Virus record (IMG/VR): IMGVR_UViG_3300025736_000003
DNA: 25,992 nt
Source of the DNA: a virus
Strand: one strand, 5' to 3'
In this document: positions 1 through 25,992 of the stretch, piece by piece
Numbering within the stretch: position 1 is the first letter of the stretch
How the letters are laid out: every line of letters begins with the position of its first letter
Program-made: the position numbers and the translations under genes
The notes under the pieces: model-generated
Told to the model about the DNA's origin: nothing
Databases searched by the model: none
What the model saw: only the letters and a program-made list of their open reading frames with translations

Positions 1-127
1 TGTGTATAACCCTATATCCTTCCTTCTCAGCATACTTTTTACAATATTCCTTCTGCTGTGCTATATTTTGTTGCTCGTCGTCTGTAGAGATTCTAGTGTA
101 TATTATTGCTTCCTTAACCATAAATTA
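1..127. repeat. Terminal overlap identical to 25866-25992 (circular-assembly signature); contains the first 121 nt of the recombinase gene
   Basis: Base-by-base comparison of the first and last 127 nt shows 100% identity. Minus-strand translation of 121..1 gives MVKEAIIYTRISTDDEQQ..., the same N-terminus as the CDS at 25489..25986. Confidence 0.9.
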
Positions 128-217
128 AATTTCCACCCTTATATTCTACAAATTCATTTCTTTGTATCCAGCTAAGGATTTTATCTTTTGTTAATCTATC
201 CATTCGTCTTAGGTTTG
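119..217. repeat. 99-bp perfect direct repeat, copy 1 (starts at the recombinase start codon and covers its upstream region)
   Basis: The string cataaattaaatttccaccc...cattcgtcttaggtttg at 119-217 is identical to 734-832 (offset 615 bp). Confidence 0.9.
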
Positions 218-683
218 TTAGGCGAATTTAGATAATCTTCCAGCTCATCCCAGAATCCTAATTGTGCTTCTATAATTTCTAATAAATCTTCTCTTGAGGT
301 TTCTTCACTAATAAAAACAAAGGTTGCATGTTTTATTATTTCTTGTATTTTTTTTATATCTTTATTGTCCATTGTTCCTATTAACTATCTATTACGTTCC
401 TCAACTTCTTTTAGATGTAATTGATAATCTTCCGTTTTCATCCATTCGGAATATTTACAATTATCAGAAAAGCAATCCATTAATGCTCCGCCACCATCTG
501 AACTAACTAGACATCCACATTTTAACTCTCTTTCAAATGTTCTACCCATTGTTCTTGTCTCCTGTAAATTGCTTTAACTGTTTGACACCTTAAACAAAGT
601 CTCTCTTTTCCAAATGAATTGTCGCCACATCTAATCGGTGTTCCGTTTTCATATGCCAGTAATACTCCACATCCCATCGTATT

Positions 684-902
684 CTAATCAGATTGCGAAT
701 ATAGTTTATTTATGAATGCTTCTAAATCATCAGCATAAATTAAATTTCCACCCTTATATTCTACAAATTCATTTCTTTGTATCCAGCTAAGGATTTTATC
801 TTTTGTTAATCTATCCATTCGTCTTAGGTTTGGACTGCAACTTCTTAAACCACCTTTAGATTTCTTCCATGGCGGATCTATCATTAAAATATCATATTTC
901 AT
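684..902 (-). CDS. Small DPPW-motif protein (72 aa), possibly a fragment or accessory subunit of an amino-methyltransferase
   Basis: IDPPW at residues 8-12 resembles motif IV of N6-adenine/N4-cytosine methyltransferases. Its start overlaps the stop of the upstream gene in an ATGA arrangement. It is too short to be a complete methyltransferase. Confidence 0.4.
   Translation of the reverse strand: MKYDILMIDPPWKKSKGGLRSCSPNLRRMDRLTKDKILSWIQRNEFVEYKGGNLIYADDLEAFINKLYSQSD
734..832. repeat. 99-bp perfect direct repeat, copy 2 (inside the 72-aa DPPW ORF)
   Basis: Identical to 119-217; encodes roughly residues 24-56 of the ORF at 684..902. Confidence 0.9.
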
Positions 903-1549
903 TCTTGCGACCCCTTCTTTAGATTAAGCGTCGAAAATATTTCATGGAATAATGCTGGAGGTATTATTGACCTTTCTTTATTTCCTTTTAACCCCTGTGT
1001 TCCTGTCTTGCTTCCTCTCGGTGCTGCTTCGTGATGGCAATGTTTAGCTCGTCCTTTTAGGAAGTTATGACATGTCTTTGGTTCCCATCCTGGTAAGTTA
1101 GTCCATATGTCTGTAGGTTTTGCTCTTGTGTCTCCGTATTGGCAATACCATGCGGTTTTTCTGCAATCAGTCGGTAAGAACCATCTAGCTCTTGCTCTTG
1201 GGTTTTCTATGAAGAATATTTTATTGTTCTTGTTGCAAAATCTCGCAATCATCAAACAAAAGTCCAATAACTCCTTACCTAGTCTTGCAGCATCCGTTTT
1301 CGGAGATCGATCTGCGTTCCAATGAGTATTCCCCGCAGCCATACTGAAAGTAGTACATGGTGGAGACATCCAAACAACATCAGCCTCTCTTATTTTATTC
1401 CAAATCTCTTCAGTTAATCCATTGTTTAAGTCTACTGTTACATCACAATTAAACTTTGGATTATTGTCTACTGTGAATGTTTCGCATCCAAGTTCCTTAG
1501 CAACCTTACTAAAACTACCTGTTCCTGCGAATAGTTCTACGGTCTTCAT
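899..1549 (-). CDS. AdoMet-dependent DNA methyltransferase-like protein (C5-cytosine type motifs), 216 aa, unusually short
   Basis: ELFAGTGSF (motif I, FxGxG) at residues 5-13, SPPCTTFSMAAG (PC catalytic motif) at 62-73, FFIENP (ENV-like motif VI) at about 111-117, and a GN....IPP motif-X-like C-terminus. AGGAGA lies 7 nt upstream of the ATG. Confidence 0.6.
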   Translation of the reverse strand: MKTVELFAGTGSFSKVAKELGCETFTVDNNPKFNCDVTVDLNNGLTEEIWNKIREADVVWMSPPCTTFSMAAGNTHWNADRSPKTDAARLGKELLDFCLMIARFCNKNNKIFFIENPRARARWFLPTDCRKTAWYCQYGDTRAKPTDIWTNLPGWEPKTCHNFLKGRAKHCHHEAAPRGSKTGTQGLKGNKERSIIPPALFHEIFSTLNLKKGSQE

Positions 1550-1682
1550 TGTGACTTCTCCTGCGACGCATTGTGGACAAATGTCGTATTCTCTTCCAAT
1601 TGTTTTTTTATCTGTTTTACCATTTTGTGTTTGCCCGAAGACTTGTGGGTAGAAAAATATCCGACTAATCTATAATATTAAT

Positions 1683-1975
1683 TTGACCTTGACCTTGACC
1701 ATGACCTTGACCATGACCCTGACCCTGACCCTGACCCTGACCCTGACCATGACCATGACCTTGACCCTGACCTTGACCCTGACCCTGACCATGACCCTGA
1801 CCCTGACCCTGACCCTGACCCTGACCCTGACCCTGACCATGACCCTGACCCTGACCCTGACCATGACCATGACCTTGACCCTGACCTTGACCCTGACCCT
1901 GACCATGACCCTGACCCTGACCCTGACCATGACCCTGACCATGACCTTGACCCTGACCTTGACCCTGACCATGAC
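1683..1975. repeat. Tandem hexanucleotide array (C/T/A)TGACC, about 49 units, with a higher-order duplication
   Basis: Direct reading shows a perfect 6-bp period with variation only at unit position 1. A block of about 65 bp recurs at roughly 1748 and 1863. All frames are open across it, which explains the four ORF-track entries here. Confidence 0.9.
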
Positions 1976-2009
1976 TTATCATAACACACACGAAGTATTA
2001 TTGCGTTAC

Positions 2010-2387
2010 TCATTTTTGCTCCGTTGGGAGTTTAAAGTCTATTTTAAATAAGTCTAACACAGCTTCTCTGTTTATTATAACTTCTGCATCTTTTGGATAT
2101 GGTTCTACTTCATCAAAACTTCCATTTTTACATGCACTTTGCCATCTACCCGTGTCTGGAATCCAACAAGCTTCAGCTAAAACTAATTCTTTATCACTTG
2201 ATTTGATTAATCTTCCTGTATAAATCATTGTTACTGTTCGGATTAAATAGGGTTCTCCTAATTGATAAAATCCTTTTGTTTCAGTCGTTGCTTTAGTTTT
2301 TTGTTTATCTAAAGTTTCTAGTTCTTTTTTAAGGTCTTCAAAGCTTAATTTGTTTAAATCTTTTTTTACTATTTTATTTACCTCCAT
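2010..2387 (-). CDS. Hypothetical protein (125 aa)
   Basis: ORF in the co-directional minus-strand block; no motif recognised. Confidence 0.45.
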   Translation of the reverse strand: MEVNKIVKKDLNKLSFEDLKKELETLDKQKTKATTETKGFYQLGEPYLIRTVTMIYTGRLIKSSDKELVLAEACWIPDTGRWQSACKNGSFDEVEPYPKDAEVIINREAVLDLFKIDFKLPTEQK

Positions 2388-2580
2388 TTAAATTTAGTTT
2401 CTGACTTTGGACATAACCCGTAAGGGTGTCAGCAGAGTGATTATCCGCATCCATAGGCATAACCGTTTTTTTGTCTTCCCCTACTTTGCTTCGTGACTCC
2501 AGTGAGTTTTGTAACGGCACTCCCTCACCTTTTTTACACTGCTGACTATTATTCGCATTATTAATACAGGGCGAATTCAT
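2374..2580 (-). CDS. Hypothetical small protein (68 aa)
   Basis: ORF overlapping the downstream gene by 14 nt; no motif recognised. Confidence 0.3.
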   Translation of the reverse strand: MNSPCINNANNSQQCKKGEGVPLQNSLESRSKVGEDKKTVMPMDADNHSADTLTGYVQSQKLNLNGGK

Positions 2581-2847
2581 CTTTCACTTCTCGGACATTC
2601 ATATTTAGTATCAAAACATGCTTCATATTTTCCTCTGTCTATACAAGCGTAACTATCACAAATTGGGCTTCTTTCTATTATCTCTTGTTGTTCCATGAGT
2701 ATAAAATGTGAGGTAGGTTACGACACGAACCCCACATCCTCTAAGAGAAAGGAAAAAGAGTTGCCGTAGTGACAAAACCTTTCTCTATGAGTATGAATCC
2801 CCTAAACCTGGGGGCGAGTTAAATAATTCTTTTTCCCTGTGGAGAGT

Positions 2848-3201
2848 TTATTCTTCTACAAGATTATACTTAGTTGTCTTAGCTGTGCCTGTTTGCATTA
2901 CCTTAAATTCTGTTTGGCCTTCTGATCCTTTTTTTATGATTTCTCCATAAATTGGATTCTTTGTATTCAACCACCAAACTAATTCAACTTCGCCAACTTT
3001 AACTGGTATAATTTTCTTAACAGCATTTGATTCTGGATCTACCCATTTTTGGAATGCTTCAGAAAAATCAATAATCATAGTAACTATTTTGTTTTCTTCT
3101 AATTTTAAAGATGGTTTTCTTTCGCCATCGAAAGCGTTTTCTTTTAGTGTTTCAGCTTCTTCTTTTAACCAGTCAGTTTTTTGTGTTTCAGTTTCTTCCA
3201 T
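2848..3201 (-). CDS. Hypothetical acidic protein (117 aa)
   Basis: ORF with a canonical AGGAGG 9 nt upstream of the ATG (minus-strand ctaaataaaggaggtaaaacaaATGG). Confidence 0.55.
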   Translation of the reverse strand: MEETETQKTDWLKEEAETLKENAFDGERKPSLKLEENKIVTMIIDFSEAFQKWVDPESNAVKKIIPVKVGEVELVWWLNTKNPIYGEIIKKGSEGQTEFKVMQTGTAKTTKYNLVEE

Positions 3202-3415
3202 TTGTTTTACCTCCTTTATTTAGATTATCAATAATCTCTTGTGCGGTTGTATAAGGTTCATAATATTCTCCAGTATCTTCCAGGGATTTCTTTAATGTGT
3301 ATTGGCATAATTCAATTACTTTCATACAACCATCTCCATCTTTGCTTCGTTATTTCTGATTGTCATTAATCCTTCTTGTCCTACAAAGATTTCGACACCT
3401 AACCCAACATCAACA

Positions 3416-3556
3416 TTACCTTCCATTTTTTTTCTCCTTATTTACAATATCAGCTATATCAACAAAATCACCAACTTCTAAACCAAAGTATTCTCTTGTC
3501 GATTTATCGAGGATGATAACTACTGACCCACCGAATTGTTTTATTTGTTTTATCAT
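3416..3556 (-). CDS. AbrB/SpoVT/MazE-like small DNA-binding protein (46 aa)
   Basis: Translation MIKQIKQFGGSVVIILDKSTREYFGLEVGDFVDIADIVNKEKKNGR has the GxxVVxIxK....GLxxGDxVxI pattern of swapped-hairpin AbrB-type domains. Below the ORF-track length cutoff; found by manual translation. Confidence 0.4.
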   Translation of the reverse strand: MIKQIKQFGGSVVIILDKSTREYFGLEVGDFVDIADIVNKEKKNGR

Positions 3557-3610
3557 ATTTTATTTAGTAATATTAACTATTTAAACCTTTCTATTTGGTG
3601 TTTGGTGTGT

Positions 3611-3787
3611 TCATTTAATAATGACACCATTCTTATTTAGCTTGATTGCTTTTCTAACTTCCTTTAATCCCTCAAACTCATACATATTGAAATGAGGAGT
3701 ACAAAAGATATATTCAATTCCTTTGTGTGCTTCTATTTTTAACTTACCACTACAAGACCCTCCGCAGATACAACATGAAGATGTCAT
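3611..3787 (-). CDS. Cys-rich small protein (58 aa), possible zinc-binding
   Basis: Manual translation MTSSCCICGGSCSGKLKIEAHKGIEYIFCTPHF... with clustered Cys/His. Confidence 0.3.
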   Translation of the reverse strand: MTSSCCICGGSCSGKLKIEAHKGIEYIFCTPHFNMYEFEGLKEVRKAIKLNKNGVIIK

Positions 3788-3864
3788 CCTACAACAAGCA
3801 CCTCAAATCACGATACAATGAAACATTGATTATCATAGGTGCCGAGGTATGAAAAAAAGACGGG

Positions 3865-4287
3865 TTAGTTGTCTTTTAAATTTCCATTGTTTAGGCGTTG
3901 CCTTAGTTTAGTTGTAGGAATAATAGTAGAGATAACTTTTGAGATACCGTTCTTAGCCGTTTTAAGTAAGGTAGAATCGACTTTCTTATCTAAAGTTGTA
4001 GTATTCCTCATATCTAACCATTCGCAGTATGCTCTACACTTGAGAGGGGTGTTATAAATACATTTAAATTTTCTCCTGGAAGTTAATGGGCTGTTGTGTT
4101 TATGAACACAATTCATTCCGTTTGATTTTAAGTATGGGCAGTTGTGTGTTGATCTCATCTTCTTTTGTTTATATGCGTGTTTTCTATTTTCCATTTTTTT
4201 ATCTATACATTCCTCACAGAACTTTGAGAATTTACCGGTTCGTCTAAATAGTTTGCCGCAGCCTAAGCAGGGTTTTTTAAATCTCAT
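3865..4287 (-). CDS. Basic Cys/His-rich protein (140 aa), putative zinc-finger nucleic-acid-binding protein
   Basis: CLGCG...CEEC at the N-terminus plus further C/H pairs (CPYLKSNGMNCVHKH); very Lys/Arg-rich. Confidence 0.5.
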   Translation of the reverse strand: MRFKKPCLGCGKLFRRTGKFSKFCEECIDKKMENRKHAYKQKKMRSTHNCPYLKSNGMNCVHKHNSPLTSRRKFKCIYNTPLKCRAYCEWLDMRNTTTLDKKVDSTLLKTAKNGISKVISTIIPTTKLRQRLNNGNLKDN

Positions 4288-4426
4288 TTGTAAGCTTCAC
4301 CAATTCATTAGTTAATATTTTTATTCTTTTAATATTTTCCTCTAAATCTGTATGAAGTACATCTAATTCCAAATTTATTGCGATTGAGATTGCTTCGATT
4401 TTTTGGTTTTTTGTTGGATTATTCAT
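4279..4426 (-). CDS. Small helical protein (49 aa), hypothetical
   Basis: Manual translation MNNPTKNQKIEAISIAINLELDVLHTDLEENIKRIKILTNELVKLTNEI, with a GAGGTG-like SD about 8 nt upstream. Confidence 0.3.
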
Positions 4427-4481
4427 TTTAACACCTCTGTTTCCTGTGGAGAAGTGGATTGTGCGAACTTTTTTAGTAATT

Positions 4482-4578
4482 TAGAACAACTAGAACAACT
4501 AGAACAGGTGATGTCCACTCAATTCTACATATGGAAAGTAAGTGGGGTTTGCCTGTTCTTCTTGTTCTACCTGTTCTA
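4482..4578. promoter_or_regulatory. Inverted arrays of AGAACA(A/G) repeats (3 + 3 copies) around a 43-bp spacer: candidate origin or operator
   Basis: Three tandem tagaacaac/tagaacagg units at 4482-4508 and, on the opposite strand, cctgttct/tcttgttcta/cctgttcta at 4552-4578. The right arm overlaps the last codons of the primase-helicase gene. Confidence 0.45.
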
Positions 4579-6189
4579 TTTGATAATTTCACCCTTAAAT
4601 TTAATTCCAACCCATGCCCTTCCCTTCTTATTTATATCCCATGGAAGATATTTTAATTTCTGTTCAATCCCTAATTGTTTCATTTTACTACCAATTACTA
4701 CATCTGAAATTTCTCTAAACCTATTTTCTTTACACCATTCGTTTAACTTTTTAGAAAAATCATTTTTCCATACTACACCATCAGAGTCTTCTTCTGTAAA
4801 TTCTTTAAGGAATTTTTCTAAAGGATTACTATGATCCTCATATTTTTTCATTCTATCTTCAATTGTACCTTCATTAGTAAATTCTCTTTTCTCTAATAAA
4901 TCTTTTAATATTAAAGAACATTTAACAGTTAGTGCTTCATATTCCTCATCTGGTATCTCAGATAATATATCTTTCTTTTCTGAAAATTGGTTTGGAAAAT
5001 CTATAATCATCCATCTTCTATAAAATCCAATAGTTTTATCATTTGTGGCTGGAAGATTATTAGTAGCAATCATTATTTTAGCATAATTAATTTCTTCAAA
5101 AGGATCTTTATTTTTATACTCAAACCCTATTAAATCTCCACCTGATAATTTCTTTAAGATAGAAGTTTTATTCATTTCTGAAAAATTAGTTTCTCCCATT
5201 TGACAAACTAATTTTTTATGTAATCGGGTAACCTCAAATCTACTTTGTAATAAAGTATCTAATTCTGTTGAACAGCAATTACTGCCCCCAATAAATTTCC
5301 TGAGTAAATTTAAGAAACAACTTTTACCATTCATACCACCACCAATAAAACAAAAGATTCTATGGATAGGATAATCTGGAATTAAACAATATGCTAATAT
5401 TTCATATAAGGTTTGAACGTGATCCTTCCCAACCCATTCCTCAAATATTTTGTCCATTATGGGAGTTTCATAAAATCCATCTTCATTTAATTTCCATGGT
5501 ATTGGATTAGTAACAAATAGATGTGGTGTTGCCCTTGATTGCTCCCCTGTCTTAATATTCATTATAGTATTTTCAAATTGAACTGTATATTTTCCTATTG
5601 GGGCCGGAATATTTAATCTACTTACTTGTTTAAGAGCTTCAATCATCTCATTTTTTTCCTTAGAATTTATTGTGTTTATTGTTGCTTGTTTATCAACTGC
5701 ATTTAATATATCAGTTTCATCTACTCTTTCCCATTTTGTTTCTGGCCAATTCCATAACCACCAACTTCTAGAATTATCATATAAACAGGGTTGTATTTCA
5801 ATAATATGTTCTGCTAATTCTTTTTTATCGAACATATTCCCAAGTTTTTCTGTTAAATTTTCGACAGGATAATTTTTCTTTTCATTTTCTTCAATAGTTC
5901 TTTTTTGTTTTTTAAAATAATTTAATTGTTCTTTAAGAAGAGTAATTTTTCTACCAGTTTTTTTAGATAAAATTTTTAACGCATCATCTATTTCTAAAGG
6001 GGACAACCCTAAGATATTTTTTAACTCTTTTATTACTTCATCTGACGATGATATTTTTATTTTTTTATCATTTATTAATTCAATAAATCCGTTATCAATA
6101 TATTCCTGTTCATCCCCTCCTGGAAAACTCGCCTCTTTTATCTCTCCAGCTTTCCCACCAGCATAATTTTTTAATATTTTAATTTTCAT
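4576..6189 (-). CDS. D5/P4-family primase-helicase (SF3 helicase domain), 537 aa
   Basis: D5_N-like segment with SRSWWLWNWPETKW. Walker A FIGGGMNGKS (the GxGxNGKS form typical of P4-type primase C-terminal domains), motif C IMIATNNLP, and YRRWMIIDF as an arginine-finger region. Confidence 0.8.
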   Translation of the reverse strand: MKIKILKNYAGGKAGEIKEASFPGGDEQEYIDNGFIELINDKKIKISSSDEVIKELKNILGLSPLEIDDALKILSKKTGRKITLLKEQLNYFKKQKRTIEENEKKNYPVENLTEKLGNMFDKKELAEHIIEIQPCLYDNSRSWWLWNWPETKWERVDETDILNAVDKQATINTINSKEKNEMIEALKQVSRLNIPAPIGKYTVQFENTIMNIKTGEQSRATPHLFVTNPIPWKLNEDGFYETPIMDKIFEEWVGKDHVQTLYEILAYCLIPDYPIHRIFCFIGGGMNGKSCFLNLLRKFIGGSNCCSTELDTLLQSRFEVTRLHKKLVCQMGETNFSEMNKTSILKKLSGGDLIGFEYKNKDPFEEINYAKIMIATNNLPATNDKTIGFYRRWMIIDFPNQFSEKKDILSEIPDEEYEALTVKCSLILKDLLEKREFTNEGTIEDRMKKYEDHSNPLEKFLKEFTEEDSDGVVWKNDFSKKLNEWCKENRFREISDVVIGSKMKQLGIEQKLKYLPWDINKKGRAWVGIKFKGEIIK

Positions 6190-7313
6190 TCTTCAACCAC
6201 ATCTTCTTTATTTTTTATTCTAACTTTACCATTACAATAAGGATAATCCTCACAATACCAAAAAACATTATAACCACCATTTGCTTTTCCTATCTTCATA
6301 CCCTTATTACAAAGAGGACATTTTTGTTTTACAAAAGAATTAACTGTAATATTTTTTAATTCTTCTTCTATTATATTTGTTACTCTCCCACGACATCTTT
6401 CAATTATTGGTGGAATAGAATTTTCAAATTCACTAAGAACATTTTGACAAGTTTCTTTTACTGAATATATATTTATATTGTCTGCTATATTTTTTAATTC
6501 CTCTAATTTTGAATTGTTTATATCTATTAAATTTATTTCATTCTCCGAATATTTCTTAATAGAATTTTTACTCTGTTTAACAACCTTATTTATATTATCC
6601 TCAAATAAATTAAGTTTAGCATCTATAACTTCACCATAATTATTAATTCTTTTTATAAAATTATTTTCCTTATATTCCTCTAACTCAGATAATAATTTTC
6701 TATGAGATTTAATTTCTATATTATCATATTTTAATTTCCAATTAGATGTGAAATCTTCTTTGGTAAACCATACCCCACTAAACCCCTCTATAACTCTACT
6801 ATAATGTCTTTCTATAGTTTCATCATCGTGCTGTTTACTTAATTGTATCTCAAAAAATAATCCTAAGCCATATTTTGGATGAAACTCCTTTAATAAAACC
6901 ATAACATCTGTAATTACATATTCTTCACCAACTGTTCTATATTCTAATAATATATCTTTAACAAGCGTCTTGTTTAATGGAACATTATCAATTTTTATTT
7001 CTCCAGAATATATCCCAGCATAAACATTTTCTTTTGCCTTTTTATGTCCATAACTTTCTCCATTCATATTACTTTTTAATTTGGGTTGGTTTGGCATAGA
7101 CCTAAAATATGCATGAACGATTTTATCATTAGCCTTAGAAAAAGATTTAACAAAAATCATCTCTACCTCTTCACCTTCATTACAGTATACTGGTGTCGCA
7201 ATCAACTTTTCTTTTTCTCTTCCTATCCATGTAGCATCGTTTTCAAATTTAAAAGCAGTAACTAGTTTTTGTGTTTCTTTATGTATAACAGAAATATATT
7301 TTGCGTCACTCAT
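6186..7313 (-). CDS. Replication-associated protein with C-terminal topoisomerase-type zinc ribbon (about 375 aa)
   Basis: C-terminal CPLCNKGMKIGKANGGYNVFWYCEDYPYCNGK matches the C4 zinc-ribbon pattern of topoisomerase I C-terminal fingers. ATGA-coupled to the helicase gene downstream. I placed the start at the ATG at 7313, which is ATGA-coupled to the upstream ORF; the track start at 7328 is TTG. Confidence 0.55.
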   Translation of the reverse strand: MSDAKYISVIHKETQKLVTAFKFENDATWIGREKEKLIATPVYCNEGEEVEMIFVKSFSKANDKIVHAYFRSMPNQPKLKSNMNGESYGHKKAKENVYAGIYSGEIKIDNVPLNKTLVKDILLEYRTVGEEYVITDVMVLLKEFHPKYGLGLFFEIQLSKQHDDETIERHYSRVIEGFSGVWFTKEDFTSNWKLKYDNIEIKSHRKLLSELEEYKENNFIKRINNYGEVIDAKLNLFEDNINKVVKQSKNSIKKYSENEINLIDINNSKLEELKNIADNINIYSVKETCQNVLSEFENSIPPIIERCRGRVTNIIEEELKNITVNSFVKQKCPLCNKGMKIGKANGGYNVFWYCEDYPYCNGKVRIKNKEDVVEE

Positions 7314-7546
7314 TTTATATTTATCCAATATAATTTATTAAGAATTTTATTTATTAAGAACTCTTTATTTGCAGGGCATATAGTTAGATCACCAACTTGT
7401 AATTTTCTACCCATATTTTTTTCTAAACACTTTATACATAATAAATCAGCATCATTATTATATTTTTCCCAAAGATTATTATTAATCATATAAAAATTAT
7501 TAGTATAGGTAATATCTAAACCACATTTATCACATTGGATATTCAT
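7310..7546 (-). CDS. Small zinc-ribbon protein (78 aa)
   Basis: CDKCG ... CIKC pairs; ATGA-type coupling with both neighbours. Confidence 0.45.
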   Translation of the reverse strand: MNIQCDKCGLDITYTNNFYMINNNLWEKYNNDADLLCIKCLEKNMGRKLQVGDLTICPANKEFLINKILNKLYWINIK

Positions 7547-7779
7547 TCTCCCACCTCTTCTTCATAATCTTTAATATCAAATATCTCGTCGAGAAATAAC
7601 CTTTCCTTTTTCCCTTGGATTCTTAAATCCTCAAACCAATAAAATGTTTCGTTCTCTAATTCAGAATGAATAATACCATTAGCAAAACCAGTAGGAACTT
7701 TTTTAACATGACATTTAAGTTTCTCTCTATAGTAGAAATTAGCTTTCTGTTTCACCGCTTTTTGTATATCTTTTTCCAT
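7543..7779 (-). CDS. Hypothetical protein (78 aa)
   Basis: ORF coupled to the downstream gene; a UUCG-tetraloop hairpin (acacc-ttcg-ggtgt on the minus strand) sits just upstream of its ATG. Confidence 0.4.
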   Translation of the reverse strand: MEKDIQKAVKQKANFYYREKLKCHVKKVPTGFANGIIHSELENETFYWFEDLRIQGKKERLFLDEIFDIKDYEEEVGE

Positions 7780-7919
7780 TGCATTCCAACACCCGAAGGT
7801 GTGATATAATCAATTAACTATCCTTTATAATATTTTACCAGAACTACATAATAGTAACACAATAAAAAAATCCAACAACAACTATATAAAGAATGAGAAC
7901 CTTTTAATTCTCTACTTCT

Positions 7920-8276
7920 TTATTTGATGGCCGCAATATATAAAGCATTCAACTTAGTCTCGTTAAAACTTCTCTTAGTCTTCCCATTAATAACTTTCTC
8001 TTTAAAATCCCTACCCGTCCAATCTCTAGCATTAGTTACTTCCTTATCACAAAGTTTAGCTACCTCATATTCAAAATCATCGTCGATATTCATATCGGGT
8101 TCATCTAAATATAATTGCATACTTTTCCCACCACAATCAAAAGTTACTACTCCTTCATGTCTTGTATTTGTATCAACTGGTTTTGGGGTAAAAGTTGCTT
8201 TATCTAAAAGGGTTACTCCAGCAACGGCTACACCAATCATCATTATTGCCATCAAAACAATTATTTGTTTTTTCAT
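7920..8276 (-). CDS. Secreted protein (118 aa)
   Basis: N-terminal MKKQIIVLMAIMMIGVAVAG signal-peptide-like segment. Confidence 0.5.
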   Translation of the reverse strand: MKKQIIVLMAIMMIGVAVAGVTLLDKATFTPKPVDTNTRHEGVVTFDCGGKSMQLYLDEPDMNIDDDFEYEVAKLCDKEVTNARDWTGRDFKEKVINGKTKRSFNETKLNALYIAAIK

Positions 8277-8277
8277 T

Positions 8278-10089
8278 TTAATTTACCTCCCTAATATATT
8301 TATAAACCCAAACTCCGTTACAAATAGAATCATCCAATCCTAATCTTGAACTCCCACTCATATATCTTACAACACCTTTAGCAGTATTATTAAATATAAA
8401 GTTTTCCATTGTCCATTCAACTCCTTCGTTTTGACAAGCCGCCTCAAAATAAACCGTTTCTGCCTGATTTGTTTCACAATAATTTCCACTCCAATTCATT
8501 TCGCTATATTGAAAATTTGGAATGGCTGAAAAACAAGTCCCACCAGTATTATTCAAATAAACATTATTGAATCTTACAATATGATTTGGGTCTGCATAGT
8601 TTCTCCAAAATTGTTTTATTCCATAGCTATTTGTATTTAGCATTGTAACATTATTACCCTCGACAATAGTGTTTTCACTTCTAGGAAATATTGCTATTCC
8701 AGTCGTTCCAGTATTAATCCCATAAATTGTATTGTTAATAACTGAGGTATCTTTATTTGAATTAGTCGAGCCTGTCCCTTGAATCTGTATCCCACTTCGT
8801 CCATTATAAGAAATGTAGATAGTATTATTTATTATATCATTTCTATTTGAAATAAGGGCGGCTCCAAAAACTATTGGATTTCTGTTTCCTGTTGTGTTAA
8901 TCCAATTATCTCTTATAATATTATCATTGTGAGTTCCAGTATTAAAATGTATAATACCATCTTGAATTTTGTTATTTTTAACTATATTATTACTTGCCCC
9001 GTTGTAGATACTTATAGAGTTAGCAATTCCGAAAAAGTTATTTTTTTCTATCAGATTATTATTATTATTTGTATGAAAACTTATTCCATTTGAAATACCC
9101 GTCAAGGTGTTATTAATATAATTATTATAAGAACAGCTTGAATAACATTCTATATTATCAGTCCCCCCCGTGAAGGTTGTTACATTATTTCCAGTAATAT
9201 TTGTATGAATTACACCAACCATATAAATTCCGTTTTGGGTAGTTCCACCGTTGGCAGAAGTAACATTATTATTATTTATGTTTTCATAATCCCCTCTTAA
9301 ATAAACGGGATAATTATTGTTTCCAGTATTTCCAGCCTTAACATTACAATTTTGCAAAGTATTTCTATCAGAACCATACGCCATATAAACTCCATATCTT
9401 GAACTTGAATAAGTTGTTCCGTAAGTTATATCATATCCATCGCAATCAAGAATTATATTGTCTCCAGTAAAAGTCATACAAGTTCCTGTCGATGAAACAC
9501 TTACGTTCAATTTATAATTTTGGTTGCTTGTTGCGAAAGTAGAACAGGCTGTCACATTTGTATAAGCTAAATTCATTCCGTCTAAAGTTTGCTTAAATTT
9601 TAGAGTTAAAGTTTTCTTATCTTTGCTCAAATCCCAAGAGCAATTTATCAAACACTCTTTATCAAAATCGAAGATTTGTCTGAATTCATTCCATTCATCC
9701 TTAGGATTCTTTTTATAAGTATATGCGGATAGCGTCTTAAAATCAGGATTAATTTCTTCAAGCAAAATTATATCCGAATCACTTTTTAAAGTATAAATGA
9801 AATCTTTTAATGAATCACTTTTTGTTGTTGGTTTAATAATATATTTTCCTTTCTCTTCTATAAAATCTAAATCATAAGATTTTGAAGATAAAAAGGTATC
9901 TTCTTTAAGTTCTATGTTCGCACTATTCCAATCGGTATCAAAAACTATTTTATTGCTATCCTTACTAATTAATGTTATACTAGAAGATATATCTTCTCCA
10001 ATATTTGAATCTAAATCACTTCCAAAGATTAAAGGTAGAATACCAATTAACAATATTAGAATAGAAAAATATATAATTTGTTTTTTCAT
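8278..10089 (-). CDS. Secreted right-handed parallel beta-helix repeat protein (603 aa), receptor-binding/adhesin- or depolymerase-like
   Basis: Signal peptide MKKQIIYFSILILLIGILPLIFG. Many about 22-aa repeats of the form NNxI.G.N.....GI (NNIVKNNKI, NIIRDNWI, NDIINNTIYIS, SVINNTIYG, NTIVEGNNVT), typical of pectate-lyase-fold beta-helices. Dense NxS/T sequons. Confidence 0.65.
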   Translation of the reverse strand: MKKQIIYFSILILLIGILPLIFGSDLDSNIGEDISSSITLISKDSNKIVFDTDWNSANIELKEDTFLSSKSYDLDFIEEKGKYIIKPTTKSDSLKDFIYTLKSDSDIILLEEINPDFKTLSAYTYKKNPKDEWNEFRQIFDFDKECLINCSWDLSKDKKTLTLKFKQTLDGMNLAYTNVTACSTFATSNQNYKLNVSVSSTGTCMTFTGDNIILDCDGYDITYGTTYSSSRYGVYMAYGSDRNTLQNCNVKAGNTGNNNYPVYLRGDYENINNNNVTSANGGTTQNGIYMVGVIHTNITGNNVTTFTGGTDNIECYSSCSYNNYINNTLTGISNGISFHTNNNNNLIEKNNFFGIANSISIYNGASNNIVKNNKIQDGIIHFNTGTHNDNIIRDNWINTTGNRNPIVFGAALISNRNDIINNTIYISYNGRSGIQIQGTGSTNSNKDTSVINNTIYGINTGTTGIAIFPRSENTIVEGNNVTMLNTNSYGIKQFWRNYADPNHIVRFNNVYLNNTGGTCFSAIPNFQYSEMNWSGNYCETNQAETVYFEAACQNEGVEWTMENFIFNNTAKGVVRYMSGSSRLGLDDSICNGVWVYKYIREVN

Positions 10090-11619
10090 CTAACAGCCTC
10101 CATAAAATATTCCAGTATCATTATATTTAGTAGTTCCAATACAAGCAAATTCTTCTACATATACAGCTTCGGTCATATTAACATTAGCTCCAATTTCAAA
10201 AATCCCATCGCCTGTCTCTGGATATAATTTTAAGTTTGGTGCATTATTCTTTAAATCAAATTCCCAATCAATAGTAGTAGTGTCATCAACAATATCATAT
10301 AAGCTAAATAGCCCAGGTTGTATTAGAGAATTATAATGAGTGCCCGTTGTCCAATCTGTGAAATCTGTTGCGTCTGTAACAAATAATATTGGAGACCCTG
10401 CAATCGCATCCATAAATCCATAAAAATAATTCCCAGAAATTCCATATCCTTCTATATCCCAATCCCCAGTAGCAGTCGAGCTACCGTCTGATTTCCAATA
10501 ATTAGAACTTCCATTCCAATTCCCATTAAAATAATCTGCTGTTATATTTGCTGTAGTTGTTATATCATTATCTTTAAAATTAACATCACCATCAGCTTCA
10601 ATAACCATTCTTTCATTCGAATATCCATTTGTATAGAATGCTAAGTCTGTTGCTACTTCTGTCCCCATTGAAAATCTCCCGTCGTTATATCCATAATAAC
10701 TAAAAATAAAATCTGTTGGAGAATAAACATCATTATAAAATAATCCTGTCCAATAACTTGCATCTGTATTTTGGTGAACTTCAAATGGTGCATAATTTAC
10801 ACTTGTTGTTTCACTACCCATTAAAAAACTTCCAGCAGTATTTGTTACACTTAATCCTGTTGATGATACACTTCCAGTTATATTAGAGTTTCCACTTACT
10901 TCTAAATCTCCTCCTATGTCTGCGTCGTCACCGACAAACAAATCATCCCAAGATATAATATCACCAATATTAGTTTCTATGTTTCCTGCTATAGCATAAA
11001 TATCTCCACCAGCAGAAGTTATTGCCCCGTTGGCACTAATAATTCCACTCGAAGTTATATTATCGAAAATTGAATTACCAATTACTTCTAATGTTCCATA
11101 GAACTTACTCGTTTGTAAATTGCCAATAGTTCCAACAAAGAAATTATTTCCGTTTAAAAAATTAATATATGTATTTCCACCGTCAAGAATCAAATCTGCT
11201 AATCCATTTGTAAAAATAGCTTCTCCAAAAATTCCATGATATAGTGAGAAGTCTGTATCAATATTATTACTTATTGTTAAATTATTTGATGTAAATGCTC
11301 CACCATTAATAATATCATTCCCACCCATATCAATATCTCCGGCCATTGTGCATCCGGTTAAAGCACACCACAAAGCATTTCCAAAAGATGTCAAATATGT
11401 TTCGCTAATAGTTAAGATTCCTCCGACGTTGTTGTGCTGGGTGGAATCAACACCTGTTAGAGCACCTATATTTGTTATCCAATTATTTGATGCATTAACA
11501 AAAGCTGTATTATTATCAAAAGGTATAGGGGGTGAATTTAAATCTATACCAATTATACCATCAACACCAGCACTAGAAAAACCAATCATTAAGATTAGCA
11601 ATAAAACCGAGTATTTCAT
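10090..11619 (-). CDS. Secreted Gly/Asn/Thr/Asp-rich repeat protein (509 aa), fibre/adhesin-like
   Basis: Signal peptide MKYSVLLLILMIGFSSAG, followed by low-complexity Gly-rich repeats (GGDLEVSGNSNITGSVSSTG...). Confidence 0.55.
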   Translation of the reverse strand: MKYSVLLLILMIGFSSAGVDGIIGIDLNSPPIPFDNNTAFVNASNNWITNIGALTGVDSTQHNNVGGILTISETYLTSFGNALWCALTGCTMAGDIDMGGNDIINGGAFTSNNLTISNNIDTDFSLYHGIFGEAIFTNGLADLILDGGNTYINFLNGNNFFVGTIGNLQTSKFYGTLEVIGNSIFDNITSSGIISANGAITSAGGDIYAIAGNIETNIGDIISWDDLFVGDDADIGGDLEVSGNSNITGSVSSTGLSVTNTAGSFLMGSETTSVNYAPFEVHQNTDASYWTGLFYNDVYSPTDFIFSYYGYNDGRFSMGTEVATDLAFYTNGYSNERMVIEADGDVNFKDNDITTTANITADYFNGNWNGSSNYWKSDGSSTATGDWDIEGYGISGNYFYGFMDAIAGSPILFVTDATDFTDWTTGTHYNSLIQPGLFSLYDIVDDTTTIDWEFDLKNNAPNLKLYPETGDGIFEIGANVNMTEAVYVEEFACIGTTKYNDTGIFYGGC

Positions 11620-11942
11620 TACTCAAACCTTCCTCTACTCATAAAAAACCATATACCAGATAAGGTTGTAACACCAGTTACAATCAATAGGATAGGGAGT
11701 GTTATTAGCCCAGCTTTAGTAGTCATTACCAAGCTTAATAAAACACAGGATAATGATGCTAGTGTAGCCCATTGTGGCATATCTGCATAACCGGATCTCT
11801 TACTTTGCATTATAGATCCTCTAAGAAAAATTAACATCCATGTAAAAAATAAAATCATAATTGGCAAAGCAGGTATTATCGTCGCAGTTCCTATTAATAC
11901 TTCATCTGGAGTCGTCCCATTTGGAAATTCAAATGTTGCCAT
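11619..11942 (-). CDS. Small polytopic membrane protein (107 aa)
   Basis: Three hydrophobic helix-length segments in the translation. Confidence 0.5.
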   Translation of the reverse strand: MATFEFPNGTTPDEVLIGTATIIPALPIMILFFTWMLIFLRGSIMQSKRSGYADMPQWATLASLSCVLLSLVMTTKAGLITLPILLIVTGVTTLSGIWFFMSRGRFE

Positions 11943-11943
11943 A

Positions 11944-12375
11944 CTATTCGGGTGATCTCCCTAACCATGCTTTAATTGTGAAATATCCAATAATAAAAGT
12001 TATCATTGTTACAAATGTTATGGCAATAAAACTAAATTCCCTACCAAATATTATAAAGAACCCAGTATTAAATGAAGAGATAGCTAAACTCATCGCAGTT
12101 AATGGGCCTATTTTAAATTGTGCACCAGTTGATGAATGTTCGTCACCACTTTCAAGTGTCGATTTAAATAATATTTCTTGTGATGTTTCAGATTCTCCTG
12201 AAAGTTTTGTGATGTTGCTTTTTATGCCGGTTTCTAAATTAGCATATCTTGAATCCTGTGCTAAACTAATATCTGAATCGTTATCTATTGCAAATTGAGT
12301 CATAAATATTATTACAGAAACAATAAAAATACCTGTTAATGCTGCTCCAATAATCATTCTTGAATATCCAGCCAT
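11944..12375 (-). CDS. Membrane protein (143 aa)
   Basis: N- and C-terminal hydrophobic helices flanking an acidic middle region. Confidence 0.5.
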   Translation of the reverse strand: MAGYSRMIIGAALTGIFIVSVIIFMTQFAIDNDSDISLAQDSRYANLETGIKSNITKLSGESETSQEILFKSTLESGDEHSSTGAQFKIGPLTAMSLAISSFNTGFFIIFGREFSFIAITFVTMITFIIGYFTIKAWLGRSPE

Positions 12376-14888
12376 TATCTTTTACCACTCCCTTTAATTA
12401 TAACAACAACAACAGCTACGACAAACCATAATATTGTTGCCCCTGCCCCTACAATAGATGTTGAGTATGCTAAGTTTAATCCTATTAACAAAAATGCTCC
12501 AAGTATTAAAAATATACCCGTAATTAATGGATTATCACTTACACCCATACCGAACATTAATAATAATAATACAATAGATGAGAAGATTAAAACTCCTCCA
12601 TATTGATCCTTAGGATTATCTTTTAATAATATATAACCTTCCCTTCTTATATCTCCATTTAAAGCAATCGTCGCATATATTGTAGAGTTGCCAAATGATT
12701 CTGGTATAGTACATAATAGAGTTCCACCTGCAGCATTTAATAAATCAGAACATACAGAGGTATTACCAAAATTATCTATGAGTGTTACGTTCAACTGTAC
12801 AATATTACTAACACCACTAATTATCCCAAAAGTAGAACTTACAACCCTTGTATCTTTATCATAAGTTAAAGATGAGAAGAAATCTGATTCTGTAATTATA
12901 TCAAATAAATCTGTTCCTGTAATTAAAGCATTCAAATTAATTTCACATGAAGTTATAAGAGGATTTTGGCAATTAGCTATTACCTCAGTAAAGCTATCTA
13001 ATAGTTCACCATCTTTAATAAAAAACAAATTATATATAACATCGTTTGGAACTAAGTGTGCTATTGTAAAACCATTAGTACCACTCATAGGTATTTCTAT
13101 AGTTTTAAAAACACCTTCTTCAATATATTTTCTCTGGACTTGAACTATTAAATCAGAAACTGGTATAAAATCTTGCCCCTTATATGTTATTTTAAATTCC
13201 TGTCCTTCAGATTCTGCTAAGTTATATAATGTTATATTTTGTGATCTAGTAGAATTATCAAAAATAAAGTTTTGAACATTATAAAATTCCACAAATTTAT
13301 CTATTGCTGTATATTCAATTACTGCATCCATCCTTAAAGTAGAATTACCAACAGAATTATTCATACAAACTCTAGCAGGATTTATTTTTGAATATTCTTT
13401 TGAAAATTGTATTATTTCCTCAGAGTTATCAGGAAAAGAAAATCTCATATCAAGTTTTATAGAAGAATTTTCTGTTACTCCATCTATTTGTAATTGTGTT
13501 GTTTCATCTACAATGGTAAAATTAAAGATTTGATTAGTAAAAACTGAGCAATCATCAATACTAATTTCAAATATAGTTTGATTTTGTGTAGTAGAATTTT
13601 GTATAAAACCGCTTTCTAAAGAAACACTCCAATAGAATGGCACAACTTCCGTACCATTAACTTGTTGTATATTTTTATTTATTGTTGCGAACCATTCGTC
13701 GTCGTCATATTCCGTAAATGTTGTAGGGTAAGACGTTCCATTATAAACGAATAAAACATTAGTTAATCTCTCAAATGTTATAACTGATATATTTATATTA
13801 AAATTAGAAGTATCACCCTCTAATACATTAGGGGAAAACTCTTCGTTTAAAACACTAAATGGAACAACATTAAAAGTAAAATTATTTTGTGCAAACGTAC
13901 AATTATTGAATGAAGAGTTCTCATAACAAATTTCTGCATTCCAAATATAATTTCCCAAAACAAATTCGTCGATAAACAATGATTCGTTAAATGTTCTATT
14001 TGGAGAAAGAGATATTGTAGTTTGGTTATGTATAGAACTATCATTATTCCATATAAAGTAAGTTACATTTGTTACATTATAATCACCAATAACATCCCCA
14101 CTAACTGTAAAATTTGCACCTATATCTGATATTGTTGAATCATTTACAGGAGAAATTAATTTTATTAATCCACCACCTGAATATGGTAATGCATCACTTG
14201 AATTATAAAGTTCTATTATTTCATCAGGTGTTAGAATTTTATTAAAAATTCCAACCTCATCAATATCTCCGTTCCAAGCATTTGTATATCCAACATTATA
14301 TCCTATCCCAGTTTTCGTACCAACAGTACCCTGCCCTGTCATATTCTCTTTCCAAATAGTATCAATATACATTTGTGTATTAGTTCCATCCCATACTAAC
14401 GTAGCCATATGCCAAGCGTTATCAAATAATCCTAAAACACCTGAGGTATCCCAAGCTATCCCTTCTTGTAATAATCTTATATCTGAACTATAACTTGCAG
14501 ATGTAGCAATACAATTCCCCTTCCCTGTATCACCATTGATACAAAGTAATCTACCTTCCGATCCAGGCTGTGTTGTAGATTTAAACCAAACATTTGCAGA
14601 ATAATCTCCTGTCTGAACACCGCTTGTTCCATAAAGTGAATTACCAGAACCATCATAATTACGTCCATCTATTAATATCCCTGAGGAATTTGTTGTTCCA
14701 GAATTTGTTAAATTATTTGAAGAAACTATATCTGTTAAAACATTGTTATCTAATTTATAATAAGAAGTTATATTATCATTCCAATCAAAACCACTAACTT
14801 GTGTTGAAAACGTAAGGATGAAACATACTACCACTATCAAAAAGATTGATGAGGATGGCTTATACGAAGAGTTTTTTTCAGTTTTCAT
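12375..14888 (-). CDS. Large surface (spike/envelope-like) protein, 837 aa, with N-terminal signal peptide and C-terminal membrane anchor
   Basis: Signal-like N-terminus (SIFLIVVVCFILTFSTQVSG) and about 70 C-terminal hydrophobic residues ending in KGSGKR. Numerous NxS/T sequons. A possible concanavalin-A/LamG-like beta-sandwich near the N-terminus is my inference only. Confidence 0.6.
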   Translation of the reverse strand: MKTEKNSSYKPSSSIFLIVVVCFILTFSTQVSGFDWNDNITSYYKLDNNVLTDIVSSNNLTNSGTTNSSGILIDGRNYDGSGNSLYGTSGVQTGDYSANVWFKSTTQPGSEGRLLCINGDTGKGNCIATSASYSSDIRLLQEGIAWDTSGVLGLFDNAWHMATLVWDGTNTQMYIDTIWKENMTGQGTVGTKTGIGYNVGYTNAWNGDIDEVGIFNKILTPDEIIELYNSSDALPYSGGGLIKLISPVNDSTISDIGANFTVSGDVIGDYNVTNVTYFIWNNDSSIHNQTTISLSPNRTFNESLFIDEFVLGNYIWNAEICYENSSFNNCTFAQNNFTFNVVPFSVLNEEFSPNVLEGDTSNFNINISVITFERLTNVLFVYNGTSYPTTFTEYDDDEWFATINKNIQQVNGTEVVPFYWSVSLESGFIQNSTTQNQTIFEISIDDCSVFTNQIFNFTIVDETTQLQIDGVTENSSIKLDMRFSFPDNSEEIIQFSKEYSKINPARVCMNNSVGNSTLRMDAVIEYTAIDKFVEFYNVQNFIFDNSTRSQNITLYNLAESEGQEFKITYKGQDFIPVSDLIVQVQRKYIEEGVFKTIEIPMSGTNGFTIAHLVPNDVIYNLFFIKDGELLDSFTEVIANCQNPLITSCEINLNALITGTDLFDIITESDFFSSLTYDKDTRVVSSTFGIISGVSNIVQLNVTLIDNFGNTSVCSDLLNAAGGTLLCTIPESFGNSTIYATIALNGDIRREGYILLKDNPKDQYGGVLIFSSIVLLLLMFGMGVSDNPLITGIFLILGAFLLIGLNLAYSTSIVGAGATILWFVVAVVVVIIKGSGKR

Positions 14889-15427
14889 ACATTAAACCTC
14901 CCTTCAGGGCTTCCGGTAAAAAATATTATACCAGCTATAAATGCAATTATTGTCATTATAACAGGGCTATAAATAATTAAATAAGATACAAGTGAAGCAT
15001 CCCTGAGGTTTATACCCAACTCATCTTGCCCAACATAAAACTCTTCATAGAATTGGCTAACCGCTATGCACGTTATTATTAATAATAATACTGAGAATAC
15101 AAATAAAGCTATAACCCAACCATTATGATTATCTCTCATCACAAAAGATAGCGATAGTAATCCAACAATACCAACAATATAAATCAAACCCATAATCAAA
15201 CCAATATTATTTATTATAGAACCAATAGGGGTTAATACTGTTTCTGTATATTCGCTTACATTTATTCCAGGTGCAACTTCTCCTATATCATTAAACGCAG
15301 GGAATATTTCATCAGTTGTGGTTTTAATAACACCCCATCCAATAGTTGCCCCAGCCACAAGTAATACTAGGAATATTAATCCACCAATCAATAATGCTAT
15401 AGCCCATATTTGTCCTTTGTTATTCAT
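14885..15427 (-). CDS. Polytopic membrane protein (180 aa, about 4 TM)
   Basis: Four hydrophobic helix-length stretches; ATGA-coupled to neighbours. Confidence 0.55.
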   Translation of the reverse strand: MNNKGQIWAIALLIGGLIFLVLLVAGATIGWGVIKTTTDEIFPAFNDIGEVAPGINVSEYTETVLTPIGSIINNIGLIMGLIYIVGIVGLLSLSFVMRDNHNGWVIALFVFSVLLLIITCIAVSQFYEEFYVGQDELGINLRDASLVSYLIIYSPVIMTIIAFIAGIIFFTGSPEGRFNV

Positions 15428-15630
15428 TTGTGTTTCTCCGGTAAGTTAGTTAATTCTTCTAGCAACTTTCTATAACTTGGACATCTAGTTGCCAAGTTTG
15501 ATATTTTAGGCATTGTCATTTCCCTGGGCGAACACCTACTCAGCTTCTTTTCCATTCTTGTAGCACCAGCTTTAAATAAGTCTGTAAACAGTGTTTCATC
15601 CATTCTAGCAGTCCTACTCTTTGATTTCAT
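15424..15630 (-). CDS. Small basic protein (68 aa)
   Basis: ORF coupled by 4-nt overlaps on both sides; Arg/Lys-rich. Confidence 0.35.
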   Translation of the reverse strand: MKSKSRTARMDETLFTDLFKAGATRMEKKLSRCSPREMTMPKISNLATRCPSYRKLLEELTNLPEKHK

Positions 15631-16349
15631 TTGAACTCAACACCCCTTTCAATTAACCCAAGCATCTCTTTGCTTAAAACAATCCTTTGAATCATTGCAA
15701 TAATACAGAGAGGGATAATTATAAGATTAGATAACATCATAATAGTAAATATTCCAAATAAGAAACTACCTAACAAACCTGTATCTAAATATGCTATTGC
15801 AATATTAGATGCTATAAAAACTATTGATGTTAATAGAATCCAGACAGACCCCTTCACAACTGGCCTGATATATGCTAATTTTGAAACTTCTAATACAAAT
15901 CCTTGATCGTCACGAGCATCAGTTGGTAAAACGTTTAGAAACATAAATAGTAATCCCATAATAAATATTAAGAAAATAATTAAACCCAAATAAAGAATCG
16001 CAGTTTGGGGCGTAAGAGTATGACCATTATAAGTAACTGGAACGGTATTACATCCGGTATCTTTTTCTACACTATTTCCACAACTATAACAATAAGTAAG
16101 GGTATCTTTTTCTGTTAAATTGCCACCTTCAATTAAGAATGAATAATGAGTCCCATCTTGAGTAGCCTCTATGTTTGAAAATAATAATTCTCCACCATAG
16201 GTAACCCTTGTAAAATTACAACCTGTACAATTATTACATTCTTGATAAATTTCATAATCATCTCCTATTTGTGTAGGTGTTAATTCGACAGCCCCTACAA
16301 AAGTAAAAGCAAACATTAAAAATAATAATAATATTACTTTTTTCCCCAT
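15627..16349 (-). CDS. Membrane protein with Cys-rich ectodomain (about 240 aa)
   Basis: I placed the start at the ATG at 16349 (MGKKVILLLFLMFAFTFVGA, signal-like) because AGGAGG lies 9 nt upstream. A CNNCTGCN...CYSCG...GCN cluster is followed by several TM helices. Confidence 0.5.
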   Translation of the reverse strand: MGKKVILLLFLMFAFTFVGAVELTPTQIGDDYEIYQECNNCTGCNFTRVTYGGELLFSNIEATQDGTHYSFLIEGGNLTEKDTLTYCYSCGNSVEKDTGCNTVPVTYNGHTLTPQTAILYLGLIIFLIFIMGLLFMFLNVLPTDARDDQGFVLEVSKLAYIRPVVKGSVWILLTSIVFIASNIAIAYLDTGLLGSFLFGIFTIMMLSNLIIIPLCIIAMIQRIVLSKEMLGLIERGVEFK

Positions 16350-17131
16350 GGCCAAATACCTCCTGTTTTTTGTTGTGTTTCCATAACTGGATTTCCCCTT
16401 GATTCGGATATGTGTGTATGTTGTCTTAATGTTCTCCTTTCCTCTCCCTTCCATGCCCTTAAATAAGTTGCATGAATAGCATCTTGGATAACCCTAACAG
16501 TTATCATATATCTTTTTAATTTACTTTTTATTATTTGTTGTTTTATTTTTTCTAATTCTTCCTCTACTCTATCTTCAATCTTTGCGAATTTTTCATTAAT
16601 AATTTCATCTCTATTATATTCAATACCAGCAACTTCTTTAGCATAGGCGGATATTTCAGTTTGCCTTTCAATTCTATCCTTAAGTACATCAATACATTGT
16701 TTAACAGTTGGAGAAATAAATACTTTATCATATTCCATAAATATAGTATCAATCAAATCATTAGTAAAATCCCACATCTTCTTTCTTATTGTAGCATCGT
16801 CAAAATTAGATAATAATAAATTTTTGTTCAAATACCAGCAGATAGTATTTCTTATTAAATGTATTCCATACTCAGTAAAAATAACCATATCATCATTAGT
16901 AGGAGCTTTCCATATTAACTTCCCATCTACCCCAGGTTCTAATGAATATCCTTTTAATAAATAATCGATCCTTGATATTTCATCACTTAAATCTAGTTGC
17001 TCTCTAGTTATTGATTTCTCTTCTGGTTGCATAAATGTTTCTTGCTGTGCTCTAACTAAGGCTTGTTGTCCAGCTTCTATCTTTGCTGCATCCAATTCTT
17101 GTTGATATTTATCTATTAAATCTTGATCCAT
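16334..17131 (-). CDS. Hypothetical soluble protein (265 aa)
   Basis: ORF in the operon; acidic and coiled-coil-like at the N-terminus; no motif recognised. Confidence 0.45.
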   Translation of the reverse strand: MDQDLIDKYQQELDAAKIEAGQQALVRAQQETFMQPEEKSITREQLDLSDEISRIDYLLKGYSLEPGVDGKLIWKAPTNDDMVIFTEYGIHLIRNTICWYLNKNLLLSNFDDATIRKKMWDFTNDLIDTIFMEYDKVFISPTVKQCIDVLKDRIERQTEISAYAKEVAGIEYNRDEIINEKFAKIEDRVEEELEKIKQQIIKSKLKRYMITVRVIQDAIHATYLRAWKGEERRTLRQHTHISESRGNPVMETQQKTGGIWPWGKK

Positions 17132-17133
17132 TG

Positions 17134-20100
17134 TTACTTCTTTTTCTTTGTCGATTTAGTTTTCTTCTTCGGTGCTTTTCTTTTTGCTGCTTGGATTTCT
17201 ATAGTTTCTGTTTTCTTACTCAATCTCTTACTTCTTCGTTCAATAAATAATTTTCCTAAAGGTGTGTCTTTCTCTCTAAACCCTTTTGGTGCTTTTGGAG
17301 TTTTGCCAGGTGAACTTAATCTAAATGTTGCAGCTAAAGTTTTTGAGGTTACTCTTTTACCAAATTCGAATGCTTGTCGCTGTGTTCTAAAACTTCCAAC
17401 ATTAAAGAACTCTCCACCTCTACGAATTTGAACACCGAAGCCAACTCTTGGTGTTTTTGTGCTTGGTGTTTTTGGAATAATTGGAGGGAATATTATGTTT
17501 ATCTTTCCTATTATTTTGGGTGGTCTTGGTTGTGGTGGTTGAGGAAATCCACCAAATCCAATTATATTAGGTTGTGCAAATTGTTGCCTTTGGAGTTGTC
17601 GCTGTAATTGTTTCTGATTTAATTTTTGATCTTGTCTCTGAATAACTCTACTTATTACTTTCTCTACAGGTTGTTGAAATTGTTTAGACACTAAACGAGA
17701 ATCAGCCCTAGAACTTATCTTCTTTAATTGAGCAACCTTTACACCAAGTATAGAATTTATATCAAGATTAAATGATTGTGATAACTTAGGCTGAATTATT
17801 TGTATAGGAACATCTGTAACTGATACTTCTTGTTTTCCATTTAATAAAGAAGCTATACCTAACCCACCCAACCCTAAACTATCACGAGTACCGCTAATTT
17901 CTAATCCAGGAATAAATGGAGCAGCCCCACCAGATACAGAAGGTACTTTTAATATTTCTTCTGTTGGTTGTACAAATGTAGTTCTTGGTAAATTCAATTC
18001 CTCTCCAAATGCAAACTTAGATGGAACAGGGATTTGTTCTTGAATTTGTTTTGTTGGTTTTGTCTTACTAAAGAAGTCTGTTATTTGTCCCTTCCTAGCT
18101 GCTATCTTTGATTCCTGTGAACTTGTCAAAGATTTAACAACGTCATCAAACTGTTCCCTTGCTAAAGCCCTATCAATAACATCTACTTTTAACTTCCTAG
18201 CTTTTACAACTTTAGAACCAGCTTTTTGTAATGCCTTTAATTCTTTAGATGCAGGATTAATAAATAGGGTTGTAGTTCTCTGACCTGAAAATGCAGTTAT
18301 ATCTCTTTGTATGTTTGGCGTTATTACTTTTGTTAATAGTTTTTGTTTACCCACTTGTCCGAAAAGTGTTTGGTCGAATGTTTTATCAACTCCAAATTCT
18401 ATTTCTTGTGCAATCCTTCTTCTTATTTGAATATTACCCTTAGATCCAACTCTCTTTATTAATCCCTTTCTTTCACTAACTTGAATAATATCCAAGAAAG
18501 ATTTCTCTTTTTGTATGGTTTGTTTTATTCCTTTAGATATATCTCTACCAACTAATGTTGTTGATTCAAATTCTCCAGTAACAAGTTTTGATCTAAGAGA
18601 TACAGGCTTATCTGATAATATTAAATCTCCAACGTCGTCTGTAAGTTTACTACTCTTCTTAACCTTATCACCACTCTTAACAATTAATTCATTAAATGTT
18701 ACACCTGGTTGTCCGAACTGTTTATCAATCTTTAATTTATCTACTTTTGATTTTAAAAATTTTAATTCTGGCAAATCTCCTTTATTCAAACTTTGCTCAA
18801 AAATAGATTTCCCCTTCTTAAATAATTTAACAGTTCCTTTACCACCTTTAGTTACTTCAGTAATTTTAGTTATATCGCCAAACTTAATTGTTTCTTTTAG
18901 AACTCCATCACCTGCGACCTCCGCAAACCCTTCAAACTTTTGTAGTTTCTTACCAATCTTTCTCAACTCAATAACCTTACCGGTTTGCCTAGCTTCAGGT
19001 ATAAATTGTGTTTCTAATATTCTACCTTTTGTTTTAGAACTAACTATGGATTTAGATAGATCATCCACTTTGGAAATCTCTAATCTTGGTTTAGTTATTT
19101 TTAATTTAGAAGTTTCTTTAGCAATCCTTGTTTCTAATATTAATGCTTTTCTTTCTGGGATAGATACAAATTCTTGTAACTTCTTTACCCTACCTGCCTT
19201 AATAGCCTTAACTATACCTCTAGAACCAACCCCTATAGCAAGTCCAACCTCTAATGGATTTTCAACTGCAAAATCAAAGAACGATTCTGGTCCACCAAAA
19301 GCACCCTTACCAACTTGTGCCTCTAATCCTTTAGCAGCAACCTCACCAACGAATGCTCCAGGCAAAGTAAAACCTAATAGTTCAGTACCAACACGAACAG
19401 CCTTACCACCAAACTCTGCCCTTTTTTCAAACCCAGCTTTCTTTTCTATCCCAGGTATATCTGATTTTAATATATCAGTAAATGATTGTTCAACCTCTCC
19501 TAAGAAAATCTCTTTACCAAATCCAATCAAACCTTCACCTTGAAATTTAGATATTGGAACATCTCTAATCTGACCTGGTAATCCTAACCTAACAGTTGGT
19601 CCACCGCCTAACTGGAATGTAGTAGTGTCTCCTTCTTTAACTTCTGTAACAGTTCCTCCACCTGCTTTAAACTGTGACAACTTTAATGAGAAATCTTCCT
19701 GACTTAATCCTTCTTGTAATACTGCTTCTGTTAATGAACTAAACTCTTTTAATTGTCTATCAATTATTCTCTTAGCTTCTGCTATTTGTCCTATTGGAGT
19801 ATCTCCTAGTGATGGTAATGTTTCTCTTAATGGTACGACAACCTTTTCTCTAAAAGCACCAACACCTGACTCAACACCACTAATGATTGGCTGAACACCA
19901 AACTCACTTATTGGAGTTATAAACTCTTTCTCAACTGCCCTAAATACTTTTGATTCACTAAGTGGTATTACAACTTCTTTTTCAAATGTCTTTGCAATAT
20001 CTTTAGATGCCAACCCAACTTCACCAGCGACAATCTTTCCACCAAAACTTAAGGGAGATAAATTTTGTAACTTACTAACTTCAACATCTCTAATCTGTCC

Positions 20101-20787
20101 AGGTAATCCAAACCTGATAGTTTCTCCTGGTTGTTTAGATTCTATGATTTCTTTTGCTTTCCTTAAATCCTGTGCAACAATACCTATTGGAGTTTCTCCA
20201 AGTGATGGGAGTTTCTCTCTTAATGGAACAACTAATTTTTCTCTGAATGTAGAGACACCCTTCTTAACTACTTGAGTAACATCTACTTGTTTTGGTTTTC
20301 CTGTTTTAATTCTAGCAACCTTACTAACAACTTTCTCAACCACACCTTTTTCCGGTGCAGCTTTTACCTCACCAGTAGTACCTGATTCTGCTCTGGCGGT
20401 TTTACCGGCCTGTGAAACCTCAGCTCTTTCTCTCGCTAAAATAATATTTCTTGAAGATGATTCTGAAGATAAAATTCCTGACTGTTTATTTTGTCTTTGT
20501 AGTTCTTCTATCCTCTGTTGTCTAACTGTAACAAGTTCAGCTCTTTTTTGGTTCTCAGCCTGTACCCTCACAGCTTCTTGTTGTTGTCGTGATGCTTGGC
20601 TTTGCCTATCTAAAGCTTCTTGGGAAATAGATTGTCTTCCCCTAGAACTCCTACCTCTACTTGAGCTACTACCACTTGAAATACCTGATTCTTTTACTGG
20701 GCCTTTATAATTTGGTGCAATTATCTTTAACTTTTTTGCAGCATCTTCTCTACTTTTTTTTAATGTTCTTTCAAACTGACTAGCCAT
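17134..20787 (-). CDS. Giant charged protein with long internal repeats (1217 aa), putative virion/structural or scaffold protein
   Basis: Internal protein repeats FREKLVVPLREKLPSLGETPIG / FREKVVVPLRETLPSLGDTPIG and RFGLPGQIRDVEVSKLQ / RLGLPGQIRDVPISKFQ, mirrored at DNA level (about 20090-20230 versus 19560-19860). Lys/Gln/Glu-rich, no TM segment. Confidence 0.6.
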   Translation of the reverse strand: MASQFERTLKKSREDAAKKLKIIAPNYKGPVKESGISSGSSSSRGRSSRGRQSISQEALDRQSQASRQQQEAVRVQAENQKRAELVTVRQQRIEELQRQNKQSGILSSESSSRNIILARERAEVSQAGKTARAESGTTGEVKAAPEKGVVEKVVSKVARIKTGKPKQVDVTQVVKKGVSTFREKLVVPLREKLPSLGETPIGIVAQDLRKAKEIIESKQPGETIRFGLPGQIRDVEVSKLQNLSPLSFGGKIVAGEVGLASKDIAKTFEKEVVIPLSESKVFRAVEKEFITPISEFGVQPIISGVESGVGAFREKVVVPLRETLPSLGDTPIGQIAEAKRIIDRQLKEFSSLTEAVLQEGLSQEDFSLKLSQFKAGGGTVTEVKEGDTTTFQLGGGPTVRLGLPGQIRDVPISKFQGEGLIGFGKEIFLGEVEQSFTDILKSDIPGIEKKAGFEKRAEFGGKAVRVGTELLGFTLPGAFVGEVAAKGLEAQVGKGAFGGPESFFDFAVENPLEVGLAIGVGSRGIVKAIKAGRVKKLQEFVSIPERKALILETRIAKETSKLKITKPRLEISKVDDLSKSIVSSKTKGRILETQFIPEARQTGKVIELRKIGKKLQKFEGFAEVAGDGVLKETIKFGDITKITEVTKGGKGTVKLFKKGKSIFEQSLNKGDLPELKFLKSKVDKLKIDKQFGQPGVTFNELIVKSGDKVKKSSKLTDDVGDLILSDKPVSLRSKLVTGEFESTTLVGRDISKGIKQTIQKEKSFLDIIQVSERKGLIKRVGSKGNIQIRRRIAQEIEFGVDKTFDQTLFGQVGKQKLLTKVITPNIQRDITAFSGQRTTTLFINPASKELKALQKAGSKVVKARKLKVDVIDRALAREQFDDVVKSLTSSQESKIAARKGQITDFFSKTKPTKQIQEQIPVPSKFAFGEELNLPRTTFVQPTEEILKVPSVSGGAAPFIPGLEISGTRDSLGLGGLGIASLLNGKQEVSVTDVPIQIIQPKLSQSFNLDINSILGVKVAQLKKISSRADSRLVSKQFQQPVEKVISRVIQRQDQKLNQKQLQRQLQRQQFAQPNIIGFGGFPQPPQPRPPKIIGKINIIFPPIIPKTPSTKTPRVGFGVQIRRGGEFFNVGSFRTQRQAFEFGKRVTSKTLAATFRLSSPGKTPKAPKGFREKDTPLGKLFIERRSKRLSKKTETIEIQAAKRKAPKKKTKSTKKKK

Positions 20788-21137
20788 CAATAAACTCTAA
20801 CTAAAAATGTTTTCCCATAATCTTTCGTAACCCACGTTCTGGATTCTATTAAAGAATAAATGTTATCACCATCTTTTAATTTAATTCCTGTATCAATATC
20901 ATTTTTTTGTGGTTGTCTTGAAAAAGTATTTGGTGCTAATCCTAACTTAATCAAACCCACATAATTATTATTATCACCAATATCAATCTTTATATTATCA
21001 AAATCAACAACATCTTTATTATGCTCAACAGCACCATAGATTCCTACAAAAGAACCAATTAATAATACAGATAAGATAGCCGCCACCGAGTATAAAACTT
21101 TAGGGTTGTTTAATAATTGTTTTACTTCTTTATCCAT
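20787..21137 (-). CDS. Small membrane-anchored protein (about 116 aa)
   Basis: I placed the start at the ATG at 21137 (MDKEVKQLLNNPKVLYSVAAILSVLLIGSFVGIYGA, with an N-terminal TM or signal anchor). The track start at 21158 is a GTG lying inside the upstream repeats. Confidence 0.45.
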   Translation of the reverse strand: MDKEVKQLLNNPKVLYSVAAILSVLLIGSFVGIYGAVEHNKDVVDFDNIKIDIGDNNNYVGLIKLGLAPNTFSRQPQKNDIDTGIKLKDGDNIYSLIESRTWVTKDYGKTFLVRVY

Positions 21138-21139
21138 TT

Positions 21140-21175
21140 GCGTTACAGCGTTACGCACTTGCGTTACAGCGTTAC
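21140..21175. promoter_or_regulatory. Four GCGTTAC heptamers (two 15-bp direct repeats) immediately upstream of the ATG at 21137: candidate operator
   Basis: gcgttacagcgttac at 21140-21154 and again at 21161-21175, lying between a TATA-like AT box and the start codon. Confidence 0.45.
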
Positions 21176-21206
21176 ACTAATTAAGAATTATTACTATTTA
21201 AATATA

Positions 21207-21350
21207 TCATTTCTTTGATTCATCTATTAGAATCCATTTTGTAAGAAACTCATTAATAATTGGTGATAACTTTTCTCCTTCCTTTAATCTTCCTAATACT
21301 GTTTCAACAATATCATCTTCTAGTGCTAATGAATATTTCTTTAATGTCAT
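21207..21350 (-). CDS. Ribbon-helix-helix (CopG/Arc-like) small regulator candidate (47 aa)
   Basis: Manual translation MTLKKYSLALEDDIVETVLGRLKEGEKLSPIINEFLTKWILIDESKK: a short N-terminal beta-strand segment followed by two helices, in the usual RHH layout. Sits directly upstream of the GCGTTAC repeats. Confidence 0.4.
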   Translation of the reverse strand: MTLKKYSLALEDDIVETVLGRLKEGEKLSPIINEFLTKWILIDESKK

Positions 21351-21406
21351 ATCTTAATTAGCAAAGCAAAGTTTAAATACTTACTTACTTACTAATTAAT
21401 GTAAAG

Positions 21407-21859
21407 ATGGCGATGGATGATAATAAAGAAACTACATTTAATGAAGCAGTTTTGAAGATGCAAAGGATTCATATTCTACAACAAGAAATTAATCTACTTA
21501 GAATTAATCTACTTGCATGGAATCTTGAATATAGTAAATATAACTATGATGTTGTAATATCTGATTTAATAAGTTTATGTTATGAGGTTAGGCCTCTTAT
21601 GAAAATAGAGGAAAGAAATGAATTTAGTTTGCTTAAGGAGTTAGTTGATGATTTAATATCATACAAACCTATATTTAAAAAAATTAATACTTCTAATTTC
21701 TCAGGTAAAAATAATAATGAAAGTATCGACACTAATAATTGGAATATGTTAAGGGGTGTTATATTTAAATTTGAGGACTTTGCTAGGGATCAAGTTGATA
21801 TACATGGGCTGTCTGCTCCAAAGAAAAAGGATGCCTCTAGGGCTGCGGTTGATCTATAA
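21407..21859 (+). CDS. Hypothetical protein (150 aa)
   Basis: First gene of the plus-strand block; its stop overlaps the next start (TAATG). Confidence 0.5.
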   Translation: MAMDDNKETTFNEAVLKMQRIHILQQEINLLRINLLAWNLEYSKYNYDVVISDLISLCYEVRPLMKIEERNEFSLLKELVDDLISYKPIFKKINTSNFSGKNNNESIDTNNWNMLRGVIFKFEDFARDQVDIHGLSAPKKKDASRAAVDL

Positions 21860-22872
21860 TGAAATTCTTAGAAAAAGAGTTCCCAAAGGGTTCGTTCCCA
21901 AAACAACAAACAGATGGTGCATATATAAATCAAACATTAGCAGATAACTTAAATGTATATGCTAAACAGATTGTAAAAGATATGCACTTCTTAATAATTA
22001 TATCAGGTAACGACGCTGTTGGAAATGGTAAATCTACTTTGGCAACACATGTTGGTGCATACTTAACTAATAAAATAAATGAATTACATGGTATAAATAA
22101 TACCTTCACTTCTAGCAATGTTGCACTAAGGGCGAAAGATTTAGTTAAGCAAAGTTTTGATAACCCACAATACTCAGTTAATGTTTTAGATGAGGGTGAC
22201 GATTTAACAACTCATGGTATGAAGCAATCTGCAGTTGAGCTTAAGAGATACTTCCGTAAATGTAGGCAACTAAATCAAATCTTAATATTAATATTACCAT
22301 CCTTCTTTGAACTCCCAAAATTCTATGCATTAGCAAGAAGCCATTCTTTAATTAATGTTAAATTTCATGGAGAGTTTGAGCGTGGTTCATTCGATTTCTA
22401 TGGACCAAAGAGTAAAAAGAAATTATATTTGAAAGGAAAAAGAGAGTGGGATTATGACGCTGCATCTCCAGACTTCTATGGATCTTTCTTCTCTACTTAT
22501 ACCTTCTTCCCTGGCTTGAATGATGAGATTGCTGCTTATAAAAAGAAGAAGTATACTGATATGATTGATGATGCTGATGAGGATCACACACAACTATCAC
22601 CTATACAAGTAGAACGAATGTTAAAGGCTAAATTGTTTAAGCAGGTGTATAATAATATCCCCAATATTACTATACCCATATTGTCTAATGCGTTTGGCGT
22701 ATCAAGTAGGACTGGTGATAGATATTTATCCAACGAATATGACGAAAAAATAAAAATCCTAAAACACGAAATCGACGCCCCGCCGACTAATACTAATAAT
22801 ACCATAAGGGATTTGGATGATGTGGTGAGTCCAGAGAAGCATCCAGGGGTTATAGTAAGGACTATTAGTTAG
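21859..22872 (+). CDS. P-loop NTPase with C-terminal HTH-like segment (337 aa), AAA+/DnaA- or IstB-like architecture
   Basis: Walker A GNDAVGNGKST around residues 51-61, Walker B VNVLDEGDD around 108-116, and a C-terminal ITIPILSNAFGVSSRTGDRYLS helix-turn-helix-like segment. Confidence 0.6.
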   Translation: MKFLEKEFPKGSFPKQQTDGAYINQTLADNLNVYAKQIVKDMHFLIIISGNDAVGNGKSTLATHVGAYLTNKINELHGINNTFTSSNVALRAKDLVKQSFDNPQYSVNVLDEGDDLTTHGMKQSAVELKRYFRKCRQLNQILILILPSFFELPKFYALARSHSLINVKFHGEFERGSFDFYGPKSKKKLYLKGKREWDYDAASPDFYGSFFSTYTFFPGLNDEIAAYKKKKYTDMIDDADEDHTQLSPIQVERMLKAKLFKQVYNNIPNITIPILSNAFGVSSRTGDRYLSNEYDEKIKILKHEIDAPPTNTNNTIRDLDDVVSPEKHPGVIVRTIS

Positions 22873-22989
22873 TAGTTAAACCCAATCAAATAAAGATAGT
22901 TACATTGTAACACAGTGAACGCACCTTTATAATAAAACTTTCTTATATAGTATTATGTTTATAACTAAATTCTCAAAGGAGGTTTTAAA

Positions 22990-23304
22990 ATGAGAAACAA
23001 TAAGAAAGGACAGAGTGCTAATATTGGTGCAATGATAGGAGGTATTATAGGTTTGATATTTCTAGTTGTTGTAGGATTTGTATCTTTAGATATTTTGACT
23101 GGTGCTGGATTGCTAACAAGTGATTCTGCATTTGATAATGCTACAGATAGATTAGTTGGTAATCTGACGGCTGGTGTAGACAAGGTATCTGTAAAGATTC
23201 CAATAATGTTTACTATCACTGTAGCTGTTCTATTACTTGGATTGATTGTATTCCTTGTCATCAGGGCAAGACAAGCACAGCAAGTTCAAGGCGGAACTAT
23301 TTAA
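22990..23304 (+). CDS. Small hydrophobic two-helix protein (104 aa), candidate major virion/membrane structural protein
   Basis: Canonical AGGAGG 8 nt upstream of the ATG, preceded by TATA-like boxes. Two hydrophobic segments (IGAMIGGIIGLIFLVVVGFV and IMFTITVAVLLLGLIVFLVI). Confidence 0.5.
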   Translation: MRNNKKGQSANIGAMIGGIIGLIFLVVVGFVSLDILTGAGLLTSDSAFDNATDRLVGNLTAGVDKVSVKIPIMFTITVAVLLLGLIVFLVIRARQAQQVQGGTI

Positions 23305-23329
23305 ATTTAGAAATAAATTTAAGCTACAT

Positions 23330-23417
23330 TTGAGATGACAGATCCTGCTGGGGTAAACTCACGAGCATCCGGCGGCATCTCAAAAAGTGCGGGGGAAACC
23401 AAACTGGCATCCGCACT
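23330..23417 (+). other. GC-rich island with two stable hairpins (possible structured RNA or terminator-like element)
   Basis: ttgagatg (23330-23337) pairs with catctcaa (23376-23383), and agtgcgg (23386-23392) pairs with ccgcact (23411-23417). Local GC is far above the surrounding sequence; no U-tract follows. Confidence 0.35.
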
Positions 23418-23462
23418 ATAATCCAATTAAAGAATTAAATTACAATGGAGGAAAAATAAAAT

Positions 23463-23693
23463 ATGGAAAAATCATTATCACAACTAAGAGCAGAGGTAGA
23501 TACTTTGCGTAGAAAGAAAGCGGAAAAAGAGTCTCTAGTTAAATTATCTAATAAGAGAGATATAGAAAAAAGAAAATTAAAGTCTGAATTATCTAATTTA
23601 AAAAGTCCTAAGAGGAAGGCAGCTTTAGGATTTACTAGAGCATTCTTTAGTGAAGCTGGGAAACTTATAGCACCTAATAAAAAAAGAAGATAA
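23463..23693 (+). CDS. Basic coiled-coil protein (76 aa)
   Basis: GGAGG about 13 nt upstream; Lys/Arg/Glu-rich heptad-like sequence. Confidence 0.45.
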   Translation: MEKSLSQLRAEVDTLRRKKAEKESLVKLSNKRDIEKRKLKSELSNLKSPKRKAALGFTRAFFSEAGKLIAPNKKRR

Positions 23694-23766
23694 AAAAATT
23701 CATTTTTAAGATATTTACTTTTTAGATTTAATAGAATCAATTAAGATTTTATTTAAATCCTCAAGC

Positions 23767-24105
23767 CTAGTATCTATGGTTGAGTTCAGTTGGGCTATTA
23801 GATTCTGTAGTGTCATTATCGACTCCACTAGCTCCGCCCTGAAGTAACTCTCGTTTTGCATTGATAACAGCGTTTTGTAAGTCTGGTTTTCTTTCAGTAT
23901 GTTTTCCACTTTCTCTGAATCCCACTCCGTTTGGTTTCCACTCACTTTGGTTAGCTGCTTCTCCTTTTCGTCCTGGATCATCTTCTTCTTTATACCTCCT
24001 TTTCATTCTTCTTATTTTTATATCTTCTATAATTTTAAGTGTGAACCAAACTAGAACACACCAGATAACAAGTCCAATAAATAATTCTATCCACATCTTA
24101 AGCAC
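23767..24105 (-). CDS. Hypothetical protein with N-terminal TM helix (112 aa)
   Basis: ORF with N-terminal hydrophobic segment WIELFIGLVIWCVLVWF. It overlaps an alternative-frame ORF (23715..23981), so the true frame is uncertain. Confidence 0.35.
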   Translation of the reverse strand: MLKMWIELFIGLVIWCVLVWFTLKIIEDIKIRRMKRRYKEEDDPGRKGEAANQSEWKPNGVGFRESGKHTERKPDLQNAVINAKRELLQGGASGVDNDTTESNSPTELNHRY

Positions 24106-24796
24106 TAACTAATCCAGTCCCTCCTGAACAAATAGAATCAACATGACCCAGTGCTCTCATAATAGGTTCTTGTGCTTCTGCAAGTGCCCTTGCAGCTTCA
24201 GATAATTCTCCTCCAATAACTCCTATTTGTTCTAACATAAACCATATACCTGCAAACAAAATTATTAAAACAAAACCTCCCATTATCCAAGAACCATACC
24301 TATCCATAAAAGTTATCTTAGGGCCATAATTTTCTGCAGCATTTTTTCTCATAGCGACGCTAACATATTTTATGTCCCTATCAACCATTTCAATATCTAA
24401 CGTACCCATTTTTGCATCTAAATCTCCCAAAACAATATTATACCACCCACCATCTTGGCCAATAGCAAACCAATATTTATTTGATCCCATCTTTTTACCG
24501 TAGGCAGTTAGTGGCATCTTCTTTTTTCTAAGCCAAAAAACCTCAGTACCATCTTTACTTAATCTTAAATATTTTGCAGTATCGTTCATGGTGTTTTGCC
24601 AACCCTGCCCAGAGATATTTTCAAACACAGCTATATTAAATTTGTATAATTTCTTATTAAAATACCACCAAATAATTGCGGCCGCTATTCCAAGCATTAC
24701 AATAACAGCGAAGCCAACCATAAGATAAATACCCCATGCCGAATTAGCCATACTCGGTAAATCTATCCCGGTTTCCATTCCTGCAACTGTCCCCAT
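24098..24796 (-). CDS. Membrane protein (232 aa, 2 TM)
   Basis: Hydrophobic helices near residues 20-45 and 175-195; GGAAGG about 12 nt upstream. Confidence 0.55.
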   Translation of the reverse strand: MGTVAGMETGIDLPSMANSAWGIYLMVGFAVIVMLGIAAAIIWWYFNKKLYKFNIAVFENISGQGWQNTMNDTAKYLRLSKDGTEVFWLRKKKMPLTAYGKKMGSNKYWFAIGQDGGWYNIVLGDLDAKMGTLDIEMVDRDIKYVSVAMRKNAAENYGPKITFMDRYGSWIMGGFVLIILFAGIWFMLEQIGVIGGELSEAARALAEAQEPIMRALGHVDSICSGGTGLVSA

Positions 24797-24936
24797 TAAT
24801 AATTATCCTTCCTTTGTTTTTCTTCTTTAATTAATCTCATAAAAAAATCTTCCCATGTTTCCCCATTCTTAACATCTATTGCTAAATTGTGTTGATCTCT
24901 CGAAAGAGGAATATGCACATATCTTACATCACCCAT
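24796..24936 (-). CDS. Small protein (46 aa), possibly RHH-like
   Basis: Manual translation MGDVRYVHIPLSRDQHNLAIDVKNGETWEDFFMRLIKEEKQRKDNY; its stop overlaps the next start (TAATG). Confidence 0.3.
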   Translation of the reverse strand: MGDVRYVHIPLSRDQHNLAIDVKNGETWEDFFMRLIKEEKQRKDNY

Positions 24937-24956
24937 AATTATTAGTAAGTTAGTTA

Positions 24957-25088
24957 CTATTTAAACTTTGTGTTATGTAGTTTTTTATCGAGTGCATTCT
25001 TTAATATTTTAGTTGATATAAAATAAATTAATATTTTTAAAGAGATAACCACTGCTGCTGCTAAAAATATTTTTATCCAAAAATTCAT
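24957..25088 (-). CDS. Tiny membrane protein (43 aa)
   Basis: Manual translation MNFWIKIFLAAAVVISLKILIYFISTKILKNALDKKLHNTKFK; ATGA overlap with the upstream ORF. Confidence 0.3.
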   Translation of the reverse strand: MNFWIKIFLAAAVVISLKILIYFISTKILKNALDKKLHNTKFK

Positions 25089-25264
25089 TGTATATATGTT
25101 TTCCTTTTCCACGACTTCCAGCAACGTCTATGAAAAATCATACCACTCTTTTTAGTTTTCTTATCTTCTTTCCTTATGGGTTTTCCACAGGCTACACATT
25201 TTCTTAAATTTGGATCATCCATCTCAATCTTTCTTTGAACAGCATCCTTAAACCATTTAAACAT
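25085..25264 (-). CDS. Small basic zinc-ribbon-like protein (59 aa)
   Basis: Manual translation ...RKCVACGKPIRKEDKKTKKSGMIFHRRCWKSWKRK; start overlaps the stop of the AbrB-like ORF. Confidence 0.35.
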   Translation of the reverse strand: MFKWFKDAVQRKIEMDDPNLRKCVACGKPIRKEDKKTKKSGMIFHRRCWKSWKRKTYIQ

Positions 25265-25430
25265 TTTGATTCTCCAATATTAATTTATTACCAGAAAAAT
25301 CAAAATTAATTATAGATCCCTTACCTGCACATAAAACTTTCTCAACCATCCACTCCGGAATAGTAAGTGTATAACGCCCAGAATGATATTGTAATTTCAT
25401 GTTTTTATATTGTTTTTTGTTTGTCGCCAT
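25257..25430 (-). CDS. AbrB/SpoVT-like small DNA-binding protein (57 aa)
   Basis: Manual translation MATNKKQYKNMKLQYHSGRYTLTIPEWMVEKVLCAGKGSIINFDFSGNKLILENQNV fits the swapped-hairpin AbrB/MazE pattern. A TTTATATATAA box lies about 28-38 nt upstream of the ATG with no SD, as in a leaderless-type promoter. Confidence 0.4.
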   Translation of the reverse strand: MATNKKQYKNMKLQYHSGRYTLTIPEWMVEKVLCAGKGSIINFDFSGNKLILENQNV

Positions 25431-25488
25431 TTTAAGTAGTATTATGTTGGCATGGTTATATATAAAGTTGTTGTATTAAGGGAGGTCG

Positions 25489-25986
25489 CTAAATCTTCTT
25501 ATTTCTTCCAACCGCACCTTTCTTCCGGCCCTTATATTTCCCTTCAGCTTTTGCCCTAGCTATACCAACTGCTCTCTTTATATTAAGATTATCAATATAA
25601 AAAGCATTCATAGCCATTTTAATTCTAAAAGTGAACTTCCCCATAGGATTAACTAAATCAACCATCTCAGATAAAGATTTAATAATAATATTATTTTTAA
25701 TAACAAAACGTTCAAACCAAACGCTATCATAAAAATCTCTGCAAATCCTATCAACATCCTGAACAATTAAATGTACTGTTGGGTTCTCCTCTAAAAACTT
25801 TAACATCCTTTTACCGCCGCTTCGTTCACAAACATTTATCTTACCACTAATCTTATCTCCAATGGTGTGTATAACCCTATATCCTTCCTTCTCAGCATAC
25901 TTTTTACAATATTCCTTCTGCTGTGCTATATTTTGTTGCTCGTCGTCTGTAGAGATTCTAGTGTATATTATTGCTTCCTTAACCAT
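25489..25986 (-). CDS. Small serine recombinase (resolvase/invertase catalytic domain), 165 aa, no obvious C-terminal HTH
   Basis: N-terminal YTRISTDDEQ motif with Arg10/Ser12 arranged as in resolvase/invertase active sites, and a DRICRD motif around residue 80. The protein stops at ...KGRKKGAVGRNKKI, where the HTH domain of typical resolvases would start. Confidence 0.75.
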   Translation of the reverse strand: MVKEAIIYTRISTDDEQQNIAQQKEYCKKYAEKEGYRVIHTIGDKISGKINVCERSGGKRMLKFLEENPTVHLIVQDVDRICRDFYDSVWFERFVIKNNIIIKSLSEMVDLVNPMGKFTFRIKMAMNAFYIDNLNIKRAVGIARAKAEGKYKGRKKGAVGRNKKI

Positions 25987-25992
25987 AAATTA
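25866..25992. repeat. Terminal overlap, second copy (identical to 1-127)
   Basis: Identical 127-mer at both window ends, implying a unit length of 25,865 bp. Confidence 0.9.

What the first reader, a model, noticed from the sequence alone, without database searches (positions are those of the whole stretch)
1..25992. Complete circular replicon with a 127-bp assembly overlap
The first and last 127 nt are identical and the recombinase ORF runs continuously across the junction. The window is therefore one full copy of a roughly 25,865-bp circular (or terminally redundant) element, not a chromosomal fragment. Every feature should be read in circular context.
Basis: seen in the sequence. Interest (0 to 1): 0.6.

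Follow-up and report, generated by a model that had tools for sequence, protein, structure and literature searches.

The report
Complete circular archaeal virus-like genome
The window is one whole copy of a 25,865-bp circular DNA element from Ace Lake, Antarctica, most likely a spindle-shaped-type virus of tiny DPANN archaea. The 127-bp repeat at its ends is only the overlap an assembler leaves when it closes a circle, so the circularity is real but routine.

Summary
Bases 1-127 equal 25866-25992 exactly, and 127 is the longest prefix that equals a suffix, so the unit is 25,865 bp. A 165-aa serine-recombinase gene (25489..25986, minus strand) runs across the junction.

- An Ace Lake JGI contig bridges the junction at 100% identity.
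- A MEGAHIT contig of the same element (99.97% identical) closes on itself with its own 141-nt overlap at a different cut point.
- Two other lineages of the family also assemble as circles.

The 127 nt is therefore a k-mer overlap, not a biological terminal repeat. The cut point is not random. It lies at an assembly-graph branch, because four variants of the sequence just upstream of the recombinase coexist in the population.

The element encodes:
- a D5-like helicase, methyltransferases and large glycoprotein-like surface proteins;
- an ATPase related to His1 ORF16 and SSV1 B251;
- a conserved 104-aa two-helix protein whose best matches are the capsid proteins of SSV1 and His1.

A relative sits integrated beside host genes in a Woesearchaeota MAG.

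Verdict: a complete circular genome of an uncultivated virus-like element of the spindle-shaped type. It is ordinary as an assembly feature and moderately interesting as biology.

The parts
1..127 (.). Left copy of the assembly overlap (identical to 25866-25992). Contains the first 121 nt of the recombinase gene.
25866..25992 (.). Right copy of the assembly overlap
25489..25986 (-). Small serine recombinase, 165 aa. It has the catalytic domain and E-helix only, with no C-terminal HTH. It spans the circle junction.
   Evidence: PF00239 at 2e-26 and phrog_125 DNA invertase at 1.6e-28. The junction-spanning ORF is shown. A relative's 233-aa serine recombinase has an HTH and is only 26% identical.
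128..688 (-). Variable segment directly upstream of the recombinase. It carries three small ORFs (about 522-677, 385-549 and 196-372 on the minus strand). In other assemblies it is replaced or deleted.
119..217 (.). Copy 1 of an exact 99-nt direct repeat. It starts at the recombinase start codon.
734..832 (.). Copy 2 of the exact 99-nt direct repeat, inside the 72-aa ORF. Contig L007 has a single copy, i.e. a 615-nt deletion variant.
684..902 (-). 72-aa ORF with a DPPW motif, which looks like a truncated N6-adenine methyltransferase (judged by eye; no Pfam hit)
899..1549 (-). DNA methyltransferase, 216 aa
   Evidence: phrog_757 at 9e-24; PF00145 weak at 3.7e-4, below the cut-off
1684..1975 (.). 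(TGACCC)n hexamer array, 48.7 copies. Copy number differs between assemblies; the MEGAHIT circle has 21 fewer.
4576..6189 (-). D5-like SF3 helicase/primase, the replication protein (537 aa)
   Evidence: PF19263 at 2e-17, D5_N weak, phrog_864 at 6e-64
6186..7328 (-). 380-aa protein with a C-terminal Cys-rich zinc-ribbon-like motif; no family hit
8278..10089 (-). 603-aa secreted, NxS/T-rich protein with a weak right-handed beta-helix match
   Evidence: PF13229 at 1.5e-3, below the cut-off; sequence
10090..11619 (-). 509-aa signal-peptide protein; no family hit
12375..14888 (-). 837-aa LamG-domain protein with C-terminal membrane anchors, a candidate adhesin or end-filament protein
   Evidence: PF13385 at 2.8e-11; conserved position in relatives
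17134..20790 (-). 1,218-aa repeat-containing protein with very basic ends. Length varies from 808 to 1,218 aa in relatives.
21367..21396 (+). Archaeal BRE/TATA-like promoter (AAAGTTTAAATA) 28 nt upstream of the ATG at 21407. It is one of a pair of 30-nt copies.
   Evidence: inverted-repeat pair I3
24941..24970 (-). Second copy of the same promoter-like 30-mer, facing leftwards
21407..21859 (+). 150-aa protein always found upstream of the ATPase in relatives
21859..22872 (+). P-loop ATPase with a C-terminal HTH; the family hallmark, related to His1 ORF16 and SSV1 B251
   Evidence: 188 homologs at 53-85% identity. hhalign against His1 ORF16 gives E=2.6e-5 over 238 columns; SSV1 B251 gives E=0.024. 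The AF2 model has a RecA-like fold.
22990..23304 (+). 104-aa protein of two hydrophobic helices with a conserved NLT sequon; candidate major capsid protein
   Evidence: 55 homologs at 60-88% identity. AF2 gives two long helices. Its top two hhalign hits among 125 ORFs of SSV1, His1 and HRPV-1 are SSV1 VP1 and His1 VP21.
24098..24796 (-). 232-aa membrane protein conserved across the family

Best explanation
The window is one complete copy of a 25,865-bp circular double-stranded DNA element, plus a 127-nt overlap produced by the assembler. A de Bruijn graph assembler walked a cycle and stopped when it met its starting k-mer again (k=127, the usual largest metaSPAdes k; the assembler is inferred, not shown).

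The cycle was cut at 127|128 because that 127-mer is a branch vertex. In the Ace Lake population at least four versions of the sequence just upstream of the recombinase start codon coexist.

The element is most likely the genome of an uncultivated temperate virus of the spindle-shaped type that infects DPANN archaea of the Woesearchaeota type. The proposed roles are inferred from homology only:
- It replicates with its own D5-like helicase.
- It protects its DNA with methyltransferases.
- It builds particles from a small two-helix capsid protein and large glycoprotein-like surface proteins.
- It carries an ORF16/B251-like ATPase.
- It uses a recombinase for multimer resolution or integration.

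The confidence of 0.62 is for the whole statement. That it is a complete circular element with an assembly-derived overlap is about 0.9; the spindle-type virus reading is about 0.6-0.65 given that.
For: Exact 127-nt overlap and a junction-spanning recombinase ORF. The junction is bridged at 100% identity by an independent Ace Lake contig (sample identity). An independent MEGAHIT assembly closes with a 141-nt overlap at a different cut point. The 595-bp size difference is fully explained by the variable segment (561 nt replaced by 92 nt, a net loss of 469) plus 21 fewer hexamer repeats (126).

Contig ends or divergence points from five assemblies pile up at 127|128 and at 688|689. Relatives are circularly permuted or have an 81-nt overlap.

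No terminase, portal, HK97 capsid or conjugation genes appear in the Pfam or PHROG scans. The ATPase matches His1 ORF16 (E=2.6e-5, 238 columns) and SSV1 B251. The 104-aa protein's two best hits among 125 control ORFs are the SSV1 and His1 capsid proteins. The promoters look archaeal.

In the scan of species-representative genomes, relatives fall mostly in DPANN MAGs, and the closest two are Woesearchaeota. One lies next to DapB, MscS and other host genes behind a tyrosine integrase on a 150-kb contig. Another lies inside a closed 648-kb archaeal chromosome.
Against: No reads were mapped, so the topology rests on assemblies. The assembler of the window is not known. The capsid-protein similarity is weak (pairwise E=5e-4 and 5e-3, short hydrophobic segments); Foldseek gave no hit and SSV1 VP3 did not score. 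No virion has been observed. The recombinase here lacks a DNA-binding domain, so its activity is uncertain. Host assignment relies on MAG binning; some relatives sit in bins labelled Thermoplasmatales, Methanosarcinales, Saccharibacteria or Dehalococcoidales.
Confidence: 0.62

Rival explanations
1. It is a circular integrative plasmid or other non-viral mobile element of DPANN archaea. The large surface proteins would serve the cell, for example in attachment to its host cell, and the ATPase would be a replication initiator rather than part of a virus.
For: No capsid protein is proven. Foldseek found nothing for the 104-aa protein. His1 ORF16 and SSV1 B251 are annotated as DnaA-like replication proteins. 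LamG and beta-helix surface proteins are also common in DPANN cells (my own knowledge). Only 6 relatives are in IMG/VR.
Against: The small two-helix protein is very strongly conserved next to the ATPase. Its two best matches are spindle-virus capsid proteins. No conjugation or partition genes were found. There was no match in the plasmid collection.
Confidence: 0.25
2. It is a linear genome with a real 127-bp direct terminal repeat, or a circularly permuted, terminally redundant, headful-packaged phage genome.
For: A prefix that equals the suffix is also what a true direct terminal repeat would give.
Against: An independent assembly of the same element has a 141-nt overlap at a different place, and another contig runs straight through the supposed end. 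The overlap lengths (127, 141, 81) track the assembly, not the biology. No terminase or portal was found.
Confidence: 0.03
3. It is a chromosomal fragment, a tandemly integrated provirus, or a mis-closure caused by repeats.
For: Relatives do integrate. Some contigs leave the terminus at 127|128 into other sequence. An exact 99-nt repeat lies next to the junction.
Against: The alternative flanks are methyltransferase-gene fragments, small ORFs, or a related element with its own helicase, and none is a host gene. The 99-nt repeat is shorter than k, and the same arrangement appears at 100% identity in a second assembly. No host gene is present in the 25.9 kb.
Confidence: 0.04

Closest known systems
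Circular metagenomic contigs with a k-mer-length end overlap (what virus catalogues such as IMG/VR report as a 'DTR')
   Same: The prefix exactly equals the suffix, its length matches a typical largest k, a gene is continuous across the junction, and independent assemblies are circular permutations.
   Different: The cut point is not arbitrary. It coincides with a population-level branch just upstream of the recombinase gene.
Spindle-shaped archaeal viruses: Fuselloviridae (SSV1, 15.5 kb circular) and Halspiviridae (His1, 14.5 kb linear)
   Same: A small capsid-like protein with two hydrophobic helices and a glycosylation sequon. An ORF16/B251-like ATPase with a C-terminal HTH. Large end-filament-like glycoproteins. 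A circular dsDNA genome like SSV1. Relatives carry tyrosine integrases and integrate.
   Different: The genome is about 70% larger and has a D5-like SF3 helicase. This member has a serine recombinase without an HTH instead of an SSV-type integrase. The host lineage is DPANN and the GC content is 32%. Capsid similarity is only marginal, and morphology is unknown.
DPANN-associated viruses and mobile elements described by Wu, Liu & Ni 2024 (Nat Microbiol 9:3362) and nanohaloarchaeal spindle-shaped viruses (Zhou et al. 2025, bioRxiv 10.1101/2025.02.15.638363)
   Same: Metagenome-derived elements linked to DPANN hosts, some of the spindle-shaped type.
   Different: No direct comparison was possible.
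Small serine recombinases (resolvase/invertase family, e.g. gamma-delta resolvase, Hin)
   Same: Full-length match to the PF00239 catalytic domain, with the YTRISTDD active-site motif and the E-helix.
   Different: The protein ends after GRKKGAVGRNKKI and lacks the C-terminal helix-turn-helix DNA-binding domain.

Membership tests
Assembly-derived circular contig | Exact identity of contig prefix and suffix | tested here: met
   1-127 = 25866-25992, with no longer match
Assembly-derived circular contig | Overlap length equals the assembler's k | tested here: inconclusive
   127 is the usual largest metaSPAdes k (my own knowledge), but the assembler of this contig is not recorded here. The MEGAHIT 'k141' contig of the same element has a 141-nt overlap.
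Assembly-derived circular contig | Independent assemblies bridge the junction or are cut elsewhere | tested here: met
   L002 bridges it at 100% identity; k141_140111 is cut at window 689-829
Assembly-derived circular contig | Junction-spanning reads with even coverage | not testable with these tools
   No read data available
Spindle-shaped archaeal viruses (Fuselloviridae/Halspiviridae type) | VP1/VP21-type major capsid protein with two hydrophobic helices | tested here: inconclusive
   The architecture is met. hhalign ranks SSV1 VP1 (E=4.8e-4) and His1 VP21 (E=5e-3) first and second of 125 ORFs. However, the E-values are weak, SSV1 VP3 does not score and Foldseek finds nothing.
Spindle-shaped archaeal viruses (Fuselloviridae/Halspiviridae type) | B251/ORF16-like ATPase | tested here: met
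   A1 against His1 ORF16 gives E=2.6e-5, probability 75%, 238 columns, and ranks top of 49 ORFs. SSV1 B251 gives E=0.024.
Spindle-shaped archaeal viruses (Fuselloviridae/Halspiviridae type) | SSV-type tyrosine integrase | tested here: not met
   The window has only a serine recombinase. Relatives carry PF00589 integrases.
Spindle-shaped archaeal viruses (Fuselloviridae/Halspiviridae type) | Spindle-shaped virion | not testable with these tools
   Needs electron microscopy
Pleolipoviridae | VP8-type ATPase and VP3/VP4 core proteins | tested here: not met
   hhalign of A1 against HRPV-1 VP8 gives E=0.32, and A2 against VP3 gives E=0.59
Tailed phages (Caudoviricetes) with terminal repeats | Terminase, portal and HK97-fold capsid | tested here: not met
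   No such hits in Pfam or PHROGs for any ORF scanned
Small serine recombinase (resolvase/invertase) | PF00239 catalytic domain with the active-site serine | tested here: met
   E=2e-26, profile positions 1-145 of 145; YTRISTDD motif in the sequence
Small serine recombinase (resolvase/invertase) | C-terminal HTH DNA-binding domain | tested here: not met
   The protein stops about 8 residues after the GRKKG motif. All five contigs encode the same 165 aa. The 233-aa relative has the HTH.

The most novel reading that the evidence does not exclude
The element represents an undescribed family of roughly 23-30 kb circular spindle-type viruses of Woesearchaeota/Pacearchaeota. Its locus upstream of the recombinase would be a cassette-exchange hot spot, where an HTH-less serine recombinase swaps methyltransferase-gene fragments and small early genes between co-infecting relatives at the shared TAATTTATG joint.
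Probability: 0.12. Interest if true: 0.7.

Novelty: new member of a known kind. Interest (0 to 1): 0.35.

Why it matters
Knowing the contig is a closed circle means the gene set is complete and must be read across the ends. This applies to the recombinase gene, the variable locus and the 99-nt repeat. It also gives a full-length reference genome for a widespread and entirely unannotated family: 188 ATPase homologs passed the search threshold, with contigs mostly up to about 31 kb. The family is linked to DPANN archaea, whose viruses are poorly known. The circularity itself is routine.

Tried and rejected
- An exact 47-mer from the recombinase gene was not found in IMG/VR.
- tblastn of the ATPase against the phage and plasmid collections found nothing.
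- The helicase gave only distant, generic D5-like hits in phages.
- Pfam and PHROG scans of the remaining ORFs gave nothing above threshold.
- PDB profile searches gave nothing significant. The ATPase family had no real hit, and the 104-aa family matched only the Inovirus p8 coat protein at E=0.32.
- Foldseek placed the ATPase model only in the generic RecA/Zot-like P-loop class.
- Foldseek of the 104-aa model against BFVD returned no hits.
- There are no tRNA genes and no Rfam families in the window.
- The Wu et al. 2024 paper could not be read.
- Pleolipovirus membership was tested and rejected.
- I considered whether the 99-nt repeat (99 is also a SPAdes k) marks a mis-join. I rejected this because the repeat is shorter than the final k and the same arrangement occurs at 100% identity in a second assembly.
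Full report
**1. Observation**

The first and last 127 nt of the 25,992-nt window are identical, and 127 is the longest prefix that equals a suffix. Chance cannot produce this. The non-redundant unit is 25,865 bp.

On a doubled circle, one ORF of at least 60 aa spans the junction. It is a 165-aa protein (window 25489..25986, minus strand; ATG at unit position 121). It matches the Pfam Resolvase catalytic domain over its full length (E=2e-26) and PHROG DNA invertase.

The window length equals the longest contig recorded for its ATPase (25,992), so the window is a whole contig.

**2. Is it really a circle?**

Exact-protein look-ups found the same element in other assemblies.
- JGI contig Ga0307928_10008162 (7,658 nt) comes from IMG metagenome 3300031227, an Ace Lake, Antarctica, sample. 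It reads window 1700->1 and continues without a break into 25865->20241 at 100% identity.
- ENA contig ERZ27315525:k141_140111 (MEGAHIT, 25,411 nt; rebuilt from L001 and L009) is 99.97% identical over 24,183 nt. It has its own exact 141-nt end overlap, located at window 689-829.
- That contig's unit is 25,270 bp. The 595-bp difference from the window is fully explained. The segment 128-688 (561 nt) is replaced by 92 nt, a loss of 469, and there are 21 fewer copies of a hexamer repeat, a loss of 126.
- In JGI sample 3300005935 the element is split into two contigs that together cover everything except 128-688.

Overlap lengths equal to the assembler's k, different cut points and a bridging contig all indicate a closed cycle in the assembly graph. 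They argue against a fixed biological terminal repeat.

Relatives behave the same way. Two 23,801-nt MEGAHIT contigs of a lineage with 66% ATPase identity are circular permutations of each other, with each contig's end internal to the other. A 30,167-nt IMG/VR relative has an exact 81-nt overlap.

I could not map reads, so the topology rests on assemblies.

**3. Why the cut is at 127|128**

Contig ends or divergence points from five assemblies coincide at 127|128, and others coincide at 688|689. Four versions of the sequence upstream of the recombinase ATG exist:
- **A** (window and L002): a 72-aa DPPW-motif ORF, three small ORFs, then a second copy of a 99-nt repeat.
- **D** (L007): a single repeat copy joined directly to the recombinase, i.e. 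A minus 615 nt.
- **B** (k141_140111): 92 nt encoding the first 24 aa of a C5-methyltransferase-like gene.
- **C** (L004): the same 92 nt preceded by sequence that also occurs in a different, related element with its own D5-like helicase and methyltransferase genes (L048, from the same lake).

All four share TAATTTATG at the recombinase start.

In a literal sense this is seen. However, the flanks are population variants or recombinants within a methyltransferase-gene island, not host chromosome.

**4. What the element is**

GC content is 32% and most genes are on the minus strand.

Recognisable genes:
- a D5-like SF3 helicase (4576..6189);
- a DNA methyltransferase (899..1549);
- a LamG-domain protein of 837 aa;
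- a protein of 603 aa with a weak beta-helix match;
- the recombinase.

The rest have no Pfam or PHROG family. Many are membrane-anchored and rich in NxS/T sequons. No terminase, portal, HK97 capsid or conjugation gene was found.

Two copies of a 30-nt element containing AAAGTTTAAATA lie about 28 nt upstream of start codons, as archaeal BRE/TATA promoters do.

The P-loop ATPase (21859..22872) has 188 homologs at 53-85% identity, all unannotated, on contigs mostly up to about 31 kb. Relatives share a conserved gene order.

In the scan of species-representative genomes, relatives lie mostly in DPANN MAGs, and the two closest are Woesearchaeota.
- In one, on a 150-kb contig, host genes (DapB, MscS and others) are followed by a tyrosine integrase, a D5-like helicase and the ATPase (68% identity) at the contig end. 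This is an integrated relative.
- A distant relative forms a roughly 6.5-kb island inside a closed 648-kb archaeal chromosome.

**5. Virus or plasmid?**

Profile comparison places the ATPase family with His1 ORF16. The match has E=2.6e-5, probability 75% and 238 columns, is nearly full length and includes the C-terminal HTH. It is the best of 49 control ORFs. SSV1 B251 matches more weakly (E=0.024). The pleolipovirus VP8 does not match.

The adjacent 104-aa protein is very conserved (60-88% identity). It has two long hydrophobic helices, a conserved NLT sequon and a basic C-terminus.

I compared this protein with all 125 six-frame ORFs of at least 60 aa from SSV1, His1 and HRPV-1. Its two best matches are exactly the two spindle-virus capsid proteins:
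- SSV1 VP1, E=4.8e-4, aligning KKGQSANIG with the KGEATNIG region. From my own knowledge, that region is where VP1 is processed.
- His1 VP21, E=5e-3, aligning ANLLTADSAFD with ANLLPTAFD.

Each match is weak on its own. Foldseek gave nothing and SSV1 VP3 did not score.

Taken together, I favour a temperate virus of the spindle-shaped type infecting DPANN archaea. This is about 0.6 of the probability given that it is a circular element. A non-viral integrative element remains a real alternative (0.25).

**6. How it most likely works**

Shown:
- a closed circular assembly;
- a complete set of replication, recombination, methylation and putative structural genes;
- integration of relatives next to host genes.

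Inferred:
- replication driven by the D5-like helicase;
- methyltransferases acting against host restriction;
- the two-helix protein and the large glycoprotein-like proteins forming the particle;
- the recombinase resolving multimers or mediating rearrangement at the variable joint.

The recombinase lacks the usual HTH, so its activity is uncertain.

**7. Comparison and novelty**

As an assembly feature this is the standard signature of a circular contig. As biology it is a new, divergent member of a known kind: circular dsDNA archaeal viruses of the spindle-shaped type, in a DPANN-linked family.

I found this family unannotated in every resource available here. It may overlap with groups named by Wu et al. 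2024, which I could not read.

Interest is 0.35. The circularity claim is correct but routine. The element and its variable recombinase-adjacent locus are moderately interesting.

Noticed in passing
window 119-217 and 734-832: An exact 99-nt direct repeat. Copy 1 begins at the recombinase start codon and overlaps the 127-nt end overlap by 9 nt. Another assembly (L007) has a single copy, i.e. a 615-nt deletion between the repeats.
   Followed up: yes
window 127|128 and 688|689; loci L001, L004, L007, L048: A hypervariable joint upstream of the recombinase. Four alternative arrangements are built from methyltransferase-gene fragments and small ORFs, and all share TAATTTATG. One arrangement links to a different related element from the same lake.
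   Followed up: partly
window 25489-25986 (-): The serine recombinase has a complete catalytic domain but no C-terminal helix-turn-helix. The identical 165-aa protein is encoded in five assemblies, so the truncation is not a sequencing error.
   Followed up: partly
window 1684-1975: A (TGACCC)n hexamer array of about 49 copies in a locally GC-rich stretch, open in several frames (a Gly/Ser/Trp-rich 111-aa ORF on the minus strand). The copy number differs by about 20 between assemblies. Its function is unknown; it could be coding or a protein-binding array.
   Followed up: partly
window 19540-20575 (in the 1,218-aa gene); L002 7324-7658: Internal diverged repeats of about 390-525 nt. One Ace Lake contig carries an extra in-frame 333-nt duplication of 20241-20575, and several contigs break here. 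The homologous protein ranges from 808 to 1,218 aa in relatives.
   Followed up: partly
window 21367-21396 (+) and 24941-24970 (-): Two copies (90% match) of a 30-nt promoter-like element, CAAAGTTTAAATA followed by a (CTTA)-rich tract. They drive two convergent gene blocks: the ATPase and capsid-like block, and the block with the 232-aa membrane protein.
   Followed up: partly
L026 (CP070794.1, closed 648-kb archaeal chromosome), about 8600-15100: A roughly 6.5-kb island with a beta-helix glycoprotein, a 73-aa two-helix protein, a related ATPase and a 162-aa tyrosine integrase. It appears to sit between the two halves of a RuBisCO-like gene.
   Followed up: no
L014 (Woesearchaeota MAG CAZLHJ010000001.1, last 10.7 kb of a 150-kb contig): An integrated relative. 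Host genes are followed by a tyrosine integrase (5391-6203), a D5-like helicase and the ATPase, and the contig ends inside the element.
   Followed up: partly
window 22990-23304 (+): The only PDB sequence-profile hit of the 104-aa family is the Inovirus major coat protein p8 (E=0.32). The ATPase model also resembles Zot-type assembly ATPases of Inoviridae. This is probably convergence in small membrane coat proteins.
   Followed up: no

What the first reader, a model, noticed from the sequence alone, without database searches (positions are those of the whole stretch)
119..832. 99-bp perfect direct repeat at the recombinase start, bracketing a 516-bp insert
Copy 1 starts at the recombinase start codon and covers its upstream region, which is where res-type recombination sites usually lie. 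Copy 2 lies inside the 72-aa DPPW ORF. As a result a decayed copy of that ORF (MDRLTKDKILSWIQRNEFVEYKGGNLIYG) ends just at the recombinase start. Perfect identity implies a recent duplication. Directly repeated sites next to a resolvase-type enzyme are the substrate for deletion, so the 615-bp unit may be an excisable cassette; alternatively this is an insertion scar.
Basis: partly seen in the sequence, partly recalled or inferred. Interest (0 to 1): 0.65.

Follow-up and report, generated by a model that had tools for sequence, protein, structure and literature searches.

The report
Duplicated methylase fragment beside recombinase gene
A real, perfect 99-bp duplication in a small circular virus-like genome from an Antarctic lake is a leftover piece of a broken methylase gene copied next to a recombinase gene; it marks a spot where near-identical genomes differ by reshuffled blocks, and is not a dedicated recombination site.

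Summary
Bases 119-217 and 734-832 are identical, 615 bp apart, and copy 1 ends on the recombinase start codon. The same arrangement appears in at least two other assemblies, so it is not an assembler artefact.

The window is a closed circle: bases 1-127 equal 25866-25992. The recombinase is therefore complete at 25489-25986. It has a serine-recombinase catalytic domain but no DNA-binding domain.

The repeat is coding sequence. Copy 2 lies in a 72-aa remnant of an MT-A70 adenine methyltransferase. Copy 1 is a secondary copy joined to the recombinase start through a 9-nt microhomology (TAATTTATG).

Other assemblies, identical in the flanks, carry other alleles:
- one lacks exactly the 615 bp;
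- one replaces the insert and copy 1 with a 92-nt stub of a C5-methylase gene;
- one 756-bp contig is a closed 615-bp loop.

The identical recombinase therefore occurs without a repeat pair, and its 81% homologue has no such sequence upstream. No dyad subsites were found.

Best reading: a recent recombination scar and indel polymorphism at a mosaic joint, gained or lost by general recombination. The res-site or cassette idea is not excluded but has no specific support. The deletion and loop contigs could be low-coverage assembly effects.

The parts
119..217 (-). R1: the secondary copy of the 99-bp repeat. Its last 3 nt on the minus strand are the recombinase ATG, and it carries a GGGTGGA Shine-Dalgarno-like motif about 10 nt upstream of that ATG.
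734..832 (-). R2: the copy of the repeat inside the 72-aa MT-A70 remnant ORF. It is native on its upstream (X) side, because P24 and N25, encoded at the start of R, are collinear with P24 and N25 of full-length homologues.
218..733 (-). The 516-bp block between the copies (Y). It holds the 45-nt tail of orf72 (689-733) and three small ORFs: 522-677 (51 aa, Cys-rich), 385-549 (54 aa, Cys-rich) and 196-372 (58 aa, ending 22 nt inside R1).
684..902 (-). orf72: a remnant of an MT-A70 N6-adenine methyltransferase. Its N-terminus MKYDILMIDPPWKKSKGGLR is nearly identical to 182-229 aa homologues that match PF05063.
114..203 (-). orf29: a 29-aa ORF encoded by R1. Its start overlaps the stop of orf58 (ATGGATAG) and its stop overlaps the recombinase start (TATGGTTAA).
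25489..25986 (-). The serine recombinase, 165 aa. It has the PF00239 catalytic domain only (residues 5-151) and a basic C-terminal tail, with no HTH. Codons 1-40 are also present at window 2-121 because of the circular overlap.
119..127 (-). TAATTTATG (minus strand): the 9-nt microhomology shared by the end of R (also at 734-742) and the recombinase start region of the C5-stub alleles. This is the point where alleles V1/V4 and V2/V3 converge.
688..689 (-). The point where allele V1 (window) and allele V2 (L114) diverge. The JGI 3300005935 contig breaks here.
899..1549 (-). A 216-aa C5-type DNA methyltransferase-like gene upstream of orf72. It forms the left, shared flank X.
1..127 (.). The terminal overlap, identical to 25866-25992, which shows the contig is circular. 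The true circle is 25,865 bp.

Best explanation
The repeat is a recent recombination scar at a mosaic joint, not a dedicated site. The genome is a ~25.9-kb circular virus- or plasmid-like element from Ace Lake.

R is part of a degenerate MT-A70 methyltransferase mini-gene (orf72), and copy 2 is the resident copy. The joint 'end of R | recombinase start' arose by illegitimate recombination across a 9-nt microhomology (TAATTTATG). The simplest route is a 146-nt deletion in an allele like V2 (X-R-tail-C5 stub-recombinase), which gives V4 (X-R-recombinase). An unequal, non-homologous crossover then joined a sister genome carrying X-R-tail-Y to V4 just upstream of R. That produced the window's allele V1 (X-R-tail-Y-R-recombinase), truncating the native 3' end of orf58.

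Because the parents were near-clonal, the two R copies are identical. Once present, two 99-bp direct repeats 516 bp apart are a substrate for general recombination (host or viral homologous recombination, or replication slippage). That process can remove the 615-bp unit again. The neighbouring recombinase is not needed for any of these steps.

Shown: the structure, the alleles, the microhomology and the methylase origin of the ORF that contains R2. Inferred: the order of events and the enzymology.
For: - The repeat and its coordinates are confirmed. The same structure occurs in independent assemblies (L098 and L100).
- orf72 matches the N-terminus of MT-A70 proteins that hit PF05063. BLASTP to L108 gives E=7e-13, hhalign gives 98.6% probability, and the Pfam hits are. 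A 65-aa relative, P0002, aligns across the X|R2 boundary with 22/40 identities.
- Alleles occur on a 100% identical background. V2 is L114/L120, with R + tail + a 92-nt C5-methylase stub and no Y or R1. V3 is L113. V4 is L122, lacking exactly 615 bp.
- TAATTTATG occurs at the end of R and again 146 nt downstream, before the recombinase ATG, in V2. V1 and V4 share the identical R|recombinase joint.
- Homologues of orf58 (P0003-P0005, about 70% identity) lie in unrelated contexts. They have different C-termini, and their homology ends within about 10 nt of the Y|R1 boundary.
- JGI 3300005935 contigs break exactly at the V1/V2 divergence point (689) and convergence point (127). This indicates mixed alleles in one sample.
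- The methylase region is mosaic elsewhere too (L099; L083-L091).
Against: - The Y-bearing parent without R1 was not found, so the order of events is inferred.
- No microhomology can be shown at the Y|R1 joint.
- The R-encoded part of orf72 aligns only weakly to MT-A70, and two alternative registers were obtained.
- Three or four alleles on a clonal background, all ending within 9 nt of a recombinase start codon, is more clustering than a passive scar model predicts.
- A closed 615-bp loop contig (L111) together with an exact deletion contig (L122) is what active excision would give.
Confidence: 0.62

Rival explanations
1. Excisable and insertable mini-cassette. R, or a core within it, is the recombination site of the adjacent serine recombinase. 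The enzyme resolves the two direct copies into a 615-bp circle and a 25,250-bp genome, and can possibly re-integrate the circle.
For: - Copy 1 abuts the recombinase start.
- All three expected forms exist in public assemblies: the filled site (window, L098), the empty site lacking exactly 615 bp (L122), and a closed 615-bp loop (L111).
- Both predicted junction ORFs are in the protein collection.
- Several alleles on a clonal background converge at the recombinase 5' end.
Against: - The recombinase lacks any DNA-binding domain, whereas 28 more distant relatives that were checked all have a C-terminal extension beyond the catalytic domain (186-283 aa) that looks like an HTH by eye; no domain search was run on them.
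- R has no dyad-symmetric subsites and is methylase-derived coding sequence.
- The identical recombinase occurs with a single R 146 nt away (V2) or with unrelated upstream sequence (V3). The 81% homologue L002 has no R-like sequence.
- The empty-site allele is explained by a microhomology deletion from V2.
- L111 and L122 come from low-coverage samples. L123, from the same sample as L111, stops 11 nt before R2. From my memory of the program, not tested here, MEGAHIT carries loops formed at k<=99 up to k141. The loop may therefore be a collapsed-repeat artefact.
- A pair of active res sites 516 bp apart should not persist as the dominant allele.
Confidence: 0.1
2. Selected regulatory adaptor. 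R1 is retained because it gives the recombinase gene a ribosome-binding region and couples its translation to the upstream small ORFs, through the overlaps orf58 stop / orf29 start and orf29 stop / recombinase start.
For: A GGGTGGA motif lies about 10 nt upstream of the ATG. The overlaps ATGGATAG and TATGGTTAA are present. The V2/V3 alleles have the analogous arrangement, with a stub ORF ending ...IIYG* across the same ATG.
Against: Two unrelated upstream stubs give the same overlap, so any sequence joined at TAATTTATG provides it. This argues that the overlap is a by-product of the joint rather than a selected property of R. There is no expression data and no conservation in L002.
Confidence: 0.1
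3. Assembly artefact. A 99-mer node (99 is a common k value) was traversed twice, and the real genome has a single R.
For: 99 is a standard k in multi-k assemblers. The window ends in a 127-nt overlap typical of a k=127 final graph. Several contigs from other samples break at or near R (L100 at 119; L001 starts 44 nt before R2).
Against: The final k of 127 or 141 exceeds 99, so both joints X-R-tail and Y-R-recombinase need spanning k-mers. The full arrangement is reproduced in JGI 3300031227 (L098). X-R-Y-R is reproduced in an ENA MEGAHIT assembly (L100), both at 100% identity. X-R-tail is also present in V2.
Confidence: 0.02

Closest known systems
Mosaic joints and direct-repeat-flanked indels in tailed-phage genomes (illegitimate recombination at gene borders, spread by homologous recombination in shared flanks)
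   Same: The novel joints lie at gene boundaries and have 2-9 nt of microhomology. Small 'moron-like' ORF blocks are present in some alleles and absent in others. The flanks are identical. Truncated gene stubs are left at the joints.
   Different: The duplicated segment is long (99 bp) and perfect. At least three or four alleles coexist on an essentially clonal background. All of them converge on the start of a recombinase gene.
res sites and cointegrate resolution by Tn3/gamma-delta-type resolvases
   Same: A small serine-recombinase gene has a repeated sequence of about 100 bp covering its upstream region. The copies are directly repeated, which is the resolution geometry. Forms that look like deletion and circle products exist in assemblies.
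   Different: There is no three-subsite dyad architecture. The enzyme has no HTH domain. The sequence is methylase-derived coding DNA. It is not conserved upstream of identical or orthologous recombinases.
Campbell-type integrated elements with duplicated att cores
   Same: There is a triad of empty site, filled site flanked by identical direct repeats, and a closed circular junction.
   Different: The 'element' is only 516 bp plus R, with three tiny ORFs and no integrase of its own. Serine recombinases normally share only a 2-bp core between sites. The circle is so far only an assembly-graph loop.
Decayed methyltransferase genes in phage early regions (MT-A70, PF05063)
   Same: orf72 keeps the DPPW N-terminus. 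A second mini-ORF, P0002 (65 aa), shows that the same family has been internally deleted in another lineage.
   Different: Here a piece of the remnant has been copied a second time and now supplies the start region of another gene.

Membership tests
res-type resolution site (Tn3/gamma-delta resolvase systems) | Three subsites, each an imperfect inverted repeat of a resolvase-binding motif, within about 120 bp | tested here: not met
   A scan for inverted repeats (seed 6) over 90-250 and 700-860 found only one weak pair that partly overlaps R in each region. There was no subsite-like dyad pattern.
res-type resolution site (Tn3/gamma-delta resolvase systems) | The cognate recombinase carries a C-terminal HTH domain that binds the subsites | tested here: not met
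   Pfam finds only PF00239, at residues 5-151 of 165. The 28 more distant relatives are 186-283 aa, and their extra C-terminal sequence looks like an HTH by eye (no domain search was run). This protein and L002 end in a short basic tail.
res-type resolution site (Tn3/gamma-delta resolvase systems) | The site is conserved upstream of orthologous recombinase genes | tested here: not met
   The 81%-identical recombinase in L002 has unrelated upstream ORFs. The 100%-identical recombinase in L113 and L114 is preceded by a C5-methylase stub.
res-type resolution site (Tn3/gamma-delta resolvase systems) | Recombination between direct copies yields a deletion product and a circle | tested here: inconclusive
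   An exact -615 contig (L122) and a 615-bp loop contig (L111) exist. Both are from low-coverage MEGAHIT assemblies, and the deletion allele has an alternative origin.
Serine recombinase (resolvase/invertase catalytic domain, PF00239) | Full-length match to the catalytic domain, with the N-terminal Y-x-R-x-S motif | tested here: met
   PF00239 E=2e-26, profile positions 1-145 of 145. The sequence reads IIYTRISTDDEQQ. PDB relatives are TP901-1 integrase and Gin/Hin-type invertases.
MT-A70 N6-adenine methyltransferase (PF05063), for orf72 | N-terminal DPPW motif region homologous to family members | tested here: met
   Residues 1-25 are 80-83% identical to proteins of 182-229 aa that hit PF05063.
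MT-A70 N6-adenine methyltransferase (PF05063), for orf72 | Complete catalytic domain of about 170 aa | tested here: not met
   orf72 is 72 aa and has no PF05063 hit of its own. It is a remnant, not an enzyme.
Integrative cassette with duplicated attachment site | Empty site, filled site and circular junction all observed | tested here: inconclusive
   All three are seen as contigs (L122, window/L098, L111), but read-level support could not be checked with these tools.
Integrative cassette with duplicated attachment site | A recombinase that acts specifically on the duplicated site | not testable with these tools
   This needs biochemistry or genetics.
Segmental duplication by illegitimate (microhomology) recombination | Microhomology at the novel joint when compared with the unrearranged alleles | tested here: met
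   A 9-nt TAATTTATG is shared by the end of R and the recombinase start region of V2/V3. The Y|R1 joint could not be assessed because no parental allele was found.

The most novel reading that the evidence does not exclude
The 615-bp unit (R plus three tiny ORFs) is a miniature mobile cassette. It exists as a free circle and is excised from, and inserted into, the methylase-remnant site. The enzyme would be the adjacent serine recombinase, which lacks a DNA-binding domain and would be targeted by a separate small DNA-binding partner such as the conserved downstream 57-aa protein. The several alleles at this joint would then be products of that enzyme's activity.
Probability: 0.08. Interest if true: 0.75.

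Novelty: new member of a known kind. Interest (0 to 1): 0.32.

Why it matters
As it stands, this is a clean natural example of how mosaic joints arise and turn over in a virus-like population. Several structural alleles, including an exact presence/absence of a repeat-flanked 615-bp block, sit on an otherwise identical genome across Ace Lake samples, and the microhomology used at one joint can still be read.

It also serves as a warning. A long perfect repeat next to a resolvase-type gene is not by itself a res site.

If the minority reading were true, it would be a new way of targeting a serine recombinase. That reading is a tiny cassette moved by a recombinase with no DNA-binding domain.

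Tried and rejected
- **Chance or assembler artefact.** Rejected because independent assemblies reproduce the structure.
- **HTH_17 / excisionase-like or IS607-like N-terminal domain encoded by R.** The only support is a Pfam hit at E=0.017, below threshold, and the homology to MT-A70 explains the ORF better. Dropped.
- **Phage database search.** Window 1-1600 gave only an 80-nt methylase match to a PinkBerry-associated phage. Uninformative.
- **Viral-contig scan for the R core.** It found only one near-identical contig.
- **Metagenome scan with orf72.** It gave MT-A70 homologues but no further copies of R. The hit in L110 (VEYKGGNLIY inside a 734-aa protein) was selected by the search pattern itself and is treated as chance.
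- **Genome-contig scans.** There is no R in 185,579 species representatives, and recombinase relatives reach only 35% identity or less. No host or integrated copy was found.
- **Homologues of the two Cys-rich insert ORFs.** None beyond near-identical cluster members.
- **Direct look-up of the 57-aa deletion-allele ORF.** The contig was reached instead through the neighbouring methylase.
- **Downstream 57-aa protein as an AbrB/MazE-like DNA binder.** There is only a sub-threshold hit for the L002 homologue (E=0.0084) and none for the window protein. Left as a lead.
- **P0009 and P0015.** These are the same DNA translated with TAG read through by another pipeline, not fusion alleles.

Full report
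**1. The observation**

The repeat finder reports 119-217 and 734-832 as a 99-nt pair at 100% identity with a spacing of 615. Nearly all genes lie on the minus strand. Read on that strand, the order is as follows:
- a 216-aa C5-type methylase-like gene (1549..899);
- a 72-aa ORF (902..684) that contains copy 2 (R2);
- three small ORFs of 51, 54 and 58 aa;
- a 29-aa ORF encoded by copy 1 (R1);
- the recombinase, whose ATG (121..119) is the last three bases of R1.

The window is a closed circle. Its first 127 nt equal its last 127 nt, so the true circle is 25,865 bp. The complete recombinase gene is 25489-25986(-), 165 aa.

**2. Is it an artefact?**

99 is a common assembler k value, so I checked other assemblies.
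- JGI 3300031227 contig Ga0307928_10008162 (L098) is 100% identical across X-R2-Y-R1-recombinase and across the circular junction.
- An ENA MEGAHIT contig from ERZ27316532 (L100) has X-R2-Y-R1.
- 3300031227 is an Ace Lake, Antarctica, metagenome (PMC9324843).

The duplication is real.

**3. What R is**

The first 25 residues of orf72 (MKYDILMIDPPWKKSKGGLRSCSPN) are 80-83% identical to the N-termini of 182-229-aa proteins. These were found in metagenome contigs (L103, L106, L108) and match Pfam MT-A70, PF05063, over the full profile.
- BLASTP to L108 gives E=7e-13, and hhalign gives 98.6% probability.
- R2 starts inside codon 24. P24 and N25, encoded by R, are collinear with P24 and N25 of the full-length proteins.
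- A 65-aa mini-ORF from a Logan assembly (P0002) aligns with orf72 across the boundary, with 22/40 identities. It is itself an internally deleted MT-A70, made of the N-terminus plus the C-terminal ...IDVFSREKRIGWDVWGNE.
- The R-encoded residues align only weakly, either to the next MT-A70 segment or to the C-terminal segment.

I therefore claim only that R2 lies in its native ORF on its upstream side, and that orf72 is a methylase remnant.

R has no internal dyad pattern. A sub-threshold HTH_17 hit (E=0.017) was not pursued.

**4. The recombinase**

It matches PF00239 only, at residues 5-151. Its best PDB relatives are the TP901-1 integrase catalytic domain and Gin/Hin-type invertases. It ends in a basic tail.

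I checked 28 more distant relatives from viral and cellular contigs. All are 186-283 aa, longer than the catalytic domain, and their C-terminal 45 residues look like an HTH by eye; no domain search was run on them. Only the 81% homologue in L002 (168 aa) shares the short form without that extension. From established knowledge of serine recombinases, the catalytic domain alone does not recognise specific DNA.

**5. Alleles**

Exact-sequence look-ups and neighbouring-gene look-ups recovered several versions of the joint. All are 100% identical to the window in the shared flanks.

| Allele | Source | Structure |
|---|---|---|
| V1 | window, L098 | X-R-tail-Y-R-recombinase |
| V2 | L114/L120, a 25,411-nt circular MEGAHIT contig from ERZ27315525 | X-R-tail, then 92 nt carrying a strong RBS and a 25-codon stub, MKILELFSGYGTASFALKQLGIIYG*, then the recombinase; no Y and no R1 |
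| V3 | L113 | the same stub with a different sequence further upstream |
| V4 | L122, ERZ27316125 | X-R-recombinase, lacking exactly 615 bp |

By inspection, the V2 stub looks like the motif-I end of a C5 methylase.

In addition, L111 (ERZ27316221) is a 756-nt contig. It consists of the 615-nt R+Y unit closed on itself with a 141-nt overlap. The ORFs predicted for the deletion joint (57 aa) and for the circle or tandem joint (44 aa) are both in the protein collection.

Two JGI 3300005935 contigs end at 689 and start at 127. These are exactly the V1/V2 divergence and convergence points, which indicates mixed alleles in that sample.

**6. The joints**

V1/V4 and V2/V3 become identical from TAATTTATG, 6 nt upstream of the ATG. 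The same 9-mer ends R (R2 reads ...AATTTAATTTATG|CTG...). In V2 the two 9-mers are 146 nt apart.

A deletion between them turns V2 into V4 and creates the R|recombinase joint that V1 also carries. Because an identical illegitimate joint is unlikely to arise twice, V1 and V4 share it by descent.

On the other side, orf58 homologues (about 70% identity; P0003-P0005) sit in unrelated contexts. They continue with a different C-terminus, and their homology stops within about 10 nt of the Y|R1 boundary. That joint therefore truncated orf58.

The V1/V2 left joint shares only TG with V3.

**7. Interpretation**

The simplest history uses one ordinary event per step.
- First, V2-like gives V4 by microhomology deletion.
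- Then an unequal illegitimate crossover between a Y-bearing sister genome and V4 gives V1.

In that history the 'deletion variant' is the ancestor, not an excision product. The reverse direction, V1 to V4 by recombination between the 99-bp repeats, is equally possible mechanistically and would also yield a 615-bp circle. Neither direction needs the neighbouring enzyme.

Against a res-like role:
- there is no subsite architecture;
- the enzyme has no DNA-binding domain;
- R is coding-derived sequence;
- the identical recombinase occurs with one R or none nearby;
- R is absent upstream of the closest homologue (L002).

In favour of something more active:
- the clustering of alleles at this one joint on a clonal background;
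- the coexistence of filled, empty and loop forms.

**8. Caveats**

L111 and L122 are short contigs from low-coverage samples. In the L111 sample the flanking contig (L123) stops 11 nt before R2, so a coverage gap could have isolated R-Y-R. The two R ends would then collapse into a cycle at k<=99. From my memory of MEGAHIT, not tested here, standalone loops are extended to the final k. L122 carries one synonymous difference 25 nt from its end. Read-level counts are needed.

**9. Verdict**

The interpretation as a res-type or excisable cassette is only partly supported. The best reading is a recent recombination scar and indel polymorphism at a mosaic hotspot, made from a methylase-gene remnant. 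Novelty is modest.

Noticed in passing
window 1-127 and 25866-25992: The window is a complete circular contig with a 127-nt terminal overlap, giving a true length of 25,865 bp. An independent contig (L098) reads straight through the junction.
   Followed up: yes
window 1684-1975 (ORF 1678-2013, minus strand): A hexanucleotide tandem repeat (TGACCC, about 48.7 copies) encodes a (WSGS/GS)n protein. The array length differs between otherwise identical genomes: 325, 211 and 199 nt between fixed anchors in the window, JGI 3300005935 and ERZ27315525. It is a hypervariable coding repeat.
   Followed up: partly
window 25489-25986 and 25257-25430 (minus strand); L002 2135-2641 and 2715-2891: The serine recombinase has no DNA-binding domain (165 aa; 168 aa in the 81% homologue). 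In both genomes it is followed by a small protein of 57-58 aa. The L002 version gives a sub-threshold MazE/AbrB-like hit (E=0.0084). It could be a DNA-binding partner acting in trans, but this is unproven.
   Followed up: partly
L114 positions 142-233; L113 positions 156-247: In other alleles of the same genome, the recombinase start is fused to a 25-codon stub of a C5-methylase gene with its own strong RBS (GGAGGAGG). Its stop overlaps the recombinase ATG. This is a second methylase remnant at the same joint.
   Followed up: yes
L099 positions 1-407, joining window ~1330-1412: A further mosaic variant (JGI 3300016668). The C-terminal end of an MT-A70-like gene (…ELFAREETEGWDAWGNQ…) replaces the first third of the 216-aa methylase-like gene. 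Mismatches are clustered at the crossover.
   Followed up: partly
L101 645-842 (P0002): A 65-aa mini-ORF made of the first ~22 and last ~40 residues of an MT-A70 methylase is kept as an intact ORF in an unrelated Logan contig. Such internally deleted methylase mini-genes may be recurrent or may have a function of their own.
   Followed up: no
window 6186-20790: Apart from a primase/helicase (4576-6189), the large ORFs (380, 603, 509, 837 and 1218 aa) have no PHROG match. No capsid or terminase was recognised, so the nature of the element (virus or plasmid) and its host remain open.
   Followed up: no
P0009 and P0015 (ENA/NCBI 944-bp contig): Another pipeline translated this same region with TAG read through as Gln. 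That fused orf72 with orf51 and orf54 with orf58. It is an annotation artefact rather than a real fusion.
   Followed up: partly

What the first reader, a model, noticed from the sequence alone, without database searches (positions are those of the whole stretch)
2705..2830. GC-rich island with three hairpins in an AT-rich intergenic gap
A perfect 9-bp stem (agagaaagg at 2744-2752 pairing with cctttctct at 2778-2786) is flanked by a tgtgagg/ccccaca stem (about 2707-2736) and a cccc/gggg stem (about 2798-2814). In an AT-rich genome such islands are typical of structured RNAs or protein-binding DNA sites. I could not fit a tRNA cloverleaf.
Basis: seen in the sequence. Interest (0 to 1): 0.5.

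Follow-up and report, generated by a model that had tools for sequence, protein, structure and literature searches.

The report
Hairpin-rich leader between two virus genes
The three hairpins are real and sit on the gene-sense strand in a 151-base gap of a small, probably archaeal, virus-like genome, where they most likely form a promoter plus a structured mRNA leader rather than a tRNA or any catalogued RNA.

Summary
All three stems exist at the stated coordinates. The stretch folds better than shuffles (z about -3) and has 43% G+C against 32% for the genome.

The true non-coding gap is 2697-2847. All flanking genes are on the - strand. It separates a 117-aa OB-fold gene from a 39-aa ORF that has no ribosome-binding site. 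ARAGORN and Rfam find nothing.

About 45 distinct related metagenome loci also have a gap right after this gene, and downstream homology ends there. Those gaps are built from units of one strong hairpin followed by T(T/C)ATA(A/C)TCA. The window has two such units.
- Hairpins 1 and 3 belong to families with compensatory changes.
- Hairpin 2 has no diverged relative, so it is untested.

The genome shows archaeal-type promoter geometry: TATA-like octamers lie exactly 21 nt before three ATGs. The gap's own box, TATTTAAC, lies 21 nt before the first motif copy.

Best reading (confidence about 0.45): a composite control region. It consists of a promoter, with hairpin 1 in the promoter spacer (where it may also form the 3' end of the upstream mRNA), and a leader of about 100 nt holding hairpins 2 and 3 that ends at the start codon.

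The function is inferred, not shown. Interest is moderate.

The parts
2848..3201 (-). Upstream neighbour: a 117-aa gene with a strong Shine-Dalgarno sequence (AAGGAGG). Predicted OB fold, possibly a single-strand-binding protein.
   Evidence: ORF list; upstream sequence. 117 homologues at 36-100% identity. AlphaFold2 model with pLDDT 78.5, a five-strand barrel plus helix. Only weak Foldseek matches to SSBs; the best is PRD1 P12 at E = 0.06. No Pfam or PHROG hit.
2818..2837 (-). Purine-rich tract plus A/T box, GGGAAAAAGAATTATTTAAC. It reads as a BRE/TATA-like promoter element. TATTTAAC (2825-2818) is a 7-of-8 match to the TATTTAAA/TTTAAATA octamers used elsewhere in this genome.
   Evidence: Sequence. 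The purine tract GRGAAAAAG (or a close variant) occurs in 25 of 52 related gaps, and an A/T-rich run directly precedes hairpin 1 in the 27 units measured. The distance from the A/T run to the first motif copy is 22.4 +/- 2.6 nt in those 27 loci and 22 nt here. Bona fide octamers lie 21 nt before three ATGs in the window.
2799..2814 (-). Hairpin 1: CCCC / AGGTTTA / GGGG. It lies between the A/T box and the first motif copy.
   Evidence: Folds. The family model R2 gives 31 matches in related loci. The six-pair stem is 94.5% paired; 5 pairs change on both sides; 0 of 500 shuffles reach the observed score. The window copy is only a weak match (11.1 bits, E = 0.078 in a 351-nt search) but sits in the expected place.
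2788..2796 (-). Motif copy 1, TCATACTCA. Predicted transcription start region. Its CTC pairs with GAG at 2739-2741 to extend hairpin 2.
   Evidence: Pattern search: the only two - strand matches in the window are both in this gap. The association of the motif with hairpins and start codons is shown.
2739..2791 (-). Hairpin 2. It has an outer CTC/GAG pairing, the perfect 9-bp stem (2786-2778 with 2752-2744), an inner hairpin (2775-2771 with 2765-2761) and the pyrimidine tract CTCTTTTTCC (2760-2751).
   Evidence: Folds. No diverged homologue. Only the 10-nt tract CTCTTTTTCC recurs, in the leaders of L052, L053, L063-L065, L067, L081, L119 and L120.
2705..2738 (-). Hairpin 3: GATGTGGGGT / 14-nt loop / ACCTCACATT. 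A 10-bp stem with two G-U pairs on the - strand.
   Evidence: Folds. Model R1 scores the window copy at 55.7 bits. There are 14 matches, 11 of them distinct. The 9 stem pairs are 97.9% paired; 5 change on both sides; 0 of 500 shuffles reach the observed score.
2696..2704 (-). Motif copy 2, TTATACTCA. Its last base is the A of the start codon ATG (2696-2694).
2577..2696 (-). 39-aa ORF with four cysteines and no Shine-Dalgarno sequence. Its stop codon overlaps the next start codon (ATGA).
   Evidence: Called as a gene in sister contigs. No Pfam or PHROG hit.
2374..2580 (-). 68-aa ORF. Its C-terminal 55 aa match the C-termini of 97-aa and 106-aa proteins elsewhere that have unrelated N-termini. 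This marks the right-hand side of a mosaic replacement.

Best explanation
The gap 2697-2847 is a composite control region read on the - strand. It belongs to a roughly 25.9-kb circular or terminally redundant virus- or plasmid-like element whose promoters look archaeal.

Proposed order of parts, 5' to 3' on the - strand:
1. Stop codon of the OB-fold gene.
2. A purine-rich tract plus an A/T box that acts as BRE/TATA.
3. Hairpin 1, which fills the 21-22-nt promoter spacer.
4. The first copy of the motif T(T/C)ATA(A/C)TCA, where transcription is predicted to start (about 2796-2792).
5. A leader of about 100 nt that begins with hairpin 2 as a 5'-proximal stem-loop and continues with hairpin 3.
6. 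A second motif copy fused to the ATG of a small ORF that has no ribosome-binding site.

Inferred roles:
- Hairpin 1 would be transcribed only on read-through RNA from the upstream gene, where it would form a 3'-end stem-loop. That makes the site a combined terminator/stabiliser and promoter.
- Hairpins 2 and 3 would act in cis on the downstream mRNA. They could protect its 5' end, or set how the A/U-rich start region is presented or processed.

Shown here: the stems, their conservation with compensatory changes (hairpins 1 and 3), the motif grammar and the spacing.

Inferred only: the transcription start, the archaeal host, and every functional role.
For: 1. The stems are real and fold better than shuffles.

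2. All neighbouring genes are on the - strand. Hairpin 3 is continuous only on that strand because of its two G-U pairs.

3. 76 metagenome loci carry a homologue of the 117-aa gene. Nearly all have a non-coding gap of 50-390 nt directly after it, followed by unrelated genes. Of about 89 right-hand ends of >=85% homology blocks, 26 fall within 0-25 nt of the gene's end.

4. The strict motif occurs 73 times on the + strand of these loci, which is the gene-sense strand there because they are oriented that way, and 18 times on the - strand. Of 54 distinct sense-strand copies:
- 44 have a strong hairpin ending 0-4 nt upstream, against 11% of random positions and 3 of 16 antisense copies;
- 31 have an ATG within 12 nt, against 29% of random positions.

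5. Compensatory changes: the hairpin 3 family has 5 of 9 pairs changed on both sides and is 97.9% paired. The hairpin 1 family has 5 of 6 pairs changed on both sides, 29 such cells, and is 94.5% paired. In both, 0 of 500 shuffles reach the observed covariation score, and slid registers collapse to 29-66% paired.

6. RNA-level signatures on the sense strand in the related gaps:
- 9 distinct C(UUCG)G contexts against 2 of the reverse complement;
- a pseudoknot-like pairing that is specific to each instance, in 26 neighbouring modules (permutation p < 2e-4).

7. Archaeal-type promoter geometry within the window. TTTAAATA/TATTTAAA octamers lie exactly 21 nt before the ATGs at 3556, 21350 and 24936. 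Others lie 27-28 nt before the ATGs at 21407 and 25430.

8. The gap's TATTTAAC lies 21 nt before motif copy 1. Across 27 loci the distance from the A/T box to the motif is 22.4 +/- 2.6 nt, even though stem and loop lengths vary and are inversely correlated (r = -0.45).

9. There is no Shine-Dalgarno sequence before the 39-aa ORF, while many other genes of the window have GGAGG-type sites.
Against: - There are no transcript data. The start site, the leader and the 3' end are all predictions.
- The window's hairpin 1 is only a marginal match to its family model.
- Hairpin 2 has no diverged relative. All six sister contigs are 100% identical across the gap. Its polypurine/polypyrimidine arms are low-complexity sequence.
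- The covariation alignments were fitted to the model structure, and the sequences are related to one another. Both inflate the shuffle statistics.
- Folding energies of the whole gaps show no strand bias across 41 loci (Wilcoxon p = 0.83).
- The archaeal host is inferred only from promoter-like geometry, from the near absence of phage-family hits and from one Helarchaeota-labelled homologue. The only genome hit is a 2.7-kb contig binned as Halanaerobiales, a bacterium.
- TTTAAATA is not over-represented in the window overall (12 found against 9.7 expected).
Confidence: 0.45

Rival explanations
1. A purely DNA-level promoter or operator. The inverted repeats would be binding sites for dimeric regulators, such as the small ribbon-helix-helix, AbrB-like or zinc-finger proteins of the element. 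Alternatively they would be cruciform-prone spacers that tune TBP/TFB/RNA polymerase access. No RNA structure would be needed.
For: - Hairpin 1 lies between the TATA-like box and the predicted start, so it would not be part of the downstream transcript.
- Small ORFs that look, by eye and without a family search, like DNA-binding proteins lie 21 nt after TATA octamers in the same genome.
- In one relative (L050) the loop of hairpin 3 holds a good TATA-like octamer 20 nt before the ATG.
Against: - The stems differ freely in sequence between relatives yet stay complementary. A protein site would be expected to keep its sequence.
- Loop lengths vary from 3 to 13 nt in hairpin 1 and from 14 to 24 nt in hairpin 3, so half-site spacing is not kept.
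- The TATA-like loop is not general: it scores 3-5 of 8 in the other hairpin 3 relatives with an ATG at that distance, and 4 of 8 in the window.
- UUCG tetraloops and G-U pairs on the sense strand point to RNA.
Confidence: 0.2
2. Non-functional debris of mosaic recombination. The gap would be a pile-up of fragments from other leaders, and hairpin 2 would be a chance pairing of polypurine and polypyrimidine runs.
For: - The gap and the 39-aa ORF replace a different leader and N-terminal domain found in L119 and L063.
- Homology between relatives ends at the stop codon.
- Hairpin 2 is unique to this strain.
- The window's hairpin 3 has two one-sided changes and a loop unlike that of its family.
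Against: - The gap is 100% identical in six contigs from five or six samples, whereas flanking regions show substitutions.
- The unit grammar (hairpin, motif, ATG) is kept intact.
- Both one-sided changes in hairpin 3 give G-U pairs on the sense strand, not mismatches.
- Fold z is about -3.
Confidence: 0.15
3. A stand-alone small RNA made from this gap and acting in trans. Examples would be a decoy that mimics a host RNA: a CRISPR repeat (RNA anti-CRISPR style), or the pyrimidine-rich 3' end of 16S rRNA.
For: - Hairpin 1 plus the motif gives weak, sub-threshold matches to CRISPR repeat models: 14.5 bits with E = 5.5 in the window and 16.5 bits with E = 1.1 in L060.
- Related gaps carry loops with GGTTACCTCCTTC and tracts with ATCACCTC, which resemble an anti-Shine-Dalgarno sequence.
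- Phage-encoded solitary repeat units that inhibit CRISPR-Cas are known (PMC10651486, abstract seen).
Against: - The CRISPR-model scores are far below the gathering thresholds (45-48 bits) and have chance-level E-values.
- The stems vary freely between relatives, whereas a mimic should copy one host repeat.
- No oligo-T or hairpin-plus-T terminator separates the hairpins from the ORF.
- The last hairpin ends 8 nt before the ATG.
Confidence: 0.1
4. Bacterial-type intrinsic terminators or an attenuator between two genes of a phage operon.
For: - G+C-rich stems sit directly after a gene's stop codon.
- One homologue lies on a contig binned as Halanaerobiales.
- Many genes in the window use GGAGG ribosome-binding sites.
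Against: - None of the three stems is followed by a T run, and the terminator scan finds nothing in the gap.
- The conserved 3' flank is T(T/C)ATA(A/C)TCA, not oligo-U.
- No sigma-70-type -35/-10 pair has workable spacing around the hairpins (and reading of the sequence).
Confidence: 0.05
5. A degenerate tRNA or tRNA-like element, for example the remnant of an integration site.
For: - Some related loci carry tRNA genes, or pieces resembling the 3' half of a tRNA, at the same position: L103, L090, L093, L109.
- L093 shares GAGAAAGGTT...CTCTTTTTTCC with hairpin 2.
- Hairpin 3 contains GGGGTTCG, which resembles the start of a T-arm.
Against: - ARAGORN and the Rfam tRNA model find nothing in the window.
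- There is no acceptor stem.
- The T-arm-like half has no matching 3' half.
Confidence: 0.03

Closest known systems
PeSL cassettes (promoter-early stem-loop) of T4-like phages. These are composite terminator/promoter motifs that flank variable small ORFs (PMC2839356, PMC4122927; abstract read).
   Same: - A short stem-loop is joined to a conserved promoter-like motif.
- The cassette sits between a conserved gene and a hypervariable set of small ORFs.
- It recurs in many related genomes with different downstream genes.
   Different: - The promoter-like parts here fit archaeal BRE/TATA geometry, not sigma-70.
- The stem lies inside the promoter spacer.
- Units can be stacked, with structured RNA modules between them.
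- Homology breakpoints are not enriched at the motif: 3% lie within 10 nt, against 5% at random. The recombination role that defines PeSLs is therefore not supported here.
Archaeal promoters of (near-)leaderless genes: BRE, TATA box about 26 nt upstream, A/T-rich proximal element, initiator. This description comes from established knowledge, not from a tool.
   Same: - An A-rich tract plus an A/T octamer lies 21-22 nt before a conserved A/T-rich motif.
- The spacing equals that of the TTTAAATA-to-ATG promoters in the same window.
   Different: - The spacer is a G+C-rich covarying hairpin, not A/T-rich sequence.
- In the window the predicted transcript is not leaderless. It carries a structured leader of about 100 nt.
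5'-terminal stem-loops that stabilise mRNAs, such as the ompA leader in E. coli or the aprE leader in B. subtilis (own knowledge).
   Same: Hairpin 2 would start about 5 nt from the predicted 5' end. Strong stems precede an unstructured A/U-rich start region.
   Different: No experimental 5' end is known here. The host is probably archaeal. The same 9-nt motif is repeated at the ATG, which those leaders lack.
Lambda-type nut sites: boxA plus the boxB hairpin, placed just after the first early gene (own knowledge).
   Same: A conserved linear box is followed by a short hairpin whose stem covaries between relatives, and the site lies directly after a small early gene.
   Different: There is no sequence similarity. 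The loops are not GNRA-like pentaloops. No N-like protein was identified, and the host is probably archaeal.

Membership tests
tRNA / tmRNA | Cloverleaf with acceptor stem, anticodon arm and T-arm | tested here: not met
   ARAGORN finds 0 genes in the window. There is no Rfam tRNA hit even at E <= 10.
Any Rfam 15 family (riboswitches, ribozymes, phage RNAs, sRNAs) | Covariance-model score at or above the family's gathering threshold | tested here: not met
   0 hits at gathering thresholds in the window. In 20 related loci the only hits are tRNAs elsewhere in the loci. The relaxed scans give only chance-level matches: the best bit score is 20.6 against a threshold of 37, and the best E-value is 0.73.
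Bacterial intrinsic (rho-independent) terminator | G+C-rich stem-loop followed directly by a run of U | tested here: not met
   The terminator scan finds no site in 2697-2847. The 3' flanks are ATTCATACTC, TAGAGG and TTATACTC.
Conserved structured RNA (general criterion) | Base pairs kept through compensatory changes in homologues | tested here: met
   Met for hairpin 3 and for the hairpin 1 family. Caveats: the alignments were fitted to the models, and the window's hairpin 1 is only a marginal member.
Conserved structured RNA (general criterion) | The same test applied to hairpin 2 (the perfect 9-bp stem) | tested here: inconclusive
   Only identical copies exist. No diverged homologue was found among 120 loci.
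PeSL-like composite terminator/promoter cassette | A stem-loop joined to a conserved promoter motif next to variable small ORFs | tested here: met
   Shown by the unit grammar, the variable downstream genes and the spacing. Promoter activity itself was not tested.
PeSL-like composite terminator/promoter cassette | Homology breakpoints (recombination junctions) fall at the cassette motif | tested here: not met
   Breakpoints are no closer to the motif than random positions. They cluster at the stop codon of the upstream gene instead. The test is crude because it relies on the ends of BLAST alignments.
Archaeal BRE/TATA promoter | A/T-rich octamer about 22-23 nt upstream of the transcription start, preceded by an A-rich BRE | tested here: inconclusive
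   The geometry fits: TATTTAAC, then 21 nt, then the motif; 22.4 +/- 2.6 nt across 27 loci; and the same spacing as the TTTAAATA-to-ATG pairs. No transcription start data exist and the host domain is not proven.
CRISPR repeat mimic (solitary repeat unit, RNA anti-CRISPR) | Sequence and structure similarity to the repeats of the host's CRISPR array | not testable with these tools
   The host and its arrays are unknown. Only sub-threshold matches to generic CRISPR repeat models were found.
Discrete small RNA gene | Its own promoter and terminator delimiting a short transcript | tested here: not met
   A promoter-like box is present, but there is no terminator-like signal before the ATG at 2696. 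The transcript itself cannot be tested here.

The most novel reading that the evidence does not exclude
The 'hairpin + T(T/C)ATA(A/C)TCA' units, together with the pseudoknot-like and anti-Shine-Dalgarno-like modules stacked between them in related elements, form an undescribed family of modular RNA leader elements in archaea-associated (possibly Asgard-associated) viruses or plasmids. Each hairpin would mark a processing or 5'-end-protection site. The motif would recreate the same short leader at every start codon that lacks a ribosome-binding site, so that translation of these small genes depends on the 5' end.
Probability: 0.2. Interest if true: 0.7.

Novelty: new variant of a known kind. 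Interest (0 to 1): 0.4.

Why it matters
If the reading is right, this gap is a compact example of how a poorly known group of virus-like elements organises the boundary between a conserved replication gene and a fast-changing set of small genes. These elements come from cold, saline and sediment habitats and are probably archaeal. The boundary would combine a promoter, a conserved hairpin and a reusable leader motif.

The related loci also contain at least one well-supported structured RNA module that is absent from Rfam. Little is known about cis-regulatory RNA and about translation starts without a Shine-Dalgarno sequence in archaeal viruses. A defined, recurrent sequence grammar with dozens of natural variants would give experimenters concrete constructs to test.

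For the window itself the element is a local regulatory feature, not a new machine.

Tried and rejected
1. **tRNA or a known RNA family.** ARAGORN and Rfam are negative.

2. **Similarity to known phages.** No match in the INPHARED phage records for 2000-3300.

3. **Covariation in close relatives.** Impossible: six sister contigs are 100% identical across 2300-3249.

4. **The gap in loci that share the 125-aa downstream gene.** No similar upstream sequence in 27 loci.

5. **Sigma-70 promoter or intrinsic terminator.** Nothing above chance in the gap. The -10-like motif lies too close to the ATG, and -35-like sequences are 21-22 nt away.

6. **Strand bias of whole-gap folding energy.** None (p = 0.83).

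7. **Long-range pairing of the purine box GGAAAAAGA with the tract TCTTTTTCC of hairpin 2.**
   - It is 9 bp in the window, reached by 1.5% of shuffles.
   - The box and the tract do not co-occur across loci (Fisher p = 0.74).
   - Not supported.

8. **The loop of hairpin 3 as a TATA box for a leaderless transcript.** Good only in L050, so not general and not met in the window.

9. **A read-through C-terminal extension of the 117-aa protein across the purine box.** The frame is not kept between loci (reading).

10. **Recombination junctions at the motif.** Not enriched.

11. **A virus-encoded RNA polymerase that might use hairpin promoters.** No DxDGD-type motif and no family hit in the large ORFs.

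12. **More relatives in IMG/VR and in reference genomes.** Only 2 loci and 1 locus were found.

14. **Resemblance of the hairpin 3 loop (GTCGTAAC...ACCTC) to the 3' end of 16S rRNA.** Judged compatible with chance. This is my own estimate, not a tool result.
Full report
**1. What is in the sequence**

On the - strand the gap reads, 5' to 3':
- stop codon of the upstream gene (2850-2848)
- ACTCTCCACA
- GGGAAAAAGAATTATTTAAC (2837-2818)
- TCG
- hairpin 1: CCCC-AGGTTTA-GGGG (2814-2799)
- AT
- TCATACTCA (2796-2788)
- hairpin 2 (2791-2739): the perfect 9-bp stem, an inner 5-bp hairpin and the pyrimidine tract CTCTTTTTCC
- hairpin 3: GATGTGGGGT, a 14-nt loop, ACCTCACATT (2738-2705)
- TTATACTCA (2704-2696), whose last base begins the start codon ATG

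The stretch 2700-2835 folds at -39.7 kcal/mol on the - strand (z = -3.17) and at -35.7 kcal/mol on the + strand (z = -2.92). Its G+C content is 42.9% against 32.1% for the window, which puts it in the top 4% of windows of that size.

**2. Context**

Bases 1-127 of the window repeat at 25866-25992. The window is thus a complete circular or terminally redundant element of 25,865 bp.

Genes recognised:
- a D5-like primase/helicase, a DNA methyltransferase and a serine recombinase
- large secreted proteins of the beta-helix and laminin-G type
- almost no match to phage protein families

Nearly identical contigs come from Ace Lake and other metagenomes.

Around the finding every gene is on the - strand. 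The true non-coding gap is 2697-2847. It lies between a 117-aa gene with a strong AAGGAGG site and a 39-aa cysteine-rich ORF that has no ribosome-binding site. That ORF is linked by an ATGA overlap to a 68-aa ORF, which in turn overlaps a 125-aa gene.

The 117-aa protein is predicted to be an OB fold (pLDDT 78.5). Its matches to single-strand-binding proteins are weak.

**3. Known families**

ARAGORN finds no tRNA. Rfam gives no hit at gathering thresholds and only chance-level matches in the relaxed scans. No intrinsic terminator or convincing sigma-70 promoter lies in the gap.

**4. Relatives**

Close relatives are useless for covariation: six contigs are 100% identical across 2300-3249.

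The 117-aa protein has 117 homologues. A scan of JGI metagenomes returned 76 loci. In nearly all of them the gene is followed by a non-coding gap of 50-390 nt and then by unrelated small genes. Blocks of >=85% identity between loci most often end within 25 nt of the gene's stop codon. The gap therefore marks the start of a hypervariable region.

The window's own gap and 39-aa ORF are one such replacement. The C-terminal 55 aa of the 68-aa ORF match the C-termini of longer proteins in L118 and L119, whose N-termini and leaders differ.

**5. A shared grammar**

The gaps differ in sequence but are built from the same kind of unit: a strong hairpin followed within 0-4 nt by T(T/C)ATA(A/C)TCA, or the variant TTTAAA(A/C/G)TCA.
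- The strict motif occurs 73 times on the + strand of the 76 loci, which is the gene-sense strand there because they are oriented that way, and 18 times on the - strand.
- Of 54 distinct sense-strand copies, 44 have such a hairpin. The figure is 11% at random positions and 3 of 16 for antisense copies.
- 31 of the 54 are followed by an ATG within 12 nt, against 29% at random.
- The last unit of each gap abuts a start codon that usually reads ATGGAA and lacks a Shine-Dalgarno sequence.
- The window has exactly two - strand copies of the motif. Both are in this gap, after hairpins 1 and 3.

**6. Conservation of the hairpins**

*Hairpin 3.* A covariance model found 14 copies, 11 of them distinct; the window scores 55.7 bits. 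The nine pairs are 97.9% paired. Five show changes on both sides. No shuffle of 500 reaches the observed score, and slid registers fall to 38-66% paired. The window's copy has two one-sided changes, and both give G-U pairs on the sense strand.

*Hairpin 1.* A model found 31 copies, 20 of them distinct. They are 94.5% paired. Five of six pairs change on both sides, giving 29 such cells, and 0 of 500 shuffles reach the observed score. The window's hairpin 1 has a different loop and is only a marginal match (11.1 bits), but it sits at the right place.

*Hairpin 2.* It has no diverged relative. Only its CTCTTTTTCC tract recurs, in another type of leader module.

*Caveat.* These alignments are fitted to the models and the sequences are related, so the shuffle counts overstate significance.

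**7. RNA or DNA?**

Folding energies of whole gaps show no strand bias. Three things point to sense-strand RNA:
- Hairpin 3 is continuous only on the - strand.
- The related gaps hold nine distinct C(UUCG)G contexts on the sense strand, against two of the reverse complement.
- A module common in relatives but absent from the window has the order CTCAYY, a hairpin, UCAUAAAAAUC, then a stem-loop whose loop is GRYGAG. The loop is complementary to that same instance's 5' strand far more than to other instances (mean 5.5 against 4.1 contiguous pairs; permutation p < 2e-4; 26 instances). This module has no Rfam match.

**8. Host type and promoter geometry**

Within the window, TTTAAATA or TATTTAAA lies exactly 21 nt upstream of the ATGs at 3556, 21350 and 24936. 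These start small ORFs that look like DNA-binding proteins. Similar octamers lie 27-28 nt upstream of the ATGs at 21407 and 25430. The three octamers preceded by an AAR tract all belong to this set.

From established knowledge of archaeal transcription, this is the geometry of BRE/TATA promoters of leaderless or near-leaderless genes. It does not fit bacterial -10 elements.

Other hints:
- One homologue comes from a MAG labelled Helarchaeota.
- Related contigs come from a sediment metagenome (Ga0114923) from which a different contig was reported as an element targeted by Asgard CRISPR spacers (10.1101/2021.07.29.453957, read). This is only a hint.
- The single genome hit is a short contig binned as Halanaerobiales.

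I put the chance of an archaeal host at about 0.8.

**9. The gap read with that geometry**

Directly after the stop codon, 25 of 52 related gaps have a purine tract of the type (G/A)GAAAAAG. In the 27 units measured an A/T-rich run, typically TTTATTATTAA, directly precedes hairpin 1, which is followed by the first motif copy.

The distance from the end of the A/T run to the motif is 22.4 +/- 2.6 nt in 27 loci. This holds although stems range from 4 to 9 bp and loops from 3 to 13 nt, and the two are inversely correlated.

In the window, TATTTAAC (2825-2818) is followed by 21 nt and then TCATACTCA. This is the same spacing as the three TATA-to-ATG pairs. The simplest reading is that the box is a promoter and the first motif copy marks the start of the transcript.

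It follows that:
- Hairpin 1 lies upstream of that start. It can be transcribed only on read-through RNA from the 117-aa gene, so it would be a 3'-end stem-loop embedded in a promoter spacer.
- Hairpin 2 begins about 5 nt from the predicted 5' end.
- Hairpin 3 ends 8 nt before the ATG.

In minimal relatives (L071, L066, L074, L098) the motif is followed by the ATG within 0-10 nt. The normal product there would be a short-leader mRNA. In the window and many other loci, structured modules lie between two motif copies.

**10. What remains open**

I could not show any of the following: why the same 9-nt motif recurs at the ATG, whether the long leaders are processed at the junction between hairpin and motif, or what the pyrimidine-rich, anti-Shine-Dalgarno-like tracts do.

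Three ideas failed their tests:
- Pairing of the purine box with the pyrimidine tract.
- A TATA box in the hairpin 3 loop.
- PeSL-like recombination at the motif.

**11. Verdict**

The finding is a real feature, and part of it is evolutionarily conserved. It is best explained as a composite promoter and structured-leader region at a mosaic boundary of a probably archaeal virus-like element (confidence about 0.45).

Rivals:
- a DNA-level operator (0.2)
- recombination debris (0.15)
- a trans-acting decoy RNA (0.1)
- bacterial terminators (0.05)
- a tRNA remnant (0.03)

It is not a member of any catalogued RNA family. The closest known analogue is the PeSL cassette of T4-like phages, but the feature that defines PeSLs, recombination at the cassette, was tested and not met. 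I rate it a new variant of a known kind, of moderate interest. The most interesting material, the pseudoknot module and the unit grammar, lies in the related loci rather than in the window.

Noticed in passing
window 1684-1975: A tandem array of 48.7 copies of the hexanucleotide TGACCC, with 58-62% G+C in a 32% genome. It lies inside the - strand ORF 2013-1678, which it turns into a run of (G/W/R)-S dipeptides. The array differs between otherwise near-identical contigs.
   Followed up: partly
window 1-127 and 25866-25992: An exact 127-nt terminal direct repeat. The window is a complete circular or terminally redundant element of 25,865 bp.
   Followed up: no
window 119-217 and 734-832: An exact 99-nt direct repeat, 615 nt apart, in the small-ORF region on the other side of the methyltransferase gene from the finding.
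   Followed up: no
window 3578-3585 (-), 21372-21379 (both directions), 24958-24965 (-), 25459-25466 (-): TTTAAATA, TATTTAAA or TTTATATA octamers lie exactly 21 nt (three cases) or 27-28 nt (two cases) upstream of ATGs of small ORFs without a Shine-Dalgarno sequence. This is archaeal-type promoter geometry. A 30-nt copy of one promoter is inverted at 21367-21396 and 24941-24970.
   Followed up: partly
window about 21130-21185 (- strand): Two direct copies of GTAACGCTGTAACGCAA lie between a TATA-like octamer (21195-21202) and a likely ATG near 21130. This may be a regulator binding site.
   Followed up: no
Related loci, e.g. L060 870-940, L104, L086, L095 (not in the window): A recurrent module of about 60-80 nt with the order CTCAYY, a variable hairpin (loop often containing ACCAA), UCAUAAAAAUC, then a stem-loop whose 6-7-nt loop (GRYGAG) is complementary to the CTCAYY of the same instance. 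There are 26 instances, permutation p < 2e-4, and no Rfam match. It is a candidate new pseudoknotted RNA motif.
   Followed up: partly
L090 about 1015-1050, L092 about 845-880; also L052, L056, L063-L065, L081 leaders: Hairpin loops read UAGGGUUACCUCCUUC, and single-stranded tracts read UAUCACCUCUUUUUCC. Both resemble the anti-Shine-Dalgarno 3' end of 16S rRNA. Their meaning is unknown.
   Followed up: no
window 2400-2560 (-), L118 2650-2800, L119 2610-2770: A stretch of about 165 nt (44-47% G+C) encodes the same 55-aa C-terminus in three proteins with unrelated N-termini. Non-synonymous codon differences outnumber synonymous ones (13 to 6 and 15 to 5). The conservation may therefore not be purely at the protein level.
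   Followed up: partly
L102 3159-3924, L103 714-1570, L090 915-992; L093 and L109 gaps: Some relatives carry tRNA gene clusters, or pieces resembling the 3' half of a tRNA (T-arm plus acceptor strand), in or just after the same gap.
   Followed up: no
window 2864-2872 (+ strand) and 2847-2874: The + strand also shows TTATACTTA preceded by a weak hairpin (TGTGGAG...TTCTACA). It overlaps the 3' end of the 117-aa gene. The hairpin 1 model scores it at 14.1 bits without the stem. This is probably chance.
   Followed up: no

What the first reader, a model, noticed from the sequence alone, without database searches (positions are those of the whole stretch)
4482..4578. Inverted arrays of AGAACA(A/G) iterons next to the primase-helicase gene
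Three tandem units face three opposite-strand units across a 43-bp spacer, overlapping the 3' end of the SF3 helicase gene and lying upstream of small basic zinc-finger genes. This is a classic layout for a replication origin, or for an operator bound cooperatively by a dimeric protein.
Basis: partly seen in the sequence, partly recalled or inferred. Interest (0 to 1): 0.6.

Follow-up and report, generated by a model that had tools for sequence, protein, structure and literature searches.

The report
Iteron replication origin beside its helicase
The inverted AGAACA repeats are real and are most likely the replication origin of a 25.9-kb circular, probably archaeal, mobile element: docking sites read by the DNA-binding tail of the helicase encoded right next to them, with a probable host-initiator site alongside.

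Summary
Three 9-bp units (4482-4508) face three inverted units (4552-4578) across 43 bp. The array scores 48/54; 100 shuffles of the window never exceeded 42. It lies just past the stop codon of a D5/P4-family SF3 helicase gene.

In 94 distinct related loci, 89 carry the same 3+3 layout, and 78 of those sit within -60..+30 nt of the helicase stop. The repeat sequence differs between loci (56 consensus 9-mers in 80 arrays), while a core inside the spacer (CACTYA...TRAGTG) is conserved.

Repeat identity tracks only the helicase's C-terminal ~80 residues (partial Mantel r 0.53, 0/2000 permutations; r -0.006 for the ATPase core). That region models as an RFX/phage-P4 origin-binding winged helix. 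Mismatches show no G:U bias and units are interchangeable, so the hairpin is a by-product of the symmetry.

The best reading is the origin of a self-loading helicase-initiator, as in staphylococcal SaPI islands, phage P4 and plasmid pRN1. No binding or replication was tested. It differs in its 9-bp units, in having a conserved rather than AT-rich centre, and in an archaeal ORB-like (Orc1/Cdc6) box 31 nt away, which recurs next to the array in 23 of 80 loci. The zinc-finger operator idea is not supported. It is a new variant of a known kind.

The parts
4552..4578 (-). Helicase-proximal iteron arm. On the gene (minus) strand it reads TAGAACAGG TAGAACAAG AAGAACAGG. The first TAG is the helicase stop codon.
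   Evidence: An equivalent arm is present in 89 of 94 related loci.
4482..4508 (-). Distal iteron arm, three inverted 9-bp units. On the minus strand it reads CCTGTTCTA GTTGTTCTA GTTGTTCTA.
4509..4551 (-). 43-bp centre holding a family-wide conserved core. It has inverted half-sites CACTYA / TRAGTG (plus strand 4515-4521 and 4539-4545) around an asymmetric ACATAKGGAAA centre. It is not AT-rich.
   Evidence: Consensus of 84 arrays. Half-sites are conserved as sequence, with no compensatory pairing. Spacers are 62% AT against a 69% locus mean.
4576..6189 (-). 537-aa D5/P4-family SF3 helicase-initiator gene. Domains are D5_N, DUF5906 ATPase and a C-terminal winged helix.
   Evidence: Pfam DUF5906 E 2e-17. 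TIGR01613 scores 140 bits against a cutoff of 108.7. The only PDB sequence hit is SaPI5 PriRep5, 7OLA. Foldseek hits are ASFV C962R, SaPI5 PriRep5 and poxvirus D5/E5.
4579..4872 (-). Coding region for helicase residues 440-537, the winged-helix C-terminal domain inferred to read the iterons. Key positions are W474, S479, V497, V498, L512, K522, G523 and R524.
4431..4453 (-). ORB-like box (archaeal Orc1/Cdc6 origin recognition box). It reads TTCTCCACAGGAAACAGAGGTGT, lies 31 nt beyond the array, and its G-string doubles as the ribosome-binding site of the 49-aa ORF.
   Evidence: It matches 18 of 22 positions of a published ORB, GTTCCACTGGAAACAG-AGGGGT (PMC4153887 Table 2). It is the only hit in the window with one mismatch or fewer. 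In the relatives, 26 of 35 ORB-like hits lie 1-100 nt beyond the array.
4456..4474 (-). Conserved motif AAAAAGTTCGCACAATCC between the array and the ORB-like box. Its role is unknown.
   Evidence: Found in 15 of 80 loci, mostly 10-15 nt after the last iteron.

Best explanation
The array is the replication origin (ori) of a 25.9-kb circular mobile element, whose host is probably a DPANN archaeon. It works with the helicase encoded immediately upstream.

Shown here:
- The layout is 3 iterons, a conserved core, then 3 inverted iterons.
- It is linked to this helicase family in many otherwise unrelated gene contexts.
- Iteron sequence co-varies, position by position, with the recognition-helix start and the beta-hairpin wing of the helicase's C-terminal winged-helix domain.
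- That domain has an RFX/P4 origin-binding fold.

Inferred, by analogy with SaPI Rep, P4 alpha, and the papilloma E1 and SV40 large T origins:
- Each 9-bp iteron docks one winged-helix domain.
- The two opposed trios nucleate two helicase rings facing each other over the conserved core.
- The core is melted, and the rings then unwind outwards without a separate loader.

More tentatively, the adjacent ORB-like box lets the host initiator Orc1/Cdc6 bind beside the array. This would parallel the DnaA boxes next to the iterons of bacterial plasmids.
For: - The array is non-random and unique in the window.
- Of 94 distinct relatives with helicases 44-84% identical, 89 have a 3+3 inverted 9-mer array scoring 43 or more. 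Of those, 78 lie within -60..+30 nt of the helicase stop.
- Only the helicase is a constant neighbour. Homologues of orf49, orf140 and orf380 occur in 2, 10 and 2 of 80 loci.
- There are 56 different iteron consensus 9-mers in 80 arrays, with the profile W-T-[AGT]-[AG]-[AT]-C-A-R-G.
- Iteron distance correlates with helicase residues about 455-535 (Spearman up to 0.50). The correlation is 0.26 or less upstream of residue 436 and 0.02-0.15 for the variable N-terminus.
- Partial Mantel r(iteron, CTD | ATPase core) is 0.53, reached by 0 of 2000 permutations. The reverse partial is -0.006.
- All 25 columns with the highest mutual information lie in residues 452-525. Residue 522 pairs with iteron base 3 (1.02 bit), residue 512 with base 4 (1.02 bit), and R524 variants N/P/Y with bases 6-7.
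- Equally variable residues 466, 470, 532 and 533 carry essentially no signal, even though codons 532-533 are the ones nearest the array. This argues against plain physical linkage.
- Arrays displaced about 2 kb upstream (L077, L084) still match the KRWNAW wing seen with the adjacent TGTCAAC array of L099. Arrays at +300 (L051, L055, L098) match the wing type of their iterons.
- The closest solved homologue is SaPI5 PriRep5. SaPI Reps read iterons with a C-terminal winged helix, and their ori is 6-12 iterons immediately downstream of rep, with opposed sets (PMC9371898).
- pRN1 also needs a ~100-nt element just 3' of its primase-helicase gene (PMC4234260).
Against: - No experiment was done: binding, melting and initiation are all inferred.
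- GC skew in the window follows gene orientation and shows no switch at 4.5 kb.
- There is no AT-rich unwinding element in or beside the array, unlike SaPI origins.
- The C-terminal codons lie next to the iterons, so co-inheritance by recombination could inflate the correlation. The controls reduce this concern but do not abolish it.
- No primase was identified in the window.
- The central ATPase part of the AlphaFold model is poor, with pLDDT below 50 for residues 317-395.
Confidence: 0.78

Rival explanations
1. The array is an operator or autoregulatory site. The helicase's winged helix, or another dimeric regulator, binds it to control read-through from the helicase gene into the downstream small genes, rather than to start replication.
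For: The array sits between the helicase stop and the next gene, with only about 55 nt to spare and no obvious separate promoter. Initiators often autoregulate, and the co-variation data show binding specificity, not function.
Against: The downstream genes differ from locus to locus, and some arrays lie upstream of, or 300 nt away from, the helicase gene. So no constant regulated target exists. Six sites in two opposed trios around a conserved core is the layout of SF3 origins. This role could coexist with an origin role.
Confidence: 0.1
2. The functional unit is a nucleic-acid hairpin: an RNA terminator or sRNA, or a single-stranded or cruciform DNA origin like the pRN1 stem-loop. On this reading the tandem repeats are incidental.
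For: The region folds well. As DNA it gives -20.5 kcal/mol (z -5.5) and as RNA -51.6 kcal/mol (z -5.4). pRN1 needs an intact stem-loop in the same position.
Against: - Across 84 arrays, in-register mismatches are 95 G:T against 95 A:C, so there is no wobble bias.
- In-register arm identity (7.07 of 9) barely exceeds out-of-register identity (6.89) and equals within-arm identity (7.07).
- The inner half-sites show 68 G:T against 60 A:C, and the Y position assorts independently between the halves.
- Every relative keeps tandem periodicity, which a stem does not need.
- No Rfam family matches, and no intrinsic terminator is predicted.
Confidence: 0.05
3. The array is a binding site for the neighbouring small zinc-finger proteins.
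For: Cys-rich small ORFs follow the array in the window (orf140, orf58) and in several relatives.
Against: Homologues of orf140 occur in 10 of 80 array-bearing loci and homologues of orf58 in 8 of 80. The first downstream ORF in the window (orf49) has no cysteines. Iteron identity is already explained by the helicase C-terminal domain.
Confidence: 0.03
4. The array is a partition (centromere-like) site or a copy-control 'handcuffing' site, not the initiation site.
For: Repeat arrays bound by winged-helix or ribbon-helix-helix proteins serve these roles in plasmids. The element is a circle that may be maintained as a plasmid.
Against: No ParA/ParB-like gene was detected among the ORFs scanned. 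Copy control by the same iterons would be an addition to an origin role, not an alternative.
Confidence: 0.04

Closest known systems
SaPI / PICI replicon of Staphylococcus aureus (pri-rep-ori; Rep1, PriRep5 self-loading helicases)
   Same: - The SF3 helicase-initiator has a C-terminal winged helix that reads short iterons.
- The iterons lie immediately downstream of the rep ORF, in two sets pointing in opposite directions.
- Specificities diverge between elements.
- PriRep5 (7OLA) is the only PDB sequence match, E 2e-12.
   Different: - Units are 9 bp here, in a strict 3+3 arrangement, against penta- or hexanucleotides in 6-12 copies.
- The centre is a conserved ~30-bp sequence with its own inverted half-sites and is not AT-rich.
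- No recognisable pri gene lies upstream.
- The host is probably archaeal.
- An ORB-like box lies next to the array.
Phage P4 alpha protein and its ori/crr type I iterons
   Different: There is no primase domain in this copy and no second cis site (crr) in the window. The geometry here is strictly symmetrical around a conserved core.
Sulfolobus plasmid pRN1 origin (stem-loop 3' of orf904)
   Same: An approximately 100-nt palindromic element lies directly after a primase-helicase gene that has a winged helix. It is essential and relocatable in pRN1. Its sequence is poorly conserved among relatives while its form is kept.
   Different: In pRN1 the evidence points to stem integrity, and no protein binding was shown. 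Here pairing is not what is conserved, and the arms are tandem protein-site arrays.
SV40/polyomavirus site II (GAGGC pentamers) and papillomavirus E1 binding sites
   Same: Inverted short repeats dock the origin-binding domains of an SF3 helicase so that two rings assemble head to head. From my own knowledge, E1 passes through a double-trimer stage, which echoes the 3+3 layout.
   Different: Those origin-binding domains are unrelated (not winged helices) and lie N-terminal to the helicase. Those origins also have AT tracts. The resemblance is analogy only.
Archaeal chromosomal origins (ORB boxes bound by Orc1/Cdc6) and bacterial iteron plasmids with DnaA boxes
   Same: The 4431-4453 motif fits the ORB consensus. 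'Element-specific iterons plus a host-initiator box' is the logic of bacterial iteron plasmids (review PMC4980987, listed).
   Different: There is a single ORB in the window, no orc1/cdc6 gene on the element, and no inverted ORB pair around an AT-rich stretch. Bacterial plasmid Reps are not helicases, and their iterons are direct repeats of 17-22 bp.

Membership tests
SaPI-type self-loading Rep origin | The adjacent gene encodes an AAA+ (SF3) helicase homologous to SaPI Rep/PriRep | tested here: met
   phmmer against PDB finds only 7OLA/7OM0 (SaPI5 PriRep5), E 2e-12 over residues 198-410. Foldseek places it among the top hits.
SaPI-type self-loading Rep origin | A C-terminal winged-helix domain reads the iterons | tested here: inconclusive
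SaPI-type self-loading Rep origin | Iterons lie immediately downstream of the rep ORF, with at least 2 on each side pointing in opposite directions | tested here: met
   The window has 3+3, starting at the stop codon. Of 89 related arrays, 78 lie within -60..+30 nt of the stop.
SaPI-type self-loading Rep origin | AT-rich region at the centre of the ori | tested here: not met
   Spacers are 62% AT and their central 16 nt 66%, against a locus mean of 69%. The centre is a conserved sequence instead.
SaPI-type self-loading Rep origin | Primase gene (pri) upstream of, or fused to, rep | tested here: inconclusive
   The upstream 380-aa ORF has no Pfam, PHROG, NCBIfam or PDB match and no similarity to the N-terminus of fused relatives. 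Some 770-aa relatives carry a sub-threshold Prim-Pol match, 20.4 bits against a cutoff of 22.8.
SaPI-type self-loading Rep origin | Rep binds and melts its cognate ori and drives ori-dependent replication | not testable with these tools
   This needs EMSA or footprinting and a replication assay.
P4-family primase-helicase origin | Protein belongs to the P4-family primase C-terminal (helicase) domain family | tested here: met
   TIGR01613 scores 140.3 bits against a curated cutoff of 108.7. Pfam gives DUF5906, with D5_N sub-threshold.
P4-family primase-helicase origin | Bipartite cis elements (ori plus a distant crr with the same iterons) | tested here: not met
   There is only one array in the 25.9-kb circle. 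The next best score is 40, which is background. The other AGAACAR sites are scattered singles.
pRN1-type stem-loop origin | The conserved feature is the base-paired stem, not the sequence | tested here: not met
   There is no wobble bias (95 against 95). In-register identity roughly equals out-of-register identity, and the inner half-sites assort independently.
Archaeal ORB / Orc1-Cdc6 origin | Sequence matches the ORB consensus (TTCCA-N2/3-GGAAA plus a G-string) | tested here: met
   TCTCCACAGGAAACAGAGGTGT matches GTTCCACTGGAAACAG-AGGGGT at 18 of 22 positions. In the relatives, 26 of 35 family-wide hits lie in the 100 nt beyond the array.
Archaeal ORB / Orc1-Cdc6 origin | Inverted ORB pair flanking an AT-rich unwinding element, next to an orc1/cdc6 gene | tested here: not met
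   The window has a single ORB-like box. No Orc1/Cdc6-like protein was found among the ORFs scanned. A few relatives have two boxes.
Rfam RNA families | Match to a curated structured-RNA model | tested here: not met
   No hit reaches a gathering score anywhere in the window. Only a sub-threshold generic hairpin hit was found (mir-26, 20 bits against 57).

The most novel reading that the evidence does not exclude
The origin may be composite. An element-specific iteron array for a self-loading viral/plasmid SF3 helicase would be coupled to an ORB box that recruits the host's Orc1/Cdc6. This would be the archaeal counterpart of 'iterons plus DnaA boxes' in bacterial plasmids.

It could give the element two replication modes: one driven by host MCM and one driven by its own helicase. 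Alternatively it could use Orc1-induced bending to open a centre that is not AT-rich.

The conserved core (CCCCACTYA ... GGGAAAC TRAGTGGGG) loosely resembles ORB elements and might itself be a host-factor site. The family would also provide a natural wing-to-base recognition code, with 56 or more specificities, for RFX/P4-type winged helices.
Probability: 0.35. Interest if true: 0.78.

Novelty: new variant of a known kind. Interest (0 to 1): 0.62.

Why it matters
- Origins of mobile elements of DPANN archaea (Woesearchaeota, Pacearchaeota) appear to be uncharacterised, and there is no genetic system for these organisms. A compact module of about 1.8 kb (helicase gene plus 97-bp array) that defines its own origin is a candidate replicon for building vectors.
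- The family is large. The protein search gave 1889 hits and the metagenome scan 457 loci.
- It carries dozens of naturally diverged iteron/wing pairs. This makes the specificity code of a winged-helix origin-binding domain directly testable and offers sets of mutually orthogonal replicons.
- The ORB-like box beside the array supports an archaeal host for contigs that have been binned into bacterial MAGs.
- That box also raises the testable idea that a self-loading viral helicase origin co-operates with the cellular initiator.

Tried and rejected
- **GC skew.** The cumulative skew simply follows gene orientation, with a switch only at the divergent region around 21.0-23.5 kb. It says nothing about 4.5 kb.
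- **Known phages.** A blastn search (word size 11) of 3.6 kb around the array against 50,697 phage records gave no match.
- **PHROG and Pfam.** Most neighbouring ORFs have no family.
- **Bacterial promoter and terminator scan.** This was uninformative: one weak promoter-like site and no terminator.
- **RNA reading.** No Rfam family matched, and there is no wobble bias or compensatory pairing. The reading was rejected.
- **N-terminal ~110 residues as specificity module.** This region is variable or absent among relatives, but its correlation with iteron identity is only 0.02-0.15. The idea was rejected.
- **Upstream 380-aa ORF as the primase.** It has no family or PDB match, no similarity to the fused N-termini of relatives, and homologues in only 2 of 80 loci. 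The question is unresolved.
- **AT-rich unwinding element.** None was found in or next to the array.
- **Integration next to tRNA genes as a host link.** No tRNA was found in the window or in 21 of 22 loci scanned.
- **Literature.** Searches for a prior description of this origin type in DPANN or archaeal elements found none. The library is limited to open-access papers.
- **First repeat-scan script.** It timed out and was rewritten in vectorised form.

Full report
**1. The observation**

Plus strand 4482-4508 reads TAGAACAAC TAGAACAAC TAGAACAGG. Plus strand 4552-4578 reads CCTGTTCTT CTTGTTCTA CCTGTTCTA. The period is 9 and the spacer is 43 nt. Six of the window's 15 AGAACAR sites are packed into these 97 bp.

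I wrote a score for '3 + 3 inverted 9-mers separated by 30-60 nt', summing the column-majority counts over the six units (maximum 54). The array scores 48. The next best site in the window scores 40. The best site in each of 100 dinucleotide-preserving shuffles of the whole window averaged 39.4 (sd 0.94, maximum 42). The feature is real, unique in the window and far beyond chance.

**2. Context**

The window ends in a 127-bp direct terminal repeat, so it is a complete circular genome of 25,865 bp. It was also found as identical copies in JGI and ENA metagenomes and in IMG/VR.

Genes around the array are on the minus strand. The 537-aa ORF at 4576-6189 ends with the TAG that is the first triplet of the proximal iteron. 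This ORF has:
- Pfam DUF5906 (E 2e-17) and a sub-threshold D5_N match.
- A pass on NCBIfam TIGR01613, 'phage/plasmid primase, P4 family' (140 bits, cutoff 108.7).
- A single sequence match in the PDB, the SaPI5 primase-helicase PriRep5 (7OLA/7OM0, E 2e-12).
- An AlphaFold model (mean pLDDT 73) whose Foldseek matches are ASFV C962R, SaPI5 PriRep5 and poxvirus D5/E5.

No primase domain is detectable in this copy. Downstream come a 49-aa ORF without cysteines, then the Cys-rich 140-aa and 58-aa ORFs. Most other ORFs on the circle have no PHROG or Pfam family.

**3. Comparative evidence**

The helicase family is very large: 1889 proteins at E <= 1e-10 and 457 metagenomic loci. I collected 122 loci from IMG/VR, GTDB genomes and JGI metagenomes.

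For each of 94 distinct loci I scanned +-3 kb around the helicase stop with the same score.
- In 89 loci the best hit scored 43 or more.
- In 78 of those it lay within -60..+30 nt of the stop codon.
- In seven it lay 31-400 nt downstream.
- In four it lay more than 60 nt before the stop: one overlapping the gene's 3' end (-72 nt), and three 1.8-2.8 kb before the stop, that is, upstream of the helicase gene itself.

The layout is constant: three 9-bp units, a spacer of 32-45 nt in the scan's phase, then three inverted units. The repeat sequence is not constant. There are 56 different consensus 9-mers in 80 arrays, for example TAGAACAGG, ATAAACAAG, ATGATAGGG, TGTCAACCC, TTAGTAGGG and ATTACAGGT. 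They follow the family profile W-T-[AGT]-[AG]-[AT]-C-A-R-G.

The centre, by contrast, is conserved across the family..tcCACTyA-TTc-ACATAkGGAAAcTrAGTGgg...

When the array starts before the stop codon, the helicase simply acquires a tripeptide-repeat tail (DEQDEQ, NQLNQLNQ, DDRDDR). This shows that selection acts on the DNA.

The neighbouring genes are not conserved with the array. Homologues of orf49, orf140, orf58 and orf380 occur in 2, 10, 8 and 2 of 80 loci. Helicase plus array is therefore a self-contained, portable module.

**4. Protein sites, not a hairpin**

The 97 nt fold well as DNA or RNA (z about -5.5), but any inverted repeat would. Across 84 distinct arrays:
- In-register mismatches are 95 G:T and 95 A:C, so there is no wobble bias on the transcribed strand.
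- In-register arm-to-arm unit identity (7.07 of 9) barely exceeds out-of-register identity (6.89) and equals within-arm identity (7.07).

The units are therefore interchangeable copies of one site. They are not partners kept complementary to each other.

The inner half-sites behave the same way. They show 68 G:T against 60 A:C, and the Y of CACTYA assorts independently in the two halves. They are conserved sequence motifs, not a stem.

No Rfam family matches and no intrinsic terminator is predicted.

**5. Which protein reads the iterons**

I aligned the 80 helicases and compared protein distance, in 25-residue windows, with iteron distance.
- The correlation is 0.26 or less everywhere upstream of residue 436.
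- For the highly variable N-terminus it is 0.02-0.15.
- It rises to 0.40-0.50 only for residues about 455-535.

Partial Mantel tests gave r(iteron, C-terminal domain | ATPase core) = 0.53, reached by 0 of 2000 permutations. The reverse, r(iteron, core | C-terminal domain), was -0.006.

All 25 columns with the highest excess mutual information lie in residues 452-525. Residue 522 pairs with iteron base 3 (1.02 bit), residue 512 with base 4 (1.02 bit), residues 497/498 with base 4, and residue 524 with bases 6-7.

The pattern is visible by eye:

| Wing motif | Iteron |
|---|---|
| KGGRAW | ATAAACARG |
| KKQxRAW | ATAATCARG |
| KKCRAW | TAGAACAAG |
| KRYRAW | ATGAACARG |
| GKGGQxRxW | YTAGACAGG |
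| GGQLNVW | TTAGTAGGG |
| KRYPAW | ATGATAGGG |
| KRWNAW | TGTCAAC |

Two controls address the worry that adjacent DNA is merely co-inherited.
- Equally variable residues 466, 470, 532 and 533 carry essentially no signal, and 527 carries little. Yet codons 527-533 are the ones nearest the array.
- L077 and L084 have arrays about 2 kb away, upstream of the gene, and still share the KRWNAW wing with L099, whose TGTCAAC array is adjacent. Arrays about 300 nt downstream (L051, L055, L098) likewise match the wing type of their iterons.

The co-varying residues map to the start of the second helix and to the hairpin wing. From my own knowledge, RFX1 is the classic winged helix that reads the major groove with its wing, so this placement fits.

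**6. Mechanism**

Shown: six sites in two opposed trios around a conserved core, and specificity that tracks the helicase's winged helix.

Known from relatives (PMC9371898):
- SaPI Reps are initiator-helicases that need no loader.
- They bind iterons with a C-terminal winged helix.
- Their ori is 6-12 iterons immediately downstream of rep, split into sets pointing in opposite directions.
- They are thought to load one hexamer on each side.

pRN1 likewise needs a ~100-nt element directly after its primase-helicase gene, and that element still works when moved (PMC4234260).

Inferred for this locus: each iteron docks one winged-helix domain; each trio nucleates a ring; the rings face each other across the core, which is opened; and the helicases then move apart. 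From my own knowledge, the papillomavirus E1 double-trimer to double-hexamer pathway is a mechanistic precedent for a 3+3 start.

What recognises the conserved core is unknown. Candidates are a conserved part of the helicase and a host factor.

**7. Differences from the known cases**

- The units are 9 bp, against 5-6 bp in SaPIs.
- The number is fixed at 3+3.
- The centre is not AT-rich. Spacers are 62% AT and arms 62-63%, against a locus mean of 69%, and there is no flanking AT peak. It is a conserved sequence instead.
- No pri gene is recognisable. Some 770-aa relatives have a weak Prim-Pol N-terminus.

**8. An ORB-like box next to the array**

Thirty-one nt beyond the array the gene strand reads TTCTCCACAGGAAACAGAGGTGT (plus-strand coordinates 4431-4453). 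Published archaeal origin recognition boxes include GTTCCACTGGAAACAG-AGGGGT, and the archaeal consensus is CTTCCAGTGGAAACGAAAGGGGT (PMC4153887 Table 2). The window motif matches the first at 18 of 22 positions. It is the only hit in the window with one mismatch or fewer.

I searched about 500 kb of related loci on both strands for TCCANNGGAAA (one substitution or fewer) followed by a G-string. This gave 35 hits. Of these, 26 hits, in 23 loci, lie in the 100 nt just beyond the array, which is about 1.6% of the sequence searched.

The hits occur in both orientations and before unrelated genes. They are therefore not simply a shared ribosome-binding context, although in the window the G-string doubles as the Shine-Dalgarno sequence of orf49.

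Two things follow.
- It supports an archaeal host. This agrees with the GTDB hits: 11 of 15 are archaeal MAGs, and 9 of those are DPANN (Woesearchaeota, Pacearchaeota, Aenigmatarchaeota). Contigs binned into Patescibacteria MAGs (L022, L025) carry the box too.
- It suggests that host Orc1/Cdc6 binds beside the element's own origin, in the way DnaA boxes sit beside the iterons of bacterial plasmids. This is inference only. The element encodes no detectable Orc1/Cdc6, and the window has a single box.

A further motif, AAAAAGTTCGCACAATCC (4456-4474), recurs 10-15 nt after the array in 15 of 80 loci. It is unexplained.

**9. Verdict**

The zinc-finger footprint idea is not.

The element belongs functionally with the SaPI, P4 and pRN1 type of origin for self-loading SF3 helicases. 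It fails the 'AT-rich centre' feature of SaPI origins and the 'conserved stem' feature of pRN1. It also adds a conserved core and an ORB-like box. I therefore file it as a new variant of a known kind rather than a plain member.

I found no description of it in the searchable literature.

Confidence that the array is the helicase's cognate binding site is about 0.85. Confidence that it is the replication origin is about 0.78. Confidence that the ORB-like box is functional is about 0.35-0.4.

Noticed in passing
window 1-127 and 25866-25992: A 127-bp perfect direct terminal repeat. The contig is therefore a complete circular genome of 25,865 bp. The serine recombinase gene (25489-25986, minus strand) begins inside the repeat.
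   Followed up: partly
window 4431-4453 (minus strand): An ORB-like box (archaeal Orc1/Cdc6 origin recognition box), TTCTCCACAGGAAACAGAGGTGT, lies 31 nt beyond the array. Similar boxes sit within 100 nt of the array in 23 of 80 related loci, in either orientation.
   Followed up: yes
window 4456-4474 (minus strand): The conserved motif AAAAAGTTCGCACAATCC lies between the array and the ORB-like box. It is present in 15 of 80 loci, mostly 10-15 nt after the last iteron. Its function is unknown; it could be a promoter element, a primase site or a host-factor site.
   Followed up: partly
window 1684-1975: About 49 tandem copies of the hexamer TGACCC. On the minus strand they encode a 111-aa protein made almost entirely of (Gly/Trp/Arg)-Ser dipeptides. 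The gene calls at this position differ in length among the otherwise identical contigs L001-L003 (67, 75 and 113 aa), which suggests copy-number variation.
   Followed up: partly
window 21130-21175: Four direct copies of GCGTTAC (a 21-bp unit repeated 2.2 times) form a GC-rich island. It sits at the edge of the only divergent intergenic region, where gene orientation and GC skew flip, next to a 47-aa ORF. It may be an operator or switch region.
   Followed up: no
L060, L077, L084 (arrays 1.8-2.8 kb before the helicase stop); L051, L055, L098 (about +300 nt): In a few relatives the whole iteron-core-iteron module sits upstream of the helicase gene or a few hundred nt downstream. The iterons still match the wing type of the helicase. 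The module is portable.
   Followed up: partly
proteins P0068, P0096, P0103; loci with array offsets of -20 to -52: Where the array begins before the stop codon, the helicase ORF reads into the iterons. This gives tripeptide-repeat tails such as DEQDEQ, NQLNQLNQ and DDRDDR.
   Followed up: partly
L040 5302-6179: A 57-kb viral contig carrying a related helicase and array has a cluster of six tRNA genes (Val, Leu x2, Gly, Pro, Gln) about 1 kb downstream.
   Followed up: no
window 8278-20790 (minus strand): A run of large ORFs: 603 aa with a weak beta-helix match, 509 aa, 837 aa with a Laminin_G_3/concanavalin-like domain, and 1218 aa. None has a PHROG match and no capsid or terminase is recognisable, so whether the circle is a virus or a plasmid is open.
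   Followed up: no
helicase residues 1-45 (window 6055-6189, minus strand): A small N-terminal beta-rich module (MKIKILK...GDEQEYIDNGFIE) is present in only a subset of relatives. It does not co-vary with the iterons, and its role is unknown.
   Followed up: partly

What the first reader, a model, noticed from the sequence alone, without database searches (positions are those of the whole stretch)
4576..7313. Self-contained replication module: zinc-ribbon protein plus D5/P4-type primase-helicase
The helicase has the GxGxNGKS Walker A and motif C typical of P4/D5 primase C-terminal domains but no obvious primase domain at its own N-terminus. The ATGA-coupled upstream protein ends in a topoisomerase-type C4 zinc ribbon and may supply priming or DNA recognition. 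No polymerase is encoded, so the element relies on host replication.
Basis: partly seen in the sequence, partly recalled or inferred. Interest (0 to 1): 0.45.

Follow-up and report, generated by a model that had tools for sequence, protein, structure and literature searches.

The report
Virus nuclease–helicase replication module
A small circular, probably archaeal, virus genome carries a coupled gene pair for a DNA-cutting enzyme and a DNA-unwinding motor next to a likely replication origin; in related elements the same cutter sits in front of six unrelated motors that all begin with the same short N-terminal domain.

Summary
Two minus-strand genes overlap by ATGA: a 375-aa protein (6186-7313) and a 537-aa helicase (4576-6189).

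The helicase is a P4/D5-type SF3 helicase with no primase domain (TIGR01613 6e-41, DUF5906 2e-17).

The upstream protein is not a primase. It has three parts:
- a CoiA-like PD-(D/E)xK nuclease domain, with invariant D136 and E155-x-Q157;
- a long coiled coil;
- a C4 zinc ribbon of topoisomerase type.

- An inverted array of 3+3 nine-bp iterons (4482-4578) starts at the helicase stop codon. It can fold as a hairpin and is a likely origin.
- In 69 of 69 related loci with enough downstream DNA, the nuclease gene is followed on the same strand, usually overlapping, by a P-loop protein of one of six classes: SF3, MCM and four unnamed.
- Nearly all these motors start with the same ~40-aa ribosomal-L9-N-like "handle". 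Its sequence tracks the nuclease, not the motor.

Best reading: a helicase tethered to a structure-specific nuclease, used for replication or recombination. The closest tested analogues are the bacterial CoiA/RadA and YraN/ComM pairs. The joint function is inferred, not shown. The pairing looks undescribed in the library searched. Novelty: new variant of a known kind. Interest 0.6.

The parts
7543..7779 (-). First gene of the operon: a conserved 78-aa protein of unknown fold
   Evidence: tblastn finds homologues 200-500 nt upstream of the nuclease gene in close and distant relatives (L013, L012, L010, L077, L088, L023, L041, L005, L075, L065). It has no Pfam or PDB sequence match. It overlaps the next ORF (7310-7546) by 4 nt (ORF coordinates).
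7310..7546 (-). Variable small ORF (78 aa) with CxxC...CxxC, specific to this element
   Evidence: The only hit among the 95 loci is L008, the IMG/VR copy of this same contig. It overlaps the nuclease start by ATGA.
6186..7313 (-). 375-aa protein: CoiA-like nuclease, coiled coil, zinc ribbon
   Evidence: 24 close homologues and 240 cluster representatives at E<=1e-3. AF2 model has mean pLDDT 79.
6762..7064 (-). PD-(D/E)xK nuclease core (residues ~84-184). GES..H...K helix (E86, H90, K94), E124, D136 at the start of beta2, E155-I-Q157 in beta3, R169, S179, W182
6354..6704 (-). Long, poorly conserved coiled coil (residues ~204-320)
   Evidence: AF2 predicts helices 204-279 and 282-320. This region is variable in length and sequence in alignment A1. 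PDB profile hits for it are only coiled-coil proteins.
6210..6326 (-). C-terminal C4 zinc ribbon of topoisomerase type (residues ~330-368)
   Evidence: Pfam Zn_ribbon_Top1 matches at E 0.042 here and in 32 of 83 members, best 2e-14. The homologue in L015 scores 40.9 bits against a cut-off of 32. AF2 predicts three short strands at 338-367.
6064..6189 (-). N-terminal ~42-aa 'handle' of the helicase (MKIKILKNYAGGKAGEIKEASFPGGDEQEYIDNGFIELIND), resembling the ribosomal L9 N-domain
   Evidence: blastp aligns only the N-termini of otherwise unrelated MCM and 'U639' proteins of relatives: 52-60% identity over the first 35-87 residues, E 4e-10 to 6e-19. An iterated HMM hits 62 ORFs, always at their N-terminus. 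The profile matches the L9 N-domain in the PDB at E 5.8e-5.
5431..5766 (-). D5_N-like domain of the helicase (residues 142-253)
   Evidence: Pfam D5_N matches at E 9e-4, just below the cut-off. It is above the cut-off in the homologues of L009, L010, L015 and L018.
5014..5349 (-). SF3 helicase ATPase core (residues 281-392) with Walker A GGGMNGKS and motif C ATNN
   Evidence: DUF5906 2e-17. TIGR01613 6e-41 over residues 203-494. PDB 7ola 'DNA primase' 2e-12 over residues 198-410.
4594..4725 (-). C-terminal putative winged-helix DNA-binding domain of the helicase (residues ~489-532)
   Evidence: The only direct signal is a weak Pfam match to Rep3_C (WH2) at E 0.043. The homologue in L010 matches the Pox_D5 C-terminal domain at 9e-6. 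The DNA-binding role is inferred.
4482..4578 (.). Candidate origin. On the + strand, three 9-bp iterons (TAGAACAAC TAGAACAAC TAGAACAGG) lie at 4482-4508. Three inverted copies lie at 4552-4578 and overlap the helicase stop codon. The spacer is 43 nt.
   Evidence: Tandem Repeats Finder rows and inverted-repeat pairs. Five of the seven exact TAGAACARS matches in the window lie here. The DNA folds at -22.3 kcal/mol, z -6.7, with 0 of 200 shuffles folding as well. The same architecture, with different iteron sequences, follows the SF3 genes of L009, L011, L045 and L052. It is absent after the MCM genes of L001, L012, L022 and L051.

Best explanation
The region is the replication operon of a complete circular element of about 25.9 kb, probably an archaeal virus. 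The operon runs from 7779 down to 4576 on the minus strand.

Shown:
- The 537-aa protein is a P4/D5-type SF3 helicase with no primase domain.
- The 375-aa protein is a CoiA-like PD-(D/E)xK endonuclease with an intact active site, followed by a coiled coil and a C4 zinc ribbon.
- A hairpin-forming inverted iteron array begins at the helicase stop codon.
- Across deep divergence, the nuclease gene is followed at once by a P-loop motor from one of six unrelated classes. Most of these motors begin with an L9-N-like handle of about 40 aa.

Inferred:
- The helicase recognises the iteron array through its C-terminal domain, melts it and loads itself, as P4 alpha, papillomavirus E1 and SaPI Rep do.
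- The nuclease is held at the helicase, most simply by the handle, and cuts branched DNA that the helicase exposes: ss/ds junctions, flaps, D-loops or the extruded hairpin. This would start, process or resolve replication and recombination intermediates.
- Host polymerase, and here also host primase, do the synthesis.
- The motor travels as a cassette. For SF3 motors the cassette includes the cognate iterons. The nuclease, the handle and the 78-aa protein form the constant part.
For: Helicase identity.

Nuclease fold and family:
- AF2 model of the N-domain: pLDDT 84.9, pTM 0.80.
- The motif set is invariant.
- CoiA_nuc matches 25 of 83 members.
- hhalign to an annotated CoiA aligns GES..H, (R)AD and E-[IV]-Q.

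Linkage of nuclease and motor:
- 69 of 69 loci with enough downstream DNA carry a same-strand ORF starting -143 to +376 nt from the nuclease stop. 67 of them lie within -143 to +2 nt.
- Motor classes: SF3 34, U489 11, MCM 10, U455 4, U639 3, U758 2.
- P-loop motifs can be read directly in the four unnamed classes.

Handle:
- It is present in every SF3, MCM, U455, U639 and U758 motor.
- Handle identity correlates with nuclease identity equally for pairs with the same motor and pairs with different motors (Spearman 0.67 and 0.61). Mean handle identity is the same in both groups.

Origin candidate.

Precedent: CoiA is a structure-specific endonuclease. It cuts 5'-tailed ss/ds junctions at position -1, resolves D-loops, and acts synergistically with the RadA helicase. 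YraN does the same with the AAA+ helicase ComM (bioRxiv 10.1101/2024.02.06.579203).

The nuclease is kept whether or not a Prim-Pol is present, so it serves something other than priming.
Against: - No experiment or complex prediction links the two proteins physically.
- Adjacent genes are inherited together anyway. The conserved handle-coding DNA could simply be the recombination point at which motors are swapped.
- The L9 N-domain is an RNA-binding domain, so the handle could bind nucleic acid rather than the nuclease.
- The window protein itself does not reach Pfam's CoiA_nuc threshold. Its membership is indirect, through family members and hhalign.
- Nine of eleven U489-class motors lack a detectable handle.
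- The iteron hairpin follows SF3 motors only, so it says nothing about what the nuclease acts on.
- The winged-helix assignment in the helicase is weak (E 0.043).
- Host assignment is indirect.
Confidence: 0.55

Rival explanations
1. The nuclease is the replication initiator. It acts as an origin-specific nickase: the zinc ribbon and the nuclease domain recognise and nick the hairpin or cruciform. This creates a 3'-OH for rolling-circle or sigma-type synthesis, and the nuclease then recruits whichever helicase carries the handle.
For: - The window encodes no primase.
- A hairpin-forming element lies next to the module.
- The nuclease is the constant partner while the motors vary.
- An archaeal viral Rep with a hairpin origin just downstream of its gene is a documented arrangement (Rep-Arvir, PMC13107129).
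- CoiA shows sequence preference at junctions.
Against: - The iteron hairpin goes with the SF3 motor, not with the nuclease. It is absent after the MCM genes in L001, L012, L022 and L051.
- PD-(D/E)xK enzymes hydrolyse DNA rather than forming the covalent tyrosine adduct used by known rolling-circle initiators (established knowledge, not tested here).
- Relatives with their own Prim-Pol keep the nuclease.
- SF3 and MCM proteins are typical of theta-type or self-loading initiation.
Confidence: 0.2
2. The nuclease is a stand-alone recombination or resolution enzyme, for example a Holliday-junction or concatemer resolvase or a repair nuclease. It merely shares an operon with the helicase. The shared handle is then a DNA- or RNA-binding or oligomerisation domain of the motors, or only the recombination breakpoint.
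For: - The fold group includes Hjc, VRR-NUC, T7 endonuclease I-like and TnsA proteins.
- L9-N is a nucleic-acid-binding domain.
- Handle and zinc ribbon do not co-occur strictly. L011 and L091 have a handle but no zinc ribbon. L075, L077 and L082 have a zinc ribbon but no detectable handle.
Against: - Immediate adjacency, mostly with overlapping stop and start codons, is kept across about 25% sequence identity and six motor classes.
- Handle subtypes follow nuclease subtypes.
- The nearest characterised homologue works together with a helicase.
Confidence: 0.2
3. One reading: the upstream zinc-ribbon protein provides priming, as a cryptic AEP/PrimPol or similar.
For: The helicase lacks a primase domain and no primase is found in the window. 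Zinc ribbons are common in primases.
Against: - The fold is PD-(D/E)xK, with no AEP or Toprim topology or motifs.
- There is no Prim-Pol or Toprim profile hit in 24 plus 83 family members.
- Relatives carry bona fide Prim-Pol genes in addition to the nuclease.
Confidence: 0.02
4. The nuclease is an offensive or selfish enzyme: it degrades host DNA, acts as a homing endonuclease, or counters defence. It would then be unrelated to replication.
For: The PD-(D/E)xK fold is shared with restriction and homing enzymes. The element carries a C5 DNA methyltransferase (899-1549).
Against: The gene sits in a fixed position inside the replication operon in every relative examined. This is unlike the sporadic insertion pattern of homing enzymes. 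A true intein with a LAGLIDADG homing enzyme is seen separately in L010.
Confidence: 0.03

Closest known systems
CoiA/RadA and YraN/ComM helicase-nuclease pairs of bacterial natural transformation (bioRxiv 10.1101/2024.02.06.579203)
   Same: The nuclease has the CoiA-type PD-(D/E)xK core, with GES..H...K, D in beta2 and E-x-Q in beta3. It is paired with a hexameric replicative-type helicase. ComM, like MCM and SF3, is an AAA+-type motor (from my own knowledge).
   Different: - The context is a virus or plasmid, probably archaeal, not competence in Bacillota.
- The genes are adjacent and translationally coupled.
- The nuclease has a coiled coil and a C-terminal Top1-type zinc ribbon. CoiA has an N-terminal C2H2-like finger and a C-terminal extension instead.
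- The motor is SF3, MCM or another class, not RadA.
- The activity is untested.
Phage P4 alpha / poxvirus D5 / SaPI Rep primase-helicases (TIGR01613; D5_N plus SF3)
   Same: D5_N domain, SF3 ATPase and a C-terminal DNA-binding region. Iterons lie next to the gene, as with the P4 ori/crr iterons bound by the C-terminus of alpha (from my own knowledge).
   Different: There is no AEP or Toprim primase domain. An L9-N-like handle sits at the N-terminus instead. A relative (L018) does have the full PrimPol-CHC2-D5_N-SF3 fusion behind the handle.
Archaeal CMG: MCM, GINS and the GAN/RecJ (Cdc45) nuclease
   Same: A replicative helicase is associated with a nuclease-fold protein through small mobile adaptor domains. 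The handle profile gives a weak hit (E 0.0046) to residues 17-61 of chain B of PDB 3anw, the T. kodakarensis GINS. That position fits the N-terminal B domain of Gins23.
   Different: The nuclease family differs (PD-(D/E)xK, not DHH). The GINS similarity is marginal and unverified. That chain B is Gins23 is inferred from chain length and domain order, not shown. No GINS A domain is present.
XPB-Bax1 and other helicase-nuclease repair pairs
   Different: XPB is an SF2 repair helicase. Here the motors are replicative AAA+ or P-loop hexamer types, in a mobile element.
Rep-Arvir rolling-circle initiators of archaeal viruses and plasmids (PMC13107129)
   Same: A small archaeal mobile-element replication operon with a hairpin-forming origin directly downstream of the replication gene.
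   Different: Rep-Arvir has a Rep_trans-like fold and no helicase partner. The protein here is PD-(D/E)xK.

Membership tests
P4/D5-type SF3 helicase (TIGR01613 primase_Cterm; Pfam D5_N + DUF5906) | Profile match above curated cut-offs | tested here: met
   TIGR01613 scores 140.3 bits against a cut-off of 108.7. DUF5906 scores 64.3 against 27.6. D5_N alone is just below its cut-off (19.9 against 22.4).
P4/D5-type SF3 helicase (TIGR01613 primase_Cterm; Pfam D5_N + DUF5906) | Walker A GxxxxGK[ST] and SF3 motif C (Asn) | tested here: met
   GGGMNGKS at residues 283-290. The motif IMIATNNLP is read from the translation.
P4/D5-type SF3 helicase (TIGR01613 primase_Cterm; Pfam D5_N + DUF5906) | ATP-dependent 3'-5' unwinding as a hexamer | not testable with these tools
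   Needs biochemistry.
Bifunctional primase-helicase (P4 alpha, D5, pRN1 ORF904 type) | N-terminal AEP/Prim-Pol or Toprim primase domain | tested here: not met
   No such Pfam, PHROG or NCBIfam domain is found. Residues 1-42 are the handle. The relative L018 has Prim-Pol at 2e-15, which shows the domain would have been detected if present.
CoiA family (Pfam PF06054 CoiA_nuc) | PD-(D/E)xK alpha-beta-beta-beta-alpha-beta fold | tested here: met
CoiA family (Pfam PF06054 CoiA_nuc) | Catalytic Asp in beta2 and Glu in beta3 (D95 and E105 in S. pneumoniae CoiA), in the atypical E-x-Q form | tested here: met
   D136 and E155-I-Q157 are invariant in 83 divergent members. hhalign aligns them to RAD and E-V-Q of an annotated CoiA.
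CoiA family (Pfam PF06054 CoiA_nuc) | Sequence-profile match to PF06054 | tested here: inconclusive
   The window protein has no hit at E<=1. One of 24 close members hits at 0.026. 25 of 83 distant members hit, best 1.6e-9. hhalign of the family N-domain against an annotated CoiA gives 91.4% probability, E 9e-7. The link is transitive, not direct.
CoiA family (Pfam PF06054 CoiA_nuc) | CoiA domain architecture (N-terminal C2H2-like finger, C-terminal extension) and a role in transformation in Bacillota | tested here: not met
   The architecture here is N-domain, coiled coil, C4 Top1-type zinc ribbon. The context is a mobile element whose relatives carry archaeal-type MCM.
CoiA family (Pfam PF06054 CoiA_nuc) | Structure-specific endonuclease activity | not testable with these tools
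   Needs biochemistry.
Topoisomerase-type C4 zinc ribbon (PF01396) | Four Cys in a CxxC...CxnC pattern and a profile match | tested here: inconclusive
   The Cys pattern is present (C332, C335, C353, C359, numbered here from the translation). The window protein scores 14.1 bits against a cut-off of 32. 32 of 83 relatives match, best 2e-14. L015 scores 40.9 bits.
   The fold is PD-(D/E)xK. No Prim-Pol hit appears in any family member.
Ribosomal L9 N-terminal domain-like fold (for the handle) | Sequence-profile similarity to L9 N-domains | tested here: met
   The handle profile matches five L9 N-domain PDB sequences at E 5.8e-5 to 1.7e-3. Pfam Ribosomal_L9_N matches only 3 of 40 members at >=0.09, and DUF7210 matches 4 of 40, best 3e-4.
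HUH / Rep_trans rolling-circle initiators | HUH plus catalytic Tyr motifs, or a Rep_trans fold | tested here: not met
   No such Pfam hit and a different fold.

The most novel reading that the evidence does not exclude
A large, uncultivated group of elements, probably archaeal viruses, uses a 'plug-and-play' replisome core. This core is a CoiA-like structure-specific nuclease plus a small partner protein. It docks onto a universal L9-N/GINS-B-like handle, and that handle has been grafted onto at least six unrelated replicative motors: SF3, MCM and four unnamed P-loop families. If so, the handle would be a minimal helicase-to-nuclease adaptor, analogous to the GINS B-domain tether in CMG. The four unnamed motor families would be new replicative helicases.
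Probability: 0.35. Interest if true: 0.8.

Novelty: new variant of a known kind. Interest (0 to 1): 0.6.

Why it matters
Helicase-nuclease pairs are known from repair and, recently, from bacterial transformation (CoiA/RadA, YraN/ComM). Here a CoiA-type nuclease is hard-wired to the replicative helicase of a mobile element. It stays in place while the motor is exchanged among six unrelated families.

If the nuclease and helicase do work together, four things follow:
- CoiA-type junction cutting would extend beyond Bacillota competence to the replication of a large group of uncultivated mobile elements, probably archaeal.
- The ~40-aa handle would be a candidate adaptor that could be tested directly.
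- Four uncharacterised P-loop families would be flagged as likely replicative helicases by their genomic position.
- The whole system is compact enough to test: origin, helicase, nuclease and a small protein fit in 3.3 kb. It could become a replicon or vector for poorly tractable archaea.

None of the joint function is demonstrated yet.

Tried and rejected
- Direct sequence searches with the 375-aa protein found nothing useful. This covered the PDB (coiled-coil noise only), NCBIfam and PHROGs.
- tblastn of the 375-aa protein and of the 837-aa protein against INPHARED phage and archaeal-virus genomes gave no match.
- One representative genome per species held no relative when searched with the close-family alignment. 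The broad alignment A3 was too divergent for pattern search. The sub-family alignment A4 found one 6-kb MAG contig.
- Weak haloarchaeal plasmid and virus hits to the nuclease core (H16, H29) show no helicase neighbour and were not pursued.
- I tested whether the handle pairs with the zinc ribbon. Presence and absence do not match, so this is not supported. My regex there under-called zinc ribbons, so the result rests on reading the protein tails by eye.
- An exact 8-mer iteron scan was too strict. It was replaced by a 7-mer cluster scan and inverted-repeat search.
- Rep-Arvir (PMC13107129) was checked as a possible prior description. It has a different fold.
- The AFDB50 fold library was unavailable. 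BFVD gave only weak hits, E >= 1.9e-3, a few of them annotated as PD-(D/E)xK nucleases or restriction enzymes.
- The 78-aa protein had no PDB profile hit.
- No tRNA genes are present.
- The promoter-like motif AAAGTTTAAATA is not enriched overall.


Full report
**1. The observation**

The window is a complete circular element. Bases 1-127 are identical to 25866-25992, an assembler overlap, which gives a genome of 25,865 bp at about 30% GC. It has no tRNA genes.

Nearly all genes between about 680 and 21160 lie on the minus strand. The two ORFs in the finding are there as described:
- 4576..6189 encodes 537 aa.
- 6186..7313 encodes 375 aa.

They overlap by ATGA. The chain of coupled genes continues upstream:
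- 7310..7546 (78 aa) overlaps the nuclease start by ATGA.
- 7543..7779 (78 aa) overlaps that ORF in turn by 4 nt (coordinates).

The unit is therefore a four-gene operon.

**2. The helicase**

Sequence profiles agree on a P4/D5-type SF3 helicase:
- Pfam DUF5906 at 2e-17 over residues 281-392, and D5_N at 9e-4 over residues 142-253.
- NCBIfam TIGR01613 'phage/plasmid primase, P4 family' C-terminal domain at 6e-41, above its curated cut-off.
- PHROG 864 at 6e-64.
- PDB 7ola 'DNA primase' at 2e-12 over the ATPase region.

Walker A is GGGMNGKS and motif C is ATNN. No primase domain is present. tblastn with the Prim-Pol proteins of relatives finds nothing anywhere in the window.

The C-terminal ~45 residues give only a weak winged-helix signal (Rep3_C, E 0.043). 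A relative's C-terminus matches the Pox_D5 C-terminal domain at 9e-6.

**3. The upstream protein**

It has 24 close homologues (alignment A1). An N-domain profile (A2) finds 240 cluster representatives at E<=1e-3 among 1.84 billion proteins.

AlphaFold2 gives a confident N-domain. The full-length model has pLDDT 79. The domain-only model has pLDDT 84.9 and pTM 0.80. The model shows:
- an alpha-beta-beta-beta-alpha-beta core at residues 88-184;
- a coiled coil of about 115 residues;
- a small three-stranded zinc ribbon.

In 83 divergent members, H90, E124, D136, G151, E155, Q157 and R169 are invariant. E86, K94, Q161, S179 and W182 are nearly so. The motifs read GES..H...K, (R)AD and G.GI.FE[IV]Q.S.Q.

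Family assignment rests on these results:
- Pfam CoiA_nuc matches 25 of the 83 members, best 1.6e-9.
- Zn_ribbon_Top1 matches 32 of the 83, best 2e-14.
- hhalign of the N-domain profile against a PGAP-annotated 'competence protein CoiA' from a Halomicrobium plasmid gives 91% probability, E 9e-7, and aligns the same motifs.

The protein is therefore a CoiA-like PD-(D/E)xK nuclease with an intact catalytic set, followed by a coiled coil and a Top1-type C4 zinc ribbon. It is not a primase.

**4. A likely origin**

The helicase stop codon (TAG) is the first triplet of TAGAACAGG. On the coding strand this is one of three 9-bp direct repeats. After a 43-nt spacer come three inverted copies. The whole element spans window 4482-4578.

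Five of the seven exact TAGAACARS matches in the window lie in these 97 nt. As single-stranded DNA the element folds at -22.3 kcal/mol. Its z-score is -6.7, and 0 of 200 shuffles fold as well.

The same architecture follows the SF3 helicase genes of relatives L009, L011, L045 and L052: 3 x 9 bp, inverted, 44-56 nt apart, starting at or near the stop codon. Each has its own iteron sequence. It is absent after the MCM genes of L001, L012, L022 and L051.

The iterons therefore travel with the SF3 cassette. By analogy with P4 alpha (from my own knowledge), I infer that the helicase binds them through its own C-terminal domain.

**5. Comparative genomics**

I collected 93 related loci. Some are duplicates, and L008 is this same contig in IMG/VR.

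Gene order. In all 69 loci with enough downstream DNA, the nuclease gene is followed on the same strand by an ORF starting -143 to +376 nt from its stop. In 67 of them the start lies within -143 to +2 nt.

Motor classes. After removing the first ~40 residues, the downstream proteins fall into six unrelated classes:

| Class | Loci | Identification |
|---|---|---|
| SF3 | 34 | D5_N + DUF5906 |
| U489 | 11 | precomputed Pfam PF27228 MTBMA_p00010_2nd |
| MCM | 10 | Pfam MCM_OB, MCM and MCM_lid at up to 1e-44 in L001 and L012 |
| U455 | 4 | unnamed |
| U639 | 3 | unnamed |
| U758 | 2 | unnamed |

Each unnamed class has a readable P-loop.

Variants of the SF3 motor. One relative has an intein in its helicase (L010). 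One has a full PrimPol-CHC2-D5_N-SF3 fusion (L018). Three have a separate Prim-Pol gene (L006/L007, L010, L091).

The handle. The window helicase shares only its first ~35-87 residues with the MCM and U639 proteins of close relatives: 52-60% identity, E 4e-10 to 6e-19.
- An iterated HMM of this handle hits 62 of 643 ORFs. Every hit is at an ORF's N-terminus, just downstream of the nuclease gene.
- It is found in every SF3, MCM, U455, U639 and U758 motor, and in 2 of 11 U489 motors.
- Handle identity correlates with nuclease identity whether the two motors are of the same class (Spearman 0.67) or of different classes (0.61). Mean handle identity is equal in both groups at every divergence level. 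These pairwise values are descriptive, not independent tests.
- The handle profile matches the N-terminal domain of ribosomal protein L9 in the PDB at E 5.8e-5, with four more L9 entries below 2e-3.
- It also matches residues 17-61 of chain B of 3anw, the T. kodakarensis GINS, at E 0.0046. That position fits the N-terminal B domain of the BA-type subunit Gins23. I treat this as a lead only.

The 78-aa protein (7543-7779) is also conserved upstream of the nuclease in close and distant relatives. It has no recognisable family.

**6. Host**

When used as tblastn queries, the MCM ATPase regions of relatives match only archaeal plasmids and viruses: 25 PLSDB records and 19 INPHARED records. These include Methanosphaera, Methanocaldococcus, Thermococcus, haloarchaea and an Altiarchaeum virus.

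The nuclease family has no member in one genome per species of GTDB, apart from one 6-kb MAG contig binned as Thermotogaceae. No deposited virus carries it.

The element also encodes:
- large beta-helix and concanavalin-like proteins;
- small proteins with two transmembrane segments;
- a P-loop ATPase;
- a C5 DNA methyltransferase;
- a serine recombinase.

No terminase or HK97 capsid protein was found among the ten large ORFs scanned against PHROGs. I read it as a non-tailed virus, or possibly a plasmid, most likely of archaea. This rests on indirect evidence.

**7. Mechanism**

Shown: the identities of the two proteins, the intact nuclease motifs, the iteron hairpin, the invariant gene order, the motor swapping and the shared handle.

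Inferred:
- The SF3 helicase acts as initiator and motor at the iteron element.
- The nuclease is tethered to the motor, most simply through the handle, and cuts branched DNA.

The best precedent is recent work on CoiA. It cuts 5'-tailed ss/ds junctions one nucleotide into the duplex, resolves D-loops, and acts synergistically with the RadA helicase. YraN does the same with the AAA+ helicase ComM (bioRxiv 10.1101/2024.02.06.579203).

The nuclease is retained whether or not a Prim-Pol is present. It is therefore unlikely to exist merely to make primers.

Rivals:
- An origin nickase, weakened because the iterons follow the motor rather than the nuclease.
- An independent resolvase that only shares the operon.
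- The handle as a mere recombination breakpoint or nucleic-acid-binding domain.

None of these is excluded.

**8. Novelty**

The helicase is ordinary. My literature searches found no description of a CoiA-like nuclease fixed upstream of interchangeable, handle-tagged replicative motors. The nearest recent paper on archaeal mobile-element replication describes a different, Rep_trans-like fold.

I rate this a new variant of a known kind (helicase-nuclease pair; SF3 initiator with iterons). The interest is moderate to high because the handle hypothesis and four candidate new helicase families can be tested directly.

Noticed in passing
window 1-127 and 25866-25992: A 127-nt exact direct repeat at both ends, which is an assembly overlap. 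The window is a complete circular genome of 25,865 bp.
   Followed up: yes
window 1684-1975: About 49 tandem copies of a hexamer (TGACCC on the + strand; GGTCAG/A/T on the minus strand), 90% matching, in a local GC-rich island of 45%. Three overlapping minus-strand ORFs cover it and would encode (GQ/GH)n, (SG/SW/SR)n or similar. Whether it is coding or a DNA element is unknown.
   Followed up: partly
window 21367-21396 and 24941-24970: A 30-nt inverted repeat, 90% complementary, containing AAAGTTTAAATA (an archaeal BRE/TATA-like sequence). It flanks the 3.5-kb stretch that holds the plus-strand genes of the element and has reversed GC skew. A serine recombinase is encoded nearby. This could be a pair of divergent promoters or an invertible segment.
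   Followed up: no
window 25489-25986 (-): Serine recombinase/resolvase-invertase family protein of 165 aa. NCBIfam matches YneB at 4e-11, Mpi invertase at 2e-10 and IS607 at 1e-9. It suggests integration or inversion capacity. Relative L003 also carries a Resolvase gene.
   Followed up: partly
window 119-217 and 734-832: A 99-nt exact direct repeat spaced 615 nt apart, near the circular junction. It is either a duplication or an assembly artefact.
   Followed up: no
window 899-1549 (-): C5 cytosine DNA methyltransferase: PHROG 757 at 9e-24, Pfam DNA_methylase at 4e-4. Relatives carry N6/N4 or C5 methyltransferases in the same arm.
   Followed up: partly
window 8278-20790 (-), 22990-23304 (+), 11619-11942 (-): The putative structural block includes a 603-aa right-handed beta-helix protein, an 837-aa Laminin_G_3/concanavalin-like protein ending in transmembrane segments, and a very basic 1218-aa protein. 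It also has small proteins with two transmembrane segments, reminiscent of spindle-shaped or pleomorphic virus capsid proteins (from memory). No terminase or HK97 capsid was detected among the ten large ORFs scanned.
   Followed up: partly
L010 7124-10063: The SF3 helicase of this relative (979 aa) is interrupted by an intein with Hint and LAGLIDADG domains.
   Followed up: no
L018 2388-4928; L006 4841-5953; L091 ~8300-9300; L010 ~10266-10844: Some relatives carry a Prim-Pol with a CHC2 zinc finger. It is fused between the handle and D5_N-SF3 in L018, or encoded as a separate gene downstream of the helicase in the others. The window has none.
   Followed up: yes
L003 11400-12869, L070 1976-3340, L005 7100-9019, L056 1062-3338: Four P-loop protein families with no informative Pfam name (U489 has PF27228 MTBMA_p00010_2nd; U455; U639; U758) occupy the helicase slot behind the nuclease. 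They are candidate new replicative helicases or initiators.
   Followed up: partly
window 3611-3787, 3865-4287 (-): Cys-rich small proteins lie downstream of the module. They have homologues at the same relative position in L001, L005, L012 and L088. Their function is unknown.
   Followed up: no

What the first reader, a model, noticed from the sequence alone, without database searches (positions are those of the whole stretch)
7920..23304. Virus-like element with a membrane/surface-protein module and no recognisable tailed-phage genes
A 13-kb co-directional operon encodes signal-peptide proteins, a beta-helix repeat protein, an anchored 837-aa spike-like protein, several polytopic membrane proteins and a 1217-aa repeat protein. 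Next to it sit a Walker ATPase and a 104-aa two-helix hydrophobic protein behind the strongest RBS in the window. I could not recognise an HK97-type capsid, portal, terminase, tail or conjugation gene in any translation. That architecture resembles membrane-containing non-tailed viruses (pleomorphic or spindle-type) or an integrative plasmid, and may represent an undescribed lineage.
Basis: partly seen in the sequence, partly recalled or inferred. Interest (0 to 1): 0.8.

Follow-up and report, generated by a model that had tools for sequence, protein, structure and literature searches.

The report
Putative spindle-shaped virus of DPANN archaea
The window is the complete 25.9-kb circular genome of an uncultivated archaeal virus, most likely lemon-shaped and infecting tiny Woesearchaeota-type archaea. 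It is a little-known lineage of a known kind of virus, not a new kind of element.

Summary
A tightly packed 13.2-kb minus-strand operon encodes secreted, anchored and polytopic membrane proteins and a 1217-aa basic protein. Beside it lie a Walker ATPase and a 104-aa two-helix hydrophobic protein. Pfam and PHROGs find no tailed-phage or conjugation genes.

The window carries an exact 127-nt terminal repeat, so the element is a complete circle of 25,865 bp.

The ATPase is a full-length homologue, including its C-terminal HTH, of the ATPase of the spindle-shaped haloviruses His1 and BLv25 (hhalign 95.9%, E 5.5e-9). It is unrelated to the pleolipovirus ATPase VP8 (0.2%).

ATPase followed by a hydrophobic hairpin protein is the same gene order as in BLv25. 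The literature calls this pair the signature module of spindle-shaped archaeal viruses.

The hairpin protein is conserved across the family, sometimes as two paralogues. Its sequence similarity to known capsid proteins is only suggestive (38-46%).

A relative lies integrated in a 150-kb Woesearchaeota MAG contig, next to a tyrosine integrase.

Best reading: a temperate or chronic spindle-type virus of Woesearchaeota (about 0.6). Spindle-shaped DPANN viruses have been reported, but I could not check membership in those groups.

The parts
1..127 (.). Exact direct terminal repeat, identical to 25866-25992. It is the closure overlap of a circular (or terminally redundant) 25,865-bp genome.
   Evidence: family D2, 100% identity, spacing 25865
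899..1549 (-). 216-aa C5 cytosine DNA methyltransferase-like protein
   Evidence: Pfam DNA_methylase E 3.7e-4, below the curated cut-off
4576..6189 (-). 537-aa D5-like (SF3) primase-helicase, the replication protein
   Evidence: PHROG 864 'DNA primase' E 6e-64; Pfam DUF5906 E 2e-17 and D5_N. Homologues in L008, L016 and L014
6186..7328 (-). 380-aa protein with a C-terminal Zn ribbon, translationally coupled to the helicase. Function unknown.
   Evidence: weak Zn_ribbon_Top1
7920..8276 (-). 118-aa protein with a signal-like N-terminus; last gene of the 13-kb operon
8278..10089 (-). 603-aa secreted protein with 14 N-x-S/T sequons and a weak right-handed beta-helix match. Candidate glycan-binding or depolymerising fibre.
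   Evidence: Pfam Beta_helix E 0.0015, sub-threshold
10090..11619 (-). 509-aa secreted, very acidic (pI 4.1) protein rich in Gly, Asn and Thr. Candidate fibre or adhesin; its N-terminal 100 aa are conserved in L009 and L011.
11619..11942 (-). 107-aa polytopic membrane protein
11944..12375 (-). 143-aa membrane protein with an N-terminal TM and a C-terminal TM pair; conserved in L018, L011 and L029
12375..14888 (-). 837-aa candidate tail-spike or adhesin. It has an N-terminal anchor, a LamG domain, three predicted beta-sandwich domains, three C-terminal hydrophobic helices and 31 N-x-S/T sequons.
   Evidence: Pfam Laminin_G_3 E 2.8e-11. AF2 of residues 416-837, pLDDT 78.6. PDB Foldseek gives only generic tandem Ig/FN3/MG domains and SlaB. 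45 homologues.
14885..15427 (-). 180-aa polytopic membrane protein with an N-terminal K-G-Q motif; conserved in L018, L016 and L011
15424..15630 (-). 68-aa basic soluble protein (pI 10.0)
15627..16349 (-). 240-aa protein with a signal peptide, a Cys-rich ectodomain and 4-5 TM helices. The mechanical ORF extends to 16454; gene callers and the RBS favour the start at 16349.
16334..17131 (-). 265-aa soluble helical protein, conserved in all sampled relatives with enough sequence. Function unknown.
17134..20787 (-). 1217-aa very basic protein (pI 10.1, 18% K+R, no Cys, no TM) with one duplicated motif set and a conserved C-terminal region. Candidate internal DNA-associated protein.
   Evidence: (D4). 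Homologues of 857-1245 aa in L018, L009 and L011.
20787..21158 (-). 123-aa single-pass membrane protein, first gene of the 13-kb operon. A 21-nt tandem repeat overlaps its 5' end.
21207..21350 (-). 47-aa ORF in the divergent intergenic region, called as a gene in sister contigs. It reads like a ribbon-helix-helix regulator, but this is unverified.
   Evidence: no Pfam hit
21367..21396 (+). Promoter-like element AAAGTTTAAATA(CTTA)n, repeated in inverted orientation at 24941-24970
   Evidence: (I2, 90% complementary)
21407..21859 (+). 150-aa protein that always precedes the ATPase (start and stop overlap). The pair is conserved in all relatives sampled.
21859..22872 (+). 337-aa ASCE/AAA+-like ATPase with a C-terminal helix-turn-helix; homologue of His1 ORF16 and BLv25 ORF1
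22990..23304 (+). 104-aa hydrophobic alpha-helical hairpin protein, the candidate major capsid protein. It has its own TATA-like box and an AAGGAGGT RBS, an invariant N-L-T sequon on the loop and a K-K-G-Q leader junction.
   Evidence: Conserved in L006, L008, L027 and L029. Similarity to SSV1 VP1 and an MCP profile is only 38-46%.
23463..23693 (+). 76-aa highly basic protein (pI 10.9, 32% K+R) downstream of the hairpin gene. Candidate DNA-binding protein, in the same position as SSV1 VP2.
   Evidence: homologue in L011
23767..24936 (-). Operon of a 46-aa, a 232-aa and a 112-aa protein. The 232-aa protein has N- and C-terminal TM helices and is conserved in all longer relatives; the 112-aa protein is single-pass. 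The operon lies behind the second copy of the promoter-like element.
24941..24970 (-). Second copy of the promoter-like element
25489..25986 (-). 165-aa small serine recombinase (resolvase/invertase type)
   Evidence: Pfam Resolvase E 2e-26

Best explanation
The window is the complete circular dsDNA genome (25,865 bp) of an uncultivated archaeal virus of the spindle-shaped kind. Its host is most likely a Woesearchaeota-type DPANN archaeon.

Shown:
- The genome closes on itself.
- It carries a D5-like primase-helicase and a small serine recombinase.
- The ATPase with a C-terminal HTH is a full-length homologue of the ATPase of the spindle-shaped haloviruses His1 and BLv25.
- The ATPase is followed by a well-conserved ~100-aa protein made of two hydrophobic helices, joined by a loop carrying an invariant N-glycosylation sequon.
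- This pair recurs throughout a large metagenomic family.
- A relative is integrated in a Woesearchaeota MAG contig.

Inferred:
- The hairpin protein is the major capsid protein. It would enter the host membrane, lose a short leader at the K-G|Q junction (as SSV1 VP1 is cut at K-G|E), be N-glycosylated on the loop, and polymerise into the helical strands of a lemon-shaped shell. Its basic C-terminus would face the DNA.
- The genome would be condensed by the 76-aa and 1217-aa basic proteins.
- The HTH-ATPase, with its invariable 150-aa partner, would bind viral DNA and either start replication or deliver DNA to the assembly site. The literature is undecided between these roles.
- The 13-kb operon would build the tail and adsorption apparatus. 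The heavily glycosylated 837-aa protein (LamG, beta-sandwiches, three-helix anchor) would act as tail-spike, analogous to SSV19 VP4. The 603- and 509-aa secreted proteins would be fibres. The small polytopic proteins would be lattice-embedded adaptors.
- Release is probably by budding or chronic production without lysis. Persistence would be as an episome or by recombinase-mediated integration.
For: Complete, widespread element:
- Circularity: exact 127-nt terminal overlap.
- The identical ATPase occurs on 5 contigs from 5 samples, one of them 25.4 kb.

ATPase homology:
- A1 vs His1 ORF16 alone: 71%, E 3.7e-5 over 240 columns including the HTH.
- A1 vs BLv25 ORF1 alone: 65%.
- A1 vs the two aligned: 95.9%, E 5.5e-9, 241 columns.
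- A profile search of 1.84 billion representatives finds 1518 clusters. Some of those among the top 150 hits (A1 E<=1e-29) also hit His1 or BLv25 directly at 33-36 bits.
- Negative controls: SSV1 B251 2%; HRPV-1 VP8 0.2% with no phmmer hits.

Hairpin protein and context:
- The gene order ATPase then MCP is the same as in BLv25.
- The literature states that the hydrophobic alpha-helical MCP plus the AAA+ ATPase form the signature module of spindle-shaped viruses (bioRxiv 10.1101/2025.02.15.638363). ICTV families are defined on the MCP and the ATPase (PMC12451623).
- The hairpin protein has two helices and 55 close homologues with an invariant N58 (N-L-T sequon; L59 and T60 in >=90%) and R92.
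- It has divergent homologues in other branches: 95.4% and 97.3%, occurring as two paralogues in L029 and L011. Two MCP paralogues are also reported for Wyrdviridae and DNSVs and for Eurekaviridae.
- The leader junction NKKG-QSANIGAMIG resembles SSV1 VP1 LTKG-EATNIGVLLG and BLv25 TRGQ..ATNLVVG.
- The gene has a strong RBS and its own TATA-like box.
- A basic 76-aa gene lies downstream, as VP2 does in SSV1.
- The tail-spike analogy rests on beta-sandwiches plus three C-terminal helices, compared with the beta-sandwich plus three-helix bundle of SSV19 VP4 and B210 (PMC9351363).

Host:
- L014 is a 150-kb Woesearchaeota MAG contig. Cellular genes are followed by a tyrosine integrase, a D5-like helicase, the 125-aa partner gene and an ATPase 68% identical to the window's.
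- Other hits fall in Woesearchaeota and Pacearchaeota bins.
- GC is 0.31.

No tailed-phage or conjugation families were hit.
Against: - Sequence homology of the hairpin protein to known MCPs (SSV1 VP1 and VP3, His1 VP21, BLv25 MCP, NYM1 MCP) is not established. The best results are 38-46% probability over helix 1 only, and PDB holds no significant match.
- The 837-aa model hits only generic Ig-like folds, not SSV19 VP4.
- The ATPase family also occurs in plasmids and satellites of haloarchaea according to the literature, so the ATPase alone does not prove a virus.
- Hairpin capsid proteins also build rod-shaped or bacilliform archaeal virions (PMC10866085), so the shape is inferred, not shown.
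- The host link rests on MAG binning and one integrated relative, not on this genome itself. Two hits lie in bins labelled Thermoplasmatales and Bacteroidales.
- No particle, proteomic or CRISPR-spacer evidence exists.
Confidence: 0.6

Rival explanations
1. A virus with the same gene set but another virion architecture. It could be a bacilliform or rod-shaped particle built from the helical hairpin protein (Clavaviridae-like). It could also be a pleomorphic membrane vesicle carrying the 837-aa protein as spike and the small hydrophobic proteins as envelope proteins.
For: Alpha-helical hairpin capsid proteins also form rod-shaped and bacilliform virions (APBV1, SMV1; PMC10866085). Sequence similarity of the hairpin protein to spindle MCPs is only 38-46%. 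The element has many polytopic membrane proteins and a signal-plus-anchor glycoprotein, which also suits an enveloped particle.
Against: The ATPase is homologous to the His1/BLv25 type and not to the pleolipovirus VP8. No protein of HRPV-1 is matched. The 837-aa protein ends in three helices, not the single anchor of VP4-type fusion proteins. The ATPase-MCP adjacency matches a spindle-shaped virus. A genome size of 26 kb lies within the spindle-virus range quoted in PMC10866085.
Confidence: 0.17
2. A non-viral integrative plasmid, or a satellite of a spindle-shaped virus. It would carry the His1-type ATPase and a cargo of surface and membrane proteins, for example for cell-cell contact in ectosymbiotic DPANN archaea. 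It would spread by vesicles or by hijacking a helper virus.
For: The same ATPase class is a core gene of PL6-family plasmids and of small satellite-like circles in haloarchaea. The element has plasmid-like replication and recombination genes: a D5-like helicase and a serine recombinase. IMG/VR holds only 5 contigs with this ATPase. DPANN genomes commonly encode large LamG-type surface proteins (my own knowledge).
Against: The element encodes its own conserved hairpin protein with strong expression signals, sometimes in two paralogous copies, plus small and giant basic proteins. The described satellites are 2.7-9 kb, whereas here about 17 kb of conserved membrane and structural genes travel with the ATPase across relatives sharing only 34-60% ATPase identity. 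There is no relaxase, VirB4 or coupling protein. The ATPase has no match in PLSDB.
Confidence: 0.13
3. A highly diverged tailed phage or archaeal head-tailed virus whose capsid, portal and terminase are too divergent to be recognised.
For: Most proteins have no family match at all. A 1217-aa protein might be taken for a tape-measure protein.
Confidence: 0.02

Closest known systems
Halspiviridae (His1) and Halorubrum spindle-shaped virus BLv25
   Same: The ATPase with a C-terminal HTH is homologous over its full length (95.9%). The ATPase gene is directly followed by a two-helix hydrophobic MCP gene, as in BLv25. Both carry a cluster of small 2-3-TM proteins and signal-plus-anchor glycoproteins, as annotated in His1.
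   Different: - The window has no protein-primed family B polymerase and no inverted terminal repeats. The genome is circular with a D5-like helicase.
- The genome is twice as large.
- No other protein is detectably similar.
- MCP sequence similarity is not significant.
- The host is non-halophilic and low-GC, probably Woesearchaeota.
Fuselloviridae (SSV1, SSV19)
   Same: - Circular dsDNA genome.
- Hairpin MCP with a cleaved leader (VP1 K-G|E junction against K-G-Q here) and an N-x-T sequon on the loop.
- A small basic protein gene lies after the MCP genes (VP2).
- The large glycosylated tail-spike ends in a beta-sandwich plus a three-helix bundle (PMC9351363).
   Different: - The B251 ATPase matches only at the P-loop (2%).
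- There is no SSV-type tyrosine integrase; the window has a serine recombinase instead.
- Fold search gives no match to SSV19 VP4.
- There is no endo-mannanase domain; the window protein carries a LamG domain instead.
- The host domain branch and temperature range differ.
Other metagenomic spindle-shaped virus families: Thaspiviridae, Nipumfusiviridae, Wyrdviridae, Eurekaviridae, Huangdiviridae and nanohaloarchaeal DNSVs
   Same: These were assigned by the same criteria: a hydrophobic hairpin MCP with a glycosylation site on the turn, plus an ATPase. Several have two MCP paralogues and genomes of 20-38 kb. DNSVs also infect a DPANN lineage and integrate.
   Different: No detectable sequence similarity to the one genome I could fetch, NYM1. 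tblastn of the ATPase or the 232-aa protein against 50,697 virus records finds nothing. The 1217-aa basic protein and the conserved 150-, 232- and 265-aa proteins have no described counterpart.
DPANN virus groups of Wu, Liu & Ni 2024 (Nat Microbiol 9:3362; Zhurong-, Gonggong-, Houtu-, Houyi-, Nuwa-, Kirin- and Ditingvirus)
   Same: Same host superphylum. From my memory of the abstract, that study reports head-tailed, tailless icosahedral and spindle-shaped DPANN viruses and unclassified elements.
   Different: Unknown. The paper and its genomes are not held, so identity with one of these groups can be neither shown nor excluded.
Pleolipoviridae (HRPV-1)
   Same: A non-tailed archaeal virus with a membrane-protein module, a signal-plus-anchor glycoprotein and an ATPase. 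It can be temperate.
   Different: The VP8 ATPase is unrelated (0.2%). No VP3-, VP4-, ORF6- or ORF7-like protein is present. The genome is 2-3 times larger.

Membership tests
Spindle-shaped archaeal viruses (informal group defined by MCP + ATPase) | AAA+/ASCE ATPase of the type conserved in spindle-shaped viruses | tested here: met
   hhalign A1 vs His1 ORF16 + BLv25 ORF1: 95.9%, E 5.5e-9, 241 columns. Bridging homologues. Controls were negative.
Spindle-shaped archaeal viruses (informal group defined by MCP + ATPase) | Small hydrophobic alpha-helical hairpin major capsid protein | tested here: inconclusive
   The architecture is met: two hydrophobic helices, a glycosylation sequon on the loop, a basic C-terminus, position next to the ATPase and conservation across the family. 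Sequence homology to known MCPs is only 38-46% over helix 1. No structure prediction was run on it.
Spindle-shaped archaeal viruses (informal group defined by MCP + ATPase) | Lemon- or spindle-shaped virion | not testable with these tools
   Needs electron microscopy of particles.
Halspiviridae | [quoted passage not shown] | tested here: not met
   The window has a direct 127-nt terminal overlap, i.e. a circle. No terminal inverted repeat is among the 13 pairs found. No DNA_pol_B family was hit; the replication protein is a D5-like helicase.
Fuselloviridae | B251-type ATPase, VP1/VP3 MCP and an SSV-type tyrosine integrase | tested here: not met
   B251 gives only a P-loop match, 2%. VP1 gives 38% and VP3 0.5%. 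The recombinase is a serine resolvase type.
Pleolipoviridae | Core module VP3, VP4, ORF6, ORF7 and the VP8 ATPase | tested here: not met
   VP8 vs A1 gives 0.2%. phmmer of all window proteins against HRPV-1 ORFs finds nothing significant. No PHROG hits.
Caudoviricetes (tailed viruses) | HK97-fold capsid protein, portal and terminase large subunit | tested here: not met
   No hit in Pfam, PHROGs or NCBIfam for any protein. This was tested by sequence profiles only; fold-level tests were done for two proteins.
Conjugative or integrative plasmids of archaea | VirB4/TraG-type transfer ATPases or a relaxase | tested here: not met
   No such Pfam families were hit. The only non-helicase ATPase is of the His1 type. 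No PLSDB match.
DPANN virus groups of Wu et al. 2024 | Shared gene content with the published genomes | not testable with these tools
   The paper is not held. Its group names occur only as citations. No match in the GenBank phage/virus collection.
Archaeal class III (prepilin-like) signal peptide proteins | [KR]-G followed by Q, A or S and then a hydrophobic helix, cleaved by a prepilin peptidase | tested here: inconclusive
   The motif is present and conserved in the 104-aa and 180-aa families. There is no Pfam or NCBIfam pilin or class-III-signal hit. Cleavage cannot be tested here.

The most novel reading that the evidence does not exclude
This genome represents a family-level, so far unclassified lineage of spindle-shaped viruses that is widespread in Woesearchaeota- and Pacearchaeota-type DPANN archaea. 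Its ATPase family alone spans about 1500 50%-identity clusters in metagenomes, yet only 5 contigs are found in IMG/VR.

The lineage would have features not described for spindle viruses:
- a giant (0.85-1.25 k-aa) basic internal protein;
- capsid-protein paralogues with large glycosylated insertions in the hairpin loop;
- capsid and minor proteins matured at a prepilin-like K-G|Q site by the host class III signal peptidase.

The last feature would link spindle-virus capsid maturation to the archaeal type IV pilin pathway.
Probability: 0.25. Interest if true: 0.7.

Novelty: new member of a known kind. Interest (0 to 1): 0.5.

Why it matters
DPANN archaea make up a large share of archaeal diversity, and almost nothing is known experimentally about their viruses.

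- A complete, closed genome with a defined signature (His1-type HTH-ATPase, its 150-aa partner and a conserved hairpin protein) gives a handle for finding this group. Current virus-detection pipelines largely miss it: 5 IMG/VR contigs against roughly 1500 ATPase clusters in metagenomes.
- It extends the ATPase-plus-hairpin module of spindle-shaped viruses to non-halophilic DPANN hosts. That supports the view that this virion type is ancient and pan-archaeal.
- The conserved unknown proteins (150, 232, 265 and about 1200 aa) and the K-G|Q junction are concrete targets for structural and biochemical work.

Tried and rejected
- **Known virus records.** Megablast of the whole window and tblastn of the ATPase and the 232-aa protein against 50,697 phage/virus records found nothing. 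tblastn of the ATPase against PLSDB found nothing.
- **Family libraries.** Pfam, PHROGs and NCBIfam on all proteins gave only LamG, resolvase, D5-like helicase, a weak beta-helix and a weak MTase.
- **RNA genes.** No Rfam family and no tRNA.
- **Fold search of the 837-aa C-terminal half.** Only generic tandem Ig-like domains; SSV19 VP4 and B210 were not recovered.
- **Hairpin protein against known capsid proteins.** SSV1 VP3, His1 VP21, BLv25 MCP and a five-sequence MCP profile were not significant. Single-sequence controls were uninformative. The best PDB sequence hit is an inovirus coat protein at E 0.3.
- **Other comparisons.** The 150-aa family does not match His1 ORF18. NYM1 (Nipumfusiviridae) has no detectable homologue of the ATPase or the hairpin.
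- **Small ORFs.** My reading of the 47-aa and 57-aa ORFs as RHH and AbrB regulators got no Pfam support.
- **Literature.** The key paper on DPANN viruses (Wu et al. 2024) is not held. Two other DPANN virome papers say nothing on non-tailed types.
- **Rejected readings.** Pleolipovirus was rejected because the ATPase is unrelated. A conjugative plasmid was rejected because there is no transfer machinery.

Full report
**1. What is in the sequence**

The window (25,992 nt, GC about 0.31, no tRNA) begins and ends with the same 127 nt (1-127 = 25866-25992, 100% identical). It is therefore a closed circular, or terminally redundant, element of 25,865 bp. The finding's coordinates cover only part of one unit.

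The exact ATPase protein occurs on five contigs from five samples, including a 25.4-kb ENA contig with the same gene order. The element is a real, recurrent population and not an assembly accident.

**2. The observation**

Twelve minus-strand ORFs from 21158 to 7920 are packed with junctions of +2 to -16 nt.

- By hydropathy, the 118-, 603- and 509-aa proteins and the 240-aa form of the '275-aa' ORF start with signal-like segments.
- The 107-, 143-, 180- and 240-aa proteins are polytopic.
- The 837-aa protein has an N-terminal anchor, a LamG domain (Pfam E 2.8e-11), 31 N-x-S/T sequons and three C-terminal hydrophobic helices.
- The 1217-aa protein has no TM helix and no Cys, with pI 10.1. Its 'repeat' is a single duplicated motif set.
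- The beta-helix call for the 603-aa protein is sub-threshold.
- The RBS in front of the 104-aa gene is AAGGAGGT. It is strong but ties with four others.

Pfam, PHROGs and NCBIfam give no capsid, portal, terminase, tail or conjugation family.

**3. The rest of the genome**

- A D5-like SF3 primase-helicase (PHROG 864, E 6e-64) is coupled to a 380-aa Zn-ribbon protein.
- There is a C5-methyltransferase-like protein.
- There is a small serine recombinase (Pfam Resolvase, E 2e-26).
- A 30-nt promoter-like element containing AAAGTTTAAATA occurs twice in inverted orientation. One copy precedes the 150-aa/ATPase operon and the other precedes the 46/232/112-aa operon.

**4. The ATPase**

The ATPase has 188 close homologues, all unnamed and without Pfam domains, on contigs of at most 45 kb. 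A profile search of 1.84 billion representatives finds 1518 clusters at E<=1e-3.

AF2 (pLDDT 81) shows an ASCE core followed by a helical C-terminal domain. Fold searches are generic.

- Profile comparison with the ATPase of the spindle-shaped halovirus His1 (ORF16) aligns 240 columns end to end. The alignment covers Walker A and B, the sensor strand and the C-terminal helix-turn-helix (71%, E 3.7e-5).
- The BLv25 homologue alone gives 65%.
- The two together give 95.9%, E 5.5e-9.
- Several representatives that match the window's family among the top 150 hits (E<=1e-29) also hit His1 or BLv25 directly at 33-36 bits.
- Controls are negative: SSV1 B251 matches only at the P-loop (2%), and pleolipovirus HRPV-1 VP8 gives 0.2% with no phmmer hit.

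**5. The hairpin protein**

In BLv25 the ATPase gene is directly followed by the gene annotated as MCP. The window has the same order: ATPase 21859-22872, then the 104-aa gene 22990-23304 with its own TATA-like box and RBS.

The 104-aa family has 55 homologues at 59-88% identity. It has two hydrophobic helices, an invariant N58 (N-L-T sequon; L59 and T60 in >=90%) on the connecting loop and an invariant Arg just after helix 2.

Divergent homologues exist in other branches of the family:

- L027, 98 aa: 97.3%.
- L029, 103 aa: 95.4%.
- L029 and L011 carry two adjacent paralogues, one with an NxT-rich insertion of about 80 aa in the loop.

Two MCP paralogues are reported for several spindle-shaped virus families.

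The junction between the short N-terminal leader and helix 1 (NKKG-QSANIGAMIG) resembles the known processing site of SSV1 VP1 (LTKG-EATNIGVLLG) and the BLv25 MCP leader (TRGQ...ATNLVVG).

Formal homology to known MCPs is only suggestive: 38% to VP1 and 39-46% to a five-sequence MCP profile, over helix 1 only. VP3, VP21 and the BLv25 MCP are not significant. The MCP assignment therefore rests on architecture, conservation and context, not on sequence homology.

The literature calls the hydrophobic alpha-helical MCP plus the AAA+ ATPase the signature module of spindle-shaped viruses. Metagenomic families have been created on comparable evidence.

**6. The large operon**

AF2 of the conserved C-terminal half of the 837-aa protein (pLDDT 78.6) gives three beta-sandwich domains followed by three long helices.

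This parallels the beta-sandwich plus three-helix bundle by which SSV19 tail-spike VP4 and adaptor B210 are set into the capsid (PMC9351363). Foldseek returns only generic Ig/FN3/MG domains and the S-layer protein SlaB, so this is an analogy and not a demonstrated relationship.

Across relatives with 34-60% ATPase identity, the following travel together:

- the 150-aa partner of the ATPase;
- the 232-aa protein with two terminal TM helices;
- the 265-aa soluble protein;
- the 180-, 240- and 143-aa membrane proteins;
- the C-terminal half of the 837-aa protein;
- the C-terminus of the giant basic protein.

This is a conserved morphogenetic gene set, much larger than in the satellite circles that carry only the ATPase and/or MCP.

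**7. Host and lifestyle**

A scan of one genome per GTDB species found six loci.

The best is the end of a 150-kb Woesearchaeota MAG contig. There, cellular genes (DapB-like, MscS-like, methyltransferase, MarR-like, judged by reading the translations) are followed by a tyrosine integrase, a D5-like helicase, the partner gene and an ATPase 68% identical to the window's. The contig then stops. This is the signature of an integrated relative.

Other hits lie in Woesearchaeota and Pacearchaeota bins. Two lie in bins labelled Thermoplasmatales and Bacteroidales, on short contigs where mis-binning is plausible. L029 and L026 also carry tyrosine integrases. The window itself has a serine recombinase instead.

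**8. Conclusion and rivals**

- **Best explanation (about 0.6):** a complete genome of a temperate or chronic spindle-type virus of Woesearchaeota-like DPANN archaea.
- **Different virion shape (about 0.17):** the same genes could build a bacilliform or pleomorphic particle.
- **Plasmid or satellite with surface-protein cargo (about 0.13).**
- **Diverged tailed virus (about 0.02).**

The spindle-type option and the absence of tailed-phage genes hold. 'Membrane-containing' and 'undescribed lineage' are not established.

**9. Novelty**

The kind of virus is known, and spindle-shaped viruses of DPANN have been reported: nanohaloarchaeal DNSVs and, from my memory of its abstract, Wu et al. 2024, which I could not read.

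No deposited virus or plasmid record matches, and IMG/VR holds only five related contigs. I file it as a new member of a known kind, possibly a new family. Unexplained features are the giant basic protein, the loop-insertion paralogues and the prepilin-like K-G|Q junction.

Noticed in passing
window 1684-1975: A (TGACCC)x48.7 hexanucleotide array in a local GC-rich island (0.45). It is open in several frames, for example a Gly-Gln/Gly-His repeat ORF at 1665-1991 on the minus strand. Whether it codes for protein or acts as an iteron or origin is unknown.
   Followed up: partly
window 21367-21396 (+) and 24941-24970 (-): A near-identical 30-nt promoter-like element (AAAGTTTAAATACTTACTTACTTACTAAT) lies in inverted orientation in front of two different operons: 150-aa/ATPase and 46/232/112-aa. 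This suggests co-regulation.
   Followed up: partly
window 21130-21175: A 21-nt tandem repeat (2.2 copies, GCGTTACAGCG core) overlaps the 5' end of the 13-kb operon. It may be an operator site. A 47-aa ORF (21207-21350, minus strand) that looks like a ribbon-helix-helix protein lies next to it, but Pfam gives no support.
   Followed up: partly
window 119-217 and 734-832: An exact 99-nt direct repeat, 615 nt apart, next to the circular junction. It duplicates part of the 72-aa ORF region. It could be an assembly artefact, a recombination scar or an attachment-site-like sequence.
   Followed up: no
window 22990-23030 and 14885-15427; L011, L016, L018: A [KR]-G-(Q/A/M) motif immediately precedes the first hydrophobic helix in two unrelated protein families, the 104-aa hairpin and the 180-aa polytopic protein. 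It resembles archaeal class III (prepilin) signal peptides and the SSV1 VP1 cleavage site.
   Followed up: partly
L029 9751-10619; L011 14871-15829; L009 13355-14341: Relatives carry paralogous hairpin proteins in which the loop between the two helices holds NxT-rich insertions of 80 to about 250 aa. The capsid protein appears to be used as a scaffold for surface display.
   Followed up: partly
window 17134-20787; L011 5411-9148; L018 6640-9213: Giant basic proteins of 857-1245 aa share only a C-terminal motif (F.V..RR.G.F..(I/V)G....(R/K)QAF..G(R/K)). No homologue was found in Pfam, PHROGs or NCBIfam. In L011 the protein is extremely Lys/Arg-rich.
   Followed up: partly
L014 5391-6203 (Woesearchaeota MAG CAZLHJ010000001.1): The integrated relative uses a tyrosine integrase, whereas the window carries a small serine recombinase. 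Recombinase modules appear to be exchanged within the family.
   Followed up: partly
alignment A2 (104-aa family): The best, non-significant PDB sequence match is the inovirus If1 major coat protein p8 (E 0.3). It aligns over the loop and second helix, and both proteins have a hydrophobic helix followed by a basic tail.
   Followed up: no

What the first reader, a model, noticed from the sequence alone, without database searches (positions are those of the whole stretch)
8278..14888. Surface proteins dense in NxS/T sequons suggest a glycosylated envelope and possibly an archaeal host
The beta-helix protein and the 837-aa anchored protein contain dozens of N-x-S/T sequons. Several genes lack an SD but have a TATA-like box about 30 nt upstream of the ATG, while others have canonical AGGAGG. 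This mix fits archaea such as methanogens but is not proof, since AT-rich bacteria also give Asn-rich proteins.
Basis: inference. Interest (0 to 1): 0.5.

Follow-up and report, generated by a model that had tools for sequence, protein, structure and literature searches.

The report
Sequon-rich spike of likely archaeal virus
The 837-residue membrane protein belongs to a very large, unannotated family of virus surface spikes that carry twice as many N-glycosylation motifs as chance predicts, which points to a sugar-coated particle and most likely an archaeal host, while the neighbouring beta-helix protein is Asn-rich only by composition.

Summary
The window is a complete circular 25,865-bp, 31% GC element with no recognisable capsid, portal or terminase gene. 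The 837-aa protein has 31 N-x-S/T sequons against 14.9 expected from composition. Twenty-five of them lie in its beta-sandwich stalk. The excess is about 2-fold in nearly every homologue, and 24 sequon positions are conserved. Control motifs sit at expectation. The beta-helix protein (14 against 15.6) and the window's own 509-aa protein (9 against 9.3) show no excess. Across about 100 related contigs only the exported or membrane protein families are enriched (1.5-2.4x). Cytoplasmic families are not (0.3-0.9x). The sequons lack the bacterial D/E at -2. The spike has a signal peptide, a swappable LamG lectin head, a conserved stalk and three C-terminal membrane helices. The stalk plus anchor has 2,818 relatives among 1.84 billion representative proteins and no Pfam family. 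Four exact TATA boxes start 29-36 nt upstream of start codons that lack a Shine-Dalgarno motif. Hairpin terminators are not enriched. The only genome hit is a contig binned in a Methanosarcinales MAG. An archaeal host is favoured but not proven. Glycosylation, the envelope and the virion shape are all inferred.

The parts
12375..14888 (-). 837-aa spike-like glycoprotein. Signal peptide aa 1-33. LamG/ConA-like lectin head aa ~34-235 (nt 14184-14789). All-beta stalk of about five beta-sandwich domains, aa ~236-757 (nt 12618-14183), carrying 25 of the 31 sequons and conserved Cys pairs. Three C-terminal membrane helices aa 759-835 (nt ~12378-12617).
11944..12375 (-). 143-aa multi-pass membrane protein, a core gene always immediately downstream of the spike gene.
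   Evidence: Found in 75 related loci. Family sequon ratio 1.47x.
11619..11942 (-). 107-aa membrane protein with three hydrophobic segments and the N-terminal sequon NGT; a core gene.
   Evidence: Found in 65 related loci. Family sequon ratio 2.3x.
10090..11619 (-). 509-aa secreted protein with a signal peptide. The N-terminal ~108 aa are conserved and the rest is variable: a fibre-like accessory host-recognition protein.
   Evidence: Only the first ~108 aa match the 1,080-aa protein of L007. Family members reach 2,514 aa; family sequon ratio 1.96x, but this copy has 9 against 9.3 expected.
8278..10089 (-). 603-aa secreted right-handed beta-helix protein: a hypervariable accessory protein, possibly a glycan-binding or glycan-degrading spike. 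Its sequons are NOT in excess.
   Evidence: Pfam Beta_helix E 0.0015, below the gathering cut-off. Only 4 homologues among 5.8e9 proteins. 14 sequons against 15.6 expected.
7920..8276 (-). 118-aa small secreted or anchored protein, the last gene of the leftward structural operon. A T7 tract follows about 45 nt downstream.
14885..15427 (-). 180-aa four-helix membrane protein with the N-terminus MNNKGQ followed by a hydrophobic stretch (class III signal-like); a core gene upstream of the spike gene.
   Evidence: [KR]G[QDN] plus a hydrophobic stretch is kept in divergent homologues. Found in 35 loci; family sequon ratio 1.77x.
15627..16349 (-). 240-aa membrane glycoprotein candidate with a Cys-rich ectodomain and C-terminal membrane helices; a core gene.
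   Evidence: Found in 37 loci; family sequon ratio 2.39x. Start taken from the public gene calls.
16334..17131 (-). 265-aa conserved soluble protein of the module; no sequon excess.
   Evidence: Found in 24 loci; ratio 0.83x. No match in phage records.
17134..20787 (-). 1,217-aa basic, low-complexity protein with a conserved C-terminal ~100 aa. Depleted in Asn and in sequons; presumably internal or cytoplasmic.
   Evidence: Family sequon ratio 0.31x.
21407..22872 (+). Rightward leaderless operon: a 150-aa protein followed by a 337-aa AAA+-type ATPase with a C-terminal winged-helix domain.
   Evidence: Walker A and B motifs with weak RuvB/AAA/nSTAND hits. TATA box 21372-21379 lies 35-28 nt upstream of the ATG.
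22990..23304 (+). 104-aa protein with two hydrophobic helices joined by a loop bearing the sequons NAT and NLT. Candidate major structural protein (spindle-virus-like helical hairpin).
   Evidence: Core gene with a conserved N58-x-T/S; three tandem paralogues in L104. No sequence match to known capsid proteins.
24098..24796 (-). 232-aa conserved membrane protein with helices at both ends.
   Evidence: Found in relatives at 34-71% identity.
24958..24965 (-). TTTAAATA box 29-22 nt upstream of the SD-less ATG at 24936. It lies within the 30-nt element 24941-24970, which is repeated in inverted orientation at 21367-21396.
3578..3585 (-). TTTAAATA box 29-22 nt upstream of the SD-less ATG at 3556, which starts a 46-aa AbrB-like ORF. 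A similar TTTATATA box at 25459-25466(-) precedes the ATG at 25430.
4576..6189 (-). D5/P4-type primase-helicase of the replication module.
   Evidence: Pfam DUF5906 and D5_N, TIGR01613, PHROG 864. Equally distant from bacterial and haloarchaeal virus homologues.

Best explanation
The 837-aa protein is the membrane-anchored host-recognition spike of a capsid-less, membrane-containing virus (pleomorphic or spindle-shaped). The virus most likely infects a low-GC, mostly anaerobic archaeon.

Proposed mechanism (inferred):
- The protein is exported through the Sec pathway.
- On the outer face of the host membrane its stalk is N-glycosylated at many N-x-S/T sites by the host oligosaccharyltransferase (AglB).
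- It stays anchored by three C-terminal membrane helices and is incorporated into the particle together with the small membrane proteins of the same operon.
- The exchangeable N-terminal LamG lectin head binds a surface glycan or glycoprotein of the next host. The conserved glycan-covered stalk holds the head away from the membrane, and it may also mediate membrane fusion.
- The downstream 509-aa and beta-helix proteins are variable accessory host-range proteins.

Shown here: the domain architecture, the sequon excess and its conservation, its restriction to exported proteins, the size of the family and the gene synteny.

Inferred: actual glycosylation, presence in a virion, the envelope, the fusion activity and the archaeal host.
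For: 1. Sequon excess. 31 observed against 14.9 expected. 25 against 10.3 in the stalk, with none in the head (5 against 4.1) or in the membrane helices.
2. The excess is a family property. The ratio is about 2 in 44 of 46 homologues, while S/T-x-N and N-x-x-S/T stay at expectation. It is 2.07x in 146 representatives at 50% non-redundancy.
3. Position conservation. 24 alignment columns carry a sequon in at least half of 24 sequences that go down to 25% identity, and N383-x-T385 is invariant.
4. Compartment specificity across about 100 loci. Spike 2.07x, 509-like 1.96x, 240-like 2.39x, 107-like 2.3x, 180-like 1.77x, 143-like 1.47x. Against these: 265-like 0.83x, 1,217-like 0.31x, helicase 0.77x, ATPase 0.91x.
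5. Sequon context fits an oligosaccharyltransferase acceptor and not the PglB type. Thr:Ser is 64:36, Pro is depleted after the S/T (0.28x), and D/E at -2 is 7.7% against a 9.8% background.
6. Architecture. Signal peptide, LamG head, all-beta stalk and three membrane helices. The head is replaced by other domains in some homologues. 142 of 146 representatives keep three C-terminal hydrophobic segments.
7. Virus-like context. The genome is circular. There is no capsid, portal or terminase match. All relatives lie on contigs of 34 kb or less at 28-39% GC. The module order 265-240-68-180-spike-143-107 is conserved. A helical-hairpin structural protein candidate and an AAA+ ATPase are core genes.
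8. Archaeal indications.
9. Negative control. No protein of a 35.5% GC Enterococcus phage shows an excess.
Against: - No experimental or proteomic evidence of glycosylation or of particles exists.
- Host evidence is indirect. The Methanosarcinales link is a 9.6-kb all-viral contig at 31% GC inside a metagenome bin.
- The SD consensus AAAGGAGGT, with its A-rich 5' extension, resembles that of low-GC bacteria.
- Accessory genes of relatives include a bacterial-style DnaG zinc ribbon and nothing that is archaea-specific.
- The stalk shows no detectable similarity to the pleolipovirus VP4-type fusogen or to fusexins, so a fusion role is speculative.
- The window's own 509-aa and beta-helix proteins show no excess, although they should pass through the same export route.
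- The z-scores pooled over loci are inflated by redundancy among related contigs. The ratios are the robust measure.
Confidence: 0.62

Rival explanations
1. The element is a plasmid or integrative element rather than a virus. In this reading the triple-anchored glycoprotein is a cell-surface adhesin or fusogen that mediates cell-cell contact or fusion for DNA transfer, as proposed for the archaeal fusexin Fsx1, or that decorates plasmid-carrying vesicles.
For: Fsx1 has the same overall layout: signal peptide, large ectodomain and three C-terminal membrane helices. It sits on mobile elements (PMC9259645, read). No capsid gene is recognisable here. The element carries plasmid-like replication and recombination genes.
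Against: No conjugation or HerA/VirB4-type genes were found in the window or in 91 accessory ORF families. All copies lie on virus-sized contigs, and several are listed in IMG/VR. A small helical-hairpin protein with multiple paralogues, typical of spindle-virus coat proteins, is a core gene. No fold or sequence match to Fsx1/HAP2 was seen.
Confidence: 0.16
2. The host is a low-GC bacterium. In this reading the sequon excess reflects either an unrecognised bacterial N-glycosylation system or a structural preference of this beta-sandwich fold.
For: The SD consensus AAAGGAGGT is used by 74% of internal genes. The helicase has equally close homologues in Firmicute phages. AT-rich DNA yields TATA-like strings easily, and their total number is at chance. 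One promoter also scores 9 of 12 as a sigma-70 site.
Against: The excess is compartment-specific and position-conserved, with oligosaccharyltransferase-like context rules and no D/E at -2. Control motifs are at expectation. The bacterial phage control shows no excess. For the promoter upstream of the ATG at 24936, the -10 hexamer of the sigma-70 match ends 2 nt before that ATG, so transcription would start inside the ORF. Hairpin terminators are not enriched and none lies at an operon end. The only genome hit is archaeal.
Confidence: 0.12
3. The sequons are a by-product of Asn/Ser/Thr-rich composition in an AT-rich genome and have no function.
For: This holds for the beta-helix protein (14 against 15.6) and for the window's 509-aa protein (9 against 9.3).
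Against: It is rejected for the spike. The excess is 2-fold over whole-protein and local shuffles, reverse and shifted motifs sit at expectation, positions are conserved, and the result replicates in hundreds of homologues.
Confidence: 0.03

Closest known systems
Pleolipoviridae spike/fusion protein VP4 (HRPV-1 VP4, HRPV-6 VP5; PDB 6QGL) and the pleolipovirus morphogenetic module
   Same: Both are archaeal, capsid-less, membrane-vesicle-like viruses. The main exposed protein is a Sec-exported, C-terminally anchored spike used for host recognition and fusion, encoded next to small integral membrane proteins and an NTPase (PMC10919331). From my own knowledge, HRPV-1 VP4 is N-glycosylated.
   Different: No sequence or fold similarity was detected. 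This protein has three C-terminal helices instead of one. It is longer, with a LamG head and a tandem beta-sandwich stalk. The genome is 25.9 kb against 7-17 kb. The replication module is different.
Archaeal fusexin Fsx1 (PDB 7P4L)
   Same: Both have a signal peptide, a large beta-rich ectodomain with disulfides and three C-terminal membrane helices. Both are carried by archaeal mobile elements and occur widely in metagenomes (PMC9259645).
Spindle-shaped archaeal viruses (Fuselloviridae, Halspiviridae, Thaspiviridae) and the proposed 'Nipumfusiviridae' (PMC10866085)
   Same: Both have a small coat protein made of two hydrophobic helices, with N-glycosylation sequons in the connecting loop. Both have an AAA+-type ATPase and large adhesin-like proteins. 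Genome sizes are 25-38 kb. Both lack matches to tailed-virus structural genes.
   Different: No sequence similarity to known coat proteins was found. None was found to 14 kb of one Nipumfusiviridae genome either. The genome here is circular with a D5-type helicase rather than linear with a protein-primed polymerase. The spike family is not described in that paper.
LamG / concanavalin A-like receptor-binding domains of phage and archaeal virus adhesins
   Different: Here the domain tops a membrane-anchored stalk instead of a tail fibre.

Membership tests
Substrate of archaeal-type N-glycosylation (AglB; sequon N-x-S/T, x not Pro) | Sequons present on the extracytoplasmic part of the protein and under selection | tested here: met
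   31 against 14.9 expected. 25 of the 31 lie in the stalk and none in the membrane helices. 24 conserved sequon columns. The excess is restricted to exported protein families.
Substrate of archaeal-type N-glycosylation (AglB; sequon N-x-S/T, x not Pro) | A glycan is actually attached to Asn | not testable with these tools
   Needs mass spectrometry or glycoprotein staining of particles or host membranes.
Bacterial PglB-type N-glycosylation substrate | Extended sequon D/E-x-N-x-S/T | tested here: not met
   D/E at -2 in 2 of 31 sequons of the window protein. In 2,912 family sequons it is 7.7%, against a 9.8% background.
LamG / concanavalin A-like lectin domain (Pfam PF13385) | Profile match above the curated cut-off, and a jelly-roll fold | tested here: met
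Pleolipovirus VP4-like fusogen | Sequence or fold homology to HRPV VP4/VP5 (V-shaped fold, PDB 6QGL) | tested here: not met
Pleolipovirus VP4-like fusogen | Single C-terminal membrane anchor | tested here: not met
   Three helices, at 759-783, 787-807 and 812-835.
Fusexin (Fsx1/HAP2/class II fusogen) | Signal peptide, ectodomain and (for Fsx1) three C-terminal membrane helices | tested here: met
   The Fsx1 layout is taken from PMC9259645.
Fusexin (Fsx1/HAP2/class II fusogen) | Three-domain class II fold with a fusion loop, homologous to HAP2 | tested here: inconclusive
   No 7P4L, HAP2 or EFF-1 match among the listed hits. The stalk was not searched separately from the head.
Spindle-shaped archaeal virus (SSV1 VP1 / His1 VP21-type coat protein) | Coat protein of about 70-110 aa made of two hydrophobic helices, often in several paralogues | tested here: met
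   The 104-aa protein at 22990-23304 is a core gene, with three paralogues in L104.
Spindle-shaped archaeal virus (SSV1 VP1 / His1 VP21-type coat protein) | Detectable homology to a known spindle-virus coat protein | tested here: inconclusive
   No PDB or PHROG hit.
Proposed family 'Nipumfusiviridae' (PMC10866085) | [quoted passage not shown] | tested here: inconclusive
   No BLAST or HMM similarity to the 14 kb that could be fetched (L106/L107) of the 35.7-kb IMGVR_UViG_3300001450_000008. The rest of that genome was not examined.
Tailed (HK97) or double-jelly-roll viruses | Major capsid protein, portal, and terminase or packaging ATPase | tested here: not met
   No such Pfam or PHROG hit for any ORF of the window.
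Archaeal host (transcription signals) | TATA box centred about 26 nt upstream of the transcription start, with leaderless first genes | tested here: inconclusive
   The spacing fits four promoters, and a peak at -30 to -27 appears among 224 operon-first genes of relatives. Transcription starts are unknown.

The most novel reading that the evidence does not exclude
The conserved stalk plus triple membrane anchor defines a previously unrecognised, globally distributed class of prokaryotic envelope glycoprotein that acts as a membrane fusogen. It would mark a new family-level (or higher) lineage of archaeal viruses that infect uncultivated low-GC archaea, such as DPANN or other anaerobes. The virions would be coated by host-made N-glycans, making this an archaeal counterpart of the glycan shields of eukaryotic enveloped viruses.
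Probability: 0.25. Interest if true: 0.8.

Novelty: new variant of a known kind. Interest (0 to 1): 0.58.

Why it matters
Archaeal viruses outside extreme habitats are poorly known, and their entry proteins are almost uncharacterised.

This protein family has thousands of distinct members in saline lakes, sediments, groundwater and sea water. It has no Pfam family and no relative among isolated viruses or plasmids. If these are glycosylated spikes of archaeal viruses, three things follow:
- They give a sequence marker for finding a large hidden virus group in metagenomes.
- The swappable lectin heads give a handle on host recognition.
- They offer a prokaryotic system for studying glycan shielding and possibly membrane fusion.

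The export-specific sequon excess is also a simple, testable sequence signal. It could help separate archaeal from bacterial viruses when no spacer match exists.

Tried and rejected
Host assignment:
No integrated copy was found.
- No tRNA gene is present in the window or in 40 related loci.
- Pfam scans of 91 accessory ORF families from relatives gave HNH, integrase, methyltransferases, a DnaG zinc ribbon, ParB and a ThyA fragment. None is specific to one domain of life.
- NCBIfam added nothing.
- The D5-type helicase is equally distant from bacterial and haloarchaeal virus homologues.
- Cluster look-ups gave no organism names.
- Literature searches for the sample accessions gave nothing usable. 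That JGI sample 3300005935 is Ace Lake is only my recollection.
- CRISPR spacers could not be searched.

Fold and family:
- The first AF2 model (14 sequences, pLDDT 60) was too poor to use.
- In BFVD it best matched two unnamed viral proteins of 811 and 771 aa (E 7.6e-20 and 1e-18) that I could not identify.
- The AlphaFold database library was unavailable.
- tblastn of the spike and of the 265-aa protein against phage records, and of the spike against plasmid records, found nothing beyond a LamG fragment in a cyanophage.
- The NSV1 accession is not in the phage collection.
- The ATPase gave only generic AAA+/RuvB/STAND similarity.

Rejected ideas:
- A eukaryotic virus is excluded by SD motifs before 74% of internal genes and by overlapping operon genes.
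- A composition artefact is rejected for the spike.
- Bacterial intrinsic terminators and sigma-70 promoters as the main transcription signals are not supported: neither is enriched.

Full report
**What the window is**

The first 127 bases repeat exactly at the end, so this is a complete circular element of 25,865 bp. It has 31% GC and no tRNA gene. Genes are tightly packed and mostly on the minus strand.

The only recognisable functions are:
- a D5/P4-type primase-helicase at 4576-6189;
- a C5 DNA methyltransferase at 899-1549;
- a serine recombinase at 25489-25986;
- a weak right-handed beta-helix match in the 603-aa protein;
- a LamG domain in the 837-aa protein.

No capsid, portal, terminase or tail gene is detectable. 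The same contig occurs in several public assemblies and in IMG/VR.

**Checking the observation**

I counted N-x-S/T (x not Pro) in every ORF and compared each count with 2,000 shuffles of the same protein.

| Protein | Observed | Expected |
|---|---|---|
| 837-aa protein | 31 | 14.9 +/- 3.3 (z 4.8; no shuffle reaches 31) |
| Beta-helix protein (603 aa) | 14 | 15.6 |
| 509-aa protein | 9 | 9.3 |

The beta-helix protein is sequon-dense only because it is 14.6% Asn, as expected for an asparagine-ladder fold.

Within the 837-aa protein the excess is local:
- 25 sequons lie in residues 236-745, against 10.3 expected.
- The LamG head has 5 against 4.1 expected.
- The membrane helices have none.
- Shuffling within 40-residue blocks still gives only 16.0 expected.

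**Is the excess a property of the family?**

The indexed protein search found 46 homologues, all from metagenomes. In 44 of them the ratio is about 2 (z 2.6 to 8.5). The reversed motif S/T-x-N and the shifted motif N-x-x-S/T stay at expectation, and Thr is preferred over Ser.

In an alignment of 24 members going down to 25% identity, 24 columns carry a sequon in at least half of the sequences. Nine columns carry one in at least 80%, and N383-x-T385 is invariant.

An exhaustive HMMER search with the stalk plus anchor alone (residues 237-837) found 2,818 relatives at E <= 0.001, and 1,443 at E <= 1e-30, among 1.84 billion representatives at 50% identity. The match always lies at the C-terminal end of proteins of 378-1,606 aa.

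In 146 of the 150 best-listed representatives:
- the pooled sequon count is 5,281 against 2,548 expected (2.07x);
- 97% have a ratio above 1.5;
- the reversed motif is at 1.06x;
- 142 have three hydrophobic segments in the last 110 residues.

**Compartment specificity**

I fetched about 100 related loci. I clustered their ORFs and pooled observed and expected sequons per family.

| Family | Location | Observed / expected | Ratio |
|---|---|---|---|
| Spike | exported or membrane | 2,623 / 1,264 | 2.07x |
| 509-like fibre proteins | exported or membrane | 616 / 314 | 1.96x |
| 240-aa family | exported or membrane | 168 / 70 | 2.39x |
| 107-aa family | exported or membrane | 65 / 28 | 2.3x |
| 180-aa family | exported or membrane | 56 / 31.6 | 1.77x |
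| 143-aa family | exported or membrane | 171 / 116.6 | 1.47x |
| 265-aa family | soluble | 29 / 34.8 | 0.83x |
| 1,217-aa family | soluble | 13 / 42.0 | 0.31x |
| Helicase | soluble | 16 / 20.8 | 0.77x |
| ATPase | soluble | 10 / 11.0 | 0.91x |

The reversed motif is at or near expectation in the enriched families. The pooled z-scores are inflated by redundancy among loci, but the ratios are not.

The residues around 2,912 spike sequons behave like oligosaccharyltransferase acceptors. Pro is depleted after the hydroxy residue (0.28x) and aromatic residues are enriched at -1 and -2. D/E at -2 is 7.7% against a 9.8% background, so this is not the bacterial PglB sequon.

As a small negative control, no protein of a 35.5% GC Enterococcus phage shows a significant excess, including its carbohydrate-binding tail proteins.

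**Anatomy of the protein**

The parts, in order:
- a Sec-type signal peptide ending VSG or VSA;
- a short helix;
- an all-beta stalk of about five sandwich domains with conserved cysteines;
- three membrane helices (759-783, 787-807, 812-835) and a short basic tail.

The second AF2 model has a mean pLDDT of 81.5.

Several homologues replace the LamG head with unrelated domains while keeping the stalk. This is the pattern expected of a modular receptor-binding protein.

The stalk has no Pfam family and no PDB relative by sequence. Fold searches of the whole model returned only head-domain or generic tandem-sandwich matches. The two best BFVD hits (E 7.6e-20 and 1e-18) are unnamed viral proteins of similar length that I could not identify.

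**Genomic context**

The order 1,217-aa protein, 265, 240, 68, 180, spike, 143, 107 is conserved across the closer relatives, whose spikes are about 36-69% identical. More distant relatives (spikes about 23-27% identical) keep at least the 180-like, spike, 143-like and 107-like block by position and size.

Downstream of this block come variable secreted proteins. Only the first ~108 residues of the window's 509-aa protein are shared with a 1,080-aa protein in L007. The beta-helix protein has just four homologues among 5.8 billion proteins. These look like exchangeable host-range factors.

On the other strand lie a 150-aa protein and an AAA+-type ATPase with a winged-helix tail. Next comes a 104-aa protein made of two hydrophobic helices joined by a loop with conserved sequons. 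It is a core gene, has three tandem paralogues in one relative, and in one of those carries a 90-residue sequon-rich loop insertion.

That layout is the hallmark of coat proteins of archaeal spindle-shaped viruses, but I found no sequence match to any of them.

All relatives lie on contigs of 34 kb or less at 28-39% GC.

**Host domain**

Evidence for an archaeon:
- The sequon signal described above.
- Four exact TTTAWATA boxes start 29-36 nt upstream of ATGs that have no SD motif and that open a gene or operon. Only 0.15 are expected under random placement. This is the spacing expected for an archaeal TATA box on a leaderless transcript. Two of the boxes belong to a 30-nt element present in inverted copies.
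- Among 224 operon-first genes of relatives, the starts of TATA-like boxes peak at -30 to -27.
- Sigma-70-like promoters (106 against 99) and hairpin terminators (6 against 7.4) are at chance, and none of the terminator-like sites lies at an operon end. T7 tracts follow several operon ends.
- Two core proteins begin with [KR]G[QDN] followed by a hydrophobic stretch, which resembles archaeal class III signal peptides.
- The only hit among 185,579 species genomes is a contig of an 'uncultured Methanosarcinales archaeon' MAG.

Evidence that weakens this:
- That contig is entirely viral and has 31% GC, so it may be mis-binned.
- The SD consensus AAAGGAGGT has an A-rich 5' extension typical of low-GC bacteria.
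- No archaea-specific gene was found in 91 accessory families.

I put the probability of an archaeal host at roughly 0.8. The lineage is open. The uniformly low GC and the mostly anoxic, saline or sedimentary sources suggest a low-GC anaerobic archaeon rather than a typical Methanosarcinales.

**Comparison with known systems**

- Functionally the closest analogue is the pleolipovirus VP4 spike (PMC10919331). Sequence, fold and anchor number all differ.
- The archaeal fusexin Fsx1 shares the signal peptide, ectodomain and three-helix layout (PMC9259645), but no homology was detected.
- The proposed Nipumfusiviridae are putative spindle viruses of 27-38 kb assigned to ammonia-oxidising archaea. 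They have a hairpin coat protein with loop sequons (PMC10866085). They are the closest published parallel, but the 14 kb I could fetch from one member shows no similarity.

I therefore file this as a new variant of a known kind: an archaeal-type membrane virus with a glycosylated spike. I do not file it as a member of any described family.

**Verdict**

Selection for N-glycosylation sequons on exported proteins is well supported. An archaeal host is likely. The envelope and the virion type remain inferences.

Noticed in passing
window 119-217 and 734-832: A perfect 99-nt direct repeat. One copy lies inside a 72-aa ORF (684-902, minus strand) that begins MKYDILMIDPPWKK, a truncated MT-A70-type methyltransferase. 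The other copy abuts the ATG of the serine recombinase. The 615-nt unit between them holds three small ORFs. This could be an insertion, a duplication, a recombination site or an assembly artefact.
   Followed up: partly
window 1624-2023: About 33 tandem copies of a 12-nt (GGTCAR)2 unit, which raise local GC to 45%. A 111-aa ORF made of SG/SW/SR repeats (1678-2013, minus strand) is translationally coupled (ATGA overlap) to the 125-aa gene upstream.
   Followed up: no
window ~21139-21180 and ~22893-22905; also L046, L064, L070, L084: GCGTAACGCTGTAACGCAA occurs twice in tandem between a TATA box and the 123-aa gene. A GTTACATTGTAAC palindrome follows the ATPase gene. Similar GTAACA/TGTTAC clusters sit near promoters of distant relatives. 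This is a candidate operator for a family-specific regulator.
   Followed up: no
window 21367-21396 and 24941-24970: A 30-nt inverted repeat (90% complementary). It amounts to two copies of one promoter element, CAAAGTTTAAATA...ACTTACTAAT, each ahead of an SD-less ATG.
   Followed up: yes
window 3416-3556 (-) and 25257-25430 (-): Two small leaderless ORFs (46 and 57 aa) whose sequences look like AbrB/SpoVT-type swapped-hairpin DNA-binding proteins. Between them and the structural genes lie a 59-aa zinc-ribbon ORF (25085-25264) and a 46-aa ORF (24796-24936). The assignment is by eye only; no profile search was run on the 46-aa ORF, and NCBIfam found nothing for the 57-aa ORF.
   Followed up: no
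L104 17753-19010 (IMGVR_UViG_3300025109_003118): Three tandem paralogues of the 104-aa hairpin protein. One carries a 90-residue insertion in the loop that is packed with sequons.
   Followed up: partly
window 17134-20787 (-): A 1,217-aa basic, low-complexity protein with only 1.6% Asn. Across its family sequons are at 0.31x of expectation. It has an internal repeat (19540-19602 and 20065-20127, 76% identical) and a lysine-rich C-terminus. Only the last ~100 residues are conserved in relatives.
   Followed up: no
related loci, operon-internal gene starts: The SD consensus is AAAGGAGGT with spacers of 5-12 nt. The A-rich 5' extension resembles that of low-GC bacteria, and the consensus does not extend to GGTGA.
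   Followed up: partly
L095 54-1046 and three other relatives: Some relatives replace the serine recombinase with a ~331-aa ORF family (4 loci) that is probably one of the two tyrosine-integrase (Phage_integrase) hits among the accessory ORFs. If so, integrated copies may exist in host genomes. The Pfam output did not say which ORFs matched, and NCBIfam gave no recombinase hit for L095:54-1046.
   Followed up: no
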